Assembly: GCA_963770895.1 (NCBI GenBank)
Contig: CAVYRF010000002.1
Span: 5,248,001-5,312,000, forward strand
Origin: an uncultured Acidobacteriota bacterium
Lineage (GTDB): Bacteria > Acidobacteriota > Thermoanaerobaculia > Multivoradales > UBA5704
Reading direction: 5' to 3'
DNA: 64,000 nt
Each line of letters begins with the position of its first letter. The first letter of the stretch is position 1. The position numbers and the translations under genes are program-made. The notes under the pieces are model-generated. The model saw nothing but the letters and a program-made list of their open reading frames with translations. It ran no database searches and was not told where the DNA came from. Below, in pieces: positions 1-64,000 of this stretch.

Positions 1-176
1 TTACCAGCTGAGGCCAGCATAGGCCCTCACATTTGTTTCATATGCCACGAAGCATGGCACAAAATCTGCCGGTGAGTCTGGCCGGAACGCTATCACAGGA
101 CGGGCGGAAGCGCTAGCGCGATCATCTCCGTCGCATGTGCGGGCGACTGCCTCTCCCCGGCCTCCGCCAGGGCTAG

Positions 177-341
177 AGGGGAGCGTGGCCCGAGGCGCGG
201 CTGTCGCGGTTCCGGAAGGATTTCGTTACTCTGACTATCCTCGGCGGCACGGGGACTGGCAAAACGCACGTTGCGGTGGCGGTCCTGAGGGAGGCTATGG
301 AAAGTGGGGGCCGGAGCGCCGGTGTTACAACGAGCTGGTGA
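177..341 (+). pseudogene. DnaC/IstB-like P-loop ATPase fragment
   Basis: A frame absent from the ORF track reads TLTILGGTGTGKTHVAVAVLREAMESGG (Walker A plus following helix typical of DnaC/IstB), bounded by stops at 174 and ~339. Confidence 0.5.
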
Positions 342-1069
342 TTCTTCTCCGCGACGGCGCTCAGGTGGAGAAATTCCGGGGTCTAGGCGCGCGCTGGCGA
401 CATGTCGGTCAGCGACGCCAGTAAGCTCCCGCACGTCCTCTACACGGTTAGCCGCATGCTGGTCGCCCAGGATCTTGAAGAGCGAGTCGAAAAGCTGGAG
501 CAGGCCGCCAACGGCCAGAGGAACGGAGGAGGGTAGGCCGCCTGGCTTCTCGTGTGCGGCGTCTGGAGGGAAGGCCCCGGCATCATTTTCAGTATGTGGT
601 GAGATTCGAGGAAGACCCCTCGCACCCTGACGAAGGCCAGCCTTGGTGCTTTACGTATGTGGTGAGAGAGCTGGAGTGCCCTGGTGCCTCCCCTTTGGAG
701 CGCCGTGGGCGCGACGGTCAGATTGTCGAGGCCGATGCCAGCGTCTCAGCCCGGTAGCGGCATGGGCACCGCCCGGATGGTGCTGGCGGATGCTAGCGGC
801 GTGGCGCCTCTGGCGGGCCTGGCAGGCCGCCGCGGCTAGGCCGCCTCAGAAATGGGCGTTGCCCGATCCCATGCTCTCCTACGGTGCCGCACCGGGGCAG
901 CCTGACGGGTGGCAGTCTGCGATTCGGGCCAGCAGATCGAGCTCAGCCGGCATCGGCCGCTGCCGGTTCGGCGGCGGCTGCGGAGCGACCAGGCGGCGGC
1001 GGTAGCGATGGGGCGGTGGCGGAGTACCGCACGGTGCTCGCAGGACGCTATGCCGCCGGGACGTGCGGG

Positions 1070-1293
1070 TCGATCGCCCGGACGCCCACGGGTGCGCAGG
1101 TACCACTCGCGCCGGTGGCGCTGGTCCAGGCCACGACCGGGCCGCCAATGATCCGCAGCGAGGGCGGGCTCCTGGCGGGCTTCGTCTTTCTCGGCGTCGC
1201 CGGCCGGCCGCTCGCCGCTATGTCCGCGCGGCGCGGCGCCAGGTCGAAGCCGAGGTCAAGCTGCCGCTAGGCGTCAGAGTCGAATGGGCCGGC
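1070..1293 (+). pseudogene. CusA/CzcA heavy-metal RND permease internal fragment, frameshifted
   Basis: TPTGAQVPLAPVALVQATTGPPMIRSEGGLLAGFVF..GRPL continues in another frame as RRQVEAEVKLPLGVRVEWAG, matching the CusA periplasmic region. Confidence 0.6.
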
Positions 1294-1560
1294 CTAGCTT
1301 CGACGGGCGCGCTTCGCAGCTCCCTGAGGGGTAGGCTCCGGTAGACGCACCGAGGACTGCGCCAGTTCCAGCAGGCCCCGCAACGCCGTATTGACCGCGT
1401 CGTCGTTGGGGAACGCCTTAGCCACTTGCGGGTCGAGCACGACGACATTGCTAGCCTCGCCGAGGCGCTGGGCATACTTGCCGCGTTCGACCTTTCCGAG
1501 GTCCGAGCGCTGGTATTCCGGGCGCAGCTCGTCGCTATCTTCGGTCTTAGCCTTCTTCAT
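1294..1560 (-). CDS. BrnA-like antitoxin partner of BrnT
   Basis: DELRPEY..RGKYAQRL..SNVVVLDPQVAKAFPNDDAVNTALR motif; overlaps the BrnT stop codon. Confidence 0.8.
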   Translation of the reverse strand: MKKAKTEDSDELRPEYQRSDLGKVERGKYAQRLGEASNVVVLDPQVAKAFPNDDAVNTALRGLLELAQSSVRLPEPTPQGAAKRARRS

Positions 1561-1822
1561 AGATCTTTCGCTCCAATCTGGTGGCCAAGCGCGCGCTGAT
1601 GATGCGAAGGACGTCCTCTTGTTCCGTGTGGGCCACGATCAGGAGGCGCCCCTCAGCCGAGACGCCGAAGGTGAGGAAGCGGTGTTCCGCTGCCGAGTGG
1701 TCCGGGTCGCTCGCGGTGGCGGCGAAGGGGTCGCGCAGAGCCGTCGCGGCTTCAACGAAGGAAACCCCATGCTTGCGCAAATTCGCTTGCTGCTTTCGCG
1801 GGTCCCACTCAAACCTCATCAT
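1547..1822 (-). CDS. BrnT family toxin (ribonuclease)
   Basis: MRFEWDPRKQQANLRKHGVSFVEA...RIISARLAT..ERKIYEEG; start placed at MMRFEW. Confidence 0.9.
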   Translation of the reverse strand: MMRFEWDPRKQQANLRKHGVSFVEAATALRDPFAATASDPDHSAAEHRFLTFGVSAEGRLLIVAHTEQEDVLRIISARLATRLERKIYEEG

Positions 1823-1992
1823 CGAAAGTATAACCCTCTGCCCTGCCGCATCCGAGGCGCCTTGAGCCGAAACCGGCGGCGCCAGCACCCTCCCAATGCC
1901 GGGCAGGTGCATCGATCCTTTCCCGTCGCCTCCCCCTAAGGGGGGCGTAGGAAGCCGGCTCTAGCCTCTCTACGGATGGTTCGGCGTCATCA

Positions 1993-2349
1993 TCAATCCG
2001 GGCCTGCCCTGTCTGACCTCGCCCGGTTTTTCTGGGCGAGGAGGCGCTCTCGCAGTTCTTGGTGTTCCGAACGTCCCTCGATCTGGCGTCGCAGCTCCGC
2101 ACGATCCCGCGCGCGCTGTACCAGGTACTCCTCGACTTCGGAGTGGTGCCGAAGGTAGTAGGCGATGACGGCATACACGTCCGGCAGCGAAATAGGTGGG
2201 TAGTTCTGCACGATCTCCTCTGCGGTCGCACCGCACTGGAACGCTCTCACGACGGCGTCGAGCGTGAGACGGGTTCCTGCGATGCGGATGGCCGAGCCGT
2301 CATCGGCAAAGACCAGCGGCACTGGATCGAGCAGGGGCGGGCGGTTCAT
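1993..2349 (-). CDS. DUF433 domain antitoxin-like protein
   Basis: IRIAGTRLTLDAVV..F..GATAEEIVQNYP.ISL.DVYAVIAYY; no intact cognate PIN toxin downstream. Confidence 0.85.
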   Translation of the reverse strand: MNRPPLLDPVPLVFADDGSAIRIAGTRLTLDAVVRAFQCGATAEEIVQNYPPISLPDVYAVIAYYLRHHSEVEEYLVQRARDRAELRRQIEGRSEHQELRERLLAQKNRARSDRAGPD

Positions 2350-2536
2350 CGAGGAAGATTCTAGTGAAACGCCACGCCGTCAGGCTGCTCGCCGAGTATG
2401 AGGTATCTGGCGCTCATGCGCCGCTGTGCCTTGTCGTCAGAGCATGAAATTCGGCCGGTCCGGGGGCGCCGTTTTGCACACACCGGACCGGCAGAGAAAA
2501 GGCGCGATCGTTACTGAGCCCTTTGGCGCTGGAACG

Positions 2537-2995
2537 TCATGTTGCGCGGTCCCAGCCGCCGGCCTGCAACTCAATAAAGGCGAGGCAGCAGTGGGCAACA
2601 GCCTTGCCGCACTCCTGGGCCAGCCGGAGGGCGGCTTTGTGGGTAGGAGGGGGAGCCTCGGCCGGCGGTGTTCGGGTGTCCGGCGGCAGGGTGCCGTCTT
2701 GTCCCTGCTCCTCAGCTTGGCGCTGGGCGCGATAGAAGTCCGCCATGGTCAGGCCCAGGGCTTCGACGATGCGGCGAAGGTTGCGGGCTCTCGGCTGCAA
2801 TTCGCCGTGTTCGTAGCGGCAGATCGAGGTTAGCGTGACACCGGACTCTGCGGCGAGCTGCCGAAGGGTCATTCCCGATGCTCGACGGGCAGCCAGGAGC
2901 GCGCGGCCAACGATCTCGGCTTCGTCGCTGTTTCGCTTCGTGGGCCGCGCCCGGTGCAGTCGAATCTTTGCTGGGTTCTCCGTGTTGGTCGGCAT
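2537..2995 (-). CDS. XRE-family helix-turn-helix regulator
   Basis: VGRALLAARRASGMTLRQLAAESGVTLTSICRYEHGELQP..LRRIVEALG; real start is at MPTNTE within the long ORF. Confidence 0.85.
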   Translation of the reverse strand: MPTNTENPAKIRLHRARPTKRNSDEAEIVGRALLAARRASGMTLRQLAAESGVTLTSICRYEHGELQPRARNLRRIVEALGLTMADFYRAQRQAEEQGQDGTLPPDTRTPPAEAPPPTHKAALRLAQECGKAVAHCCLAFIELQAGGWDRAT

Positions 2996-2997
2996 GG

Positions 2998-3720
2998 TCA
3001 CCAGGCTCCCCGGCGTGAAAGCGACGCCCAGCGGCCAGTTGCGCCGAGGACGATATGGTCCAGGAATTCGATGCCTAGGAGGTCGGCGGCTTCCTTCAAC
3101 CGCTTGGTGAAGTGCCAGTCGTTGGCGCTGGGCGTCGGATCGCCGCTCGGATGGGTGTGGAAGAGCGCCAAGCCGGCGGCGCCGCGCAGGAAGCATTCCT
3201 TCAGGATTTCGCGGGGCTCGGCTGGGATGCGGTCGAGGGTGCCGCGGTAGATGTCCATTTCGCCTATCAGGGCGTGGCGCTGGTCGAAGAACAGGGCGCC
3301 GAGGACTTCCTGGTCGCGGCGCTGGTAGTGCAGAGTCAGGTAGCGGGCCAGCTCGGCCGGCCGGGTCAGCACGTGATGCTCGGGGATGTGCTGGCGAGCC
3401 AGGCGGGCGGCCAGCTCGGCGGCAGCAAGGACAACCGCTGCCTGGGTATCCCGCAGGCCAGCGTGCCGAAGAAGAGCCAGAGACGCGGCAGGAAGGGCGG
3501 CCAGGCCGCCCCGATGGGTCAGGAGATGGTGCGCCAGGGCCAGCGGCTTCTCGCTGTTGCGCCCGCCGCCGATCAGGACGGCCAGGACTTCGGTATCTGA
3601 GAGGGCGGCGCTTCCCGTTCTCAGAAGACGGGTCGCTGCTGGCTCCGGGGCAGGCATGGGCAGAGGGTCGGTGGGGAGCGTGGCCGGTGCCAGCGCCGCC
3701 ACGAGCTGGAGGGCGGTCAT
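2998..3720 (-). CDS. radC: RadC family JAB-domain protein
   Basis: LSDTEVLAVLI N-terminal region, HTHPSGDPTPSAND JAB motif, FLDHIVLG. Confidence 0.9.
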   Translation of the reverse strand: MTALQLVAALAPATLPTDPLPMPAPEPAATRLLRTGSAALSDTEVLAVLIGGGRNSEKPLALAHHLLTHRGGLAALPAASLALLRHAGLRDTQAAVVLAAAELAARLARQHIPEHHVLTRPAELARYLTLHYQRRDQEVLGALFFDQRHALIGEMDIYRGTLDRIPAEPREILKECFLRGAAGLALFHTHPSGDPTPSANDWHFTKRLKEAADLLGIEFLDHIVLGATGRWASLSRRGAW

Positions 3721-4055
3721 GGGCGCCTCCGCTGCGTCTGCAACTGTTCGTGGAAGTCGCGCGCCAGCTCGCCGTTGGTGATCTCGGCCGACCGCAGCAG
3801 CGAATGAATGGCGGGCCAGAGGTCATCGCCCACGACGCACTCGATCGTACCCAGGATGTCTGTTGCCACGTCGAACGGTTTCCGGCCTTCGTGGCGATCG
3901 TCGATGTCCTGCGGTGCCGGCAGTCCGTCGTGGACCTCTTCAAGGAGATCCGTTACGGCCAGGAGTTGGTTGGCGGCGTCGCTGAGGGCGGCCTGTGCCC
4001 TGGCGACCGTCCACGGGATAGGGGAAGAAGAGGTATCTTCGCTACAGCTCGGCAT
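3717..4055 (-). CDS. small helical hypothetical protein (antisense-regulated module copy A)
   Basis: 112-aa ORF with GGAGG RBS, overlapping the radC start; preceded by the conserved hairpin leader. Confidence 0.7.
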   Translation of the reverse strand: MPSCSEDTSSSPIPWTVARAQAALSDAANQLLAVTDLLEEVHDGLPAPQDIDDRHEGRKPFDVATDILGTIECVVGDDLWPAIHSLLRSAEITNGELARDFHEQLQTQRRRP

Positions 4056-4122
4056 CGGGTGTCCTCCGGTGTCGGGTCAGGTCTCGGCGGGAGCGTCCAA
4101 CTCTCGCCGGGGCCGTCTGGTT
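4046..4122 (+). ncRNA. candidate antisense sRNA (SymR-like architecture), copy A
   Basis: -10-like TATCTT at 4034-4039; 14-bp stem 4080-4093/4101-4114 with 7-nt loop, fully paired on the + strand with 3 G.U pairs. Ends are approximate. Confidence 0.5.
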
Positions 4123-4171
4123 AGGAAATTGGGGCGGCACAATGCCGCCCCGCCGTGTATTCAGGGCTTCT

Positions 4172-4783
4172 TGTTGCCGGCTGAGCAGACCCGCTGCTAT
4201 TCGGTGAAGAACGCGTGTCACCGCCGCTGCTTAAATACCGCTGCTGGAGGGCGCCCTCGGCGTCGGCTGGTATTGAACCAGCGGTGGAGGGGTCGAAAGC
4301 GTAGGAACTCTGTCCGAACTGTTCCGCAGACTGGGCAGACTGGCGGCCGCGGTTCGGTATCGGGCGAGAGGAGGCCGGCAGGCTGGGGCGTATTGCGACA
4401 CTGCTCCGTCACGACCGGTCGGCGCTCCGATTGGCGGTACCGGGCTTGGCGCTCTGCATGAAGCAGCCGTCCGCGTGGCGTAGCCTGGTGGCGCCTGTTG
4501 GATGCTCGCTGCTTCTCCCTGCGTGCGGCTCGCGCACACACCTTGCCGCAGTAGATGTTGCCTCGGTCGCACCCCGAGCAGATCGCGACCAATGCGCGAC
4601 ACCTGAGACAGCAGTACAAACGCTGAGCCTTCATGGTAGAGCCAGTCTACCGCCAGCCGCCGGCCCGCCGGTCCACCTTGTCCACCCCCCCGGCGGGGAT
4701 GATGCTGAGGGAACTTCACCACCTCCGATGGCTGAGAACTGCGTTCTTCACCGGATAGCAGCGGGTCTGCGCAACCGCCAACA
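4172..4783. mobile_element. non-autonomous IS21-like element (612 bp) carrying a Zn-finger ORF
   Basis: TG...CA ends; 43-bp terminal inverted repeats with 4 mismatches (tgttgccggctgagcagacccgctgctattcggtgaagaacgc vs rc tgttggcggttgcgcagacccgctgctatccggtgaagaacgc); 5-bp TSD CTTCT at 4167-4171 and 4784-4788. Confidence 0.85.
4218..4634 (-). CDS. Cys-rich Zn-finger protein resembling the accessory ORF upstream of istA in some IS21 elements
   Basis: RLYCCLRCRALVAICSGCDRGNIYCGKVC..RR..Q.T.RGRL.HAERQARYR and a C-terminal CPVCG. Confidence 0.7.
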   Translation of the reverse strand: MKAQRLYCCLRCRALVAICSGCDRGNIYCGKVCARAARREKQRASNRRHQATPRGRLLHAERQARYRQSERRPVVTEQCRNTPQPAGLLSPDTEPRPPVCPVCGTVRTEFLRFRPLHRWFNTSRRRGRPPAAVFKQRR

Positions 4784-5977
4784 CTTCTTGAAGGGGATGA
4801 CCTCCGCGGCCGTGTGGCCGTTGAGAGCGGCGGCGATCTCCGAGGAGATCCGGGCAGCGGCGGCGCGCCGCGGGTCGTCGTCGAGGTGCGCGTAGCGGGC
4901 CGTTGTCGCCGGATGCCGGTGCCCCAGGATCGAGCCGAGCACGGGCAGGCCCAGATTGGCCGCTACGCCCACACTGGCGAAGCTGTGGCGCAGATCGTGG
5001 AGCCGGACATCCTCCAGGCCGGCCCGTTCGCGGATGCGCGCCCAGGGGCGCTGGAGGCCCTGGAAACGGCCTCCAGCGCGGTGACCAGGGATGACATAGG
5101 GGCTGCCCTCGATGCGCAGCGCTGCGGCCAGCACCTCGGCCGCCGCCGGCCCCAGAGGGATCGACTTCTTGCCGGTCTTGCTGTCGGGCAGGTTGAGGGT
5201 GCCCGTCTCCAGGTCAACTTCCTCCCAGCGCAGGTCCAAGATCTCGTCCCGGCGGGCGCCGGTCAGGAGCAACAGCCGGACGGCCAGCACCACCGCGGGG
5301 TCCTCGGAACCCTCGCGCTCCACCGCCGCCAGGGCATCGCCCAGCCGCCGTAGCTCGGCTCCGGTCAGAAACCGCTCGCGTTTGCGTTCGCTGTACCGGC
5401 CGATCCTGGGGCAAGGGTTAGAGTGGAGCGGGCGCAGGCCCCAGGTTTCGGCAAGGTTGAGCATCTTGCTCAGCAGGGCCAGCACCCGGTTGCCCTGGAT
5501 CGGTTTGTCCCGCAGCGAATGGTGCAGGTCGGCGGCTTCCTTCAAGCCGACCGTCGCGACCTTGCGCCGGCCGAGGGCGGGCAGGATGTAGAGCCGCAGC
5601 AGGCGGTCGTCGCCCTCGGTGCTGGAGTGCTTCTTCTTGGGGCCGGCGTGTTGCTCCAGGTACCGGCGGGCGAGGTCGGCTACGGTCGGCGCCGCCACCT
5701 GCGCTGCGTGCTCGGCGGCCGGGTCTTCGCCGCGGGCGACGCGCGCCAAGGTCTGGCGGGCGGCCTCGCGCGCCTGATCGGGAGTGATGGTGCCGTACTC
5801 GCCGAGGGTCAGGCGCCGGGTCTGCCGGTCGCGCATCCATTCGACGATGAACCTCCGGCTGCCGCCGGCCCGGACGCGCAGGACGAAGCCGCGCAGCTCG
5901 GTGTCCCAGACCTTGACCTCACCCTTGGCAGGCATGTCGAGGGAGTCCACAAGGCGCTTGGTGATCTTGGCTCGCAT
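4748..5977 (-). CDS. tyrosine integrase with N-terminal arm-binding domain (element 1); last codons replaced by the inserted mini-element
   Basis: MRAKITKR..WDTELRGF arm domain; TGARRDE, HDLRHSF, LGHR....TARY catalytic motifs. Confidence 0.95.
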   Translation of the reverse strand: MRAKITKRLVDSLDMPAKGEVKVWDTELRGFVLRVRAGGSRRFIVEWMRDRQTRRLTLGEYGTITPDQAREAARQTLARVARGEDPAAEHAAQVAAPTVADLARRYLEQHAGPKKKHSSTEGDDRLLRLYILPALGRRKVATVGLKEAADLHHSLRDKPIQGNRVLALLSKMLNLAETWGLRPLHSNPCPRIGRYSERKRERFLTGAELRRLGDALAAVEREGSEDPAVVLAVRLLLLTGARRDEILDLRWEEVDLETGTLNLPDSKTGKKSIPLGPAAAEVLAAALRIEGSPYVIPGHRAGGRFQGLQRPWARIRERAGLEDVRLHDLRHSFASVGVAANLGLPVLGSILGHRHPATTARYAHLDDDPRRAAAARISSEIAAALNGHTAAEVIPFKKCWRLRRPAAIR

Positions 5978-5984
5978 GGTCGTT

Positions 5985-6020
5985 GGCTGGGCTGTCCTGG
6001 GCTGTCGCTGGGCTGTCGGA
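5985..6020. repeat. tandem TGGGCTGTC direct repeats, probable integrase arm-type binding sites
   Basis: Three copies between the integrase start and the att core; the same array occurs at ~20921-20977 before the second integrase. Confidence 0.6.
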
Positions 6021-6123
6021 GAACAGGATTCAGAGGGTAGCACAGGGAACGCCAGAGTCAAGAAAGCCCGTAGAATAAGGATTTCAGGGATGTGTCGGGA
6101 CTGCCTTGGACCCCGTACATCAA

Positions 6124-6170
6124 GACTGAAAATCACGGTGTCAGCGGTTCAGTTCCGTCCCTGGGCACCA
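6124..6170 (+). other. att site: 3' half of tRNA-Phe(GAA), junction of tandem elements 1 and 2
   Basis: gactGAAaatcacggtgtcagcggttcagttccgtccctgggcaCCA comprises the anticodon loop, T-arm, acceptor 3' strand and CCA; no D-arm or 5' half upstream. Confidence 0.85.
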
Positions 6171-6412
6171 AGTAAACCAAACAAAATAAGCGACTTACGG
6201 CTAGGCGGCCTGATTGTCGTCATGGCAGAAATGCGTCCTGGGGAGCGCCTGGGGAGCAGTAGAATTGGGATTGCGCCGGCCAGGCGCCCTGCCTCTCGGG
6301 GATTGCGCGGGTCCGTCTTGACGCTCCGCAGCGGCCTGGAGGTCGCCTCCCGCCATCGTCCCCAGGAGCCGGGGCTGGCGCCTGGGCCGTGCTGCTTTCG
6401 AGAGGTACCGCT

Positions 6413-6844
6413 ATGCCAGACGGGTCCAAGGGTGCCGGCGGCCGGCCCCGGAAGGAGTTGGACGCGGGAGCTGCCTACAAGCTCGGGCAGCTTGGCTGCA
6501 CCGACGCGGAGATCGCCGCCTTCTTCGGCGTCAGCGATGAGCTGGTGCGCCAGCGCAAGCGAACCGACCCGGAGTTTCTTGGAGCGCTCGAAAAAGGGCG
6601 CGCCACCATGAAACTGTGCCTCCGGCGCAAGCAGCTCAGGATCGCCCTCCGCGGCAACGTGCCGATGCTGATCTGGCTCGGCAAGCAGCTGCTCGGCCAG
6701 TCGGAGCAGGTACAGGACGTGACGCCGCCGCAGCCAAGGGAGGAAGTTGTGCTGCCTGCGCCGCTGTCCCCCGACGAGTACGCCGAAGTCGTCGAACGGC
6801 TGCGCAAGCGCGGTGCACTACCTGGCAGCTCAGAGATCAGCTGA
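6413..6844 (+). CDS. terminase small subunit-like HTH protein
   Basis: GGRPRKELD..A.KL..LGCTDAEIAAFFGVS...F..ALEKGRA...SLRR-like...GNVPMLIWLGKQLLGQSE, a phage TerS-type signature; GAGG RBS. Confidence 0.7.
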   Translation: MPDGSKGAGGRPRKELDAGAAYKLGQLGCTDAEIAAFFGVSDELVRQRKRTDPEFLGALEKGRATMKLCLRRKQLRIALRGNVPMLIWLGKQLLGQSEQVQDVTPPQPREEVVLPAPLSPDEYAEVVERLRKRGALPGSSEIS

Positions 6845-6921
6845 TCTCTTGCCAGGCGCCCAGGAGAGGCGAATCCTTCGGTTGGGGCCTGCGGCCGCTC
6901 GGGATCGTCCAGCTCTGGCGG

Positions 6922-7419
6922 TTATGTCTCGCCCGCCAGCTTCAGCAGCTGAGCCCTCAGCTCCGGCGACAGCCGATAGCCAACCCCGGCCAGCTCGTCC
7001 AAGGCCGGGGCAATCTGGCTGAGCAGCCCATTCCGCCGGGCGGCCAGCAGGACGGCGCCTGTCCCTGCCACCGGCACGCCGCGCGCCTTCGCCAGGGCTC
7101 TGCCGCGCCGGTCATCCATCAAGAGGAAGCGGCAGGCGCGCTGCTCGAACAGCACAATCGCCTCGGCCTCGCCTGGGTCCACTACTCGCTGTAGAACTTC
7201 GATATCGGCGGAAGGCGCCGGCACTTCCTGCACTAACCACCCCGCGGCGAGCGCCGAGCGCGCAGCCTTGGAGCCGGGGCGGTCTGCGTCGACCTGCAGC
7301 TCCTCAAGCACCTTCGGAGGGATCACCACCGTGCCGTAGAGGCTGCGCAGCAGATCGAGCCGACCAGTCCGCGCCAACGCGATGAGCGGCCCTGTATCGG
7401 CAATGATTGCGGTGTTCAA
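6922..7419 (-). CDS. DUF3368 PIN-domain toxin
   Basis: [12 protein letters not shown]...IPPKVLEEL...DPGEAEAI...[10 protein letters not shown]...G. Confidence 0.85.
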
Positions 7420-7751
7420 CGTGCGACTTCGACCTCGCCCGCCAGCTCCTCGGGGTCATACCCGACCACTGGCACGCCCGCCTGGCTGAGAGTTTCCACG
7501 AAGAGCTCTACGGGAAGCTCTGCCATCTTCGCGGCTTGAGCCAAGGTCAACTGGCCGGCTGCGTAGAGCCGGATCGCAAGGGCGCGATGAACCCCGAACG
7601 ACAGCAGGCGGTCGTCGAACGGTACGGCCAGGATCGCCGGCCGGCCATGCTTCGTGATGATCGAGAGCTTGCCTTCCTCAGCGTCGCGCATCAGGTCGCC
7701 ACTCCGGTTGCGCAGGTCGCGGACGGTGAAGACGTCGAAGGGTTCTGCCAT
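7416..7751 (-). CDS. Phd/YefM-UPF0175 fusion antitoxin
   Basis: [17 protein letters not shown]....ITKHGRP followed by ALAIRLY..G.LTL.QAAKMA; overlaps the toxin start. Confidence 0.85.
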
Positions 7752-8255
7752 GAGTTGGATGCTCCTCCAGGCCCTTGTGCCCACAAACTGTAGCACAAGT
7801 ACTGTCCTGCGTAGGCTCGGGGCGCTTGGCTTGGATTCCAGGCGGCCAATGGCCCGCGTGGCAATTAGGGGGGCTGCGCCTCCAACGCTCAGCGCCGCCT
7901 GAACGGCCTCGTGCCGCGATCCTCTCCTTCCGAGGGTGTTGACCTGGCTCAGATGTTTTTTTAACGGGTACCGCTTTGGGAGGCGGATCTAAAGGTCAAT
8001 TCTTCCCCCAACAGTCGAGCTTTCATGAGCGGGATGTGCTGGCAGACAGCTCGCCGGTAGTCTGATCGATTGTGCAGCCATGCTTCCCTCTGGGTGACTT
8101 TGAGTGTTTTTAGATTAGGGGCTTGCCTTAAGCCTCCCGTTGTGTGTCAAATGGTTTGCATTGCAGCAAGGTGAGGCAACCATGCCGGTGTCTCTCCAGG
8201 GAAGCGCAGCGCCAGAGCTGGATAGCCCAGCCTGGCCCGTTATCGGAGCAAAAAG

Positions 8256-8501
8256 ATGCGAGACGACGCCCGGCCGCTTACCGAAGTTCCTTCGAATAGT
8301 TCTCGGTTTCTTCGCCCTCACCAAGTCGAAGCCATTTACGGACTTTCCAAAAAGTTCCTTGCGCACGCGCGGATGCGGGGCGACGGTCCGCAATTCTGCA
8401 AGGCGTCTGGCAAGTTGGTTCTCTATGCCGTCGACGACATCGAGCGGTGGCTGGCCGCCAAGCGTCGCAAGTCCACTTCCGATCCGGGCGTCGTGGAGTG
8501 A
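8256..8501 (+). CDS. AlpA/excisionase-like HTH protein
   Basis: FLRPHQVEAIYGLSKKFLAHARMRGDGPQF.K..GKLVLY..DDIERWL. Confidence 0.8.
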   Translation: MRDDARPLTEVPSNSSRFLRPHQVEAIYGLSKKFLAHARMRGDGPQFCKASGKLVLYAVDDIERWLAAKRRKSTSDPGVVE

Positions 8502-8596
8502 GCTGCGGTGTCCAGGCAGACGAATATGCGCCAGGAGCTGCTTGCCAACCTGGCGGCGGCGGTGCGTGCGCGTGGCGGTCGGCGCGAAGGGCAGGA

Positions 8597-10001
8597 GAGG
8601 TATAACCAGATCTTGTGTTTGAGGTAGGCGAGAAGGCGGCGTACCCTGGGTGTGTTCGAGGCACCCATTCCGCCCCGAGGGGCAGGAGGTACGCCACCAT
8701 GGACGATGGTAACGGAAAGTTGGTCCAGTTCCCAGGCGAGCCGCGCGAATCGGTCTCCGATGTATTGGGGGAGGTTCTGCGGCAGGGCGCGCGGAAGATG
8801 CTCGCCGAGGCGATCGAGGCAGAGGTCGCCGAGTACCTGAAGAGCCATGAGGGGCTGCGCGACGACGCCGGTCACCGAGTGGTGGTGCGCAACGGCCACT
8901 TGCCGGAACGGAAGCTCCAGACGCCGGTGGGCGACATCGCGGTGCAGCAGCCTCGCGTGCGAGACCGCCGCCTGCCTGCCGATCGCGAAGCATTCCAGTC
9001 GTCGATCCTGCCGAAATACCTGCGTCGCACCCGGTCGCTTGAAGAGTTGTTGCCGTGGTTGTACCTCAAAGGCGTGAGCAGCGGCGACTTCAGCGAAGCC
9101 CTGGCGGCGCTGCTTGGCCCGCAGGCGCCGGGGCTCTCGGCCACGACGATTGGCCGCCTGAAAAGCGGCTGGGAGGACGAGTTCAAGGCCTGGGAGGCTC
9201 GCTCGCTGGCAGCCCAGCGCTACGTTTACCTTTGGGCCGACGGCGTGTACTTCAACGTGCGACTGGAAAGCCCTGGAAACAGTCGGCAATGCATCCTGGT
9301 GATCATGGGCGCCACGGCCGAGGGCAAGAAGGAGTTGCTAGGCGTGGCCGATGGGTACCGGGAGAGCGAGCAGTCCTGGCAAGAGCTGCTGCTGGCTTTG
9401 CGATCACGCGGCCTGGTGGTGGATCCGGAGCTGGCCGTAGGCGATGGTGCACTCGGCTTCTGGAAGGCGCTGCCGAAGGTCTACCCGAACACCCGGCCTC
9501 AGCGCTGTTGGGTGCACAAAACGGTCAATGTTCTCAACAAGATGCCCACGAGCAGTCAGGCCAAGGCCAAGTCGATGCTCCACGACATTTGGATGGCGGC
9601 CACTCGCGCCGAGGCCGACCAGGCTTTCGACCTCTTCATCGACATGTTCGGCGCCAAGTACAGCGCGGCGGTGACCTGCCTGCGCAACGACCGGACCGAG
9701 CTGCTGGCGTTCTACAACTTCCCAGCCGAGCATTGGATCCACCTGCGCACGACCAACCCCATCGAATCGACGTTTGCCACGGTCCGCCTGCGCACCGACA
9801 AGACGAAAGGCTGCGGCAGCCGCCTTGCCTGCTTGACGATGGTGTTCAAGCTCGCGATGTCGGCGCAGAAGCGCTGGCGAGCGCTCAACGGCGCTTCATC
9901 GCTACTTGCCGACGTGATCGCGGGGGTGAAATTTGAAAATGGGGTCAAGAAAATTGCCGCCTGATCGCCGGCCCCCCACACACAAGTCTTGACCATACCT
10001 C
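8597..10001 (+). mobile_element. IS256 family insertion sequence
   Basis: Imperfect IRs gaggtataaccagatcttgtgt / rc gaggtatggtcaagacttgtgt; 9-bp TSD AGGGCAGGA at 8588-8596 and 10002-10010. Confidence 0.95.
8699..9964 (+). CDS. IS256 (mutator-type) transposase
   Basis: YVYLWADGVYF, AVGDGALGFW, QRCWVHK, LRTTNPIESTF. Confidence 0.95.
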   Translation: MDDGNGKLVQFPGEPRESVSDVLGEVLRQGARKMLAEAIEAEVAEYLKSHEGLRDDAGHRVVVRNGHLPERKLQTPVGDIAVQQPRVRDRRLPADREAFQSSILPKYLRRTRSLEELLPWLYLKGVSSGDFSEALAALLGPQAPGLSATTIGRLKSGWEDEFKAWEARSLAAQRYVYLWADGVYFNVRLESPGNSRQCILVIMGATAEGKKELLGVADGYRESEQSWQELLLALRSRGLVVDPELAVGDGALGFWKALPKVYPNTRPQRCWVHKTVNVLNKMPTSSQAKAKSMLHDIWMAATRAEADQAFDLFIDMFGAKYSAAVTCLRNDRTELLAFYNFPAEHWIHLRTTNPIESTFATVRLRTDKTKGCGSRLACLTMVFKLAMSAQKRWRALNGASSLLADVIAGVKFENGVKKIAA

Positions 10002-10677
10002 AGGGCAGGAGGTGCGCTTCCTCTGCCCGGAGCACGAAGACCATCGCCCTTCGGCAATGTGGAACCCCGAAAAAGCTGTCTGGTGCTGCCCTGCATGCGG
10101 CGCGAAGGGCGGCGCTCACGACCTCGCCGCGCGGCTTGGCGTCGAGCTCTCTGCCGCGCAGCGGATGCACGCGCCGAACGCGACCACGGTGTATCCCATC
10201 CGCGACTCAGCCGGGCGCCTGGTCGCGGAGCACATCCGCATCGAACGGCCGGGAGGCGAGAAGACCTTCACCTGGCGGCGCGATGGCCGCTCGGGACTGC
10301 AGGGGCTGCGGGTCGCCGAGCTGCCGCTGTACGGCACTGACCGCGTTGGATCGTTCGCCCGTTCCCGACCGGTATTTCTCTGCGAGGGTGAGAAGGCGAC
10401 GGACTGCCTGGTCCGCATCGGCGCCCAGGCGGTTGGTACGGCGACAGGTGCGGGGGCAGTGCCCGCCCCTTCATCCTTGGGCGTGCTCCAAGGAATTGAC
10501 GTGCGGCGAAGTGACCTCGACCCGAGCCATATGGTTACACCAGGAAGGGGGGCGCCAGCCACACGGGACATGCCTCTCCCTCAGCGGCGGCTTGGAGCGA
10601 TGCCATCGAGGAATTGCCATGCATTAATTTGACGCCGAACGCCTGCGCTCCTATTCTGCTCTAGGTTCATTCTATGA

Positions 10678-12381
10678 ATGCCAGGGGATTTCATCGAAAG
10701 TGAGGTGCGCATGTCGGAGGCGGAACTCATTCTCGGGTGGCAAGTCACACCTAACCTAGATCCCAGATATTGGTTTTCGCCGGATGCAATGTGCGGGAAG
10801 CAAGCAGATGCGGATCTTTTCAAGGTTCCCGCAGGCGAAATGGCTGCGCACACAGCGATTATCGCTCAATCGGGATCGGGCAAGTCATTCTTCTTGGGTC
10901 GTATAGTGGAAGAGATTGCCCTCCGCACGCGAGCTCGGTGCCTGATCCTCGATCCCAATGCTGACTTTAGGCGCCTTCACGAGGTGGAAGGTGCCGAGTT
11001 GTGGAGTACTGGCCGCTATACCTCGGCGTCGCGATCCGGCAAGTTGTGCCATGAACCATCGCGCGCCGAATTTGCGAATGCCTGGTCTGAGATCAAGGTT
11101 GAGGTGCTCAGCGCGACTCGATCAAGGGAGGGCGTCGCAACCAAGCCTCTGCGCTTCAGCTGGCCATCCGTTTCCGCCGAATTCCTTGCTGAGGACTTGG
11201 GTCCTGCCCAACGGAGTGAGCTGGAGAATCTGCATGCTTTCGTCAAGATCATATACGACGCCCTGTCTCTCGGCTCGACTGATCACAGAAAAACAGATGA
11301 TTATCTCCGCAAGGCCGAGATGCTGCTGAATCTCGCCATAGCCAATCCAGCGGATTTCGAGACAGCCGTCAAAGACCTAAGTAGGGCCGAATTTCATGAT
11401 GCCTCATCTTTGCAATCTTCTGTCCTATTGCGCTTGGGGCTGTTTCGAACCTCCTCCCTGATGACAAGGCGCCGGTCGATCGATCATTTGGTAAAGGGAG
11501 CATTGGCAGCCGCGCGATATGTAAGCGATGACACGCGGCGGTTTTATTTCGGCAAATTAAGCAGCATCCTGGCCGCGGGGATAATCCAGACCGGAATCAG
11601 CGATGAGGAAGGCGCAAGTGCGACCGAAGCTGATGCCAGGATATCGGTGATAGACTTGCCGTCCATCGCTCACTTATCTACGCGGTTATTGGCCGTAAAC
11701 GCTTGCATAAAGTCTCAATGGGATGCAGCCAGAGCTGCTTGGGATGAAGCATTGCAACACCTCCCCGTCGATGATGCGCGGGTGCCAACCTTCATCGTAG
11801 TTGACGAAGCCCATAACGTTATACCACGCGAGCAGCGCAATCGCGCCGAATACGCACTGCGGGAGCAGTTTCGCACCATAGTAGCAGAGGGCCGCAAATA
11901 TGGCCTGTTTTTGATCCTCGTTAGCCAGCGACCCGACAAGCTGGATCCTTTGATCGTGTCAGAGTGTGAAAACCGCGCAATCATGAAGCTCAGCTCGCGC
12001 AGCGCCTTGGATGTCACCAGGGAAATGCTTGCCCTGGAAGACATTCCGCCCAACGTCCTGGCCAAATGTTTGGAGCTGCCGGTCGGGCGGGTGCTAATGG
12101 TGGGAAGTTGGGCTAAAGACGGTCCTCAATTTCTTTACTCTGCCGCAAGGCGCACAGTAGAGGGTGGCCGCAATCTGCGACGTGAAAAGTGGGCTGTCGC
12201 CCCTGCGCGCCCTTCGCCAGCGACACAGCAACAACTAGCGGCAGCGCCGCAAGAGGTCGAGAGAAAAGCCGCGGAAAGTGGTGCTATTTCGGCCAAGAAG
12301 CCGCCATCGAAGCGGCAAGCGCAAAAAAAGAGGCCGATATCCGCGCGCACTCCCAAGCGCACGCTGTCTAAGTCGTCCTGA
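10678..12381 (+). CDS. HerA/DUF87-like (FtsK-HerA superfamily) ATPase
   Basis: HTAIIAQSGSGKS Walker A, ILDPNADF, FIVVDEAH Walker B, EGRKYGLFLILVSQRP; visibly lower GC than the flanks. The start may be 10711. Confidence 0.85.
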   Translation: MPGDFIESEVRMSEAELILGWQVTPNLDPRYWFSPDAMCGKQADADLFKVPAGEMAAHTAIIAQSGSGKSFFLGRIVEEIALRTRARCLILDPNADFRRLHEVEGAELWSTGRYTSASRSGKLCHEPSRAEFANAWSEIKVEVLSATRSREGVATKPLRFSWPSVSAEFLAEDLGPAQRSELENLHAFVKIIYDALSLGSTDHRKTDDYLRKAEMLLNLAIANPADFETAVKDLSRAEFHDASSLQSSVLLRLGLFRTSSLMTRRRSIDHLVKGALAAARYVSDDTRRFYFGKLSSILAAGIIQTGISDEEGASATEADARISVIDLPSIAHLSTRLLAVNACIKSQWDAARAAWDEALQHLPVDDARVPTFIVVDEAHNVIPREQRNRAEYALREQFRTIVAEGRKYGLFLILVSQRPDKLDPLIVSECENRAIMKLSSRSALDVTREMLALEDIPPNVLAKCLELPVGRVLMVGSWAKDGPQFLYSAARRTVEGGRNLRREKWAVAPARPSPATQQQLAAAPQEVERKAAESGAISAKKPPSKRQAQKKRPISARTPKRTLSKSS

Positions 12382-12525
12382 GTCGCTAAAACATCGATGT
12401 GACGAATGAAAGCGGTAGGGGGGTAGCGGACGATTCGCGGCAGGTGGCGGATCGTGACGTGCCCCCCTGAAACTGGCCAGGCGATAGAGTGAGTCCTCCG
12501 GCAAAGGCAGTGCCTGGAGGAAGCG

Positions 12526-12792
12526 ATGAGGAAGAGTCGATTCACGGAAGAGCAGATCATCCGGGTGTTGAAGGCGGCTGAAGCTGGGGAAAAAGCCACG
12601 GACCTGTGCCGGAAGCACGGCATCAGCGAGCAGACGTTCTACCGTTGGAAGGCCAAGTTTGGCGGTATGGACGTCAGCGAAGCGCGGCGCCTCAAGCAGC
12701 TGGAAGACGAGAACCGGCGCCTGAAGCATGCGGTGGCGGATCTGACCTTGGAGGCGCAGGCGCTGAAGGCGGCGCTGGCAAAAAAATGGTGA
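12526..12792 (+). CDS. IS3 transposase OrfA
   Basis: MRKSRFTEEQII..LK..EAG....DLCRKHGISEQTFYRWKAKFGG. Confidence 0.95.
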   Translation: MRKSRFTEEQIIRVLKAAEAGEKATDLCRKHGISEQTFYRWKAKFGGMDVSEARRLKQLEDENRRLKHAVADLTLEAQALKAALAKKW

Positions 12793-13565
12793 AGCCCGCG
12801 GCCCGGCGCGAGGCAGCCACGTTCTTCCGGGAGGAGTATGGAACCAGCCAGGTGCGTGCCTGCGCAATGGCGAGCCTTCATCGCTCCACGTACGCCTATC
12901 GTAGCCAGGTGACGACAGAAGCTCAGGTCTTGCGCCGGCGGCTGCGCGAGCTTGCCGCAGAGCGGCCGCGGTACGGGTACCGGCGCTTGCATGTGCTTCT
13001 GGTCCGAGAGGGCCATGAGGTGAATCACAAGCGCGTGCACCGGCTCTATCGCGAGGAAGGCTTGATGGTGCGTCGGCGACTGCGCAAGCGTGTTTGCCGA
13101 GAGCAGCGCCAGCCTCTGGCACGAGCGGAGCGGCTGAACCAGTTTTGGTCGATGGATTTCATCGGCGACACCTTGGCCAACGGCAGAACCTTCCGCAGCC
13201 TCAACATCGTCGACCAGTGCAGCCGGGAATGCCTTGCTTTGGAGGTCGACAGCTCGTTGCCGGGCCTTCGGGTGACGCGGGTACTGGACCGTCTGGCCGG
13301 CCAGCGTGGCCTGCCGCAGACCCTGGTCGTGGATAACGGCCCGGAGTTCGCTGGAAAGGCCCTCGACCTCTGGGCTCACCAGAACAAGGTGCATCTCCAC
13401 TTCATCCGGCCTGGGCGGCCGATCGAGAATGCCTTTGTGGAAAGCTTCAACGGCCGTTTTCGGGACGAGTGCCTCAACCAGCACTGGTTCACCAGCCTCG
13501 CCGATGCTCGGGCCAAGATCGAGGCCTGGCGCGACGACTACAACGCCCAACGTCCCCATAGCGCG

Positions 13566-14969
13566 CTAGCAGCCCGTGGTGCAAGCCGGATTCTGACGGT
13601 GGGCCAGATCGCGGGGGGCCAGGGTGAAGCAGGTGATGAGATCGATCCGAGACATCCAGGATTGAAGCGATCTGGCGCAGGAGTCGGGCCGTAGGGCTTC
13701 GAGGAGCCCAAAACCAAGAGAAAGCCAGCGGCGGAGGCGTCCCTGAAGGCCGCGCGGCGTGCCATGGCCGATTCGCTGGCGCATCACCAAGCCGAGGTTG
13801 AAGGCTGCCTCGTGAATCAAGAGGCGCTTGAGGATGTTGGCGTGACCGCGCAGAAAAAGGCGCCGCAGACCGCCGGTTTCGTAGCTATGGGCCATGCTGC
13901 GCTCCACCTTCTCGCAGCGCCAGCGGGACAGCCTCTTGCCGCGATCCCCTCGCATCCGACGATGGTTGGCGTAGGTAGCTTTTTGTTCGGCAATCCGACC
14001 CCGCCACTTCCGGCGCGGTCGCTTGGGTTCCGCGATGTAGCTGCGCAGGCCGAGCTCCTGCATCCCCACCAGCACAGCGCCGCTGTGATAGCCCCGATCG
14101 GCCACGACCTCCCGCAGCACTTGCGGGGACAAAGTGATCGAATCGGGGAGGGCCGCCAGATTCTCCAGCGTTTCGCTCAGGGTCTGCTCGTAGCTCTGCG
14201 TGTCCCCTCGATCCGCCGGCTGGAGGGTCACCGCGACGACCGCTCCGGTCTCCAGATCCACGGCGTGCTCTGCTTTGTGCGCCAGATGGGTCCGGCCATC
14301 TTTCATCTTGGTGATCTTGGCGTCAGGATCGTGCGGGTTCGTCCAATCGTCGTTCGACCCTTTCCCTTTTCGTTTCTTGTCTTTACGCGCCAGCTCCGCA
14401 CGTGTGGGCGTCGCTTGCCCGCTCTCTTGAGCCAGACGCTGGAGAAACTCCTTGTAGCCTTCCCCGGTGTCCCGCCGCACGATGCTCTTCATCGCCGCGT
14501 TGGCTTCCAAGGTCGTAGCGTCGACCCCGATTGTCTGCCCCCGCAGAAGGCCTTCCTGGCCCAAAATCCCCAGGACCCAGGCGAAGACCTCCTGATGCGT
14601 TTCCACGTCGATCAGACGCCGGTTGCGCGAAATCGTCGAATGATCCGGCGGGGCTTCCGACAGGCTCAAACCCAAGAAATCGCGCAGCGTCAGCGAATCC
14701 GACACCCGCCAGGCGATCCCCCGTTCCGAGTTGAGCCCTTCGAAATAGCCGATCAGAAGCAAGCGGAAGTAGGTGCCCGGCGGCAGCGACGGCCGGCCCA
14801 TCCGCTCCGCATAGAAGCCCTGGCACTGTGCCTCCACGAAGCCGTCGAACCCGTGCTGCTCAAGAACCCGGTTCAAGCGTTCGTAGAACGGATGGCCAGG
14901 ACCGCGGGCCAGGTCGCCCGTCGCGATCCACATGTCCCCTTGCCGGCCCTTCTTCTTGCCCATCGCCAT
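13566..14969 (-). CDS. IS1182-like DDE transposase (DUF772 + DDE)
   Basis: HPFYERLN, GRPSLPP..YFRLLLIGYFEG..SER, PDHSTISR, VDATTLEANA, ADRGYHS, VERSMAH. Confidence 0.9.
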   Translation of the reverse strand: MAMGKKKGRQGDMWIATGDLARGPGHPFYERLNRVLEQHGFDGFVEAQCQGFYAERMGRPSLPPGTYFRLLLIGYFEGLNSERGIAWRVSDSLTLRDFLGLSLSEAPPDHSTISRNRRLIDVETHQEVFAWVLGILGQEGLLRGQTIGVDATTLEANAAMKSIVRRDTGEGYKEFLQRLAQESGQATPTRAELARKDKKRKGKGSNDDWTNPHDPDAKITKMKDGRTHLAHKAEHAVDLETGAVVAVTLQPADRGDTQSYEQTLSETLENLAALPDSITLSPQVLREVVADRGYHSGAVLVGMQELGLRSYIAEPKRPRRKWRGRIAEQKATYANHRRMRGDRGKRLSRWRCEKVERSMAHSYETGGLRRLFLRGHANILKRLLIHEAAFNLGLVMRQRIGHGTPRGLQGRLRRWLSLGFGLLEALRPDSCARSLQSWMSRIDLITCFTLAPRDLAHRQNPACTTGC

Positions 14970-15045
14970 TCGGCAATCCTCCGCCAGTGTGACAAGTCTC
15001 TCAGGTGACACGACCCTCGACAACTACTACTTGCACCACGGGCTG
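13570..15045 (-). mobile_element. IS1182-like insertion sequence nested in IS3
   Basis: Perfect 16-bp IRs cagcccgtggtgcaag; CTAG duplicated at 13566-13569 and 15046-15049. Confidence 0.9.
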
Positions 15046-15195
15046 CTAGGTGATCGCACGCCCAGAGAGTTTGCCGTTTTGACCCAAGAGCTGCGAGAGC
15101 CTTCGTCTCTCGCAGCTCCCCCCGCCCCCTTGGCTGGGGCGTCTAACCCGCCGGCGACGACTCACCTTTCAGACTGACCGGTCATTGGGGGCAGG

Positions 15196-16320
15196 TCAAT
15201 GGCTATCGTCCTCGGACGCGAGTTTTCGACGCCCAACTTCAGCTCCTCTTCGGACCGAGGCAATAGTTGTCTCCACGTTACCCATAAAACGATCAAGCTC
15301 AGCACCAACTACCTTCGCTGTCCGAGTCAAGCCTCGTTCCAGCCCCTCCATTGACTTGAGACTCGTCCGCATCGCGCTGATGTTAGGTAGGGCGCCGCGC
15401 GCGGCCTGCTCTACTTGATCTAGAGTCGTCACGAAAGAAAGAAGGGCGTCGCGATCTTGAGCAGATTTTATCCTTCCGTGTGATATCATGAACTCGATGC
15501 TATCCTGAGTGGCCCGAGCAATTGCTTCGTAGTTGTCGTTTGTTGATGACAGCTCTTGACCGTACTGCACCAGCTCTCGACTGTACGCATTAGCGATGAA
15601 CCGAACGCTAGACAGTACTTGTTTTCCTTGGGTCGCCCTAGCAGTATCGATTCGCTTTGCATACTCGCTCGACTTTGTGCCTATTGAAAGCGTTGCAGCA
15701 GTGGATGAACCCAAAGCATTCACCAAGCGCTCGAAGCCCTCCGCAAGCCCTGCCGCATGGTCAAGCCAGCCGGCCTCTCCATCTCCGTCATCGTCGCCGT
15801 CTTCATCGGACGCGCTTTGGGGTTTTAGGGAGGGAGATCGAGGGCGGTTCTGTGGACGCTCGCCAGAGAAGTCGGAAACAGGACTCCCGAATTCCAGTGT
15901 ACCCCGGAACGCTTCCAAAGCTGTTTGCTGAAAGGATTCGCGCGCCCTTTGAATACGCGCAAAATGCGTGTCGTAAATTACGACCCTGTAAGATCGCAAA
16001 TCGAAGGGCAGTTCATCTATATTTTGGGTTAACAGTACGACAGGCGTTCCGAGGCCATGCGCTATACCTAGTTCATAGAAAACGTTGGCGTTGAGGCCTG
16101 TTAGGTCGGCTATAACTAGAGCGCTAGTCTTAATGCGCTGAACTATGTCTCTGAGTATATTGTTCTGGCCATATAGATCGTCGGCACGAGATACCGAGTA
16201 GCCTACCCCTTCGAGGACAGGTAATATAAACTCGCGATACACCTCGTCAAGCTCGGCGTCAAAGGGCATTATTACGAATGCCGCTGGCGCCTCGTTGTCA
16301 TTAGTCATAGTTGGCGTCAT
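15196..16320 (-). CDS. nucleoside 2-deoxyribosyltransferase/TIR-like N-terminal domain fused to a long helical C-terminus; candidate defence effector
   Basis: AFVIMPFD...RADD...I..IK.S.LVIADLTGLNANVFYELGIAHGLG.PVVLL...LPFDL; low GC; the stop codon is supplied by the IS3 end; start uncertain (16308-16368). Confidence 0.75.
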   Translation of the reverse strand: MTPTMTNDNEAPAAFVIMPFDAELDEVYREFILPVLEGVGYSVSRADDLYGQNNILRDIVQRIKTSALVIADLTGLNANVFYELGIAHGLGTPVVLLTQNIDELPFDLRSYRVVIYDTHFARIQRARESFQQTALEAFRGTLEFGSPVSDFSGERPQNRPRSPSLKPQSASDEDGDDDGDGEAGWLDHAAGLAEGFERLVNALGSSTAATLSIGTKSSEYAKRIDTARATQGKQVLSSVRFIANAYSRELVQYGQELSSTNDNYEAIARATQDSIEFMISHGRIKSAQDRDALLSFVTTLDQVEQAARGALPNISAMRTSLKSMEGLERGLTRTAKVVGAELDRFMGNVETTIASVRRGAEVGRRKLASEDDSH

Positions 16321-16563
16321 GAGCTGTTGCTCCGGCACTTCAGGGGCCGCGAGCATGCCTCCTCCCACTCCCTCAACAATCTAATTGTATATGGTAGGTA
16401 CAAACTGATGGAAATTACAATCTCATAACCCAATGGCTATGCAGCTATTTGCGTCGGTCAGCCAGCCCCGTCTTCGACCGCCGGGCCTGCCACCTTCACA
16501 GGCCCGGACGGTTTGACGGTTGAGGATTGGTGACGTTGACGCGGGGGGTGCGGTGGGCTGGTC

Positions 16564-16863
16564 CTACTCGTGCAGCGTGGTCGCCACAATTTCAAGCTGC
16601 CGCCGGAACGGACTCGGCTCCTTGGGCGCCTTGAACACCATGCGGAAGAACTCGGCGGGCGCCATGTCCACCGCTTCTACGATTGCCAGCACTTGCCACA
16701 GCCGCAGGTCGGTCCTGCCGGTTAGAGCGCGCTGCACGTCGCATGTGAAGCCCCGACCCTGAAGGCGGCGGGACATCTCCACCCGACTTACCCCTGCCAA
16801 TCCAACGAGACGACAAAGCGCCTGGCGCGACCGCTCGGCGTCCGGGTGGCGGCCAGTGGTCAT
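16564..16863 (-). CDS. XRE-like HTH protein
   Basis: GVSRVEMSRRL...VQRALTGRTDLRLWQVLAIVEAVDMAPAEFF; start overlaps the upstream gene's stop. Confidence 0.65.
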   Translation of the reverse strand: MTTGRHPDAERSRQALCRLVGLAGVSRVEMSRRLQGRGFTCDVQRALTGRTDLRLWQVLAIVEAVDMAPAEFFRMVFKAPKEPSPFRRQLEIVATTLHE

Positions 16864-17225
16864 GACAGCCTCCCTTCGATCGACTCCGCGATGGCGCCGA
16901 CCTTCCCGGCGAGCTTGCCGGCGAACCGGGCCAGATCGTCGTCCGGCGGCGGGAGCGATGAGGCGCTGTGCGCATCGCCGATCATGGCAAGGTAGCCTTC
17001 GAGATACCTGAGATCGGCAGCGGCGGCGCGCAGCTCGTCGCGGGTCGGAGACTCGGTGAAAGGCGCGCGTGTCGTCTCCAGAGCGTATAGGTACAGCATT
17101 CTGCTGAGACGGCGGATCGCCTTCCGGTCCTTCGCGTTGTCGATGCTGCGCATGGTGGTTTCCCGGATCGAGGCTGCCTCGGTCCAGGTGGGGGGCGGAG
17201 TGGTAGATTTGTGGCGGTTGCGCAT
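16860..17225 (-). CDS. small helical hypothetical protein (antisense-regulated module copy C)
   Basis: 121 aa; paralogous to 19336-19605 (RETT..R.A.R...R M.Y..A...E.RAA.A.LR..EG...LARFAGK). Confidence 0.75.
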   Translation of the reverse strand: MRNRHKSTTPPPTWTEAASIRETTMRSIDNAKDRKAIRRLSRMLYLYALETTRAPFTESPTRDELRAAAADLRYLEGYLAMIGDAHSASSLPPPDDDLARFAGKLAGKVGAIAESIEGRLS

Positions 17226-17287
17226 TGGGCTTGGTCCTTTGCGTGACTAGGCTCCGGTAGGAGTTAGCCGCTCTTGCCGGGGCCGCT
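17216..17287 (+). ncRNA. candidate antisense sRNA, copy C (3' tail cut by the group IIC intron)
   Basis: TGG-TAGATT extended -10-like element at 17201-17209; 14-bp stem 17250-17263/17271-17284 fully paired on the + strand with 3 G.U pairs. Confidence 0.5.
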
Positions 17288-19144
17288 GTGTGCCCAGCAT
17301 GGGCGTGACTTGGAGGTGCAAGTCCTCTGGGGAACCTGGTCGCAGGGACCCCGAGCGAACCGCAAGGCGACCGGCCGCGAGGCCGGCGCTGAAAGAAGCG
17401 GTAGCGAAACCGCGGGTTGACGAACAGAAACCGGATAGGAGGCGGCGCAAGCCGGGGCGAGCGGGCAGCGAACCGCGAAGCTCCTGCGACCAAGGGCGAG
17501 CGCCGTAAATCCGGCAGCCGTGCGGGGAAAGCCACGACCCTTACCTGGGGAGGTCTCGCCTGACGCCTGAAAGGGCGACGCCGCAGGGCGGAGCGAGAAG
17601 TCAGCAGAGGTCATAGTAGCCGGGGAGGCGGGAGGGGAGAGGCGAAGGACCGAACGGGGAGGAGAGAGCAACGACCATGGGTCTCGAAGGTGCACGGCGC
17701 CAGATGACCGGGCAACTGGAACTCCCGTTCGAACCAAGGGGTGAAGCCCCGCGAGGAGAGCGGAGTGGCGAAGCACCGACGGCGAGTCAGGGAGACGAGC
17801 GCTCAGGGACCGACCGCCTAATGGAACAGGTGGTGGAGCGGGGCAACGCGAAAGCGGCGTTGCGGCGAGTGAAGCAGAACCACGGAAGTCCTGGCATCGA
17901 TGGGATGACGGTGGGAGAGCTGTCAGCTCACCTGGTGAAGCAATGGGAAAGTATCCGGGCACAACTCCTGACCGGGACTTACCAGCCGCAGCCGGTGAAG
18001 CGGCAGCCGATTCCAAAGGCGGGAGGAGGAGTCCGGGAGTTGGGGATTCCGACCGTGCTCGACCGTTTCATCCAGCAGTGCATCTTGCAGGTTCTTCAGC
18101 CGCGCTTTGATCCGACTTTCTCTGAGCACAGCTACGGCTTCCGACCTGGGCGGCGAGCGCACGACGCCGTGCGAGCGGCGCAGAAGTTCATCCAGGAAGG
18201 GCGCCGTTGGGTCGTGGACGTGGACCTGGCGAAATTCTTCGACCGGGTAAATCACGATGTGCTCATGAGCAGGCTGGCCCATCGAATCGCGGACAAGCGC
18301 ATGCTGGGACTGATTCGTCGTTACCTTGAGGCCGGAATTCTGGCCGAAGGGGTGACGAAGGAGCGGCACGAGGGGACTCCTCAGGGAGGTCCTCTCAGCC
18401 CGCTACTGGCAAACGTGCTCCTCGACGAAGTGGATCGGGAGCTGGAAAAGCGCGGACACGCCTTCGTGCGTTACGCCGACGACAGCAATGTGTATGTGCG
18501 GTCCCGGCGTGCCGGCGAACGAGTCCTTGGGACTCTTCGGCGGCTCTATTCGCAACTCCGGCTCCAGATCAACGAAGGGAAGAGCGCGGTGGCGCGGCCA
18601 TGGGATCGCAAGTTCCTGGGCTACAGCTTCTGGATAGCCCCCGGACGCGTGATTCGCTGTCGCGTCGCACCCGAAGCTTTGGAGGCGATGAAGACGCGGG
18701 TACGGCACATCACCGGCCGCAGCGAGGGCCGGAGCATCGACTTGGTGGCTGCGAGCCTCCGAGAATATCTGACCGGCTGGAAAGAATACTTCAGTCTGGC
18801 AGATGGCCGGCAAAAGCTCACCAGCATCGACAAGTGGATCCGTCGTCGCCTGCGTATGGTCCAGCTCAAGCAGTGGAAACGAGGTGCCACGACCTACCGA
18901 GAGCTGCGCAGGCGGGGCGTTCCCGAACGCGAAGCCTCCTGGTCGAGTGCCCACGCCCGCAGCTGGTGGAGGACCGCCAAGAACACCGCCCTCAACATGG
19001 CCCTGCCAACGAGCTACTACGACCGACTGGGAATACCCAGGCTTGCCCCGTAACCTCAACTCCTCGAACCGCCGGATGCGGACCCGCATGTCCGGTGGTG
19101 TGGGAGGGGAACGGCGGGGATGACCCGCCGTCCCCTATCCCGAT
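17288..19144 (+). mobile_element. group IIC intron
   Basis: 5' end GTGTGCCCAGCATGGGCG; DV gaaccgccggatgcggacccgcatgtccggtggtgtg; DVI ending ctatcccgat; inserted 3 nt after a stem-loop as expected for class C. Confidence 0.9.
17677..19053 (+). CDS. ltrA: group II intron reverse transcriptase/maturase (no endonuclease domain)
   Basis: LGIPTVLDRFIQ, SYGFRPGR, GTPQGGPLSPLL.N, FVRYADD, X/thumb domain. Confidence 0.95.
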   Translation: MGLEGARRQMTGQLELPFEPRGEAPRGERSGEAPTASQGDERSGTDRLMEQVVERGNAKAALRRVKQNHGSPGIDGMTVGELSAHLVKQWESIRAQLLTGTYQPQPVKRQPIPKAGGGVRELGIPTVLDRFIQQCILQVLQPRFDPTFSEHSYGFRPGRRAHDAVRAAQKFIQEGRRWVVDVDLAKFFDRVNHDVLMSRLAHRIADKRMLGLIRRYLEAGILAEGVTKERHEGTPQGGPLSPLLANVLLDEVDRELEKRGHAFVRYADDSNVYVRSRRAGERVLGTLRRLYSQLRLQINEGKSAVARPWDRKFLGYSFWIAPGRVIRCRVAPEALEAMKTRVRHITGRSEGRSIDLVAASLREYLTGWKEYFSLADGRQKLTSIDKWIRRRLRMVQLKQWKRGATTYRELRRRGVPEREASWSSAHARSWWRTAKNTALNMALPTSYYDRLGIPRLAP

Positions 19145-19199
19145 TCTAGGGAATGGGGGGCGCGATGCCCCCCTCTGTGTCTCTGGACTACTCGACTGC

Positions 19200-19605
19200 G
19201 ATCACCTCTCTGCCTTGTCGCCGGCTCAGGTGGCGACCGGCCGCAGTCGCGCTCGACGGCGGCGACAATTGCACTTACCTGCACGGCCATCTTGCCGGCG
19301 AAACGGGCAAGACGGGCTTCCTGGGGTTCGAGGCACTATTCCTCTGCCGCCTGGCGCATCGAGAGGAAGAACCCCTCGATGAAGCGCAGCTCGGCCAGGG
19401 CGGCGCGCATCTCCTCGTGGCTGGTGGACTCGTCGCCGGGGAACTCGGCCGTCACGATCGCCATGTCGTAGATCATCCGGCCAACCTGGCGCAGCGCCTC
19501 TCGCGATACCGGATCGTCAACGCAGATGAGGGTCGTTTCCCGGAAGGAATCGGCGGCGTTCCAGGGTGGCGGTGGGGGCGGGGTAGACTGGTTGCAGCTC
19601 TGCAT
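19200..19605 (-). pseudogene. paralog of 16860-17225 with an in-frame stop at 19336-19338 (module copy B)
   Basis: After the TAG the same frame continues CLEPQEARLARFAGKMAVQVSAI, matching DDDLARFAGKLAGKVGAI of the intact paralog; left end approximate. Confidence 0.7.
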
Positions 19606-19672
19606 GAGGCTGTTCCTCCTGCTGGGTTAGGCGTCGGTCGGGGCTGTACACCCTGCCCGGCGCCGCTTGTAA
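19596..19672 (+). ncRNA. candidate antisense sRNA, copy B
   Basis: TAGACT at 19584-19589; stem 19630-19643/19651-19664 (13/14 pairs, 2 G.U on the + strand), 7-nt loop. Confidence 0.5.
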
Positions 19673-19706
19673 GGAAATGGAGCGGCACGATACCGCCCCG
19701 CTTGCT

Positions 19707-20906
19707 TCAGGGCTTCTTGAAGGGGATCACCTCCCCGGCCGGCTGGCCGTTGAGATCGGCGGCGATCTGGCTGGAGATCCGCGCGGCGGCGGCGCGGCGT
19801 GGGTCGTCGTCCAAGTGCGCGTAACGTGCGGTTGTCGCCGGGTGGCGGTGGCCGAGGATGGCGCCAAGCACCGGCAGCCCGAGATTGGCTGCTACGCCCA
19901 CGGAGGCAAATCCGTGGCGAAGGTCATGCAGTCGGACATCCCCCAGGCCGGCCCGCTCGCGGATGCGCGCCCAGGGCCGCTGTAGGCCCACGAAGCGCCC
20001 ATTCGGCCGGCGGCCGGGGATGACATAGGGGCTGCCCTCCAAGCGCGGCGCAGCGGCCAGCAGCTCGGCCGGCGCCGGGCCGAGCGGGATGGACTTCTTG
20101 CCGGTCTTGCTGTCGGGCAGGTTGAGGGTGCCGGTGTCGAGATCCACGTCCTGCCAGCGCAGATCGAGGATCTCGTTGCGCCGAGCGCCGGTCAGCAGGA
20201 GCAGCCGGATTGCCAGGACCGCGGCCGGGTCCTCCGAGCCGTCCTGCTCGACCGCGGAGAGCGCCTCGCCGAGCCGGCGCAGCTCAGCACCAGACATGAA
20301 GCGCTCGCGCCTGTTCTCGCGAAAGCGGGCGATCCTCGGGCAGGGGTTCGAATGGAGCGGCCGAAGTCCCCACGTCTCGGCCAGGTTGAGCATCTTGCTC
20401 ACCAAGGCGAGGACGCGGTTGGCCTGTACCGGCTTCTCCCGCAGGCTGTGGTGCAGGTCGGAAACCTCCTTCAGCCCGACCGCGGCAACCTTCCGCCGCC
20501 GGAGCGCCGGCAGGACGTAGAGCCGCAAGCTCCGCTCATCGGCTTCGATGCTGGCCGGCTTCTTCTTCGGCCCGGCATGCTCCTCCAGGTAGCGGCGGGC
20601 GAGATCGGCGAACGTCGGCGCGGTCTTCTCGTCTGCCCGCTCGGCCGCCGGGTCCTCGCCGCGGGCTACTCGGCCGAGGATTTCTCTCGCGCGGTCCCGC
20701 GCCTGGTCAACGGTGACGGGGCCGAACTCGCCCAGCGTCAGCCGCCGGGTCCGGCGCTCCCGCATCCACTCGACGGCAAACCACTGGCGCCCGCTGGACC
20801 GCACCCGGACTACGAAGCCGCGCAGCTCGGTATCCCACACCTTGACCTCGCCGGCTGCCGGCGGCGGCAGGGAGTCGAGCAGGCGTTTGGTGATCTTGGC
20901 TCGCAT
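19707..20906 (-). CDS. tyrosine integrase with arm-binding domain (element 2)
   Basis: Close paralog of 4748-5977; TGARRNE, HDLRHGF, LGHR..TARY; ends EVIPFKKP. Confidence 0.95.
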   Translation of the reverse strand: MRAKITKRLLDSLPPPAAGEVKVWDTELRGFVVRVRSSGRQWFAVEWMRERRTRRLTLGEFGPVTVDQARDRAREILGRVARGEDPAAERADEKTAPTFADLARRYLEEHAGPKKKPASIEADERSLRLYVLPALRRRKVAAVGLKEVSDLHHSLREKPVQANRVLALVSKMLNLAETWGLRPLHSNPCPRIARFRENRRERFMSGAELRRLGEALSAVEQDGSEDPAAVLAIRLLLLTGARRNEILDLRWQDVDLDTGTLNLPDSKTGKKSIPLGPAPAELLAAAPRLEGSPYVIPGRRPNGRFVGLQRPWARIRERAGLGDVRLHDLRHGFASVGVAANLGLPVLGAILGHRHPATTARYAHLDDDPRRAAAARISSQIAADLNGQPAGEVIPFKKP

Positions 20907-21082
20907 GGATCGGGTCGCTGGCTGGGCTGTCGGGCTGGGCTGGCGCTGGGCTGTCCTGGGCTGTCGCTGGGCTGTCGGAGAACAGGATTCGAAGGGTATC
21001 ATAGGGAACGGCAGAGTCAAGAAAGTCCATAGAATAAGGCTTTCAGGGATGTACTTGGATCATGGCAGAACACGGACACCAA

Positions 21083-21097
21083 GACTGAAAATCACGG
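21083..21097 (+). other. attR remnant of element 2 (tRNA-Phe anticodon segment) cut by an intron fragment
   Basis: gactgaaaatcacgg, identical to 6124-6138, in the same position relative to the integrase. Confidence 0.75.
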
Positions 21098-21235
21098 GTC
21101 GAGTGGCTCGGGGGAATTTCACCCCCGCGCTCTCACGGAACCGGACGTGAGGCTCTCGCCTCATCCGGCTCTTACGATCCAGCCTCCAGTTGCGCCCCGA
21201 GGGTCCACAGCACGAATAGCGTCGGGTCGGGGCCG
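21098..21235 (-). mobile_element. group II intron 3' fragment (RT C-terminus, DV, DVI)
   Basis: The minus strand reads ..PTLFVLWTLG..* then gagccggatgaggcgagagcctcacgtccggttc (DV) and gcgggggtgaaattcccccgagccactcgac (DVI, 3' end). Confidence 0.85.
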
Positions 21236-21260
21236 CGGTTTGGCTACCTGGCCTCTGGCC

Positions 21261-21488
21261 CTAAACCGAGCACCCTACGACGGGGGTGCTTGGTACACAG
21301 CAGACGGTGTATGCCGAGCCTCCGTCGCCAGTCCCGGTCGTAGTGCGGCACTGCCCCAACGTGCAAACGGCACTGCAATCGATACAACTGGCGGCTGGGC
21401 CAGTCCCACCGCCCGCGATCCTTCCGAGGTCGAGGCGATTCAGGTGGCGAAGAGTCTCGCGATTCAGTTGCAGCTTTCTCGTCTTCAT
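21261..21488 (-). CDS. lanthipeptide-like RiPP precursor (75 aa)
   Basis: MKTRKLQLNRETLRHL...IAGG leader; Cys/Ser/Thr-rich core with 7 Cys; AAGGAG RBS. Confidence 0.8.
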   Translation of the reverse strand: MKTRKLQLNRETLRHLNRLDLGRIAGGGTGPAASCIDCSAVCTLGQCRTTTGTGDGGSAYTVCCVPSTPVVGCSV

Positions 21489-21657
21489 TTGCCTTCTCCT
21501 TGCTGAACAACACTGAGCTGGAGCATCAATGCGCCATCTTCGACTGTATGGCGCATCTGGCACCAGTAGCTGCTTCCCCATGGTTCGGGGCGGTTCGGCG
21601 CCGGCCGAGCCGGCGCCGAGGCGTCGTTCCTTTAGGTGGGCTGGATGCGGATTCCGG

Positions 21658-21828
21658 TCAACACCCTCCGGTCTTCGCACAGGAGTAACAGAATGTGCCT
21701 GGGATGCTGTCACAGCTGTCGGCGGCTGTGCAGGTGGCGCTGAGACCGCCGGTCGCCTTCCGCAGATTTCCCTCCAGAGAGCGGACGGTTTCCCGGCTCA
21801 ACGTGAGCTTCGGAGTCTGCTTTTTCAT
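21658..21828 (-). CDS. lanthipeptide-like RiPP precursor (56 aa, absent from the ORF track)
   Basis: MKKQTPKLTLSRETVRSLEGNLRKATGG-LSATCTAADSCDSIPGTFCYSCAKTGGC; AAGGAGG RBS. Confidence 0.85.
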   Translation of the reverse strand: MKKQTPKLTLSRETVRSLEGNLRKATGGLSATCTAADSCDSIPGTFCYSCAKTGGC

Positions 21829-21959
21829 GGCTTGATTCCTCCTTGCAGGTGGGCCGCTTCCGCGGCCGACATTTGTATGGCCTGGCCAGGCGTCATCGCC
21901 GTGGTCACCCCGACCCTAGCGAACCGACAGGCGGCCTTCCATGAGCGATCGATGAGCGC

Positions 21960-22145
21960 TGGCTTAGGAGGAGGTGAGCAAGGCAGGCCGGGGATTGCGA
22001 GCATGGACGAAGGCGGCGTGGAAGGCAGGAGGGACGGTGCGCCCAGCAGGATCTCGGCACACGGGCCGGCGGTGATATCGGCAGCGTCGAACAGCAGGTA
22101 GCCGCTATCGCCGCGACCGGCGTCGTACATCGGGCTGACCAGGTG
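21960..22145 (-). pseudogene. possible carotenoid-oxygenase-family C-terminal fragment
   Basis: YDAGRGDSGYLLFDAADITAGPCAEILL then, after a frameshift, FHAAF; resembles the D..R.S.L..LDA....GP.A...P..FHG.F terminus of that family. Confidence 0.4.
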
Positions 22146-22265
22146 GCGCCGCCGGCCTGGCGTTTAAACGCTCAGAATGCGCGACCGGCGACGGATCGGC
22201 CCGCGGATGCGAAGCTGGCTTGCATTGGATCAGGGGCTCCGGCCGCGTGGCCCGCGCCCGCTGGC

Positions 22266-22568
22266 TCACGTCTTAGACCGGGGGCCGGGGGTGGTCATGT
22301 GCTTGGGGATGTCGGCACCCCGTTTGCGAGCTCGACTGCGCTGCTGGCTCAGACGCTGGCGCTCGCGTCGGTCAGGGGCGGTCTTCGGCTCGGGGACAAC
22401 CTGAGCCAACACCGCTGTCAGGGATGGGATTATTCCAAATACCTCAGCCTGCGCCACGATGCCGGTGATGACGACTTCGGTACGGTTGAGACCGCGTGCC
22501 TCGCAGACCCGATCCAGGAGGTCGACCACGGCAGCGGGGATGCGCATATTGATCTGGTGCCGAGCCAT
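22266..22568 (-). CDS. ribbon-helix-helix (CopG-like) protein
   Basis: MARHQINMRIPAAVVDLLDRVCEARGLNRTEVV strand-helix-helix pattern. Confidence 0.6.
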   Translation of the reverse strand: MARHQINMRIPAAVVDLLDRVCEARGLNRTEVVITGIVAQAEVFGIIPSLTAVLAQVVPEPKTAPDRRERQRLSQQRSRARKRGADIPKHMTTPGPRSKT

Positions 22569-22999
22569 GGCGCATTCTGGCACATCGACGCATCGTGCCT
22601 GGGGTTGCCGCCGACAGGGCGACGGGTGCCGGAGACGATGAGGTCTACGATTGTTTGTAGACCCCCCTCGGAGTCCCGGCCCACGAGGCTGACGATTGGT
22701 GAGCTGAACGACATCGCCAATGCCCGTCGTGAAAGCGGACTGCGTTTAAACAGCTGCGACCGCAGGACGCAGCTCGGCCGTCCAACCTCCGTCAATGCGA
22801 GGGGTACGTGCCTCGCCAGCTGCGCCGGGGACCTGGCGTGGGCATGTCGCGTCCCGCGTCCAGCCCGACCGGGCCTGACCTGGCCGCGGCCCAGCCACGG
22901 TGCCGGTCCGCTTCGTGCATGTCGGTTCCGTCAGTGCGCCTGACATCACGCTGTCAAGTGCCATGGTCATTTCCTCAGTGAATTGTTTCCGATAACCCG

Positions 23000-23614
23000 T
23001 CAGACGCGCCGCGGCTGGAGCACCAAGTCGGCCGCTTCCTCGGCCTCTTTCAGGAGCGTCTTGCGCGGCGTGCCTATCAACGCACGCATGGTAAGGCCAC
23101 GAACAAAATCCGTGACTTGGATCGCGCGCACGGCTACGGGAAAGTCAGACGGGATTTCTCCAGCAGTGATCGCGTCCCGGAAACGGCGCTCCACCAGTGC
23201 CGCGCCGCCCGCGACCGCGCTCTGCAGGAACCGCTGAACCTCAGCGTCGTTCACAAGCGGCGCGACGCACACCATGAGGCAGCCACGGGCGGACCCTTTC
23301 TCGGTCGCACTTTCGACGGCGTACCTCAGAAAGCCCATGATCGAGTCGCGAAGACTCTGTGGCGAGAGGAGTGCCTTCGCGGCTGATGCGCCCTTCCGTT
23401 CTGCGTACGCCTTAAGGACGCGCAAGAATATCGCCCGTTTGCCCCCAAAGACGGCATACAGGCTCGGCCGTCCCACGCCCATCCCGGCGACGAGATCGTC
23501 GATCGTCACTCCGTCGTAGCCCTTCGACCAAAATACCTGGGTCGCCTTTTCCAGCGCCCCTGTCTCGTCGAAGTTGCGCGGCCGTCCACGCGGCTTAGGA
23601 TGATTCTGAACCAT
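23000..23614 (-). CDS. TetR/AcrR family regulator
   Basis: RGRPRNFD..ALEKA..VFW.KGYDG.TI.DL...MG..RPSLY..FG. Confidence 0.95.
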   Translation of the reverse strand: MVQNHPKPRGRPRNFDETGALEKATQVFWSKGYDGVTIDDLVAGMGVGRPSLYAVFGGKRAIFLRVLKAYAERKGASAAKALLSPQSLRDSIMGFLRYAVESATEKGSARGCLMVCVAPLVNDAEVQRFLQSAVAGGAALVERRFRDAITAGEIPSDFPVAVRAIQVTDFVRGLTMRALIGTPRKTLLKEAEEAADLVLQPRRV

Positions 23615-23629
23615 TCAGTTAAAAACTCC

Positions 23630-23666
23630 TTGCAATGCATCTTCCGATTATGATACTAAATAGTTC
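23630..23666 (+). promoter_or_regulatory. sigma70-like promoter with candidate TetR operator
   Basis: TTGCAA...TATGAT; gattatgatactaaatagttc nearly repeated at 24852-24872. Confidence 0.55.
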
Positions 23667-23738
23667 GGAATTAGCAAGTCGTCCGTGGCCCTCGCGGGGC
23701 CTCACGACTCGACCTTCACCCTTTACCACGGAGACGCC

Positions 23739-24713
23739 ATGAAAAATTCGTTCGCGCTCGTCACCGGCACCACGTCCGGGCTCGGTTATGCGGCAGCCGG
23801 CTTGCTCGCCGCCAAGGGCTACCGCCAAGTCATCGTCACCGGCCGCAGCCTGGCCCGGGTCCAGCAAACGGCCGCTCAACTCGCGACTGAGACCAAGAAA
23901 AACATCTTCACGCCGCTGGAGCTGGATCTGGACTCGCCGTCCAGCGTTCAGTCCGCCCTCGCCGAGCTGGTCAAGCGGGGTCAGCCGATCGATTTCCTGC
24001 TGCTCAATGCAGGGATGGTCCCCGGTAAGAAGCGCGTGATCACGGCGGCGGGCTTCGAGGCTTCTCAGGCCCCGCTGATCGGCCATCATCAACTGACTGT
24101 CGGGCTGCTCCGCGCCAACCTGCTGAGCCCCAACGCTCGGATTGTTATCGCCGGGGCAGAACCTGCCCGGGGGGGCGTACCTATGTTCAGCTACACCGAC
24201 TTGCCGGCCTTTGCGGCCAAACAATACCACGGCGACCGAACCGCCGCTGTTGAAGCCCTGCTGCGCAACGGGCCGAACGTGAGGTACGTGCCCAACAATG
24301 CGTATGCCGACGCGAAGCTCATTATCGCTTGGTGGGTCGCGGCGCTGGCACGGCGGCTACCCTCCGGCATGGCGGTATACGCTGTCTCGCCCGGTGCGGC
24401 GACCGACACCAAGGTGGTGCGAAACGCTGGCCCGGCGTTGAAGTATCTGTTTATCCCAATCGTGAACCTCATTCCCGGCATGAATCAGGCGCCGGAGACC
24501 GCGGCCCGTCGGTACCTCCAGGCGTCGGAGTTCGGAACCGACGTCTCGGGGCAATTCTTCGCCTCGGCTAAAGGGAAGTTCACAGGCCCAATTGAGGCGC
24601 AGCGCCAACCACACCTCCACGATCGCGCCAGCCAGGAAGCCGCATGGCAGGCCGTCGTCAAGGTCTCTGGCGTCGACTTCGCTTCCGCACCGTCCTTGAG
24701 CGCGGTGTCCTGA
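23739..24713 (+). CDS. SDR family oxidoreductase
   Basis: LVTGTTSGLG, LLNAG, YADAK. Confidence 0.9.
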   Translation: MKNSFALVTGTTSGLGYAAAGLLAAKGYRQVIVTGRSLARVQQTAAQLATETKKNIFTPLELDLDSPSSVQSALAELVKRGQPIDFLLLNAGMVPGKKRVITAAGFEASQAPLIGHHQLTVGLLRANLLSPNARIVIAGAEPARGGVPMFSYTDLPAFAAKQYHGDRTAAVEALLRNGPNVRYVPNNAYADAKLIIAWWVAALARRLPSGMAVYAVSPGAATDTKVVRNAGPALKYLFIPIVNLIPGMNQAPETAARRYLQASEFGTDVSGQFFASAKGKFTGPIEAQRQPHLHDRASQEAAWQAVVKVSGVDFASAPSLSAVS

Positions 24714-24830
24714 AGGAGCGCCGGTCGCGGCGAAACGGTTGCGGTGACCAGAATCAGCAGGCGATTGCGCCGCTGCGTGCTCGTTCACTGGGCACTTACG
24801 GTATTTTGAATTAAATAGTTCAACACGCCC

Positions 24831-24872
24831 TTGACCGCAGCCTCCGCGCCCGATTATCATACTAGATAGTTC
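24831..24872 (+). promoter_or_regulatory. sigma70-like promoter with candidate TetR operator
   Basis: TTGACC...TATCAT; gattatcatactagatagttc. Confidence 0.55.
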
Positions 24873-24913
24873 ATTATCAGCAAAGAAACTCTAACCTCGC
24901 GAGGAGACTACAT

Positions 24914-25660
24914 ATGGAACGGTACCAAGGTAAAAGGGTGGTGATTATCGGCGGCACGAGCGGCATGGGGCTCGCGACGGCGAAGATGCTCCTCGATGGG
25001 AGTGCGCGTGTTCTGGTGACTGGTCGCTCGAAGGACGGCCTGGAATCGGCGCAGAAAGAGCTCGGAAAGGGCGCCCTCGTGGTTTCGAGCGACGCGCGGT
25101 CGTTGACGGACATCGACGCTCTGGCATCTCGGGTGAAGGCCGAGTTCGACACCTTCGACCTGCTCTTCGTCAACGCCGGGTTCAGCATCCGAGCGCCTCT
25201 CGAAAGCATGACCGAGGCTGTCTACGACGAGATGTTCAACCTGAACGCCAAGGGACCGCTTTTCGCGGTGCAGAAGCTCGCGCCGCTGATCAACCGGGGA
25301 GGCTCTATCGTCTTCACGACCTCGATCGCCAACGTCAAGGGAATGCCCGGCAACGCCGCATACGGAGCCGCCAAGGCCGCGGTGCGATCATTCGCTCGGA
25401 CGCTCGCCGCCGAGCTGATTCCTCGCGAGATTCGCGTCAACGCAGTGACGCCCGGCCCCATCGACACAGGGATCTTGGGCAAGATGTTCCCCGATAAAGA
25501 CGCGGCCGCCCAGCTTAGGGAGAAGATGATAGGCATGGTTCCCATGAAGCGCTGGGGGACGTCGGAGGAGATCGCCAAGGCCGTCCTCTTCCTCGCGTTC
25601 GATGCGACCTTCACGACCGGCGCAGAGCTTCCGGTAGACGGAGGATGGTCTCAGCTCTAA
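24914..25660 (+). CDS. SDR family oxidoreductase
   Basis: IIGGTSGMG, VNAG, YGAAK, VNAVTPGPIDT, TGAELPVDGG. Confidence 0.95.
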   Translation: MERYQGKRVVIIGGTSGMGLATAKMLLDGSARVLVTGRSKDGLESAQKELGKGALVVSSDARSLTDIDALASRVKAEFDTFDLLFVNAGFSIRAPLESMTEAVYDEMFNLNAKGPLFAVQKLAPLINRGGSIVFTTSIANVKGMPGNAAYGAAKAAVRSFARTLAAELIPREIRVNAVTPGPIDTGILGKMFPDKDAAAQLREKMIGMVPMKRWGTSEEIAKAVLFLAFDATFTTGAELPVDGGWSQL

Positions 25661-25848
25661 GGCTTGGACCGCCCAGGATGGTGCTGGCATCGAGAACGGT
25701 CTTCAATGGCTCGCATACCAATTGGTGAGCGGCGAAGTGATTTTGGCTGTCGATTACAGCAGGCGTGCCAGCGTCAAATGGTCCAGTTTTGAGGAACAGG
25801 GCAAGTAGTCCAAGCCTGTTCGGTGTAGCGCAACCCACGGAGGAAACA

Positions 25849-26286
25849 ATGAAAACGATGAAGCAGATCGTGGTAACGGTAAGTTTAGTCGTCATCTCGG
25901 CGATGGCACCGAGAGTGGAAGCGCAGCAGGGCGTCGAGAAGGCTGCTGCAGGGACGCTGGTCGCTCCGGCCGAGGCGCTAAATTCGCTGCTGAATATGAC
26001 TGAGAGCCAGATGATAAGTCTGGTGAAGGCATTGCCTGCCGACAAGTATGGATTTGCACCAAGCCCGATATCAATCCAAGCACGCTTGCTAAGTTGACGA
26101 ACAAAGATGAGCTTGTTGCTGCCCTTGAGGCCTCGTTTGCTTTCGATCACAAGGCGATTGGGATGCTCACGACCGCAAACGCATTCGAAAGCGTGGGTGG
26201 ATCGTTCACGCGCTCCACTCAGGCCGCCATGATCGCGGTGCATGCTTCCGATGAGTACGGGCAGATGGTGGAGTATCTGCGCATAA
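25849..26286 (+). pseudogene. secreted DinB-family protein, internally deleted and frameshifted
   Basis: Signal peptide, ALPADKYGFAPS, then in another frame KDELVAAL.ASF...H..DEYGQMVEYLR. Confidence 0.7.
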
Positions 26287-27206
26287 GAGCGACAAGCGGC
26301 CTCGGGCTGGCCACGGCCCTGCTTCTGGCGGAGCGAGGCGCGGAGGTCGTGATGGTGGGACGTGATCGAACCCGCTCGAATTTCCTGCGCACTGAAATCG
26401 CGCAATATGCTTCCGGTAGCGAGCCCATCCTGTTCCTCGCAGACCTGTCGTCGCAGGCGGAGATCCACCGCCTGGCCGAAAAGCTTCATGGAAGTTTGTC
26501 ACGGATCGATGTCCTGATCAACAATGCGGCCGCTGTGTTCGCAGAAAGAGAAGTGACGCCGGATGGCCTGGAGAAAACCTTCGCCGTTAATCACCTTGCG
26601 CCGTTCGCGCTAACTCACCTTGTGCTCGATCTCATCCGCGCCGCGCCCGCCGGGAGAATTCTCACCGCGTCCTCGGAGTTCCATAGCGGAGAACTGGATT
26701 TGTCCAATCTCCAGGGAGAGCGGCGATACAACTGGTTGGGGGCCTACAAGCGCTCGAAGCTTTGCAACATTCTGTTTACTTACGAACTCTCCCGGCGCCT
26801 CGCAGGATCGACGATTACCGCGAACTGTTTTAGTCCCGGACCCACGCTCACACGCCTGGGCGACAACATGCGAGGTCTACCTGCAGCAGTCCCGTGGTTG
26901 TTAAAGCGCATTCCATCTTTGCTTGCATTTCCGGAAGGCGCAGCGAGAACTCCCGTCTACGTCGCGTCCTCGCCCGATCTCGACGGTGTCTCCGGCAGAT
27001 TCTTCAGGCAGTGCCGAGAGACGCACACAAAACAGATTACGTACGACAATAGCGTCGCAGTCAGGCTCTGGAACATGAGTCAAGAGCTGTATGGGAGCCG
27101 CGCCAGCGCCGTCGGCGTGTTCCTTTTCGGTAAGGCGGGCAATGACGAATTTCGTGCGCTGCCGCCGGTTGCTGCCCGCGCTAATGATCGCCCCGCCAGA
27201 CGCTGA
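26287..27206 (+). pseudogene. retinol-dehydrogenase-like SDR lacking its N-terminus, fused in frame to the DinB remnant
   Basis: Begins at RATSGLG (TG of the TGxxxGxG motif lost); LINNA, FAVNHLAPF, YKRSK. Confidence 0.75.
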
Positions 27207-27246
27207 GTTGCCGAGCCGGCTGACAGTCTCTGGGCGCATCCAACCG

Positions 27247-27465
27247 GTGGACGGCCTCTACTTCGCGCTACCCACCCGCACGGCGGCCACCCAGATCTAT
27301 CGCCGCACCCATGCCGCCATCACCCATCTCTTCCCGGATACGGCCAGCCGGCCGGCCGTTGTCCTCGCCGTACCCGGCTACCTCGATGTCGACGGCGTCG
27401 CGGGCATCCGCTTGCCACCCTTCCGTGTCCTCTGGCCCGACGAGCCCCTGCGCGATCGCGGCTGC
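27247..27465 (+). pseudogene. cas3: CRISPR-associated Cas3 helicase internal fragment (type I)
   Basis: VDGLYFALPTRTAATQIYRR....LFP....RP.VVLAVPGYLDVD...LP.F.VLWPD matches Cas3 helicase motif Ia and the following segment. Confidence 0.7.
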
Positions 27466-27485
27466 GGGCGTGCGGGCGGGTCAGG

Positions 27486-30400
27486 TCAGGCGGTCTTGCG
27501 GCGCCGCAGGCGGACGAAGGCGGCTCCGCCGAGGCCCAGGGCCAGGAGCAGGAGACCCAGGGTCGAGAGGGTGGGGATGGGGGCGGAGGTCGCGGCCACC
27601 GTGAAGTTGGTGGGATCGGCGGGGCCGCCCACGCCCGGATCGTCGGTTACCGCCGTGGCGTCGTTGGTGCCGTTGCCGTCGCTGTCATAGGAAATCGACC
27701 CCTGATTGGAGACGGTCTCGCCGGCGGCGCTGGCGAGGATGGTGGCGGTGATCGTGATGGTCACCGAACCGCCGGCCGGAATCGCGCCGTTCCAGGTGAC
27801 GGTGTTGCTGCCGGTGTTGGCCGCCGCGGCGCCGCTCGAGGCGGTGGCGGAGACGAGCGTGAGGCCGCCGGGGAGGATGTCGGTGAACTCGTTGCCTGGG
27901 TTGTCGGCCTGGGCTCCGGCGCCGGAGTTGTGCAGGGTCACGGTGTAGGTAACGGTGCCGCCGACGGCGTACGGGCCGCCGGAGACGGTCTTGGTGCCGG
28001 TGACGGTAGCTCCGAGCGGCTGGGTGATGGTGTCGGTGTCGGTCGCCGAGTTGTTGCCCGGAGTCGGGTCGGTGACGCCCGCCGGGGCGGTCACCGTGGC
28101 GGTGTTGGAGACGGTGCCGGTGGCGGCCGCCGCGACGTTGCAGCTCGCGGTGTAGGTGACGCTGGCGCCCGCCGGGAGGTTCACGGTGCCGTTGATGTTG
28201 CCCGCGCCGGAGGCGGTGCAGGTGCCGCCGCCCGCGCCGAGGCAGGTCCAGGTGCAGGTGAGCGACGCCGGGAAGGTGTCGGCGACGGTGGCGCCGGCGG
28301 CGTTGCTGGGTCCGGCGTTGGAGGCGGTGATGGTGTAGGTCACCGAGCCGCCGGGGGTGGCCGTGGTCACGCCGTCGGTCGCGGTGATCGCGAGATCGGC
28401 GCTGGCCGCCAGCGTGTCGGTGTCGGTCGCCGAGTTGTTGCCCGGAGTCGGGTCGGTGACGCCCGCCGGGGCGGTCACCGTGGCGGTGTTGGAGACGGTG
28501 CCGGTGGCGGCCGCCGCGACGTTGCAGCTCGCGGTGTAGGTGACGCTGGCGCCCGCCGGGAGGTTCACGGTGCCGTTGATGTTGCCCGAGCCGGCGGCGG
28601 TGCAGGTGCCGCCGCCCGCGCCGACGCAGGTCCAGGTGCAGGTGAGCGACGCCGGGAAGGTGTCGGCGACGGTGGCTCCGGTGGCGTTGCTGGGACCGGC
28701 GTTGGAGCCGGTGATGGTGTAGGTCACCGAGCCGCCGGGGGTGGCCGTGGTCACGCCGTCGGTCGCGGTGATCGCGAGATCGGCCTGTGGCGTCAGCGTG
28801 TCGGTGTCGGTGCCGCTGTTGTTGGCCGGGTTCGGATCGGTGGCGAAGGAAACCGTGGCGGTGTCGGAGATGGTGCCGGTGGCGGCCGCCGAGATGGTGC
28901 AGCTCGCGGTATAGGTGACGCTGGCGCCCGCCGGGAGGTTGACCGTGTCGTTGATGTTGCCCGAGCCGGCGGCGGTGCAGGTGCCGCCGCCCGCGCCGAC
29001 GCAGGTCCAGGTGCAGGTGAGGGCTGCCGGGAAGGTGTCCGCCACCGTGGCCCCGGTCGCCGGGAGGGGGGACGAGTTGGAGGCGTTGATGGTGTAGGTC
29101 ACCGAGCCGCCGGGGGTGGCCTCGGTCACGCCGTCGGTCACCGTGATCCCAAGGTCCGGTGGCGCCTCGTCGTCGTAGCAGGCGGTGACGTCGTTGAGCG
29201 TGGGGCTCACCGTGGCGTCGGAGGTGGCGAAGAACGCCCGGTACTCCAGATACTGGAAGCCGTTGAACTGGCTGAGCGAGGCGCCGCTGGTGGTGAAGTA
29301 CGTCGCGGCGGTGCCGTCGGGGCCGACGAAGGCGAAGGGGCCCGACGGCGAGTTGCTGGCCGCGGCCTGGAACTGCAGGGTGGTGTTTGCCGGAACCGTG
29401 GCGGTCCAGGAGAGCGTCGTCCAGGTCGGTGTGTCGCCGGCCGGCGGGTTGCTGTCCTTGACACCCGAGATGAGGTCGCCCGACGAGCCGAAGCCGCTGT
29501 CGACGTGGATCTTGAAGCCGGCGTCGGTGCTCACGCCGCCGGTCAACGGAATCGACCAGACGGTGCCGCTGGTGGCGCCGGAGACCCGGCTGCCGCCGGG
29601 GTAGACGTCCGAGCCGGCCGTCGAGGTGCCGCTCCTGGTGAGCGCGTAGGTGCCCGGCGAGGGGTTCGCCGTCGGGCGGATCACGATGGCGTACTGCGTG
29701 CCGGCGGTCAGGGACGGCGGCGAGCTGAAGGTCGCCGTATAGAAGGCGGCCGCGCCGCTGCTGAATCCGGTGATCGTGGCCGCGGCCAGGTCGGCGCCGG
29801 TCGGCAGGCCGCCGCTCGTGGCGCGCAGGCTCAAGGTGAGGTTCGGCGTCGTCCCGGTGCAGCCGCTGCAGAAGAGGTTGATGTCCGCCGCGGTGAGCGT
29901 GCCCGAGCGCGAAGGCGTGAAGGTCTGGCCGCCCCAGGTCGTCGTGGTGATGCCGACGCCGCTCGTGCCGAGCGTGGTGCTCTGCTGGTCGATGTCGGGC
30001 TTGGCGAGCACGACGTCGCCGGGGCTCGCCGTCAGGTCGACGTTGGTCGGCGTACCGGTCTGGAAATCGGCCTGCGTCGTGTCGGTCAGGCACGCGCTGG
30101 TATCTGCCGTGGCAAGGGAGAAATTCTGCGTCGTCGTGTTGCCGTCGCTCACCACGATGCCGGACGCCGTGCTGGAGACGGACCCGGGATCGCTGGCGCT
30201 GGCGGTGGGGTAGGTGCCGGCGGGGAGGCTCGCGAAGGCGTAGGAACCGGCGCCGTCCGTGGTTGTGGTGCGGCTGCCGAGGCGCACGGTCGCGCCGGCG
30301 ATCGGCGCGCCGCCCACCGTGGCGGTCACCGTGCCGGAGAGCGTGCCGCCGGCGCCCACCGGGGTGCAGGACGGGTAGGAGAACGAGCCGACCCGGGTCA

Positions 30401-32090
30401 GGAAGTTGAGGCCGTCTACCCCGTAGTACTCGTTGGTGAGCCAGAACGTGCAGCCGTCGGGGTCGAGCGCCATGCCGGTGTAGTCACCCCAGCGGATGCA
30501 GGCCGAGCCGCCGCAGTTGCCGGTCTGGGTGCCGGTGCCCTGGAAAAAGAGCTGCTCGGTCTGGCTGAAGGTGTTCACCGGATCCGTCGCCAGGCGGCCG
30601 GCGTACCGGACCGCCGGCTTGGTCGTGCTGTTCGAGGTGCTGTAGCCGAGGGCCATGTCCCCCGCCCGGTCGATCGCCAGGCTGGGCACGAAGCGATACG
30701 TGACGTTGGCGCCGTCCGGGTCCCAGGTCGTGGCCTGCGGCAGGGCGGCGGCCACGGTGCCGCCGGTCACGGTCACCTGGTACCAGCGCGGCGCGGCGAA
30801 GCCGGTGGTGTTCTGGCGCCGCACCGTATGCGCTGCCCAGAGAGATTCGACGCCGCCGAAATTGGTGTACTGGTTCTGCATCATGCCGCGGATCTGGAGG
30901 ACGTCGAGGCTGTTGCCGCCCAGGGAGGGGGCGTTCGGCACCGACGCGTTCGGCCAGCTGGTGGCAGCCAGGGGCGTGTCCGGGCCGGTGAAGGTCGACG
31001 TCGAGAGGCGGTTCCAGTCGACGTGGAACTTGTAGACGCTCAATGCGTTGGTGAACTGCCAGGTGGAGACGAAATAGTTGGGGCTGCCGGCGGGCGGCGT
31101 GCCGGTCTGCAGCCGTGCGTTGCTCGGCAGGAGCGCGAAGTCGGCCGCCGGGGCGTCGAAGGTGACCACCTGGACGGTCGGGGCGCCGGCGTACATCTGC
31201 GCCTTGTTGAGCGCAAAGACCCGCGGGTTCTGAAACGGCGCTCCGGAAGGGTAGCCGAACACGTTCGCCGACATGTAGAGGCCGTCCGGCCAGATGCCGA
31301 ACTTCGGATAGTCGCCGAGCCCGTTGGCGATGTGGATCGAGTAGAAGTTCCAGCCGCCGCTCACCGGATCGCCGCTCTTCGACACCGCGAAGCACTGAAA
31401 GGCGCCGGGTGGATTGACGATATTGCCGGAACCGTCGACTTCGAACGCGAAGTCGGTGATGATCCAGCGGTCCTCGAACGTGTCGTAGAGCACGACCGGA
31501 TCGCCGAAGTTGTTGGTGTCGCACAGGTTGCCGAAGTTGCCCTGGCTCATGAAGGCGTCGAAGGTGAACGCCGCGATCTGGCTGCCGCTCTTGCTGTAGA
31601 TGCCGATCGAAGTGTTCATCGCTTGCATGAAGTAGGTCGGTCCCACGTCGCCCACCGGGTCAGGAGGGTGGCCGGCGCCCCAGGTGGCGAAGTCGAGGCC
31701 GTCGAAGCTCGCCGACGGCGCCGGCGCGGCCGCCAACGGGACGTTCATCCGCGGCGCTGGGGCGGCCAGCGGCGGCACGCCGGGGAGCTCCACCGGCTCC
31801 GGGTCCGGCTCCTCGAGCTCGGGCCGCTCGAACTTTCTGGGCTTGACCTGGGGCAGCCGGCGCAGGTCGATCTCGACGCTCCCCGCCCGCTGCATCGCCA
31901 TCTCGTGCGGTCTGGTTGCGGCTGGCAGGTAGGTCGCCTTCACCTCGCCGCGCTCCTGGGCCGCGGCGCTGCCGGCACCGATCAGGCACGGCAGGACGAG
32001 GCCCAGCAGGAGCGCGCCGGCCTTCGCGAGCATCGGTCGAAAGGTGAGACCAACCTGGAGCGCCTGCGGCCTGGCGCGATCTGTGGACAT
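27486..32090 (-). CDS. large secreted protein: N-terminal PPD..GDVGP..Y..N domain, carboxypeptidase-regulatory-like domain, four DUF11 repeats, IPTL-CTERM
   Basis: Signal peptide, RWGDY motif, DLAIT..D.....PG..VTYTI repeats, C-terminal IPTLSTLGLLLL...RRRK; start may be 32033. Confidence 0.85.
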   Translation of the reverse strand: MSTDRARPQALQVGLTFRPMLAKAGALLLGLVLPCLIGAGSAAAQERGEVKATYLPAATRPHEMAMQRAGSVEIDLRRLPQVKPRKFERPELEEPDPEPVELPGVPPLAAPAPRMNVPLAAAPAPSASFDGLDFATWGAGHPPDPVGDVGPTYFMQAMNTSIGIYSKSGSQIAAFTFDAFMSQGNFGNLCDTNNFGDPVVLYDTFEDRWIITDFAFEVDGSGNIVNPPGAFQCFAVSKSGDPVSGGWNFYSIHIANGLGDYPKFGIWPDGLYMSANVFGYPSGAPFQNPRVFALNKAQMYAGAPTVQVVTFDAPAADFALLPSNARLQTGTPPAGSPNYFVSTWQFTNALSVYKFHVDWNRLSTSTFTGPDTPLAATSWPNASVPNAPSLGGNSLDVLQIRGMMQNQYTNFGGVESLWAAHTVRRQNTTGFAAPRWYQVTVTGGTVAAALPQATTWDPDGANVTYRFVPSLAIDRAGDMALGYSTSNSTTKPAVRYAGRLATDPVNTFSQTEQLFFQGTGTQTGNCGGSACIRWGDYTGMALDPDGCTFWLTNEYYGVDGLNFLTRVGSFSYPSCTPVGAGGTLSGTVTATVGGAPIAGATVRLGSRTTTTDGAGSYAFASLPAGTYPTASASDPGSVSSTASGIVVSDGNTTTQNFSLATADTSACLTDTTQADFQTGTPTNVDLTASPGDVVLAKPDIDQQSTTLGTSGVGITTTTWGGQTFTPSRSGTLTAADINLFCSGCTGTTPNLTLSLRATSGGLPTGADLAAATITGFSSGAAAFYTATFSSPPSLTAGTQYAIVIRPTANPSPGTYALTRSGTSTAGSDVYPGGSRVSGATSGTVWSIPLTGGVSTDAGFKIHVDSGFGSSGDLISGVKDSNPPAGDTPTWTTLSWTATVPANTTLQFQAAASNSPSGPFAFVGPDGTAATYFTTSGASLSQFNGFQYLEYRAFFATSDATVSPTLNDVTACYDDEAPPDLGITVTDGVTEATPGGSVTYTINASNSSPLPATGATVADTFPAALTCTWTCVGAGGGTCTAAGSGNINDTVNLPAGASVTYTASCTISAAATGTISDTATVSFATDPNPANNSGTDTDTLTPQADLAITATDGVTTATPGGSVTYTITGSNAGPSNATGATVADTFPASLTCTWTCVGAGGGTCTAAGSGNINGTVNLPAGASVTYTASCNVAAAATGTVSNTATVTAPAGVTDPTPGNNSATDTDTLAASADLAITATDGVTTATPGGSVTYTITASNAGPSNAAGATVADTFPASLTCTWTCLGAGGGTCTASGAGNINGTVNLPAGASVTYTASCNVAAAATGTVSNTATVTAPAGVTDPTPGNNSATDTDTITQPLGATVTGTKTVSGGPYAVGGTVTYTVTLHNSGAGAQADNPGNEFTDILPGGLTLVSATASSGAAAANTGSNTVTWNGAIPAGGSVTITITATILASAAGETVSNQGSISYDSDGNGTNDATAVTDDPGVGGPADPTNFTVAATSAPIPTLSTLGLLLLALGLGGAAFVRLRRRKTA
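28030..29150. repeat. intragenic tandem DUF11 repeats (384-bp near-identical pair plus a 375-bp-spaced third copy)
   Basis: Equivalent segments start at 28156, 28540 and 28915. Confidence 0.9.
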
Positions 32091-32349
32091 CTCGGTTCTC
32101 CCCTGGAAAGCGACACAAACACCGACAGGAACGGGCAAGGGTCTGCCCGACCGTCATCAGAAGACAAGCTGGATGAGGTGGAAATGTACTAAAGAGGGTA
32201 TCACCGTGTCCAGGCCGGCCTGGACGGCCGGCGAGGGCATTCAAGAGCGCCACGCCGCCGGGTAGAGCAGTAAGCTGCGCCGCGGCGGTGGCCGGAAGTG
32301 CGGCGGTGCGCCGGCTGGGCCTTGATGGGCTCTGTTCCGGCCCGCCGCC

Positions 32350-32700
32350 TCACCTGGGCGGGTTTGCCGCCGGCAAGACGTGCTGGAGGACCAGGTCATC
32401 GAAGTCGGCAACGACGACGTCGCGCTGCGCGCAGGCGAGCAGCGTCACGGCCACGTTGTAGGTCCCCGGCGGCGCCTCGAGCGGGCCTGCGGTGATCGTG
32501 TCCCAGGTGCCCTCACCGCGCCGCCCTGTGGAGGCGTGGTCGCTGGACTTCAGGAACGGGCCGGAGCAGTTGTCGTAGGCCTTGCCGGAATAGAAGCTGA
32601 AGAAGATACTGGCACTGCCGTTGCTGGAAGGGGTGAGCAGCAAGACCTTGGCGCTGAACTGGTAGGTGCCAGGACTGATGGGGAAGCACTGCTCCGCCAC
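32350..32700 (-). CDS. hypothetical beta-rich protein or fragment
   Basis: QCF.I.PGTY.FSA...W...T...EAPPGT..V.V.L....DFDDLVL resembles a carbohydrate-binding jelly-roll; may be N-truncated. Confidence 0.45.
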   Translation of the reverse strand: MAEQCFPISPGTYQFSAKVLLLTPSSNGSASIFFSFYSGKAYDNCSGPFLKSSDHASTGRRGEGTWDTITAGPLEAPPGTYNVAVTLLACAQRDVVVADFDDLVLQHVLPAANPPR

Positions 32701-32979
32701 GGCGCAGGCCGGAGAGGAGGGAGCTCGTCATACTCTAAAGTAGGGTGCGTCGATGGCAGGCGATGGGACAGGCGGGCAGATGGTGGCCGGGTGACGCGGC
32801 GCCGCGGACGGGCGAGCCGAAGAGCGCGAGTTCGTGATAGTAAATGCGTTTGAGCGCGAGCGCCCAGCGCGCGGCAGGGATCGACCAGGAGCAATGCTGC
32901 CGGACTTTGACGAGGACCTGAGGGATCGGCGACGAGCGCGGGGGCGACCCTGGCCCGCGCGATCGATCCCGGCCTGACC

Positions 32980-35424
32980 ATGAGCGACTGGAAGCAGGTG
33001 CTGCGACGACTGGTGCGGGAGCCCGGCTTCTCGACCGTCACCGTGCTGACCCTGGCCCTCGCCCTGGCGACGGTGGTCACGGTGTTCACCCTGGTCGACG
33101 CCGTGCTGCTGCGCCAGCTGCCGTATCCGGAGTCCTCCCACCTGGTGGAGGTCAGCCACACCGCCCCGGGCCTCAAGCTCGAGACGATGGACATGTCGGC
33201 GCGGCTGTATCTCCATTACCTGGAGCACGCCAAGACCCTCGACGGCATCGCCCTCTGGAACAGCGTCGACGTCACCCTCAGCGGCAACGAAGAGCCGGTG
33301 CGCGTACCTGGGGCGGTGGTCTCTCCTTCCGCGTTCCGCATCCTGCGGGTCAAGCCGGAGCTCGGCCGCGCCTTCAGCGAAGAGGAAGGACGGCCCGGCG
33401 GCGCCGCGGTGGTGATGCTCAGCCATGACCTGTGGCAGAGCCGCTATGGGGGCAAGGCCGATATCCTCGGCCGGCCGCTCGACGTCAACGGCAAGCCGCG
33501 CGAGGTGGTGGGGGTGATGCCGGCCGGCTTCGACTTCCCCAACCCCAAAACCGAGCTGTGGGTCCCGCGGGTGCTCGATCCCGCCAAGGCACGGCTGGGC
33601 TACTTCTACGATCGTGCCATCGCCCGCGTCCGCAGCCAGGTGACGCCCGAGGCGGCACAGACCGAGCTCACCCAGCTGACCCGCGACCTGGTGGGCGCCT
33701 TCCCGGACGAGGAGGCGGCGAAGATGCTCCAGAACGGAGGCTTCCGTCCGGTGGTCAAGACCCTCCTGGAGCGCGCCGTCGGCAAGGTGCGGCCGGTGCT
33801 GTGGACGCTGCTTGCCGCGGCCGGGCTGATCCTCGCCATCGCCTGCGCCAACATCGCCAATCTGTTCCTGGTGCGCTTCGAAGAACGCTCCGCCGAGCTG
33901 GCGATCCGCGGCGCCCTGGGTGCCAGCCGCGGCCGGCTGGTGGGTGGGCTCTTCGCCGAGGGGCTGGCTCTCGCCGCCCTCGCCGGTGGGGTGGCCGTGG
34001 TCCTGACCTGGGAGACCTTGCGCCTGCTGGTCCGGCTCGGCGTGGGCATCGTGCCGCGCCTGCACCAGGTGGGCCTCGACGCCGGGGCGGTGCTGTTCAC
34101 CTTCGGCGCGGCGGTCCTGGCGGCGGTCCTGGCGTGTCTCCTGCCGGCCTTGCGAGCGAGCCGCATCGACCTCGCGGACGCGGTGCGCGACGGCGGCCGC
34201 GCCTCCGCCGGCCGCGATCGGCACCGCCTGCGCCATACCCTGGTGGGGGCCCAGGTCGCCCTGGGGATGGTGCTGCTGGTGGCTTGCGGGCTGGTGGTGC
34301 GGAGCCTCCTGGCCTTGCAGGCGGTCGACCCCGGCTTCAGGACGAACGGCGCGGCGACCTTCCAGCTGTTTCTGCCGCCGACGACGTATCCTGATGCGCA
34401 AGCCCGGGTGCGCTTCGTGGAGGAGACCGTGGGGCGGCTGGCGGCGCTGCCGGGGGTCGGGGCGGTGGGCCTGGCCAGCTACCTGCCGCTGTCCGACGCC
34501 CAGGGCGGCTCCGGGTTCGTGGTGGAGGAGTTCCCCCTGAGGCCGGGAGAGGTGCCGCCGGTCTTCATGGAGACGAACGCCAGCGCCGGCTATTTCGCCG
34601 CCCTGGGCATCCCGCTCCTGGAAGGACGGACCTTCGCGCCCGACGACTACCGCCAGCGCCTGGGTCGCATCGTGATCAGCCGATCGGTGGCTCGCCGCTA
34701 CTGGCCGAAGGGCAGCGCCCTGGGCAAGCGGATGACGTCGTGGGCGCCGCAGGCGGAACGGCAGGGCTGGTACACGGTGGTCGGGGTGGTGGGCGACGTG
34801 CGCCTGGCGGGCCTCGACCAGGAGCCGGTGGACGTGGTGTACGAGCCTCTCCTGGGCCTCGCCGACGGCAGCAAGGACCTCGGCGCCAGCCTCTCCTATG
34901 CGGTCGCGAGCAGCCTGCCGGCGGCGTCTCTGGCGCCGACCCTGCGCAACACCATGCGCAAGGTCGATCCCAGCCTGCCGATGACCCCGGTGCGGACGGT
35001 GGACAGCCTGGTGCGCGACTCCTGGGCCCACATGACGTTCACCGTCACGGTGCTGCTGCTGGCGTCGCTGATGGCGCTGGTGATCGCGGCGGTGGGGCTC
35101 TACGGGGTGGTGTCGTATCTCGTTACCCGGCGCACCCGGGAGCTTGGCATCCGCATGGCCCTGGGGGCCGACGGCGGCCGCATCCGCCGGCTGGTCCTCG
35201 GCCAGGGGCTCCTGGTCGCCGGCCTCGGCCTCCTCGCCGGCGTGCTGCTGGCGTTGGCTTCCACCCGGCTGCTGGCGTCGCTGCTGTTCCAGGTGGGGAG
35301 CCGGGATCCGCTGACGTTCGTCCTCGCGGCCCTGGTGCTTCTCCTGGTCGCTGCCGCGGCCTCGTACCTGCCCGCCGCGCGTGCTGCTCGCACGTCTCCT
35401 GCCGAGGCTTTGCGCACGACGTAG
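32980..35424 (+). CDS. ADOP-type duplicated ABC permease (MacB-PCD/FtsX x2)
   Basis: PGFS.V.VLTLAL, VVGVMP.GFDFP, ILAIACANIANL, AIRGALGASRG, RTRELGIRMALGA, YLPAARAA. Confidence 0.95.
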   Translation: MSDWKQVLRRLVREPGFSTVTVLTLALALATVVTVFTLVDAVLLRQLPYPESSHLVEVSHTAPGLKLETMDMSARLYLHYLEHAKTLDGIALWNSVDVTLSGNEEPVRVPGAVVSPSAFRILRVKPELGRAFSEEEGRPGGAAVVMLSHDLWQSRYGGKADILGRPLDVNGKPREVVGVMPAGFDFPNPKTELWVPRVLDPAKARLGYFYDRAIARVRSQVTPEAAQTELTQLTRDLVGAFPDEEAAKMLQNGGFRPVVKTLLERAVGKVRPVLWTLLAAAGLILAIACANIANLFLVRFEERSAELAIRGALGASRGRLVGGLFAEGLALAALAGGVAVVLTWETLRLLVRLGVGIVPRLHQVGLDAGAVLFTFGAAVLAAVLACLLPALRASRIDLADAVRDGGRASAGRDRHRLRHTLVGAQVALGMVLLVACGLVVRSLLALQAVDPGFRTNGAATFQLFLPPTTYPDAQARVRFVEETVGRLAALPGVGAVGLASYLPLSDAQGGSGFVVEEFPLRPGEVPPVFMETNASAGYFAALGIPLLEGRTFAPDDYRQRLGRIVISRSVARRYWPKGSALGKRMTSWAPQAERQGWYTVVGVVGDVRLAGLDQEPVDVVYEPLLGLADGSKDLGASLSYAVASSLPAASLAPTLRNTMRKVDPSLPMTPVRTVDSLVRDSWAHMTFTVTVLLLASLMALVIAAVGLYGVVSYLVTRRTRELGIRMALGADGGRIRRLVLGQGLLVAGLGLLAGVLLALASTRLLASLLFQVGSRDPLTFVLAALVLLLVAAAASYLPAARAARTSPAEALRTT

Positions 35425-35468
35425 GGAATCCCTGGAGCGGGTGGGAGAGGGTAGGGCGAGGGATTCTT

Positions 35469-36827
35469 CTACAGCTCGCCGGCGGCCAGACTGCGCAGGG
35501 CGCCGAGCGACGGCACGAAGGCGTAGACCCCTCCCGCGGCGTGGACGTGGCGCTGGATGGACAGAGACTGGCGGCCGTGCAGGGGGCAGCGCAACGTGAC
35601 CGGGGCGGCGTCTTCGCCGATCAGCGGGTCGGGCCCGTCGTCGGCTTCGAAGAAGTCGGGGTCGTGAGCCCAGCCGCGCAGCAGAAACTCGAATTGCTGC
35701 TCGATGCTCGCCATGAACGAGTTCATCAGCAGGCCGCGCTCGACGTCGGGGCCGAAGCCGGGGCCGGCTTCGGGATCGTAGATCGGGCCGAAGGGCACGG
35801 CGCGCCGGATCAAACGGTGCCACTCGCGGTCGACCACCATGTTGGAGCGCGGGTACATCTTGCGGATGTGGGAAAAACGCGGCGTCTTGAGGCCGTGCGG
35901 ATCGTCTTCGTAATCGAAGACCGCGCCCGGCGCAGCGCCGTCGTCCACCTCGGGAGAGTGGACCAGGGGAGCGCCGCTCGGCCAGCGGCCGATCAGCCGG
36001 GCCGCCAGCTCGTCGGCCGACATCGGCACCCCGCGGCCGGCCAGCTCGGCACTCGCCGCGGTCAGCTGGGCGCGCCAGCCCGGCACGTCCTGATGGAAAC
36101 GCTTGAAGACCTGGAAGGTGCCGTCGTGCATCCACGCCGGACAGGCGATGGGCGGCCCGAGGCCGCCGGCGCCGTGGCGCGGGTGGCCGAGGACGAACTC
36201 CCCGGCCGGGGTCAGCCGGCGCTCCGGCTCGCCTGCCGCCGGATCGTCGTGGCCGAGCACCGCCGGCTGCGAGATGCCGTCGCGGAAGCCGAAGTGCTCG
36301 CGGCCGGCCATGGCTCCGGGGAGCAAGCCGCCACGCTCCACGTGCACGACGTCGACGCCGTCGCCGGCGCGCCGCCGCTCTTCTTCGAGGGCTCCCTCGA
36401 GACGCTCCAACGAGGTCGAAGCCAGGGTGAGGAGGGCGTCGACGGGTGCCTGGCCCGGACCGCCGAAAGCCCAGCGCTCCGGTGCCCCGGGGCCGCGGTC
36501 GCGCAGCTTGGCGGCGCGGGCGGCGGGACCCTGGCGGAATGCCTCGAACGATTCCAGGCCGGCGAGCGCCTCAGGCGCAAGCCGGCCCAGCCCGCGATGA
36601 CAGAGACCGAGGCTCCGGCAGACGGCACTATCGCCGCCGGCCGGAGCCGCATTCACCAACGCCGTGGCGGTGATCCCGGAGAGCACCCGCCGCAGCCAGC
36701 GGCGGGCACCTCCGGGGTCGGCCAGGGAGAGCATCAGGAAGGCCTGATGCTCCTCGGGAAACGGCGCCAGGACGTTGCCCTGGATCTCCTCCGAGGCGCG
36801 TAGCGGCGCCGCCGCGACGCCGGTCAT
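35469..36827 (-). CDS. Dyp-type peroxidase
   Basis: EIQGNVL, EHFGFRDGISQP, GEFVLG, DGTFQVF..F.QDV, HIRKMYPR, IRRAVPFG, QQFEF. Confidence 0.9.
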   Translation of the reverse strand: MTGVAAAPLRASEEIQGNVLAPFPEEHQAFLMLSLADPGGARRWLRRVLSGITATALVNAAPAGGDSAVCRSLGLCHRGLGRLAPEALAGLESFEAFRQGPAARAAKLRDRGPGAPERWAFGGPGQAPVDALLTLASTSLERLEGALEEERRRAGDGVDVVHVERGGLLPGAMAGREHFGFRDGISQPAVLGHDDPAAGEPERRLTPAGEFVLGHPRHGAGGLGPPIACPAWMHDGTFQVFKRFHQDVPGWRAQLTAASAELAGRGVPMSADELAARLIGRWPSGAPLVHSPEVDDGAAPGAVFDYEDDPHGLKTPRFSHIRKMYPRSNMVVDREWHRLIRRAVPFGPIYDPEAGPGFGPDVERGLLMNSFMASIEQQFEFLLRGWAHDPDFFEADDGPDPLIGEDAAPVTLRCPLHGRQSLSIQRHVHAAGGVYAFVPSLGALRSLAAGEL

Positions 36828-36836
36828 GTCCGGCGC

Positions 36837-37349
36837 TCAGAAGCGCAGCTTGGGCAGGACTTCGTGCAAGGGCTTGACCGCGCCCAGCTGCTGCAGCAGG
36901 CCGAGGGTGTCCATCTCCAGCCAGCCGGCCTGGAGGGTGCCCTCCGCCGCCCCCCCGTGGTTCTGGGGGTCGATGGGATCGATCGGCTTATGGGGGCCGG
37001 TGTAGACGCCGATGGCGGAGACGGTGACGTAGTTGCCGGTCGGCTGGATGCCGAGGAACGGGCCGGTGTGCTTGCCGCGCAGGGTCCAACGGATGGAGAC
37101 TTCGGCTTCGCCGCTCTCTTTCTCGGCGCCGAAGAGGTCGTTGACCTCGACATCGAAGCCGGGGAATCCCTTGTGGAATTCGCGCGAGAACTGCTTGATG
37201 CCCTCGGGGCCAGGCGCGAAGCCCGGGAAGGGGTACTGGAAGCGGAAGTCGGGGGTCAGGATGTTGTCCGCGAGGTCGTAGTTGCCGTCACGGAAAACCT
37301 GCGTGAACAACGCCTCGACTGCCTGGGTGCTCGCTTGAACGTTGGCCAT
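36837..37349 (-). CDS. SnoaL-like ester cyclase / NTF2-like protein
   Basis: GPEGIK.F...F..GFP, RWTLRGKHTGPFLGIQPTG, DTLGLLQQLG. Confidence 0.85.
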   Translation of the reverse strand: MANVQASTQAVEALFTQVFRDGNYDLADNILTPDFRFQYPFPGFAPGPEGIKQFSREFHKGFPGFDVEVNDLFGAEKESGEAEVSIRWTLRGKHTGPFLGIQPTGNYVTVSAIGVYTGPHKPIDPIDPQNHGGAAEGTLQAGWLEMDTLGLLQQLGAVKPLHEVLPKLRF

Positions 37350-37460
37350 GTCGCCTGCTCCTTTAGGTAACGCGCGCGCGTTGCCTGAAAAGGCCTCCCT
37401 GACGTTGAGGGACGCCTCGATCCGCGGGGTCGGCGCAATTGGTGATCGTAAACCTACCCT

Positions 37461-39302
37461 TCATGATAGGTGCACGTCCTGGAACTGGCGTTGACAAAGC
37501 CGGGCGTAGAGGCCGGCTTGGGCCACGAGCTCATCGTGGCTGCCGAGCTCGACGATGCGGCCGCGGTCGAGGACGGCGATGCGGTGGGCGATGCGGACCG
37601 TGCTCAGCCGGTGGGCGACGACGATCGCGGTGCGGCCGGCCAGCAGCCGCGCGAGGGCCTCCTGCACCAGGTGCTCGCTCTCGCTGTCGAGGGCGGAGGT
37701 GGCCTCGTCCAGGAGCAGCATGCGCGGGTTCTTGAGCAGGGCGCGGGCGATCGCCAGGCGCTGGCGCTGACCGCCGCTCAGCTTGGTAGCCCGCTCGCCG
37801 ACCACCGTGTCGTAGCCCTCCGGCAGCTCGGTGATGAAGGCGTGGGCGTTGGCCGCCTCGGCCGCCGCGATCATCTCCTCTTCGCTCGCCTCGAGCCGGC
37901 CGTAGAGGATGTTCTCGCGCACCGTGCCGCCGAAGAGTTGCGTTTCCTGGGGCACCAGGGCGATCTGCAGCCGCAGGCTCGCGAGGCTCACCTTGCGGAG
38001 GTCGACGCCGTCGATCAGCACCCGACCCGCGGTGGGGTCGTAGAAGCGGGGTACCAGGTTGACCAGGGTGGTCTTGCCGGCCCCGCTGGGGCCCACCACG
38101 GCGAGGATCTCGCCCGGCTCGAGATCGAGGGAGACCTCGGCCAGCACCGGCGCCATCGCGACGCCGGGGGCCGGGGCTTCATAGGCGAAGCTCACCCGCT
38201 CGAAGGTCAGGCGGCCGGCCATGCGGGGCAGGCGCGGGGCGCCGGGCAGCTCGACCACCTCGGTGCGGGTGTCGAGCAGCTCGAGCAGCCGCACCGACGA
38301 GCCCACCGCCTGCTGCAGCCGGCTCCACAGGCCGCCGAACCAGTTGATGGCGCCGCCCATCATCGAGGTGAGGATGATGAAGGTCACGAGCTGCCCCGGG
38401 GTGAGCTTGCCCGCCAGCACCTGCTTGCCGCCGTACCAGATGACCAGCACCGTGCAGGTGAAAAACATCGCCGAGAGGAGCGGCCCGAAGAGCACCTCCA
38501 GGTACAGCCGGCGGAGCGCGAGGGTGAAGAGCTGGTGCAGCCGCGCCCCGAAGCGCCTGGACTCGTACTCCTCGCGGACGAAGGAGCGCACGATGCGGAC
38601 GCCGCTCAACGACTCCTCGAGCACCGTGGTCACGGCGGCGAACGCGTCGGTCAGGTCCTGGGACAGGTTGCGCAGGAAACGGCCGAGGATCACCGAGGTG
38701 ATCGACACGGTGGGCACCAGCAGCACCATCAGGAGGGTCAGGCGCCATTCGAGATAGAGGATCACCACCAGCGAGCCGGCAAACGTGAACATCTGCTGCA
38801 GCAGCCCGGCGACGTCGGCAGTGAGCACGCCGCGGATGTTCGAGACGTCGTTCATCACCCGCGACACCAGCTCGCCGGTGCGGCGCTGGTTGAAGAACGA
38901 CAGCGACAGGGTCTGCAGGTGCTCGTAGAGCTTCTGGCGCAGGTCGATGGTCAGGCGCACGCCGACGAAGCTCAGCAGGTAGCCCACCAGCAGCTGGGTG
39001 CCGCTCTGCAGGACGTAGATGCCGATGAGGGCGAGGGTCACCCGGGGCAGCAGCCGGGGATTGCCGCCGGGCACGATGGAGTCGACCAGGTAGCTCCAGG
39101 CGATGGGGCCGGCCAGGCCCAGGACGCTGCCGACGGCCACCCCCAGGAGGGCCAGGAGCAGTCGCCGGCGGTAAGGCCGGGCAAAGGCGAAGAGCCGCCT
39201 GAGGGGCGCGAGAGTGCTCGCCATGCGCCCCCCGCGCAGGCTGGCGAGCAGGGCCATGAGGCCGCCGAGGGTGGGTTGCGCGCTGTCCAGGGGTGTGGCC
39301 AT
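37461..39302 (-). CDS. ABC exporter, fused permease/ATPase (MsbA-like)
   Basis: Six-TM domain, GPSGAGKT, LSGGQRQR, LLDEATSALD, AHRLS. Confidence 0.95.
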   Translation of the reverse strand: MATPLDSAQPTLGGLMALLASLRGGRMASTLAPLRRLFAFARPYRRRLLLALLGVAVGSVLGLAGPIAWSYLVDSIVPGGNPRLLPRVTLALIGIYVLQSGTQLLVGYLLSFVGVRLTIDLRQKLYEHLQTLSLSFFNQRRTGELVSRVMNDVSNIRGVLTADVAGLLQQMFTFAGSLVVILYLEWRLTLLMVLLVPTVSITSVILGRFLRNLSQDLTDAFAAVTTVLEESLSGVRIVRSFVREEYESRRFGARLHQLFTLALRRLYLEVLFGPLLSAMFFTCTVLVIWYGGKQVLAGKLTPGQLVTFIILTSMMGGAINWFGGLWSRLQQAVGSSVRLLELLDTRTEVVELPGAPRLPRMAGRLTFERVSFAYEAPAPGVAMAPVLAEVSLDLEPGEILAVVGPSGAGKTTLVNLVPRFYDPTAGRVLIDGVDLRKVSLASLRLQIALVPQETQLFGGTVRENILYGRLEASEEEMIAAAEAANAHAFITELPEGYDTVVGERATKLSGGQRQRLAIARALLKNPRMLLLDEATSALDSESEHLVQEALARLLAGRTAIVVAHRLSTVRIAHRIAVLDRGRIVELGSHDELVAQAGLYARLCQRQFQDVHLS

Positions 39303-39325
39303 CGGCGTCTGTCGCTCGACTCGAT

Positions 39326-39601
39326 CTATTCCTTCACGCGGGCAGCGCTGACAAGAGGATAGGCTTCGGGGCGCTCGATCGAGTCCACGTGCAGATCCAC
39401 GTCCAGATCCGGCCAGTAGAGGTGGTGGGGCTGCGGCCTCTCCACCTTCGCCAGGTGTGCGATGGTGGCATGAGCAAACCAGGGGAACGCCCGGAACGCC
39501 AGGAAGAGCTCCCGCTCGTCGAGCAGCAGCCAAAAGCCGTGCTGGGACACGTTTGTGACCTCAAGATTCGAAATGTGCGCTCCAGGCTGCCCTGATCTCA
39601 T
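39326..39601 (-). CDS. DUF2442 antitoxin-like protein
   Basis: EVTNVSQHGFWLLLD..E.FL.F..FPWF...HLYWPDLDVDL. Confidence 0.85.
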   Translation of the reverse strand: MRSGQPGAHISNLEVTNVSQHGFWLLLDERELFLAFRAFPWFAHATIAHLAKVERPQPHHLYWPDLDVDLHVDSIERPEAYPLVSAARVKE

Positions 39602-39800
39602 TGTCGTGCTCCATGATGAGCCGCAAGGCCACGCGGATCGTGTGCTCACTCAGTCCGTAGTTCTTCGCGAGCTCGATGTCGGGCTCCATCCAGAACTTTG
39701 CCTCGCCGTCTTCGCCCACGACATGTACGTGCATCCTCTTCTCTTCTCGGGAAAAGAAAAAGAAGCGCAGCCCAGCGGCTCGAAGATCGTCAGGCTCGCA
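39561..39800 (-). CDS. DUF4160 toxin-like protein (N-terminus possibly degenerate)
   Basis: GLRFFFFSREE.RMHVHV....GEAKFW.EP.I.LA; start unclear. Confidence 0.8.
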   Translation of the reverse strand, partial: CEPDDLRAAGLRFFFFSREEKRMHVHVVGEDGEAKFWMEPDIELAKNYGLSEHTIRVALRLIMEHDNEIRAAWSAHFES

Positions 39801-39899
39801 TAGCGAGTCTAGCATCCGGCGCAATCAGGCCCGTCCCGCGGCATGGCCAGGTGCTGGATCATCGCGTCCCTCCTGTGTTTGCGGCTCTCCAGCCGCTCG

Positions 39900-40075
39900 C
39901 CAGGCCGTCGCCGCCGATCCAGAGCTCGCCCGGGACGCCCGGCGTCGGCCAGGCTGAAGATCGTGGTGTTGGCGCCGATCCCGAGCCCCAGCGACAGCCC
40001 CGCCACCAGGGTGAAGCCGGGCCGCCTCGCCATGGTGCGGATCGCGTATCGCAGGTCGGCAAGCAGGCTTTCCAT
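39900..40075 (-). pseudogene. chimeric remnant: ADOP permease N-terminus joined to an NRPS adenylation-domain fragment
   Basis: [41 protein letters not shown] then, in another frame, [15 protein letters not shown]. Confidence 0.7.
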
Positions 40076-40275
40076 CGCGCGTCCCCCTATCTGGCCGCGA
40101 CCAACGGGCCAGGCTTCCTGCAGGTACCCTGGTGCACGAACACGGGGCCGCGAAGGGGTGGTCCGCCACGGGCCGCCGCGAAATCCGCATTCCGCGCACT
40201 TCATTTTTCAAGAGAGTAGCTCGGCGCGCATGCCTGGCGCTGCTGAATGTACGCCGCTTCCCGCAAGGAGAGACC

Positions 40276-40446
40276 ATGAAGAAGACCGCGAAGCGCCTGA
40301 TGCTGTGCCGCGAAACCGTGCAGACCCTGGCCAGTGGTGAGTTGCTGCATCGTGCAATGGGCGGCGTCAACACCGTCCCGACCTACTGCAAGGACTTCTG
40401 CTCGGAGCGGACCGTCTGCTCCGTGACCTGCGCCAAGAGCTGCTAG
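40276..40446 (+). CDS. lanthipeptide-like RiPP precursor (56 aa)
   Basis: MKKTAKRLMLCRETVQTL...AMGG-VNTVPTYCKDFCSERTVCSVTCAKSC; AAGGAG RBS. Confidence 0.8.
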   Translation: MKKTAKRLMLCRETVQTLASGELLHRAMGGVNTVPTYCKDFCSERTVCSVTCAKSC

Positions 40447-40527
40447 CCGCTGGCCAGTGGCGCGGGGTTTGCTAGGATCTGGGCGGGCGCCAGCTGCGCG
40501 CCGCCCATCGTCCACCTGCCCTGTCCG

Positions 40528-42492
40528 ATGCCACCCGATTCCGTCCCGACGTATGCGCCGATCCGCGACTATGCGCTGATCGGGGATTGCCGGACCGCGG
40601 CCCTGGTTTCGCGCTGGGGGTCGGTGGATTTTCTGTGTCTGCCGCGGTTCGACGGGGCCTCGGTGTTTGCGGCGCTGCTGGATGCGGAGGGCGGCGGCAG
40701 GTTTTTCGTGCGGCCGGCGGACGGGCCGTTCGAGGCGCGGCGGTGCTACGTGGACAGCACCAACGTGCTGCAGACCACCTTCCGCACCGCCGGCGGCGAG
40801 CTGCGGCTGACCGACGCGATGAGCGTTTCCGGGCACGACGAGCGGCGGGGGGAGCTGCTGCCCGAGCACGAGCTGCTGCGCTGTATCGAGTGCACCGCCG
40901 GCCAGGTCGCAGTCGAAGTGGGGTGCGATCCGCGTTTCGATTGGGGGCGCGCGGTGCCGATGCCGCGCGACCGGCGAGCCCTGGGTTTCATCTGGGAGCA
41001 CTCCGACCAGCTGCTGGTGTTGCGCAGCGAGGTACCGGTCGCGGCGGCGCCCGCCCGCTCCGGCGACGGCGGTGGCGGTGGGGGCGGTGGCGACGGGCGG
41101 CGCGCCGGTGTGTACGGCCGCGAGGTGCTGTCGGCGGGCGACCGGCGGTTTGTGTCGCTGGCTTCGATCAGCGGCGAGCCGGGCGTCTTCCTGCCGCTGG
41201 GGGAGGCCGCGGCGGCGCGGCTGGCGCGGTCGGTGCGGTGGTGGGAGCGATGGATCGCCGACTGCGTGTACTCCGGCCCGGCGCGGGCGGCGGTGGTGCG
41301 GAGCCTGCTGGCGCTCAAGCTGCTGACCTACTCGCCGTCGGGCGCGGTGATCGCTTCGCCCACCACGTCGCTGCCGGAAGAGATCGGCGGCGTGCGCAAT
41401 TGGGACTATCGCTACTGCTGGCTGCGCGACGCGTCGTGGACGCTGACCGCCTTTTTCGACCTGGGCTATCGCGACGAAGGACAGGCGTTCTTCTCGTGGT
41501 TGCTGTACGCCACGCGCATGCGCACGCCGGCACCCGCCAGCCACCGCTGGACGCCGCGGCTGCGCATCCTGAACGTGCTCTACGACGTGCATGGCGAAGT
41601 GCGGTTGCGCGAGCGCGAGCTGTCGTGGCTGTCCGGCTACGCGGGCTCGCGGCCGGTGCGGGTGGGCAACGGCGCCAGCGGCCAGCTGCAGCTGGACATC
41701 TTTGGCGAGGTGGTGCAGGCGGCGTTTGAGTTCGTCGAGCGCGGCGGCACTTTGGACGCCACCGAAGGCAGGCTGTTGCGGCAGCTCGGCGACACCGTGA
41801 GCCGGTTGTGGCGCGAGCCCGACCAGGGGATCTGGGAGAAGCGCTCGGGCCGCTTCCACCACACCTATTCCAAGGCGATGTGCTGGGTGGCGCTGGATCG
41901 CCTGCTGCTGCTCGGGGAGCGCGGCGCCATCCGCCTGCCGTCCAGGAGCGCGGCGGGCTTCCGGCGCGAGCGCGAGGCGCTGCGCGCCGCCATCGAGGGC
42001 GAAGGGTGGAGCGAGCGGTTGGGCAGCTACGTCGACGTGCTGGGCGGCGACGAGCTGGATGCCAGCCTGCTGCTGCTCGGTCTGCGCGGCTTTGACGACC
42101 CGGCGCGTTCGCCGCGCCTGCAGGCGACGCTCGCCCAGGTGCGCACCCGCCTGGAGAGCGGCGGCCTGCTGTACCGCTACCCGCCGGGGGACGACGGGAT
42201 TGCCGGCGGCGAGGCGGCGTTCGGCATCTGCAGCTTCTGGCTGGCGGAGTTTCTGGCGCGCATGGGCCGCGTCGCGGAAGCCCAGGCGCAGTTCGACCGC
42301 GTCGTCGGCCACGCCAACGACGTCGGCCTGTTCAGCGAAGAGATCGAGCCGGCAACGGGCGCGCACCTGGGCAACTTCCCGCAGGCCTTCACCCATGTCG
42401 GCTTGATCTCGGCGGCGCTCGCCATCGCCGCCGCCACGGACGGCGAAGTGGCGCGCGCGGCGCCGGACGCGGCAAAGGGGGTGCGCCTGTGA
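40528..42492 (+). CDS. glycoside hydrolase family 15 (trehalase/glucoamylase-like)
   Basis: [60 protein letters not shown]. Confidence 0.95.
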
Positions 42493-42971
42493 ACATCGGC
42501 AGCGTCCTGCTGGCAGGCTTTTGCGCCACGCTGGTGCTGACCAGCTGCCTGGCCGCCAGCCAGGGTTTGGGCCTGTCGCGGCTGTCGCTGCCGCTGGTTC
42601 TGGGCGCCGCCTTTTCGCCCGACCGCCAGCGTGCCAACCTGATCGGGTTTGTGCTGCACATGGTCAACGGCTGGCTGTTCGCGCTGGTCTACGCGCTGGC
42701 TTTCGAAAGCCTGCGCCGCGCCAACTGGTGGTTGGGCGCCGGCTTCGGCCTGGTGCAGGCGCTGTTCATCCTGACGGTGGTGATGCCGTTGCTGCCGGCG
42801 CTGCATCCGCGCATGGCCGGCGAGGACTACGGGCCCAGCCCCACGCGCCAGCTGGAACCGCCCGGCTTTCTGGCGCTCAACTACGGCCGCCACACGCCGC
42901 TCGCGACCCTGATCGCTCACCTCTTGTACGGCGCCATCCTGGGCGCCTTCTACACCCTGGCGCCGCGGTAG
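42489..42971 (+). CDS. membrane protein coupled to GH15
   Basis: Multiple hydrophobic helices, HPRM and EPPGF.ALNYG motifs; GTGA overlap. Confidence 0.8.
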
Positions 42972-43024
42972 CCGGCGCGCCTCGGCCCGCGGCCAGCAGA
43001 CCCTACGGAAGTGGAGGATACCTG

Positions 43025-43942
43025 ATGACAGACAAGACCCATTCGCATACCGCCGCCCCTCACGCCGCCGCCCACCAGGGCGAACGGCCGATCGCGGCCA
43101 GCGGCACCATCCACCTGGGCGACCTGCAAGTCCATCGCCTGGGGTACGGCGCCATGCAGCTGACCGGCCGCGGCGTCTGGGGACCGCCCAAGGACCACGA
43201 CGAAGCCATCCGCGTGCTGCGGCGGGCGATCGACCTGGGGGTCGATCTGATCGATACAGCCGACTCGTATGGACCGTACGTCTCCGAGGAGCTGATCCGC
43301 GAGGCGCTGCATCCCTATCCGTCACACCTGTCGATCGCCACCAAGGCTGGCTTCGTGCGCACGGGGCCGGGGGACGGGTGGGTTCCCGTCGGCAGGCCGG
43401 AATACCTGCGGCAGGAATGTGAGATGAGCCTGCGCCGCCTGGGCGTCGAACGGCTCGACCTGTTCCAGCTGCATCGCATCGATCCCAAGGTGCCGGCGGA
43501 CGAGCAGTTCGGCTTGCTCAAGGAGCTGCGCGACGAGGGCAAGGTGCGCAACGTCGGCCTTTCCGAGGTGAACGTCGACGAGATCCTGGCGGCGCAGGCG
43601 GTGGTGCCGATCGTGTCGGTGCAGAACCGTTACAACTTGATCGATCGCCAACACGAAAAGGTGTTGGACCACTGCGCCGCGCACGGCATCGCCTTCATCC
43701 CCTGGTACCCCATCGCCAGCGGCGCGCTGGTCAAGCCGGGCGGGCCTCTGGACGAGATCGGCAAGGCCGTCGGCGCGACCCCGCCGCAGGTGGCGCTCGC
43801 CTGGCTGCTGCACCGCGCGCCGGTGATGCTGCCGATCCCCGGCACCTCGACCGTGGCCCACCTGGAAGAGAACTGCGCCGCCGCCACGATCAAGCTGACC
43901 GATGCCCAGGTCGCGAAGCTGAGCAGCGCCAAATTCTCCTAG
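43025..43942 (+). CDS. aldo/keto reductase
   Basis: [43 protein letters not shown]. Confidence 0.95.
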
Positions 43943-44168
43943 TCTGGCGGCCAAACCGCCCATCGGTCGCGTCCGTCCGGAGCGCCGTGGCGGGGGTGCG
44001 CCTCTGCGAGCCCGCGGTGGACGCGGCGGTTTGCCTCTCGGCTTGCTGGCACCTTTCTTGCCTTAGTACAAAGAGTGGGGGTGATCCGGGCCGGGCCCCC
44101 GCAGCGATGGAATGCGATGGGAAGTCCGCAAGCTCGCGGGCTTCGCCGGCCAAGGAAGGAGATGGATC

Positions 44169-44798
44169 ATGCGCAACTTGGTAAAACCTTTCCTTTTTGC
44201 TTCCGGGGTGGCGCTGGCCGCGGTCCTGGCGGCGGCTCCCTCTCTGGGGCAGGGGATGGCACACAATGCTCCCAGCCCCGGCGACTTGAACGCGCCGGCC
44301 AGCCCCGGCGACATGAACGCGCCGGCACGCATGGACCAGATGGACAACAACACCGCCAGCGCCCTGCACGGACGCGACCGCGACTTCGTGATGGACGCGG
44401 CGCGCGGCGGCCTGGCCGAGGTCGAGCTGGGCAAGCTGGCCGTGGCCAAGGGCACCAGCCCCGACGTCAAGCAGTTCGGCCAGCGGATGGTCGACGATCA
44501 CAGCAGGGCCAATGACAAGCTGCGCGAAGTGGCCCTTTCGAAGGGCGTGACGCTGCCGGCCGACATGGACAGGAAGAGCCGCGACGAATATCGCAAGCTG
44601 GACCAGCTGTCCGGCGAGCGGTTCGATCGCGCCTACGTCGACATGATGGTCAAAGACCACAAGAAGGACGTCGCCGACTTCGATCACGAGGTCAAGCGCG
44701 GCAACGATCCCGACGTGCAGCGCTTCGCTTCGATGACCCTGCCGACCCTCGAGGAGCATCTCACCATGGTCAAGGGTCTGCAGGGCATGCAGCACTGA
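44169..44798 (+). CDS. DUF4142 domain secreted protein
   Basis: DRDFV..AA.GGLAEV..GKLA...VKQFGQRMVDDH, FDRAYV..MV.DH, LPTL.EHL. Confidence 0.9.
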   Translation: MRNLVKPFLFASGVALAAVLAAAPSLGQGMAHNAPSPGDLNAPASPGDMNAPARMDQMDNNTASALHGRDRDFVMDAARGGLAEVELGKLAVAKGTSPDVKQFGQRMVDDHSRANDKLREVALSKGVTLPADMDRKSRDEYRKLDQLSGERFDRAYVDMMVKDHKKDVADFDHEVKRGNDPDVQRFASMTLPTLEEHLTMVKGLQGMQH

Positions 44799-45063
44799 CG
44801 CCAGGCCACCAGGCTGGCTCGGCCACTGGCCGGCCGGCCAACGACCAACCCGCATTCGCCGAACCGGGCCGTGGGGCGCGCGCGGCAGATCTGAGCCCAA
44901 GTCTGCCGTGCGCCCTGCAGCCTCGCATAAGCGGCCTTCTCTCCTGCTCCGGGCACGAGTGATCCCGCTCTCCCGCCCCGTCACCCCCATTTCACGCGGG
45001 GTGCTTTTTCGTAGCACCACCCATCCCGGCTGTTGCGCGCCGCCTATATAGCTGCTGCAGGCG

Positions 45064-45369
45064 GTGCTCGAAGGCGCCAAGCGCCAGGATCTGCAGGGCG
45101 CCACCTATCTTTCGCTGGAGGCCTGGGATCTCGGTACCGCCAGGGTCGGCGACACGACCTACAAGCACCGCGGGAGCTTTGTCACCGACCAGAGCGGTGA
45201 GCCGGCCTTCCTGTTCGTGGTCGAAAACGCCAAGGATGGTTCAACCGTGACCTACTCCGGCAGGATCGGCGCAAAGGGCAGCAGCGTTTCCTATAAGAAG
45301 GTCGCTATGAGCGCGCCCAACGCCACGCCCGAGGTCAGCAACGGGTCCTGGAGCCAGATCGCGGATTGA
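45064..45369 (+). CDS. hypothetical protein or fragment
   Basis: 101-aa beta-rich ORF with GC3-biased codons; no clear start. Confidence 0.4.
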   Translation: MLEGAKRQDLQGATYLSLEAWDLGTARVGDTTYKHRGSFVTDQSGEPAFLFVVENAKDGSTVTYSGRIGAKGSSVSYKKVAMSAPNATPEVSNGSWSQIAD

Positions 45370-45567
45370 GGCGGCCGGCAACCGGCATGCCCAGCCGGAG
45401 GCAACCCCCGCGGGGTGGCGGTGGCGCAGCGGTCTCCAGGAGCGGCGACGGCTCGGGGGGGCAGGGGGTTGCCTCTGGATTGGAAGAGCATGATCCCAGT
45501 TCGGATCGACTCATCGAGCCAGCCATGCAGCGCGGCCGGGGCTGAGAATTACTCTCGCTCAAGTGCC

Positions 45568-45622
45568 AGTGTCCCGCCCGGTTCATTCGCATAGTCCAAG
45601 CGAATGAACCGGGCGGGACACT
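45568..45622. repeat. perfect 23-bp inverted repeat with 9-nt loop (REP-like)
   Basis: agtgtcccgcccggttcattcgc - atagtccaa - gcgaatgaaccgggcgggacact. Confidence 0.85.
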
Positions 45623-45809
45623 TCCAATGCTCGTTAAATGACGGCGGAAGAGAAGGCGACCGGCGCCTTTCTCGGCATGATCGGCTGCCGAGAGATATAG
45701 GGCGCGGCGAGAGCGCGGAGGTGGAGTTGTTTTTCGGGCGGCGCCGGCTTCGTCGACCGGTGCCGGCCCGCCCCGCGAGGGGGCGGACCGGCGGGATGCC
45801 AGGGATGGG

Positions 45810-48800
45810 CTAGTTGCGGCCGAGGCGGAAGGCGCCGGCCAGGGCGAGCAGGGAGGCCAGGGCGATCAAGCCGAAGGTGCCGAGGGTCGGGACCTGCGCC
45901 GCCGGGTCGATGGGGACGTTGACGGCCTGGCTGGCCGAACAGCCGGTGGTGGTGGTGACGGTGACCTGGATCGACGCCGTGCCGGTTGTGCCGGTGGTGA
46001 AGGTGATGTGGTTGGTTCCGGCGCCACCGGTGATCGAGCCGCCGGTGATCGACCAGCTGTAGGTTGCGCCGACGCCGGCGTCGGCTACCGAGGCGCTGCC
46101 GGTGCTCTCCGGCGCCAGGCCTGTCGGCGCGGTGATGGTGGCATCGGTGATGGCGTCGCCGACGGTGCCCGTCTGGTTGCCGTAGTTGGCATTGGTGAAG
46201 GTCCAGGGATCGGCGGCGTAGGTGCCGACGGCGGAGTGGGTGGTGCCGCTCAGGACCAGGCCGGTGAGGGTTTCGCTGATCACCCCGGTAGCCGAGCCGG
46301 TCGCGGTATGGGGGGCGCCGTCGAAGGCCGCGCAGTAGGCGGTGACGCCGATGGTGGCCGTGGCCTTGTTGATGGTGAGCGCCGCGGCAGACTTTGCGGC
46401 GCCGGCACTGTTGTTGGCGTCACCGGCGGTGCTGGCCGCGACCAGGTAGGTGCCGGCGTTGGTGGGCGCCGTGCCGGTGGGGCCGTAGACGGTCGAGCCG
46501 GTGCCGCTGTAGTTCAAAACCAAGGTCAGGGATTCGCCGGCGCCGCCGGTGGCCGAGCCGCTGCCGCCCTGCGGGCTGCCGTTGTAGGTGAAGGTGCCGC
46601 CGTTGACGGCCACGACCGGGGTCGCCTTGTTGATGGTGAGCGCCGCGGCGGTGGGCGAGGTGCCGGCATTGTTGTTTTCGTCGCCGACGGTGCTGGCGGA
46701 GATGAGGTAGCTGCCGGCGTCGACGGGGGCGGAAGTCGTTGGTCCGTAGATCGTCGAGCCGGTGCCGCTGTAGGAGAGCGTCAGCGGCAGGGATTCGCCG
46801 GCGCCGCCGGTGGCGGAGCCGCTGCCGCCGTGCGGGTTGCCGTCGTAGGTGAAGGTGCCGCCGGTGGCAGCCACCGTCGAGGTCGCCTTGTTGATGGTGA
46901 GCGGCGCCGGGGTGGCGGCGGTGCCGGCGTTGTTGTTGCTGTCGCCGGTGGTGCTGGCCGACACCTGATAGGTGCCGGCGTCGGTGGGCGCCGTGCCGGA
47001 GGGACCGTAGGTGGTCGCGCCGGTGCCGGTGTAGGTGAGCGTCACCGGCAGCGTCTCGTTGAGCGCGCCCAAGGCGGTGCCGCTGCCGCCGTGCGGGTTG
47101 CCGTTGTAGGTGAAGGTGCCGCCGGCGTTGGTGAGCGTGGGATTGGCCTTGGCGATGGTGATGGTCTGGTTGTTCGACACCGGCGCCGAGTAGTTCGGGT
47201 CGTTCAGCGTCGCCGTCATGGTGTGGACGCCGGCGGTCATCTTGTTGGTCAGCGACGACTGCCAGAGGCCGAGGCCGCCGGCGGCCGCGGTGACGATGCT
47301 GAACGACTGCGGCGAGCCGAGAGGCGAGGCGCCGTCCAGGAACTGCATGGTGCCGGTGACTCCCGGCACCACCGTCCCGGCCAGGCCGAGGGCGCCGCTC
47401 ATGGTGAAGTTCTGGCCGTAGGTGCCGGCGTTTTTCGCGGTGAGCTGGATGGTGGTCGCCGTCTGGTTGAACGTCTGCGAGAACGGCGCCGAGGTGCTGG
47501 AATTGAACGTCGCGTTGCCGGCGTAGACCGCGGTGATCATGTGGACGCCGGCGAGCAGGCTGACGGTCGCCGCCGGACGGAAGGTGGCGGTGTGGGCGGC
47601 GCCGACCGTGCCGCTGCCCAGCAAAAGGTTGCCGTCGAAGAAGTTGACGGTGCCGCTGGTGACCGTGGTCGGGGTCATCGTCGCGGTAAAGGTCGGCCGG
47701 CCGCCGACCGCCGCGGGGTTGGTGTTGGACGTCACCGCGACGGAGGTGGCGGTGCCGCCCTGCACGGTCACCGTGACGGCGGTCGAGGTCAGCGGGCCGT
47801 AGTTGGTGTCGCCCGCCCAGCTGGCGACGATCGAGTGCGCGCCGGCGCTGGTGATCGCGGTGGTGGTCAGGACGGCCCGCGCCGAACCGACGGCCGCGCC
47901 GGGGGCCAGCGTGGCGGTGCCCAGAGCGGTCGCGGTCGTGTTGTCGGTGAAGGTCACCGTGCCGGTGGGGCTGAGGGTGCCAGGCCCCGCTCCCGACAGG
48001 CCGGTCAGCGTATAGGTGAGCTGCACCGAGCCGGCGGAGGAGATGTTGGTGGCGCTGGTGGCCAGCGCCTGGGTGACCGTGCCCTGGCCGATGATGACGG
48101 TGACCGTGGCCGCGGTGGCGGCGCCGAAGCTGGTGTCGCCCGAATAGGAGCCGCCCAGCACGTGGCTGCCGACGGTGAAAGGCGCGAAGTCCTGGAAGGT
48201 GTAGCCGCTGACGCACGAGGTCGTGGGGATGGCACCCGACAGGAAGTGCCCGACGCCGTTGGAGTTGAGCGTGACGGTCAGGAGCGGGTTGCCGTTGTCG
48301 GTGATCGCGACGGTGCCGGTCGGCGAGCCCTGCCCCGAAGCGCCGGCGACCGTGACGTCGGTCCACACGTAGCTGCCGTAGGTGAAGGCGGTCTGCGGCG
48401 TCTCAACGCAGGTGGTGCCGTTGAAGGCGTTCGGCGCGATGGTGACGGTGGCCGACTCCTGCGTCACGGTGAGGGTGAGCGGCGCCGAGGTGCTGGAGGA
48501 GAAGGTGCCGTCGCCGCTGTAGCGGGCGACCAGGCTGTAGGTGCCGGCCGGCAGGTTGGTGACGGCGATCGAGTAGTTGCCGCTGCCGTCCAGGGTCGCC
48601 AGCGGCACGGCGTTGAGGAACGCCCCGGTGTTGGGGTCCATGGGGTTGCCCAGGGCGCCGCTGCTGGGGATGAAGGTGACGGTGCCGGTCGGCGTGCCGG
48701 TGCCGGTTCCCGGAGTGACCGAGCCGCTCATCGTCACCGCCTGACCGTGAGTGATGCCGGTGGTCTGCGACGCGCCCAGGGTGATGTTGGTGCTGCGGAA

Positions 48801-50981
48801 CGTCACCGTGTTCCACAAGGTGGCCAGCTGGTAGACGTTGGGCGAGCCCAGGCCGGTTGCCATGTCGTAGCCGGGGGTCGCGGTCCAGCCCAGCTTGGTG
48901 GCGGTGGTACAGGCGGAGTTGCCGCAGATCAGGGTGTTGCCGGCGATGATGTCGTGAAACGCGCAGTTGGCGTTGAGCGTCGCCGAGGTGGAGCCGCAAT
49001 CCAGTCCCGCGGTGTGCTGCGCGTCGGCGAGCGAGTAGTAGACGTAGTTGGGCATGCCCTGGCGGCCGCCGTTGTAGGCGTCGATCAGGGCCTGGACGCC
49101 GGCCATGGTCGGCGCGGCGACCGAGGTGCCGCCGACGATGCCGGCGTTGACGATGGCGCCGGTGCTGCTCAGCTGGCAGATGCCTTCGTTGCAGTACAGC
49201 GTGCCGTCGTGTTGGGCGGCCGCCGCCATGGCGACGTCAGGCATGTAGCGGTGCGGACCCGGCACGAACGGCGTCGCAGGGTCGCTCTTGAAGGCGTTGG
49301 GATAGGCGGGGTCGGAAGCGGGGACGCCGAAGCCGTGCTGCCAGGCCGGCGTCGGGATGTAGGCGCTGATGCCGCCGCTGCCCGACCAGAGGCCGGCGGC
49401 GCCGACCGCGCCGCTTCCCTTCGCTTCGTTCCAGGGCTGCTCGGGGATGTAGCCCAGGGCGGAGGCGAACGGCGCGGTGGTGGTTGCCGTCGTGCCCCAC
49501 CAGGGACCGCCGGTGGTGTCGGCGAAGATGGTGCCGCCGACCGCAACGTTGTAGGGCGACGACGCCAGACCGCTGACGGCGTAGCCGAAGGAAGAGAAGT
49601 TGCTGTTGGAGTTGTCGCACGAGGCCGGGCCGTTGTCGCCCGAGGAGACGAAGACCGATTCGCCCTGCGCCGCCGCCTGCCCCCAGAGGTTGGAGTAGAA
49701 GCTGATCGACGCGGCGGTGAAGTTGGCCTCGCACTGGCCGTAGCTCTCGCTGACGACGTCGGTCAAGTTGTTGTCGACGATATACATGGCGGACAGGTCG
49801 ACGCCGTCGGTGGTCAGCGTCGCGCGGGAGACGACGAAGTCGACGGTCGCGCCGGGAGCGGCGCCGCCCGAAACCTCGACGTCCAGCGACGACTCGCCGT
49901 CGTCGCCCGGCACCAGGCCGGGGTCCTCGCCGACGACGATGAAGTGGGGGTCGTTGACCTTCAGGCCGAACATCTGCCGGTACAGCTGGACGTCTTCGAG
50001 CGAGATGTCGGTGCGGCCGACGATGCCGATCGAGATGCCGGTGCCGTCAAAACCGCCGGTCAGCAGGGGCGTGGTGTTGTAGATCGACGCGAAGTCGCCG
50101 GCGCCGACGAAGTGCGTGGTGCCGTTGGTGTAGGCGGGCGCGCTGAAGGGGACGCTCGCGGGGTCCAGAAAGTAGAACTTGCCGGTGGGCAGGTTGGGCG
50201 CGTCGCTGCTGCTTGCCGCGGCCGCCTGGCTCTTGCCGTTGGCGATCCCCGCCGCCGCCACCGAACCCAGGGCGCGGAAGTCGGAGGTCTTGAAAAAGTC
50301 GTTGAGCGTCGGCACGCCGGCGATCACCTGTCGCAGCGCGGCCGGCACCGAGATGTCGGAATTGTTGGAAACGTGCTTGGCGCCGTTGACGTTGTAGGAG
50401 TGCATCTCGGTGCGGAACGCCGTTTCCACCTGCGTCACCTTGCCGCTGAACTGGATGAAGCGCTTGCTGTTGGCAACCTTTTCGACCTTGAAGCCCTGCC
50501 GCGTCAGCCAGTCGGTGACCTTGGCGACGTCGGCGTCGGCGACTCCGAAGCGGGCGCCGAACTCTTCCGGCGTCACCCACTTGTGCCAGTTGGGCGAGCC
50601 CTTGTCCAGCTGCTGGTCGAGCAGGGTTTGCAGCGCATGGTCCTGTTCGGGCGCCGGCTGCAACACCATCACCATGTGGTCGAGCGCCGTCTGCGACGAA
50701 AGCCGCCCGGTGTCCTGGGCGTTGTGCAGTGCCGGCGACACATGGCCCGCCAGCACGCTGCGCAGGCCGTCGTCGACCGGCGTCGTGACACGCGCCACGG
50801 GCCGGCTTTCCGCCGTCTGTGCCCAGGCCGTCGCGGTGGAGGCCGTCAGGGCCGCCACCAGCGCCAGGACCAGGGCGACGGCCCCCAGCGCGGAGTGCGC
50901 CGGCCGGCCGCGGCCTGCGGGGGCCTGCGGGGCGGAGCGAAGAAGCGCTGCTGCGGCATCGATGTCTTGCGGGTGTTGCAT
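45810..50981 (-). CDS. S53 (sedolisin/kumamolisin) protease with pro-domain, Ig-like repeats, MBG-like repeats and IPTL-CTERM-like tail
   Basis: W.TPEEFG.RFG pro-domain, E..LDVE, SSGDNG, GGTSVAAP, GYDMATGLGS; C-terminal VPTLGTFGLIAL..R. Confidence 0.9.
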   Translation of the reverse strand: MQHPQDIDAAAALLRSAPQAPAGRGRPAHSALGAVALVLALVAALTASTATAWAQTAESRPVARVTTPVDDGLRSVLAGHVSPALHNAQDTGRLSSQTALDHMVMVLQPAPEQDHALQTLLDQQLDKGSPNWHKWVTPEEFGARFGVADADVAKVTDWLTRQGFKVEKVANSKRFIQFSGKVTQVETAFRTEMHSYNVNGAKHVSNNSDISVPAALRQVIAGVPTLNDFFKTSDFRALGSVAAAGIANGKSQAAAASSSDAPNLPTGKFYFLDPASVPFSAPAYTNGTTHFVGAGDFASIYNTTPLLTGGFDGTGISIGIVGRTDISLEDVQLYRQMFGLKVNDPHFIVVGEDPGLVPGDDGESSLDVEVSGGAAPGATVDFVVSRATLTTDGVDLSAMYIVDNNLTDVVSESYGQCEANFTAASISFYSNLWGQAAAQGESVFVSSGDNGPASCDNSNSNFSSFGYAVSGLASSPYNVAVGGTIFADTTGGPWWGTTATTTAPFASALGYIPEQPWNEAKGSGAVGAAGLWSGSGGISAYIPTPAWQHGFGVPASDPAYPNAFKSDPATPFVPGPHRYMPDVAMAAAAQHDGTLYCNEGICQLSSTGAIVNAGIVGGTSVAAPTMAGVQALIDAYNGGRQGMPNYVYYSLADAQHTAGLDCGSTSATLNANCAFHDIIAGNTLICGNSACTTATKLGWTATPGYDMATGLGSPNVYQLATLWNTVTFRSTNITLGASQTTGITHGQAVTMSGSVTPGTGTGTPTGTVTFIPSSGALGNPMDPNTGAFLNAVPLATLDGSGNYSIAVTNLPAGTYSLVARYSGDGTFSSSTSAPLTLTVTQESATVTIAPNAFNGTTCVETPQTAFTYGSYVWTDVTVAGASGQGSPTGTVAITDNGNPLLTVTLNSNGVGHFLSGAIPTTSCVSGYTFQDFAPFTVGSHVLGGSYSGDTSFGAATAATVTVIIGQGTVTQALATSATNISSAGSVQLTYTLTGLSGAGPGTLSPTGTVTFTDNTTATALGTATLAPGAAVGSARAVLTTTAITSAGAHSIVASWAGDTNYGPLTSTAVTVTVQGGTATSVAVTSNTNPAAVGGRPTFTATMTPTTVTSGTVNFFDGNLLLGSGTVGAAHTATFRPAATVSLLAGVHMITAVYAGNATFNSSTSAPFSQTFNQTATTIQLTAKNAGTYGQNFTMSGALGLAGTVVPGVTGTMQFLDGASPLGSPQSFSIVTAAAGGLGLWQSSLTNKMTAGVHTMTATLNDPNYSAPVSNNQTITIAKANPTLTNAGGTFTYNGNPHGGSGTALGALNETLPVTLTYTGTGATTYGPSGTAPTDAGTYQVSASTTGDSNNNAGTAATPAPLTINKATSTVAATGGTFTYDGNPHGGSGSATGGAGESLPLTLSYSGTGSTIYGPTTSAPVDAGSYLISASTVGDENNNAGTSPTAAALTINKATPVVAVNGGTFTYNGSPQGGSGSATGGAGESLTLVLNYSGTGSTVYGPTGTAPTNAGTYLVAASTAGDANNSAGAAKSAAALTINKATATIGVTAYCAAFDGAPHTATGSATGVISETLTGLVLSGTTHSAVGTYAADPWTFTNANYGNQTGTVGDAITDATITAPTGLAPESTGSASVADAGVGATYSWSITGGSITGGAGTNHITFTTGTTGTASIQVTVTTTTGCSASQAVNVPIDPAAQVPTLGTFGLIALASLLALAGAFRLGRN

Positions 50982-51226
50982 GGCGGTCACCACCTTGGGT
51001 TCATGAAGGCCAGCCGTTGCGGCGGCGGGGGCGCTAAGGAAACGGCGCTCGACCACCGTCGGACATGACTTTCGTCGATTGGACGAAACCCCCCTCTGCT
51101 GGCTAGGCAGGGCGATTACACTGTACAAATGAACGCAGGGATCTTCTACCGGCCGTCACATCATGTCAAGGCCGCATGAACGTACTTGACGCATAGCCGT
51201 TCGCGCATGTGTCAAGGTCCGCGACC

Positions 51227-52105
51227 ATGAAGAGCGACGTGATCCTGCGCCAGCTGGCTGGCGCCGCGGACTACCAGGCGTGCTTCGAGCTGCAGCTGCG
51301 CACCTGGGGCGCTGATTTTCGCGAAGCCGTGCCGCCCAGCTTTCTCAAGATCTCGCAATACGTGGGCGGCGTCGCGGCCGGGGCGTTCGCGGCGGATGGG
51401 CAGCTGCTCGGCTTCGTCTACGGCCTGACCGGAGTGCGGCCGCCGGGAGGCGGGCGCCTGCTGCCGCCGGTGCCGGCGCCGGCGCCGGCAGCGGGTGCGG
51501 CGGCGCAGCTGGTGCACTGGTCGCACATGCTGGCGGTGGTGCCGGAGGCGCGTGACCTGCGTCTGGGGATGCGGTTGAAGCTCTATCAGCGCGACCTGCT
51601 GGCGTCCCTGGGCGTGCCGGACATGGAGTGGACGTTCGACCCGCTGGAAGCGCGCAACGCCAACCTCAATCTCAACCTGCTGGGCGTCCAGGTGATCGAG
51701 CACGTCCAGGACATGTACGGCGGCGACATGGGCAGCCAGCTGGCAGAGGGCATCGGCACCGACCGCTTCGTCGTCCGCTGGCACCTTGCCGGCGGCACGG
51801 GCGGTGCTGCGCCGGCAGACGGCGCCGGGCGTTCGGCAGCCACCGCGGCCGAGTTTTCTACGGTGCCCTGCGCACCGCTGGCGGTGGCGGGCACGGAGCG
51901 GCTGCCTGCCGCGCCGCGCGTGCGGGTCGAGGTGCCGGCGCGCATTCAGGAGCTGAAGGCCGCGGAGCCGGAGCGGGCTCTGGCGTGGCGTTTGGCGACG
52001 CGGCAGGCATTTACCTGGTACCTGGCCGGCGGCTACCGGGTGGCGGGCTTTTATCGCGACGCCGACGGACGGTGCTTTTACGCTGTGGAAAGAGGCGCGG
52101 CATGA
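51227..52105 (+). CDS. GNAT-like predicted acyl/succinyltransferase
   Basis: ELQ..TWG, HWSHMLAV, G.RLKL.QR, WTFDPL.ARNA.LNL..LG, TDRF...W; adjacent to an OSBS/NSAR remnant. Confidence 0.8.
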   Translation: MKSDVILRQLAGAADYQACFELQLRTWGADFREAVPPSFLKISQYVGGVAAGAFAADGQLLGFVYGLTGVRPPGGGRLLPPVPAPAPAAGAAAQLVHWSHMLAVVPEARDLRLGMRLKLYQRDLLASLGVPDMEWTFDPLEARNANLNLNLLGVQVIEHVQDMYGGDMGSQLAEGIGTDRFVVRWHLAGGTGGAAPADGAGRSAATAAEFSTVPCAPLAVAGTERLPAAPRVRVEVPARIQELKAAEPERALAWRLATRQAFTWYLAGGYRVAGFYRDADGRCFYAVERGAA

Positions 52106-52533
52106 CGACGGGTGGCGAGGCGGAGGTGCCGGCGCTGCCGGAGGTACCGGAAGCGCCGGCGGCGCGACAGGTGGCGGCGGCGGTGCCGCGGGTCGACCGC
52201 GTGGTGTTGCGCGAGATCGGGCTGGTTGGGCGGCGTGCGCCAGCGTATCGCGGTGGACGTGTCGCTGGGATTGCAAGACAGCCCCGCGGCGCTGGTGGCG
52301 CAGGCGAGCGCTGCGGCCACAACGTCGCCCTGGCGTCGCTCGCCAACTTCACGTTGCCGGGCGACCTGTCGCCGAGCGACCGCTATTGGGAGCGCGACAT
52401 CGTCGAGCCCGCCTGGACCATGGACAGCGGCGGCTGGATGCGGGTGCCGCACGACCGCCCCGGCATCGGCGTGACGGTGGATACCGCCCGCGTCGAGGCG
52501 CTGACGGTGCGCCGCGAGGAGCTGCGTGGGTGA
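52102..52533 (+). pseudogene. o-succinylbenzoate synthase / N-succinylamino acid racemase with large internal deletions
   Basis: N-terminal VDRVVLREI, out-of-frame GVRQRIAVDVSLGLQ, C-terminal HNVALASL.NFTLPGDLSPS.RYWERDIV...PGIGV. Confidence 0.75.
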
Positions 52534-52915
52534 CGGGACCTGGCGCCTGCTCGCCGGTGCGGTGGTCGTGCTGCACTTCTGCTTTGTGCTCTTTGTCGCC
52601 CTGGGCGGATTGCTGGTCTGGCGGCGGCCCCGCCTGGCCTGGGCGCACCTGCCGGCCGTCGCCTGGGGCATCTGGATCGAGGTGTCCGGCGGCATCTGCC
52701 CTCTGACCCCGCTGGAAAACCACCTGCACCGGCTGGGCGGCGCGGCGGGATACAGCGGCGACTTCATCGGTCACTACCTGCTGCCCGTGCTCTACCCCGC
52801 GGGGTTGGACCGGCCGCTGCAATTCGCGCTTGCGGCGCTGGTGCTGATCCTGAACCTGGCGGTGTACGGCCGTCTGGCATGGCGCCGTCTGCCGGCCGGC
52901 GGCCGCCGTCGCTGA
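52526..52915 (+). CDS. DUF2784 membrane protein
   Basis: VVVLHF.FVLFV..GG, HLPAVAWG, ICPLTPLEN.L, FI.HYL.PVLYP. Confidence 0.85.
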   Translation: MGDGTWRLLAGAVVVLHFCFVLFVALGGLLVWRRPRLAWAHLPAVAWGIWIEVSGGICPLTPLENHLHRLGGAAGYSGDFIGHYLLPVLYPAGLDRPLQFALAALVLILNLAVYGRLAWRRLPAGGRRR

Positions 52916-52966
52916 TCCCCTGGCCTGTCGGCTGCCCAGCGCTGACACGATGGCTAGTCTGGCTAA

Positions 52967-53590
52967 TCACTGCAATCGGTGATCGAGGAGCTTGCCGGCC
53001 TGTTCCAGGCACACGGCGCCGGCGGCTTCCAGCAGGTAGGCGAGCGCGGCCGGCGAGCGGGCAAGCATCGCGGCGACGTGCAGCGCCGCCACGAAGTCCT
53101 CGTCGAAGTCGCGCAGGTGACCGGCTGCAGGGGGCTGCGGCGGTCGGTGACCGGCGACGGGTGCGGGGTCTGGATGGGTGGTGGCGTTGGGCGGTGCAGG
53201 AGGGGCGGGCAGAGCGGGTTGGGGGCTGCCGGCGGGGGTGATGTCGCCGGGGGTAGCGGTGTCGTGGGTACGCAAGGCGAAGCCTGCCGGTTCGGGGTCG
53301 GTCTGCAGGCGGAAGAGGGGATCGCGGCCCGAGCCGGGCAGCACGGCCGCGGCCAGCAGGGCGGTCTGCCTGCGGCGGAAGACGGCATACGGCTGGTCGC
53401 CGGCGGCCAGGCTCTCACCCTGGCGCAACAGGGCGAAGCCGGATGCTCCCAGATAGCCGACCGGCGTCACCGTCCAGGGGCCTGCGGTCCACGCTTCGTG
53501 GGCGCCCTCGGGTTCGGGCAGGCGGTCCAGGCGCCGCAGGAAGTCGGCGGCGAATGCATTGTGGGACGGGGCGCTGCGGGTGGGCGGCAT
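52967..53590 (-). CDS. hypothetical protein
   Basis: 207-aa ORF with AAGGAG upstream; GPW and RSP.ALA.LLEAAG motifs; Pro-rich insert. Confidence 0.55.
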   Translation of the reverse strand: MPPTRSAPSHNAFAADFLRRLDRLPEPEGAHEAWTAGPWTVTPVGYLGASGFALLRQGESLAAGDQPYAVFRRRQTALLAAAVLPGSGRDPLFRLQTDPEPAGFALRTHDTATPGDITPAGSPQPALPAPPAPPNATTHPDPAPVAGHRPPQPPAAGHLRDFDEDFVAALHVAAMLARSPAALAYLLEAAGAVCLEQAGKLLDHRLQ

Positions 53591-53898
53591 GGCGCGCGGG
53601 CTCCTTCGGCGGCGGTGGCTTGGGTCGCGCCGGGGTGTGGCTGCGGCGGCGCGACTTACGCTCTGTTTACGCCATGAGCATATGAGGAGAGGGGGCGGCA
53701 GTCAACCGGCCGGGGCGCGGATGTCGCGTGCGGCGTACAGGTCGAAACCTGGCGGCGGCCGGCAGGGACATACAGGCCGAACACATTGCGCCGGGTGCGG
53801 TCCGCGGTCGCCGTCCACCGCTCGATCGCCGCCCCGCCTTACCGCCTGGCGTGCGCCGTCTAGCCGCCGCCGGGAGCCCCAAGGAGATTCCGATCACC

Positions 53899-55319
53899 AT
53901 GCGCCTCTTTCGCACCAGCGCCTTGACCGCCTTCGCACTGCTCCTGCTGCTCGGCGTTTGCGCCGTGCCGTCGCAGGCCGCCAATCACATGATCGTGACC
54001 GGGCCGGGCCTGACGTTCACGCCCTCGACCCTGACCATCACCGCCGGCGACACCGTGACCTTTTCCAACCCGTCGGTGGGCTTCCACGACGTGCACGCCG
54101 ACGACAACAGCTTCCGCTGCGCCAACGGCTGCGACGGCAGCGGCGGCAACGGCGATCCTTCGACCAACGACTGGAGCTTCACCCTCACCTTCAACCAGGC
54201 CGGCACCGTCGGCTATCACTGCGAGATCCACGGCTCCCCCGGCGCGGGGATGCACGGCACCATCACGGTCCAGGCCGGATCGGCGCCGCCGCCGCCCCCC
54301 GCCGCCGGCGCCCTCGGTTTCACCCGCACCGGCTACGGCGTCGCCGAGAACGCCGGCAACGTCACCATCGTCGTGGCTCGCACCTCGGGCACCGGCGGCG
54401 GGGTTTCGGTGCAGTACGCCACGGCCAACGGCTCCGGCACCGCCGGCGCGCAGTACAGCAGCGCCTCGGGCGCTCTCCACTGGGCTGACGGCGACGGCGC
54501 CAACAAGACTTTCCAGGTGCCGGTGCTCGACGACGGCAAGGTGGACGGCAGCCACACCGTCAATCTGTCGCTGTCCAACCCCACCGGCGGCGCCACCCTC
54601 AGCACCGCGACCAGCGTGCTGACGATCACCAATACCGACAGTTCCACGCCGCCGCCGCCGCCCCCCCCACGGCGCCCGCGGCGCCGACCGGCCTGACCGC
54701 GACCCCGGTCGATACCGCCGACATCGCTCTGTCCTGGACTCTCAACTCAACCGACGACACCAACGTGCACGTGCAGAGCAAGCCGCTCGACGGCAGCGCC
54801 TTCCAGGATTTGCCGCTGCTGCCGGCGGGCACCACCACGCTGACGGTATCCGGCCTGTCGCCGGCCACCGGCTACGGCTTCCAGGTGCGGGCCGAAAATT
54901 CGTCGGGCGCTTCCGCCTACACCGCCGAGACGGACGCGGCGACCTTTGCCACGCCGGGAGCGTGCACGGCCGACGCCAATACTCTCTGCCTGGGCACCAA
55001 CGGGCGCTACAAGGTGACGGTGAACTGGACGGGCAACGGCCAGACAGGCCTGGGCAGCGCCATCCCGCTCGCCTCCAACCCCGATTCGGGTCTCTTCTAC
55101 TTCTTCAGCCAGAGCAATATCGAGATGCTGGTCAAGGTGCTCAACGCCTGCACGCCGCCGTTCAACGACTACTGGGTGTTCTTTGCCGCGACCACCAACG
55201 TGCAGTTTGCGGTGACCGTCGTGGACACCACGTCGAACCAGACGCGCGTCTACTTCAATCCCCTCAACCAGGCAGCCCTGCCGGTCCAGGACACGGCGGC
55301 CTTTGCCACCTGTCCGTAG
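53899..55319 (+). pseudogene. secreted cupredoxin + Calx-beta + FN3 + C-terminal domain protein, frameshifted at a C8 tract (54661-54668)
   Basis: H.V..., YHCEIHG....MHG copper ligands; Calx-beta V.YATA.G..; after PPPPP the frame shifts into APAAPTGLTA..(FN3) and ..N.EMLVKVLNAC...YWVF.AATTNV. Confidence 0.8.
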
Positions 55320-55515
55320 GCGACGCCGGCCGCGACGTCCCGGTGCCCCGCCTTCCATCGCCGGCAGCGATGGAGGGCGGGGACTGCCGCGGGAGCCGGG
55401 AGAGCCGGCGCCTTCACGACCCCCTCGGGTGAGGGACGGAGACCAACGGCGTATGGTAAAGCCCCAACAACGTTGGGGATGGGAAGCGGAATTATTCTCT
55501 GGTAGCATAGTGCGC

Positions 55516-56250
55516 ATGCTTGGGCTCCGCGCCGCCACACCCTTCGAAAAACGTTTGGGCTACCGTTTTCGCCACCCGGGCCTGCTTGAGCTGGCGCTGA
55601 CCCACCGTTCCCATGCCAACGAGCGCGGGCGCGACGCCCACTACGAGCGGCTGGAATACCTGGGCGACGCGGTGCTCGGCCTGGTGACGGCGGACTGGCT
55701 GTACCGCAACCATCCGACGCTTCCCGAAGGCGAGCTGTCGCGGCTGAAAGCGCAGCTGGTCAGCCGCGGCGCCCTGGCCCGCCACGCCGCCGACCTGCAG
55801 CTGGGCGAAGCCCTGCGGCTGGGTGTGGGGGAGGAGCGCTCCGGTGGGCGCGCCAAGCCCTCGCTGCTCGCCGATTCGCTCGAAGCGGTCTTTGGCGCCG
55901 TCTACCTGGACGGCGGCCTGGCGCCCGCGGCCAAGGTCATCACCCGCATGCTGCAGCCGCTGATGGAGATGGGGGAGGGGCGCACGCAGCTGCTGGGGGC
56001 CGACGCCAAGACCAACCTGCAGGAGCTCGCCCAGGCCCGCGCCTGGGCGTTGCCGGAATATCGCCACACCGGCGCTTCCGGCCCGGACCACAGCCGTACC
56101 TACAAAGTCGAATGCTGGCTGGAGGGCCGGCGGGTGGGTGACGGCGAAGGGTCCAGCAAGAAGCTCGCCGAGCAGCGCGCCGCCGCCGCCGCTCTGACGG
56201 CGCTGGCGGAGACGACGCGAAACGCCGAGTCGGCTACAATCGCGCCCTGA
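55516..56250 (+). CDS. rnc: ribonuclease III
   Basis: ALTHRS, ERLEYLGDAVL, ADSLEAVFGAVYLDGG, dsRBD with SKK.AEQ.AA. Confidence 0.97.
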   Translation: MLGLRAATPFEKRLGYRFRHPGLLELALTHRSHANERGRDAHYERLEYLGDAVLGLVTADWLYRNHPTLPEGELSRLKAQLVSRGALARHAADLQLGEALRLGVGEERSGGRAKPSLLADSLEAVFGAVYLDGGLAPAAKVITRMLQPLMEMGEGRTQLLGADAKTNLQELAQARAWALPEYRHTGASGPDHSRTYKVECWLEGRRVGDGEGSSKKLAEQRAAAAALTALAETTRNAESATIAP

Positions 56251-57647
56251 TGAGCCAGCCCGCCCAGCCCACGTCTCCGACGCCCCAGCCTCCGCCCCAG
56301 TCGCCTTCGCCGCAGCCTCCGGATGCGGCCGATCAGCCGGCGGCGCCGATCTCCGTCGAGTCCATCCGGGATCTGCGCCACCACCTCGGCCGCGAGATCG
56401 AGCTGCCCGGCTGGCTCGACAACAAGCGCTCCAGCGGCAAGATCGCCTTCCTGCAGATCCGCTCGACCGGCGGCACGGTCCAGGCGGTGGCCAGCCGCGC
56501 CGAGCTGCCGCCGGCGGAGTGGGAGCAGATCGAGCGCGTCACCCAGGAATCGACGGTGCGGCTGCGCGGCCTGGTCAAGGAGGACCGGCGCGCGCCCTCC
56601 GGCGTCGAAGTCCAGCTGCTCGGCTTCACCATCCTGGCGTCGACGCAGGACTTCCCGATCACGCCCAAGGAGCACGGCACGGCGTTCCTGATGGAGCACC
56701 GCCACCTGTGGCTGCGCTCCACCCGCCAGCGCTCCGCCCTGCGGGTGCGCAGCGAAGTCGAGCAGGCGGTGCGCGACTTTTTCTACCAGCGCGACTTCAC
56801 CCTGATCGATTCGCCCATCCTCACGCCGGCGGCATGCGAAGGCACCTCGACGCTTTTTGAAACCGATTACTTCGGCGACAAGGCGTACCTGTCGCAGTCC
56901 GGCCAGCTCTACCTTGAGCCGGCGGCGGCGGCGCTCGGCAAGGTGTACTGCTTCGGGCCGACGTTCCGCGCCGAAAAGTCGAAGACCCGGCGCCACCTGA
57001 TGGAATTCTGGATGGTCGAACCGGAAGTGGCGTTCCTGGAGTTCGACGGCCTCTGCCGGCTGGCCGAAGAGTTCGTGCGCTTCCTGACCGGGCGGGTCCT
57101 GGAGCGCTGCCAGCCGGAGCTCAAGGCGCTGGAGCGCGACACCACGCGGCTCGAGCGCGTGCTGGCACCCGAGCCGTTCCCGCGGCTCACCTACACCGAG
57201 GCGGTGGACATCCTGCGCCAGGGCGGCGGCGCCATCCAGTGGGGCGACGACTTTGGCGGCGACGACGAGACCAAGCTGGCCAGCCGCGGCGATCGGCCGC
57301 TGCTGGTGACCCACTTCCCGACCTCGTTCAAGGCGTTCTACATGCAGCCGGCGGCGGACAACCCGGACGTCGTCCTGGGTCTGGACCTGCTGGCGCCGGA
57401 AGGCTACGGCGAGATCATCGGCGGCAGCCAGAGGATTCACGACCCCGAGCTGCTGCGGCGGCGCATCCAGGATCACAACCTGCCGCTGGCGGCGTTCCAG
57501 TGGTACCTCGACGTGCGGACCTACGGCGCCTTTCCGCACAGCGGCTTCGGCATGGGGATCGAGCGCTTCGTCGCCTGGATGTGCGGCCTGACCCACCTGC
57601 GCGAAACCATTCCGTATCCGCGCATGCTGTACAAGATCTACCCCTGA
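56250..57647 (+). CDS. asnS: asparagine--tRNA ligase
   Basis: YLSQSGQLYLE, FGPTFRAEKSKTRRHL.EFWM, GEIIGGSQR, PHSGFGMG.ER. Confidence 0.97.
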   Translation: MSQPAQPTSPTPQPPPQSPSPQPPDAADQPAAPISVESIRDLRHHLGREIELPGWLDNKRSSGKIAFLQIRSTGGTVQAVASRAELPPAEWEQIERVTQESTVRLRGLVKEDRRAPSGVEVQLLGFTILASTQDFPITPKEHGTAFLMEHRHLWLRSTRQRSALRVRSEVEQAVRDFFYQRDFTLIDSPILTPAACEGTSTLFETDYFGDKAYLSQSGQLYLEPAAAALGKVYCFGPTFRAEKSKTRRHLMEFWMVEPEVAFLEFDGLCRLAEEFVRFLTGRVLERCQPELKALERDTTRLERVLAPEPFPRLTYTEAVDILRQGGGAIQWGDDFGGDDETKLASRGDRPLLVTHFPTSFKAFYMQPAADNPDVVLGLDLLAPEGYGEIIGGSQRIHDPELLRRRIQDHNLPLAAFQWYLDVRTYGAFPHSGFGMGIERFVAWMCGLTHLRETIPYPRMLYKIYP

Positions 57648-57648
57648 C

Positions 57649-58770
57649 ATGGCGCCGGCGGCGGCGGGCTCCGCCCGCGGCGCGGGCACCAGGGAGTACC
57701 TGACCCTGGCGCTGCTGGCGCTCATCTGGGGCACCACCTGGGCGGCGATCCGCATCGGCCTGGGCGGCATCGCGCCGTTCACCGGCGTCGCCCTGCGCTT
57801 CGCCATCGCCGCGGTGGTGCTGGCCGCCGTGGCGCGGTGGCTCGGTGTGCCGGTGGCGAGCGCCGGCGGCCGCGGCGGGGCCGCGGGCGATCAAGGCAAA
57901 GCCGCCGGCGATCGCGGCACGGCGGCAGGCGAGCTGAGCACGGCCGCCGGTCATCGCGGCGGGGCCGCAAGCGATCGGCGCGGGGCCGGTACGCGGCCGT
58001 GGCGGGTGTGGCTGGCCAACGGCGCGCTCACCTTTTTTGTTGCCTATGGCGTGCTCTATTGGGCGGAGCAGTGGGTGCCGTCGGGCCTTGCCGCCGTGCT
58101 GTTTGCGACCTCGCCGCTGTGGGTGTCGCTGTGGGCGCACCTGGCACTTCCCGGCGAGCGCTTCAACGCCGCCACCGTGGCCGGAGTGGTGGTCGGTTTC
58201 GCCGGCGTCGCGGTGATCTTTTCGCAGGACCTCGCGGCGCTGGGCGGCCCGCGGGTGGCCGGCGCCGCGGCGCTGCTGCTGCTGTCGCCGCTGGCTTCGG
58301 CGCTGGGGGTGGTCGCGGTCAAGCGGTGGGGAGGCGGGCTGCACCCGCTGACCATCACCACCGTCCCCATGGCGCTGGCGGCGATCGCCATGGGCTGCAT
58401 CGCCGCGGCCGTGGAAGGCGGGCGGCCGCCGCGCTGGGACGCCGTGTCGGTCGCGGCGCTGCTCTACCTGGCGCTGGTCGGCTCGGCACTGCCGTTTGCG
58501 CTGTATTTCTGGCTGCTCGGCCGGCTGCCGGCGACCACCACGTCGCTGATCAACTACGTCACGCCGCTGGTGGCGCTGCTGCTGGGGAGCGCGGCGCTGG
58601 GCGAGAGGGTCACCCTGCGCACGCTGAGCGGCGCGGCGCTGGTGGTGGGCGGCGTCGCCGTGGCGCTGCGCGGGCGGGGCGCCGGCAGCGGCGGCAGCCG
58701 CGGCGCGGCAGCAGCGGCAGCAGCGGCGGCCAGCCCGGAAGCGATCCCGGCACCGCTGGGCGACCGATGA
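57649..58770 (+). CDS. EamA/DMT family transporter
   Basis: LIWGTTW.AI, LRF.IA, PSGLAAVL, YLAL.GS..., YVTPLVA..LG...LGE. Confidence 0.9.
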   Translation: MAPAAAGSARGAGTREYLTLALLALIWGTTWAAIRIGLGGIAPFTGVALRFAIAAVVLAAVARWLGVPVASAGGRGGAAGDQGKAAGDRGTAAGELSTAAGHRGGAASDRRGAGTRPWRVWLANGALTFFVAYGVLYWAEQWVPSGLAAVLFATSPLWVSLWAHLALPGERFNAATVAGVVVGFAGVAVIFSQDLAALGGPRVAGAAALLLLSPLASALGVVAVKRWGGGLHPLTITTVPMALAAIAMGCIAAAVEGGRPPRWDAVSVAALLYLALVGSALPFALYFWLLGRLPATTTSLINYVTPLVALLLGSAALGERVTLRTLSGAALVVGGVAVALRGRGAGSGGSRGAAAAAAAAASPEAIPAPLGDR

Positions 58771-58811
58771 GCGCCGGCGGCACCGCCGAACCGCGATAGG
58801 ATCTGCCGGCG

Positions 58812-60698
58812 ATGCCTACCCGCGAACACAGCCGGCGGAAGCCGGCCCCGCATGGCACTCACCTGGCCGGCCTGGCGCTGGCAGCGCTGGGCGTCGTCTA
58901 TGGCGACATCGGCACCAGCCCGCTGTACTCGCTGCAGGAGTGCTTCCGCGGCGCGCACCCGTTTGCGCCGACGCCGCCAAATATCTACGGCATCATTTCC
59001 CTGGTCTTCTGGACGCTGGTGGTGGTGGTGGCGGTCAAGTACCACCTGTACGTGCTGCGCGCCGACAATCACGGTGAGGGCGGCATCCTGGCGCTGATGG
59101 CCCTGGTGCGCAGCAAGGTGCGCAAGCGGCGCGGCCTGTTCGTCGGGCTGGGGCTGTTCGGCGCGGCGCTGCTCTACGGCGACGGCGCGATCACGCCGGC
59201 GATCTCGGTGCTGTCGGCGATCGAAGGGGTGGTGCTGATCGCGCCGGCCGCGGCGCATTGGGTGGTGCCGGCGACGGTGGCGATCCTGGTGGCGCTGTTC
59301 GCGATCCAGCGCGGCGGCACCGGCGGCATCGGGCGCATCTTCGGACCGATCATGGTGGTGTGGTTCCTGATCGTGGGGCTGCTCGGCCTGCGCGCGGTGA
59401 TCCACCATCCGGCCATCCTGGCGGCGCTCAATCCGCTGCACGCGGTGCGCTTCTTCACCCACCATGGGATGCCGGGCTTCCTGGTTTTGGGCGGGGTGTT
59501 CCTGGTGGCGACGGGCGGCGAAGCGCTCTATGCCGACATGGGCCACTTCGGCGAGATGCCGATCCAGATCGACTGGTTTTCGCTGGTCGGCGTGTCGCTG
59601 GTGCTCAACTACTTCGGCCAGGGGGCGCTGCTGCTGGAAAACCCTGCCGCCATCGATCGCCCGTTCTATCACCTGGCGCCGGATTGGGCGCTGGTGCCGC
59701 TGGTGGTGCTCGCCACCCTGGCGACCATCATCGCCTCGCAGGCCATCATCTCGGGGGCCTTCTCGCTGACCCACCAGGCGATCCAGCTGGGCTACCTGCC
59801 GCGCATGAAGACCATCCACACCTCGGCGGAGGAGACCGGACAGGTCTACCTGCCCGGCATCAATTGGGTGCTGATGGTCGCCACCGTCGGCCTGGTGATC
59901 GGCTTCGGCTCGTCCGACAACCTGGCGGCCGCCTACGGCATCGCGGTCAGCTTGACCATGCTGATCACGACGCTGCTGGCGGCGATCGTCGCCCGCCTCA
60001 TCTGGCGCTGGCCGCTGGTCGCCGTCCTCGGCGTCACCGCTCTGTTTCTCACCTTCGACCTTGCCTTCGTCGTCGCCAATCTGGCCAAGATCGCCGCCGG
60101 CGGCTGGTTCCCGCTGCTGGCCGGAGGCTTGGTGTTCGCCCTGATGTCGAGCTGGCGCCACGGGCGCGAGCTGCTCGAAAGCCGGCAGCACATGGGCTCG
60201 CTCAAGGACTTTGTCGCCGGCGTCGAGGAGCTGCACGTGACGCGCGTTGCCGGCACCTCGGTGTTCCTGTCGCGCCACGGCGCCCGCGTGCCGCCGGCGC
60301 TGCTGCTCAACGAGCAGCACAACCACGTGCTGCACGAGCGGGTGGTGATCCTCACCGTCCTCAACCAGGACGTTCCGTACGTGCCGGACGGGCGGCGCGC
60401 CGAGGTCGAGGAGCTGGGCAAGGGCTTTTTCCGCGTCTCGGTCCGCTACGGCTTCCTGCAATATGCGCGGTTCTCGGACCTGCTGCGCCAGATCGCCCAT
60501 CGCGGTCTGGATCTGCGCGTCGACGGCACGACGTTCTTCATCGGCCGCGAGATGCTGGTGCCCAACCGCCAGCATCCCTGGATGCAGCTGCGCGCCCGCG
60601 TCTTCTCGCTGATGGCGCGGCTGGCGCTGCGTCCCGCCGACTACGTGCTCATCCCCTGCGGGCGCGTGGTGGAAATCTGGTCCCAGGTCGAGCTGTAG
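58812..60698 (+). CDS. kup: KUP system potassium uptake protein
   Basis: LGVVYGDIGTSPLY, ADNHGEGG, GDGAITPAISVLSAIEG, EALYADMGHFG. Confidence 0.97.
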   Translation: MPTREHSRRKPAPHGTHLAGLALAALGVVYGDIGTSPLYSLQECFRGAHPFAPTPPNIYGIISLVFWTLVVVVAVKYHLYVLRADNHGEGGILALMALVRSKVRKRRGLFVGLGLFGAALLYGDGAITPAISVLSAIEGVVLIAPAAAHWVVPATVAILVALFAIQRGGTGGIGRIFGPIMVVWFLIVGLLGLRAVIHHPAILAALNPLHAVRFFTHHGMPGFLVLGGVFLVATGGEALYADMGHFGEMPIQIDWFSLVGVSLVLNYFGQGALLLENPAAIDRPFYHLAPDWALVPLVVLATLATIIASQAIISGAFSLTHQAIQLGYLPRMKTIHTSAEETGQVYLPGINWVLMVATVGLVIGFGSSDNLAAAYGIAVSLTMLITTLLAAIVARLIWRWPLVAVLGVTALFLTFDLAFVVANLAKIAAGGWFPLLAGGLVFALMSSWRHGRELLESRQHMGSLKDFVAGVEELHVTRVAGTSVFLSRHGARVPPALLLNEQHNHVLHERVVILTVLNQDVPYVPDGRRAEVEELGKGFFRVSVRYGFLQYARFSDLLRQIAHRGLDLRVDGTTFFIGREMLVPNRQHPWMQLRARVFSLMARLALRPADYVLIPCGRVVEIWSQVEL

Positions 60699-60788
60699 CG
60701 GCGGGGGCCAGGCGCCGCCTGCGCGATGGCCGCGATGGGCGGCGCGCGGGCGGCGAGTCCTGACGCCAGGGGTGGCGATCCCCGATGG

Positions 60789-61373
60789 CTAGCCGATGCT
60801 GCCGGGGCCGGTGCGGCCGCTGACCACCATGTGGGCGCGGCGGTTCTGCGACCAGCAGCTCTCCTGGTGCTCGCTGCACACCTGGCGCTCGGAGCCGTAG
60901 CTCACGGTGCGCATGCGGTTGGCGGCGACGCCCAGCGAGGTGAGGTAGCCCTTGACGGCGTTGGCGCGACGCTCGCCCAGCGCCAGGTTGTACTCCTCGG
61001 TGCCGCGCTCGTCGCAATAGCCTTCGATCATCAGGTCGAAGCGGTCGTGCGTCTTGAGCAGGCTGGCGTTGCGCTCGAGGTGCGAGCGGCTGTCGTCCTT
61101 GAGGCCGCTCTTGTCGAAATCGAAATAGACGTCGGGGCTGAAGCCCAGCCGGCGCAGCTCCGCGTTGACCACCGCCATGTCGGACGACATCAGCGGGTCC
61201 TCGGGGGCGTGCGTGGCGGGAGTGCTGGCCGGCCGCACCTGCGGCGCGGCTGGCGCCGGCGCGTTGTTCTGCGCCGCGGCGGCCGTCGGAGCCGTGACCG
61301 GCTTCTTCTTCGGACAGCCGTAGAGCACCGTGACCACGGACAGCAGAGCGACCCAGATTGCAGCCTTGCGCAT
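60789..61373 (-). CDS. pal: peptidoglycan-associated lipoprotein (OmpA family)
   Basis: Lipobox LYGC, VYFDFDKS, EGYCDERGTEEYNLALGERRA, SYG.E, NRRA. Confidence 0.92.
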   Translation of the reverse strand: MRKAAIWVALLSVVTVLYGCPKKKPVTAPTAAAAQNNAPAPAAPQVRPASTPATHAPEDPLMSSDMAVVNAELRRLGFSPDVYFDFDKSGLKDDSRSHLERNASLLKTHDRFDLMIEGYCDERGTEEYNLALGERRANAVKGYLTSLGVAANRMRTVSYGSERQVCSEHQESCWSQNRRAHMVVSGRTGPGSIG

Positions 61374-61657
61374 CAGGACAGTCCTCCTTTCGAAATGGCG
61401 ACGCCTGCGACAGCGGTCGACGCGGCGGGCGCGACCGCTGGGGCAATCCCAGGCGCCGCCGCGAGCCACTGTACCAGGAATTGAATCGCAAGACGATAGG
61501 ATCGCAAGGCGATCTACTGCCGCCACCGCCGCCCGGCGCGATGGCCCGGAGCAGGGGAGCGGCTCGCCTGCGTCGTGGTGGTGTCGGGGGGGCGGCCGGC
61601 CTTCGCCGCGGCCGCGTCATGAGGGCGGCTGGCTTTCGTCGCGGTGGTGGGGGCTGA

Positions 61658-63391
61658 TCAGATGCGCGGTGCTTCGACGCCGTGGCGCAGCAGATCCAGG
61701 CCCTGGACGGCGGTCGAGGCGATGACGGCGGTCAGGCGGTCGCCGGCGCGCAGGATGGTGTCGCGCGAGGGAACCTCGTCGCGGTTGCCGCGCTGGATCG
61801 TCACCAGCAGGCAGCCCGGCGGCAGGCCGAGGTCGGCGACGCGCCGGCCGTCGAAGGGGGCGCCGGCCTCGACCAGGAGCTCGACGAGCTCGGTCGCCGC
61901 CGCTTGGCCGCCGGCGGCCATGCGGCCGCGCATCAGGTCGCGCTCGAGCAGCGCCTCGTAGATGGGCTGGTCGCGCATCAGGTCGGCGATGGCGTAGGCG
62001 ATGAAGCAGGCGGCGATCAGCGGCAGCATCAGCGAGTAGCTTTCGGTCATCTCCAGCAGCAGCACGATGCCGGTGAGCGGCGCCCGCACGATGGCGGTGA
62101 AGAGCGCCGCCATGCCGACGACGGCAAAGGCGGTGTGGTATCCCGCCGCGCTGGGCAGCAGGTGCTGGCCGACGAGCGCCACCAGCAGGCCGGTCTGGGC
62201 GCCGATGACCAGCAGCGGCGCGAAGATGCCGCCCGCCGTGCCGGTGCCGTAGCTCAGCATCGTCATGCCAAACCGCAGCACCAGCAGGACGACGAGCGTT
62301 CCCAGCGCCACCTGGCCGGCCAAGGTGTCCTGGACCAGCCGGCCGCCGCCGCCCAGGGCGGTCGGCGCGAACCAGCCGACGATGCCGACGGCGGCGCCCA
62401 CCAGTCCGGCGGACAGGCCGAGCGGCCAGCGGGCGGCGCGCTCGAACAGCCGCAGGCTGCCGAGCAGCGTGCGGTTGAAGGCGATGCCCAGCAGGCCCGC
62501 CAGCACGCCGAGCAGCAGGAACAGCGGCAGGCTGGAGATGGGCGGCACGGGCGGGCTGGCGACGTGGAAGACGGGCGACTGGCCCATCAGCAGCCGTTCG
62601 ACGACGTCGGCGGTGACCGAGGCGACGAACGCGCCGGTCAGCGCCCCCGGCGCGAAGTCGCGGCGCAGCTCTTCGAGGACGAAGATCACGCCGGCGAGCG
62701 GGGCGTTGAACGCCGCCGCCAGGCCGGCGCCGGCGCCGGCGGCGATCAGGGTGTGGCGCTCGCGGGCGTTGCCGCGGAACCACAGGCTGACCATCTGGCC
62801 GAGCGCGCCGCCCATCTGGACGGTGGGGCCTTCGCGGCCGAGCGCCAGGCCGCTGCCGATGCCGAGCGTGCCGCTGAGGAACTTGACCCACAGGACGCGC
62901 CGCCACTTGATGCCGCGCAGCCGGTGCAGCACCGCCTTGAGGTGCGGGATGCCGCTGCCGCCGGCCTCCGGGGCGAAGCGGCGCACCAGCCACAGCGCCG
63001 CCGCCGAGCCGGCGCCGCAGGCCGCCATGATGAGCAGGATCCCCGCCGGTGCCGGCAGGCGATGCGCCACGTAGAAGAGCCGTTCGCGCAGCCGGTCGGC
63101 CGCATCCAGGGTGTAGCGGAAGGCCGAAGCGGTGAGCCCGGCCAGCACGCCGACCAGGGCGGCGCGCGGCACGACGCGGCGGCGGCGCTCCTGGCGGCGG
63201 GCGAAATCGCGGATCTCGCGGCGGATGTCGCCCTGGGTGATGGCGGCGCCCGCGGCCGTCGGTTCCGCCGCGGCGGCGGAGTCCGCTTCGCCCGCCGCCC
63301 TGGCGGCCGCGGCAGACCCCGGCGCAGCCAGGTCGCCCCGGCCCTGCTGCCGCGAAGCAGCGGGGGTGGAGAGCGGGTGCGGCCGCGGCAT
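61658..63391 (-). CDS. clcA: ClC H+/Cl- exchange transporter with C-terminal TrkA-C domain
   Basis: GSGIP, GREGPTVQMG, AFNAPLAG, GGIFAP, RAPLTG, PIYE; start uncertain. Confidence 0.93.
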   Translation of the reverse strand: MPRPHPLSTPAASRQQGRGDLAAPGSAAAARAAGEADSAAAAEPTAAGAAITQGDIRREIRDFARRQERRRRVVPRAALVGVLAGLTASAFRYTLDAADRLRERLFYVAHRLPAPAGILLIMAACGAGSAAALWLVRRFAPEAGGSGIPHLKAVLHRLRGIKWRRVLWVKFLSGTLGIGSGLALGREGPTVQMGGALGQMVSLWFRGNARERHTLIAAGAGAGLAAAFNAPLAGVIFVLEELRRDFAPGALTGAFVASVTADVVERLLMGQSPVFHVASPPVPPISSLPLFLLLGVLAGLLGIAFNRTLLGSLRLFERAARWPLGLSAGLVGAAVGIVGWFAPTALGGGGRLVQDTLAGQVALGTLVVLLVLRFGMTMLSYGTGTAGGIFAPLLVIGAQTGLLVALVGQHLLPSAAGYHTAFAVVGMAALFTAIVRAPLTGIVLLLEMTESYSLMLPLIAACFIAYAIADLMRDQPIYEALLERDLMRGRMAAGGQAAATELVELLVEAGAPFDGRRVADLGLPPGCLLVTIQRGNRDEVPSRDTILRAGDRLTAVIASTAVQGLDLLRHGVEAPRI

Positions 63392-63400
63392 GGCGGCATC

Positions 63401-63946
63401 ATGGCCGAATTGCGCCGACTTGTCGAAGCGCCGCCGACAGAGGTCAGCGGCGAAGCAGCTTCGGATAAGCTTCGCCGCGTGGAGTCCCTGCACGTGGTGC
63501 TGGTCGAGCCGGAGATTCATTGGAACACCGGCAACGCCGGCCGCACCTGCCTGGCCGCGGGGGCTCGCCTGCACCTGGTGCAGCCGCTGGGGTTTTCGCT
63601 CGACGATCGGGAGGTGCGCCGAGCCGGTCTCGACTACTGGCCGCGGGTCCAGCCGCGGCTGTGGCCCAACTGGGAGAGCCTGGAAGCGCGGCTCCCGGAG
63701 CTGGGGGAGCCCTGGTTTTTCAGCAGCGAAGGGACGCGCGACCTGTGGAGCGTGCGGTTTGGCGAGCGGGTGGCGCTGGTGTTCGGCAAGGAGAGCGTCG
63801 GGCTGCCGATGGGCGTGCGCAAGCGCTACAGCGAGCGGCTGCTGGCGATCCCCATGGCGGACCCGGCGCTGCGCTCGCTCAACCTGTCGAGCGCCGTCGC
63901 CGTGGCGCTGTACGAGGTCCTGCGCCAGCGCGCCGCGGGTCAGTGA
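63401..63946 (+). CDS. trmL: tRNA (cytidine/uridine-34 2'-O)-methyltransferase
   Basis: LHVVLVEPEIHWNTGNAGRTC, RRAGLDYW, FGKESVGL, RSLNLS. Confidence 0.92.
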   Translation: MAELRRLVEAPPTEVSGEAASDKLRRVESLHVVLVEPEIHWNTGNAGRTCLAAGARLHLVQPLGFSLDDREVRRAGLDYWPRVQPRLWPNWESLEARLPELGEPWFFSSEGTRDLWSVRFGERVALVFGKESVGLPMGVRKRYSERLLAIPMADPALRSLNLSSAVAVALYEVLRQRAAGQ

Positions 63947-64000
63947 TGGGCCAGGACCTTCGCCGCGGCCTCTTCGGCGGGGACCAGCTGGTTGCCGGGG

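Follow-up and report, generated by a model that had tools for sequence, protein, structure and literature searches.

A candidate cis-antisense RNA over the first gene of operons on Acidobacteriota genomic islands

Three small genes and their surroundings

The DNA analysed here, a window of 64,000 nt, comes from an uncultured Acidobacteriota bacterium (Thermoanaerobaculia; Multivoradales; UBA5704; assembly GCA_963770895.1, contig CAVYRF010000002.1). Three minus-strand small genes in the window carry the same series of features at their 5' ends, which on the plus strand runs in the order TAnnnT box, 7 nt, first hairpin (HP1), second hairpin (H2), U-enriched tail and GC hairpin (T1) (Table 1). 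An earlier note on this DNA had described the genes, the boxes, H2 and the GC hairpins, and sequence and folds place all of them where the note had put them; the inventory of hairpins lacked the conserved HP1, which had been overlooked. In each copy the box begins 21 nt ahead of the final base in the complement of the start codon, confirming the spacing that had been reported, and the box of copy 1 falls within codons 6-8 of the small gene. HP1 of copy 1 begins at the predicted +1 and contains both CAU, the anti-start sequence, and CCUCC, the anti-Shine-Dalgarno (anti-SD) sequence. Pairing of H2 by hand gives 14/14 with three G.U in copy 1, 14/14 with three G.U in copy 2, and 13/14 with two G.U and one U.C in copy 3; on folding, the plus strands of the three copies form stems of 14-15 bp and the minus strands do much worse. 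T1 of copy 1 is followed on the minus strand by AAUUUCC.

Table 1. Positions of the features discussed, numbered along the window
Feature	Position	Strand	Evidence or remark
XRE-type HTH protein, 152 aa, directly after radC	2537..2995	-	HTH_3 E 1.5e-10
RadC-like JAB protein	2998..3720	-	Pfam RadC E 4.2e-33
Copy 1, family A small helical protein, 112 aa	3717..4055	-	ORF, AlphaFold model
Copy 1, -10-like box TATCTT (TAnnnT)	4034..4039	+	sequence; aligns with the invariant T/A/T columns of 62 copies
Copy 1, HP1	4046..4078	+	folds, model alignment, covariation
Copy 1, H2 (14 bp, 7-nt loop)	4080..4114	+	fold, covariation, H2 model
Copy 1, tail GUCUGGUUAGGA, U-enriched, possible RNA 3' end	4115..4126	+	model alignment
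Copy 1, T1, palindromic GC hairpin	4131..4151	.	sequence, fold
P4-type tyrosine integrase upstream of copy 1	4748..6136	-	Pfam and profile search
99-aa gene after copy 2, overlaps family B stop (ATGA)	16564..16863	-	faintly HTH-like
Copy 2, family B small helical protein, 121 aa	16860..17225	-	ORF, AlphaFold model
Copy 2, -10-like box TAGATT	17204..17209	+	sequence and model alignment
Copy 2, HP1	17216..17248	+	folds, model alignment
Copy 2, H2	17250..17284	+	fold, model alignment
Group II intron (RT ORF 17677-19053)	17288..19144	+	Rfam matches; RVT_1 and GIIM
Copy 2, T1, parted from H2 by the intron	19155..19173	.	sequence
Copy 3, family B gene, 89 aa	19336..19605	-	ORF
Copy 3, -10-like box TAGACT	19584..19589	+	sequence and model alignment
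Copy 3, HP1, one U.U mismatch	19596..19628	+	folds, model alignment
Copy 3, H2	19630..19664	+	fold, model alignment
Copy 3, tail GCUUGUAAGGAA	19665..19676	+	model alignment
Copy 3, T1	19679..19699	.	minus-strand terminator in a simple scan, after the integrase gene
P4-type tyrosine integrase directly upstream of copy 3	19707..21020	-	Pfam and profile search

The three small genes have a GC3 of 0.78-0.87, and in copy 3 an in-frame TAG shortens the product, with homology running on past the stop. AlphaFold models of the small proteins are all-helical, and the proteins have no match in Pfam, PHROGs, NCBIfam or PADLOC; both results agree with the earlier view that these proteins are unlike SymE. 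Foldseek, a check that the note had proposed, returned nothing from the PDB at E <= 0.001. Structure comparison by VIA-align (wide) found only generic helical hairpins (Z <= 9.0), and a protein atlas gave no usable match. Downstream of the RNA element, proteins of at least three families (A, B and C among them) are encoded; the hhalign probability of 28% between families A and B rests on the N-terminal peptide and does not show kinship. A protein family of about 900 clusters at 50% identity is involved, and a search for related loci with one of the proteins gave two, both in uncultured Acidobacteriota MAGs.

In copy 1 the start of radC overlaps the stop of the family A gene. It had been claimed that two of the operons end in an XRE-HTH gene, and this is true of the gene after radC, whereas the 99-aa gene after copy 2 has an HTH match at E 0.032 in one search and none at 0.01 in another. 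An integrase 3' remnant lies between T1 of copy 1 and the integrase upstream. A TIR-domain gene adjoins copy 2. Among the 60 copies examined by profile search an integrase lies upstream in 10, and the other upstream genes are varied; this is the count to be trusted, as hand-picked upstream ORFs were mostly spurious high-G+C frames and tblastx clustering of the upstream segments was inflated by composition. Downstream, RadC is found in 4/36 cases and an XRE HTH in 1/36, the remaining genes being varied or without a match. The islands that bear the element include integrase-linked ones and others, with a cargo of RadC, XRE regulators and defence-type genes.

The intron of copy 2 lies just after the stem-loop, as had been noticed: it begins 3 nt past H2, is oriented as the proposed antisense RNA, and parts the tail from T1. 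It has Rfam matches to D1-D4 and to D5-D6, and its reverse transcriptase contains RVT_1 and GIIM only, without an endonuclease domain. The ribozyme domains, the endonuclease-less RT-maturase and the insertion just past a stem-loop would fit group II class C. An empty intron site is seen in a paralogue that is 94% identical, and an intron lies immediately past H2 in two copies.

Conservation of the fold and of the box

The loci had been presented as a three-copy module. A covariance model, a check that the note had proposed, instead finds a 14-copy family in this genome, with all 14 matches at the 5' ends of such small genes. The same model finds about 435 copies in 64/151 genomes of the same order and further copies in 3/150 other Acidobacteriota genomes. 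When H2 alone is modelled, the 8.16 Mb genome yields exactly the 14 module sites at E <= 1.3e-6, with the next match at E 0.007; a loose regular expression for the hairpin was uninformative, giving 1090 matches in this 70% G+C genome. Comparison with Rfam 15, also among the proposed checks, gave no match to the element: at the gathering threshold the matches in the window are to group II introns only, and permissive scans of two of the sites gave sub-threshold noise of at most 20.3 bits. Literature searches found no description of this RNA element. On these comparisons it appears to be a widespread, previously undescribed structured RNA in Acidobacteriota.

Other identities were considered for parts of the element and rejected. 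The best genome match to the radC motif (RF01754) scores 27.6 bits, short of the cut-off of 40 bits, and is at an unrelated place. An integron attC site with a GTTRRRY-like core was set aside by eye, the stem being too short and a matching inverse core being absent. A conserved CCT(G/A)(A/G)CC past H2 on the sense strand was taken up as the possible stop of an upstream small ORF and dropped on account of CTTGCC variants at the same place.

The comparative set consists of 62 distinct copies out of 68 model matches. Across it 94.3% of 1480 cells are paired and 18/24 pairs show changes on both sides (228 cells), counts that rest on a model-fitted alignment and on related copies that are not independent. 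None of 500 shuffles reaches any of five measures, slid registers pair at most 54.9%, and a MAFFT-only alignment of 25 copies gives 89.7% paired and 15/24 pairs. The compensatory changes first read from the three copies are in this way extended to covariation over the H2-bearing fold in 62. HP1 is conserved, and the anti-SD and anti-start sequences are kept inside it. The consensus that this covariation supports consists of two hairpins with a short spacer, an anti-RBS in the first stem-loop and a 3' tail.

The fold is assigned to the antisense strand because, over the same pairs of the 62 copies, G.U outnumber A.C by 321 to 28, in agreement with the strand that had been suggested for the structured RNA. 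The mean MFE is -44.6 kcal/mol for the antisense strand and -28.1 kcal/mol for the sense strand, the antisense strand being the more stable in 62/62 copies, and matches of the H2 model on the reverse strand score about 21 bits versus 56.

The T, A and T of the box are each found in 62/62 copies, mostly within the sequence TAGACT, and the first paired base, 7 nt past the box, is a purine in 61/62. The box starts 16 nt past the A of the ATG in 58 copies and 19 nt past it in 4. The base opposite the invariant A of the box is a third codon position, and there T is present in 62/62 while the residue varies: the codons are TCT (49), TGT (4), GAT (2), CCT (2) and GGT (2), plus AGT, CTT and CAT. The genome background, taken from 1174 long ORFs, is that 4.7% of codons end in T and that TCT makes up 1.6% of serine codons. 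In this genome, by eye, the box is found in 14/14 motif-bearing genes and, at the same place, in 0/11 paralogues and fragments without the RNA motif.

A sigma-70 promoter calls for T1, A2 and T6 in its -10 hexamer and for a purine start 6-8 nt downstream; the invariant T, A and T of the box and the purine 7 nt past it agree with this. Matches to a TTGACA -35 sequence at spacings of 15-19 nt are no better than in shuffles, and a simple sigma-70 scan called no promoter at the scanned sites. Promoters with a -10 element only are common among high-G+C bacteria. For the sense mRNA, the stretch from T1 to the start codon showed no promoter. The earlier idea of a short antisense RNA with its promoter inside the first codons gains comparative support from the box, the synonymous site, the covarying hairpins and the purine, which together suggest that such an RNA is made.

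A possible antisense lock and competing readings

The reading that we favour, with a probability of roughly 0.7, is that the element is a cis-antisense RNA of 80-120 nt that would occlude the translation start of the first gene of an island operon. Transcription would proceed on the opposite strand from a purine start 7 nt downstream of a -10-only promoter in codons 6-8. The predicted RNA would fold into two hairpins, HP1 complementing the start codon and the Shine-Dalgarno sequence and H2 forming a long GC stem followed by the U-enriched tail, and would end either past H2 (about 80 nt) or at T1 (about 120 nt). The tail, with 46% T in a genome of about 70% G+C, speaks for this reading. The RNA would show full complementarity to the small-gene mRNA over its 5' leader, ribosome-binding site and first codons, and by pairing with that mRNA it would block ribosome entry; the duplex would probably be exposed to RNase III, and the small helical protein and the operon headed by it would be kept silent. 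We propose this mode of action on the strength of the geometry and by analogy with FinP, SymR and similar RNAs.

From copy to copy the stems and loops change but the fold stays, so each copy probably controls its own gene only. The module may be a portable 5' cassette (box, hairpins and first eight codons) that stands before at least three protein families, and because of this number of families a general translational lock fits better than one toxin family. We propose only tentatively that the element is an element-specific, FinP-like cassette lock or else an RNA antitoxin belonging to a new class of type I toxin-antitoxin systems. In the latter case the candidate toxins, offered with the same doubt, would be helical, about 120 aa long, and would guard the cargo of defence islands, for example the TIR-domain gene beside copy 2.

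The box might instead drive a longer antisense transcript through T1 into the upstream gene, HP1 and H2 serving as a stabilising 5' structure. The main target would then be the upstream gene (an integrase in some copies), or the effect would be one of transcriptional interference; we consider this proposal as a whole improbable. It draws on the region past H2, which is without a canonical U-tract. A terminator scan called none after H2, U never reaching 5 of 8 in the scanned copies, and in some copies the tail is A-rich. A third hairpin follows about 5-20 nt past H2 in 50/61 copies, some of them with a U-rich stretch on the antisense strand. The introns past H2 in two copies would require read-through. 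Against this proposal, the upstream gene is an integrase in just 10/60 copies and otherwise varied, and the conserved partner is the downstream small gene. HP1, moreover, holds the conserved anti-SD and anti-start sequences, and T1 is equally stable on both strands, as in an ordinary terminator. T1 probably terminates the upstream gene; in copy 1 it may also serve as a second stop for the antisense RNA.

The hairpins could also act as single-stranded DNA, in transfer, replication priming or strand-specific recombination, with the box as a protein-binding or nicking motif. Strand asymmetry alone cannot part RNA from single-stranded DNA, because DNA hairpins tolerate G.T pairs, and the element is found on mobile islands, beside integrases or at island borders. 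Group II introns of copy 2's kind recognise DNA stem-loops, and one of them chose H2; the same intron can be cited in support of the antisense RNA, as it sits 3 nt past H2 in the direction of the proposed transcript and such introns need transcription across their site. In their account of the STAXI motif, Weinberg et al. voiced the same doubt about single-stranded DNA (PMC2864571). We judge a role as DNA decidedly improbable. What is kept invariant here matches TAnnnT exactly, a purine follows 7 nt further on at the foot of the first hairpin, and the element always lies antisense over the ribosome-binding site and start codon. Pfam scans of the window and ten other loci revealed no relaxase or rolling-circle Rep, and the tyrosine integrases at these loci presumably act on duplex DNA.

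The hairpins might, lastly, be ordinary elements of the sense strand, namely a tandem terminator or attenuator after the upstream gene together with a leader structure in the small-gene mRNA. In favour of this, T1 looks like a terminator on that strand and the sense fold still averages -28.1 kcal/mol. The explanation is nevertheless hardly credible: 321 cells become C.A mismatches versus 28 the other way, all 62 copies fold less stably as the sense strand, and the box and the synonymous-site constraint in the coding region are left without a role.

If the antisense reading is right, the element offers a concrete and testable way into the question of how entry operons are kept silent on the genomic islands of these bacteria, and it marks the protein family of about 900 clusters as tightly controlled. 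Regulatory RNAs are almost unexplored in the Acidobacteriota, a dominant soil phylum; the present candidate RNA family runs to hundreds of members, and its comparative support, which includes a promoter read from selection on a synonymous site, is unusually clean. For annotating these loci and the borders of islands the covariance model is ready to use.

Relation to known RNAs

Several short antisense RNAs of mobile elements lie over the ribosome-binding site of a key gene and have element-specific loops, among them Sar (with ant as target, in phage P22) and the plasmid countertranscript RNAs CopA and RNAI. Their sequences, targets and hosts are unrelated to those described here, and there is no Rfam match. 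FinP, an RNA of 79 nt, likewise has allele-specific loops.

A different kind of likeness is to the radC (RF01754) and STAXI motifs of Weinberg et al. 2010, which are described as lying near radC, integrase, anti-restriction and other DNA-handling genes (PMC2864571). Those motifs and the present element are alike in being conserved structured elements beside the DNA-handling genes of mobile DNA. In that report the radC motif is classed as a probable cis-regulatory RNA (PMC2864571), whereas the fold here is on the antisense strand with a promoter box of its own, and neither motif has a model match at these loci.

SymR and SymE provide a precedent for the position of the promoter. In E. coli the promoter of symR sits within the symE ORF, and it was removed by silent changes in the -10 sequence (PMC1891008). 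The system resembles ours in that an antisense promoter in the 5' end of the ORF gives an RNA over the ribosome-binding site and start, and in that the protein targeted has about 110 aa and is no tiny membrane peptide (PMC1891008). It differs in its protein, SymE having an AbrB fold where the models here are all-helical and have no SymE_toxin match, and in that one RNA element is here common to at least three protein families.

FinP and traJ offer a parallel in RNA architecture, with several differences: the element here has no match to the Rfam model, occurs in another phylum and has its promoter inside the coding region, and its small helical proteins are unrelated to the traJ product. FinP, according to the description in PMC3105414, is a small cis-antisense RNA of a mobile element with two stem-loops and a 3' tail; it is complementary to the first regulatory gene over its 5' leader and ribosome-binding site and, by pairing with the traJ 5' UTR, blocks translation. 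The layout of the Acidobacteriota element, with two hairpins and the anti-SD in the first of them, is like that of FinP.

A two-hairpin element at the start of small genes

The earlier note described a three-copy module; the shared layout is real, but the copies are not three, since R1, a covariance model of the two-hairpin element, has 14 matches in this genome alone (8.16 Mb, about 70.7% G+C, with uncultured Acidobacteriota as relatives). A tblastn search with the three window proteins found 25 loci, and at 14 of them a hairpin stands at the same place, always stabler on the strand opposite the gene. The R1 matches are placed exclusively at the 5' ends of such genes. A model of the 14-bp, 7-nt-loop hairpin alone (H2) returned the same 14 sites at E <= 1.3e-6 and then just noise, from E 0.007, arguing that H2 is neither a general repeat nor a common terminator type. 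Within the order, R1 matches occur in 64 of 151 genomes (150 matches and 285 more); a further 150 genomes, drawn from the rest of the phylum, include 3 with matches at E <= 1e-5.

At the three window sites, sequence and folding located the hexamers, H2 hairpins and palindromic GC hairpins beyond H2 (T1) where they had been reported, and coding-type GC3 bears out all three small genes as real ORFs. Folding also revealed a hairpin absent from the earlier description, HP1. Situated between hexamer and 14-bp stem, it spans the complements of both start codon and Shine-Dalgarno sequence. The folding energies of the three site regions are -70.2, -46.8 and -57.0 kcal/mol on the plus strand, and -48.3, -21.7 and -48.4 kcal/mol on the minus strand.

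The covariance model and covariation check that had been proposed support this fold. In a MAFFT alignment of 25 distinct sites, to which this genome contributed 11 and other genomes 14, both RNAalifold and single-sequence folds recovered HP1 and H2. In this alignment 89.7% of cells are paired and 15 of 24 pairs have both-sided changes, values reached by none of 500 shuffles, while slid registers gave at most 52.3% paired. When 68 R1 matches (62 distinct) were realigned to the model, 94.3% of 1480 cells were paired and 18 of 24 pairs had compensatory changes (228 cells); none of 500 shuffles reached any of these measures, and slid registers gave at most 54.9%. Being fitted to the model, the 62-copy alignment is biased towards structure; the independent MAFFT alignment agrees with it. 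The proposal that the structured RNA is the antisense one also held, because the paired columns contain 321 G.U cells on the antisense strand versus 28 A.C cells, and the 321 would become C.A mismatches on the sense strand. The two-hairpin core has a mean folding energy of -44.6 kcal/mol on the antisense strand versus -28.1 on the sense strand, and the antisense strand is the stabler in all 62 copies. Sequence comparison establishes both the fold and its strand.

Candidate promoter and 3' end

The hexamer within the small gene (the box) reads T(62) A(62) G(51) A(53) C(49) T(62) over 62 copies, the TAnnnT pattern of a -10 element. A fixed spacing had been described for the -10-like hexamer: the T, A and T are invariant, and the distance from the A of the ATG to the start of the box is 16 nt in 58 copies, but 19 nt in the other 4. 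The box and its spacing are thus established at this level. The base that begins the HP1 stem, 7 nt past the hexamer, is a purine in 61 of 62 copies, and G is frequent two bases ahead of the hexamer (53/62). No conserved -35 was found upstream of the box, and a simple E. coli-type scan called no promoter; -10-only promoters are commonplace in bacteria of high G+C content.

Across from the invariant A of the box lies a third codon position, which is T in 62/62 although the codon varies (TCT 49, TGT 4, GAT 2, CCT 2, GGT 2, AGT 1, CTT 1, CAT 1). T is the last base of just 4.7% of codons across 1174 long ORFs from this genome, and TCT accounts for 1.6% of those for serine, arguing that selection acts on the DNA and not the protein; judged by codon usage, the box is constrained at the DNA level. 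The pattern NAN-NNT-ANN at codons 6-8 is present in 14/14 motif-bearing genes of the genome versus 0/11 paralogues or fragments that lack the RNA motif (scored by eye, with some starts uncertain).

The candidate RNA would be about 80 nt long if it stops after H2, or about 120 nt if it runs on to T1; either may be the case. The 8 nt past H2 are 46% T (consensus GCUUGGUU), some tails are A-rich, and no copy scanned has a U-tract under the rule of the terminator scan. A third hairpin of -12 kcal/mol or better, about 5-20 nt beyond H2, is found in 50 of 61 copies and is roughly equally stable on both strands; at copy 3 this hairpin (T1) was called as the sense-strand terminator of the integrase gene. 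At five loci whose copies lack an integrase (L027, L026, L029, L046 and L041; sense strand), the hairpin upstream of H2 can often pair in two overlapping ways that exclude each other, such as GGTCCTCCC...GGGGAGGACC versus GGGGAGGACCGCTCCTCCCC, and these pairings come after a conserved ...CTGTAG or ...GCTAG.

Proteins, islands and the group II intron

The proteins had been described as helical and unlike SymE, and this stands. The predicted structures of families A and B are helical (B with four helices and mean pLDDT 82.9; A with mean pLDDT 74.5), fold searches with these models returned generic helical hairpins only, and no Pfam domain of their own was found in 14 family B members scanned, though one long entry also has an XRE HTH. 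A family B profile search of cluster representatives gave 902 matches at E <= 0.001, 520 at 1e-10 and 38 at 1e-30; the family is present in 31 of 41 related genomes, this one included. Family A gave 18 matches in a word search. A relationship between A and B past the first 15 residues was not established (hhalign probability 28%); it is on these 15 that the RNA element imposes its constraint. Sorting 61 ORFs that follow distinct RNA copies gave 50 of family B, 3 of A and 8 of neither; among the 8, three make up a third family and one is a marginal case for A. The element and the first eight codons thus behave as a cassette set before different proteins. A second family B-like gene, with neither the RNA element nor the QST N-terminus, directly follows the first at some loci (L030:1857-2225 and L033:504-935).

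Features of the window
Feature	Position	Strand	Remarks
Type II toxin-antitoxin-like pair	1294-2349	-	BrnT toxin (1547-1912) with 88-aa neighbour; DUF433 protein
XRE-HTH gene	2537-2995		downstream of copy 1, after RadC-like gene
RadC-like gene	2998-3720		downstream of copy 1
Family A small gene (copy 1)	3717-4055	-	112 aa, coding-type GC3
Type II toxin-antitoxin-like pair	6922-7796	-	DUF3368/PIN-like gene with UPF0175/Phd-like gene
Mutator-family transposase	8615-9964		IS cluster between two islands (8615-15023)
CHC2 zinc-finger protein	10012-10632		beyond TIR-type gene
HerA-like ATPase	10678-12381		beyond TIR-type gene
IS3-type pair	12526-13694		same IS cluster
DDE_Tnp_1 transposase	13566-15023		same IS cluster
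TIR-type-domain protein	15196-16368	-	390 aa, after 99-aa gene; PADLOC TIR effector model E 2.1e-15
99-aa gene			overlapping, downstream of copy 2; at most faint HTH signal
Family B small gene (copy 2)	16860-17225	-	121 aa, coding-type GC3
Group II domains	17371-17650, 19067-19144		Rfam matches
Intron ORF	17677-19053		RVT_1 and GIIM only
Family B small gene (copy 3)	19336-19605	-	89 aa, coding-type GC3
Integrase gene of copy 3	19707-21020

Copies 1 and 3 each have a P4-type tyrosine integrase upstream. In a set of 60 copies such an integrase is directly upstream in 10, with ordinary genes or nothing recognisable elsewhere; downstream, 4 loci out of 36 have RadC and 1 has an XRE HTH, and copy 1 has both. 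Of the two operons said to end in an XRE-HTH gene, that of copy 1 does so via radC, but at copy 2 the HTH signal is faint at most. The TIR-type protein (which also weakly matches a nucleoside 2-deoxyribosyltransferase fold), the HerA-like ATPase and the CHC2 protein look like defence-type cargo, and IS elements, toxin-antitoxin genes and defence-type genes surround the copies in this genome. The copy 3 gene is truncated by an in-frame TAG, in place of a Ser codon of its paralogues, and same-frame similarity to full-length paralogues resumes past the stop; among about 150 family B matches (41 genomes), one in-frame TAG is found in 6 and one TGA in 4. The stretch preceding copy 1 (4162-4747, minus strand) ends like the 3' end of the copy 3 integrase gene (...CAAGAAGCCCTGA), and a complete integrase ends at 4748; the stretch is probably what remains of an integrase 3' end, left over from tandem islands.

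Copies 2 and 3 adjoin, with a group II intron between them. As reported, it begins just beyond the H2 stem-loop, its 5' GUGUG starting at 17288, 3 nt past H2; an uninterrupted site in a 94%-identical paralogue places its 3' end at 19144. The only other copy in the genome is inserted at the corresponding position of a 95%-identical paralogue, and the two may thus reflect one insertion, later duplicated. The intron is oriented in the direction of the proposed antisense transcription, as would suit class C, its putative class. A second group II intron is represented by its domains V-VI (21098-21173, minus strand, 59.3 bits), which are located 78 nt upstream from the copy 3 integrase gene and share its direction; no RT domain was found in the nearby ORF 21261-21713. 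At L085, where this genome has a further copy of the module, an intron RT also lies just upstream of that copy's integrase.

Proposed antisense control and known systems

We infer that a cis-antisense RNA is made and represses the small gene. It would start at the base of HP1, cover the first codons, start codon, Shine-Dalgarno sequence and leader, and so block translation. A toxin-antitoxin reading is a bare possibility; that one RNA precedes such varied proteins speaks for a lock of general use on the entry genes of islands.

The SymR/SymE-like layout proposed earlier is borne out by the box inside the ORF and by the start and Shine-Dalgarno complements within HP1. No Rfam 15 model, those of SymR and FinP kinds included, matches the element, which answers the call for such a scan; together with the non-SymE proteins, this places the element in neither family. 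A true SymE_toxin gene (74 aa, PF08845 E 4.8e-11) does occur on the same contig, outside the window at L088:3967-4188, about 540 nt past another family B copy and on the opposite strand. FinP, like the present element, has two stem-loops. The symR promoter likewise lies within the symE ORF (PMC1891008), and FinP is likewise an antisense RNA on a 5' UTR, that of traJ, whose translation it blocks (PMC3105414). The model of the radC motif of Weinberg et al. (PMC2864571) does not match the element, and no description of it was found in the literature on radC RNA motifs, radC- or integrase-linked motifs, or antisense RNAs of Acidobacteria islands. The element appears to be new but a candidate for a known kind of regulator, with strong comparative support.
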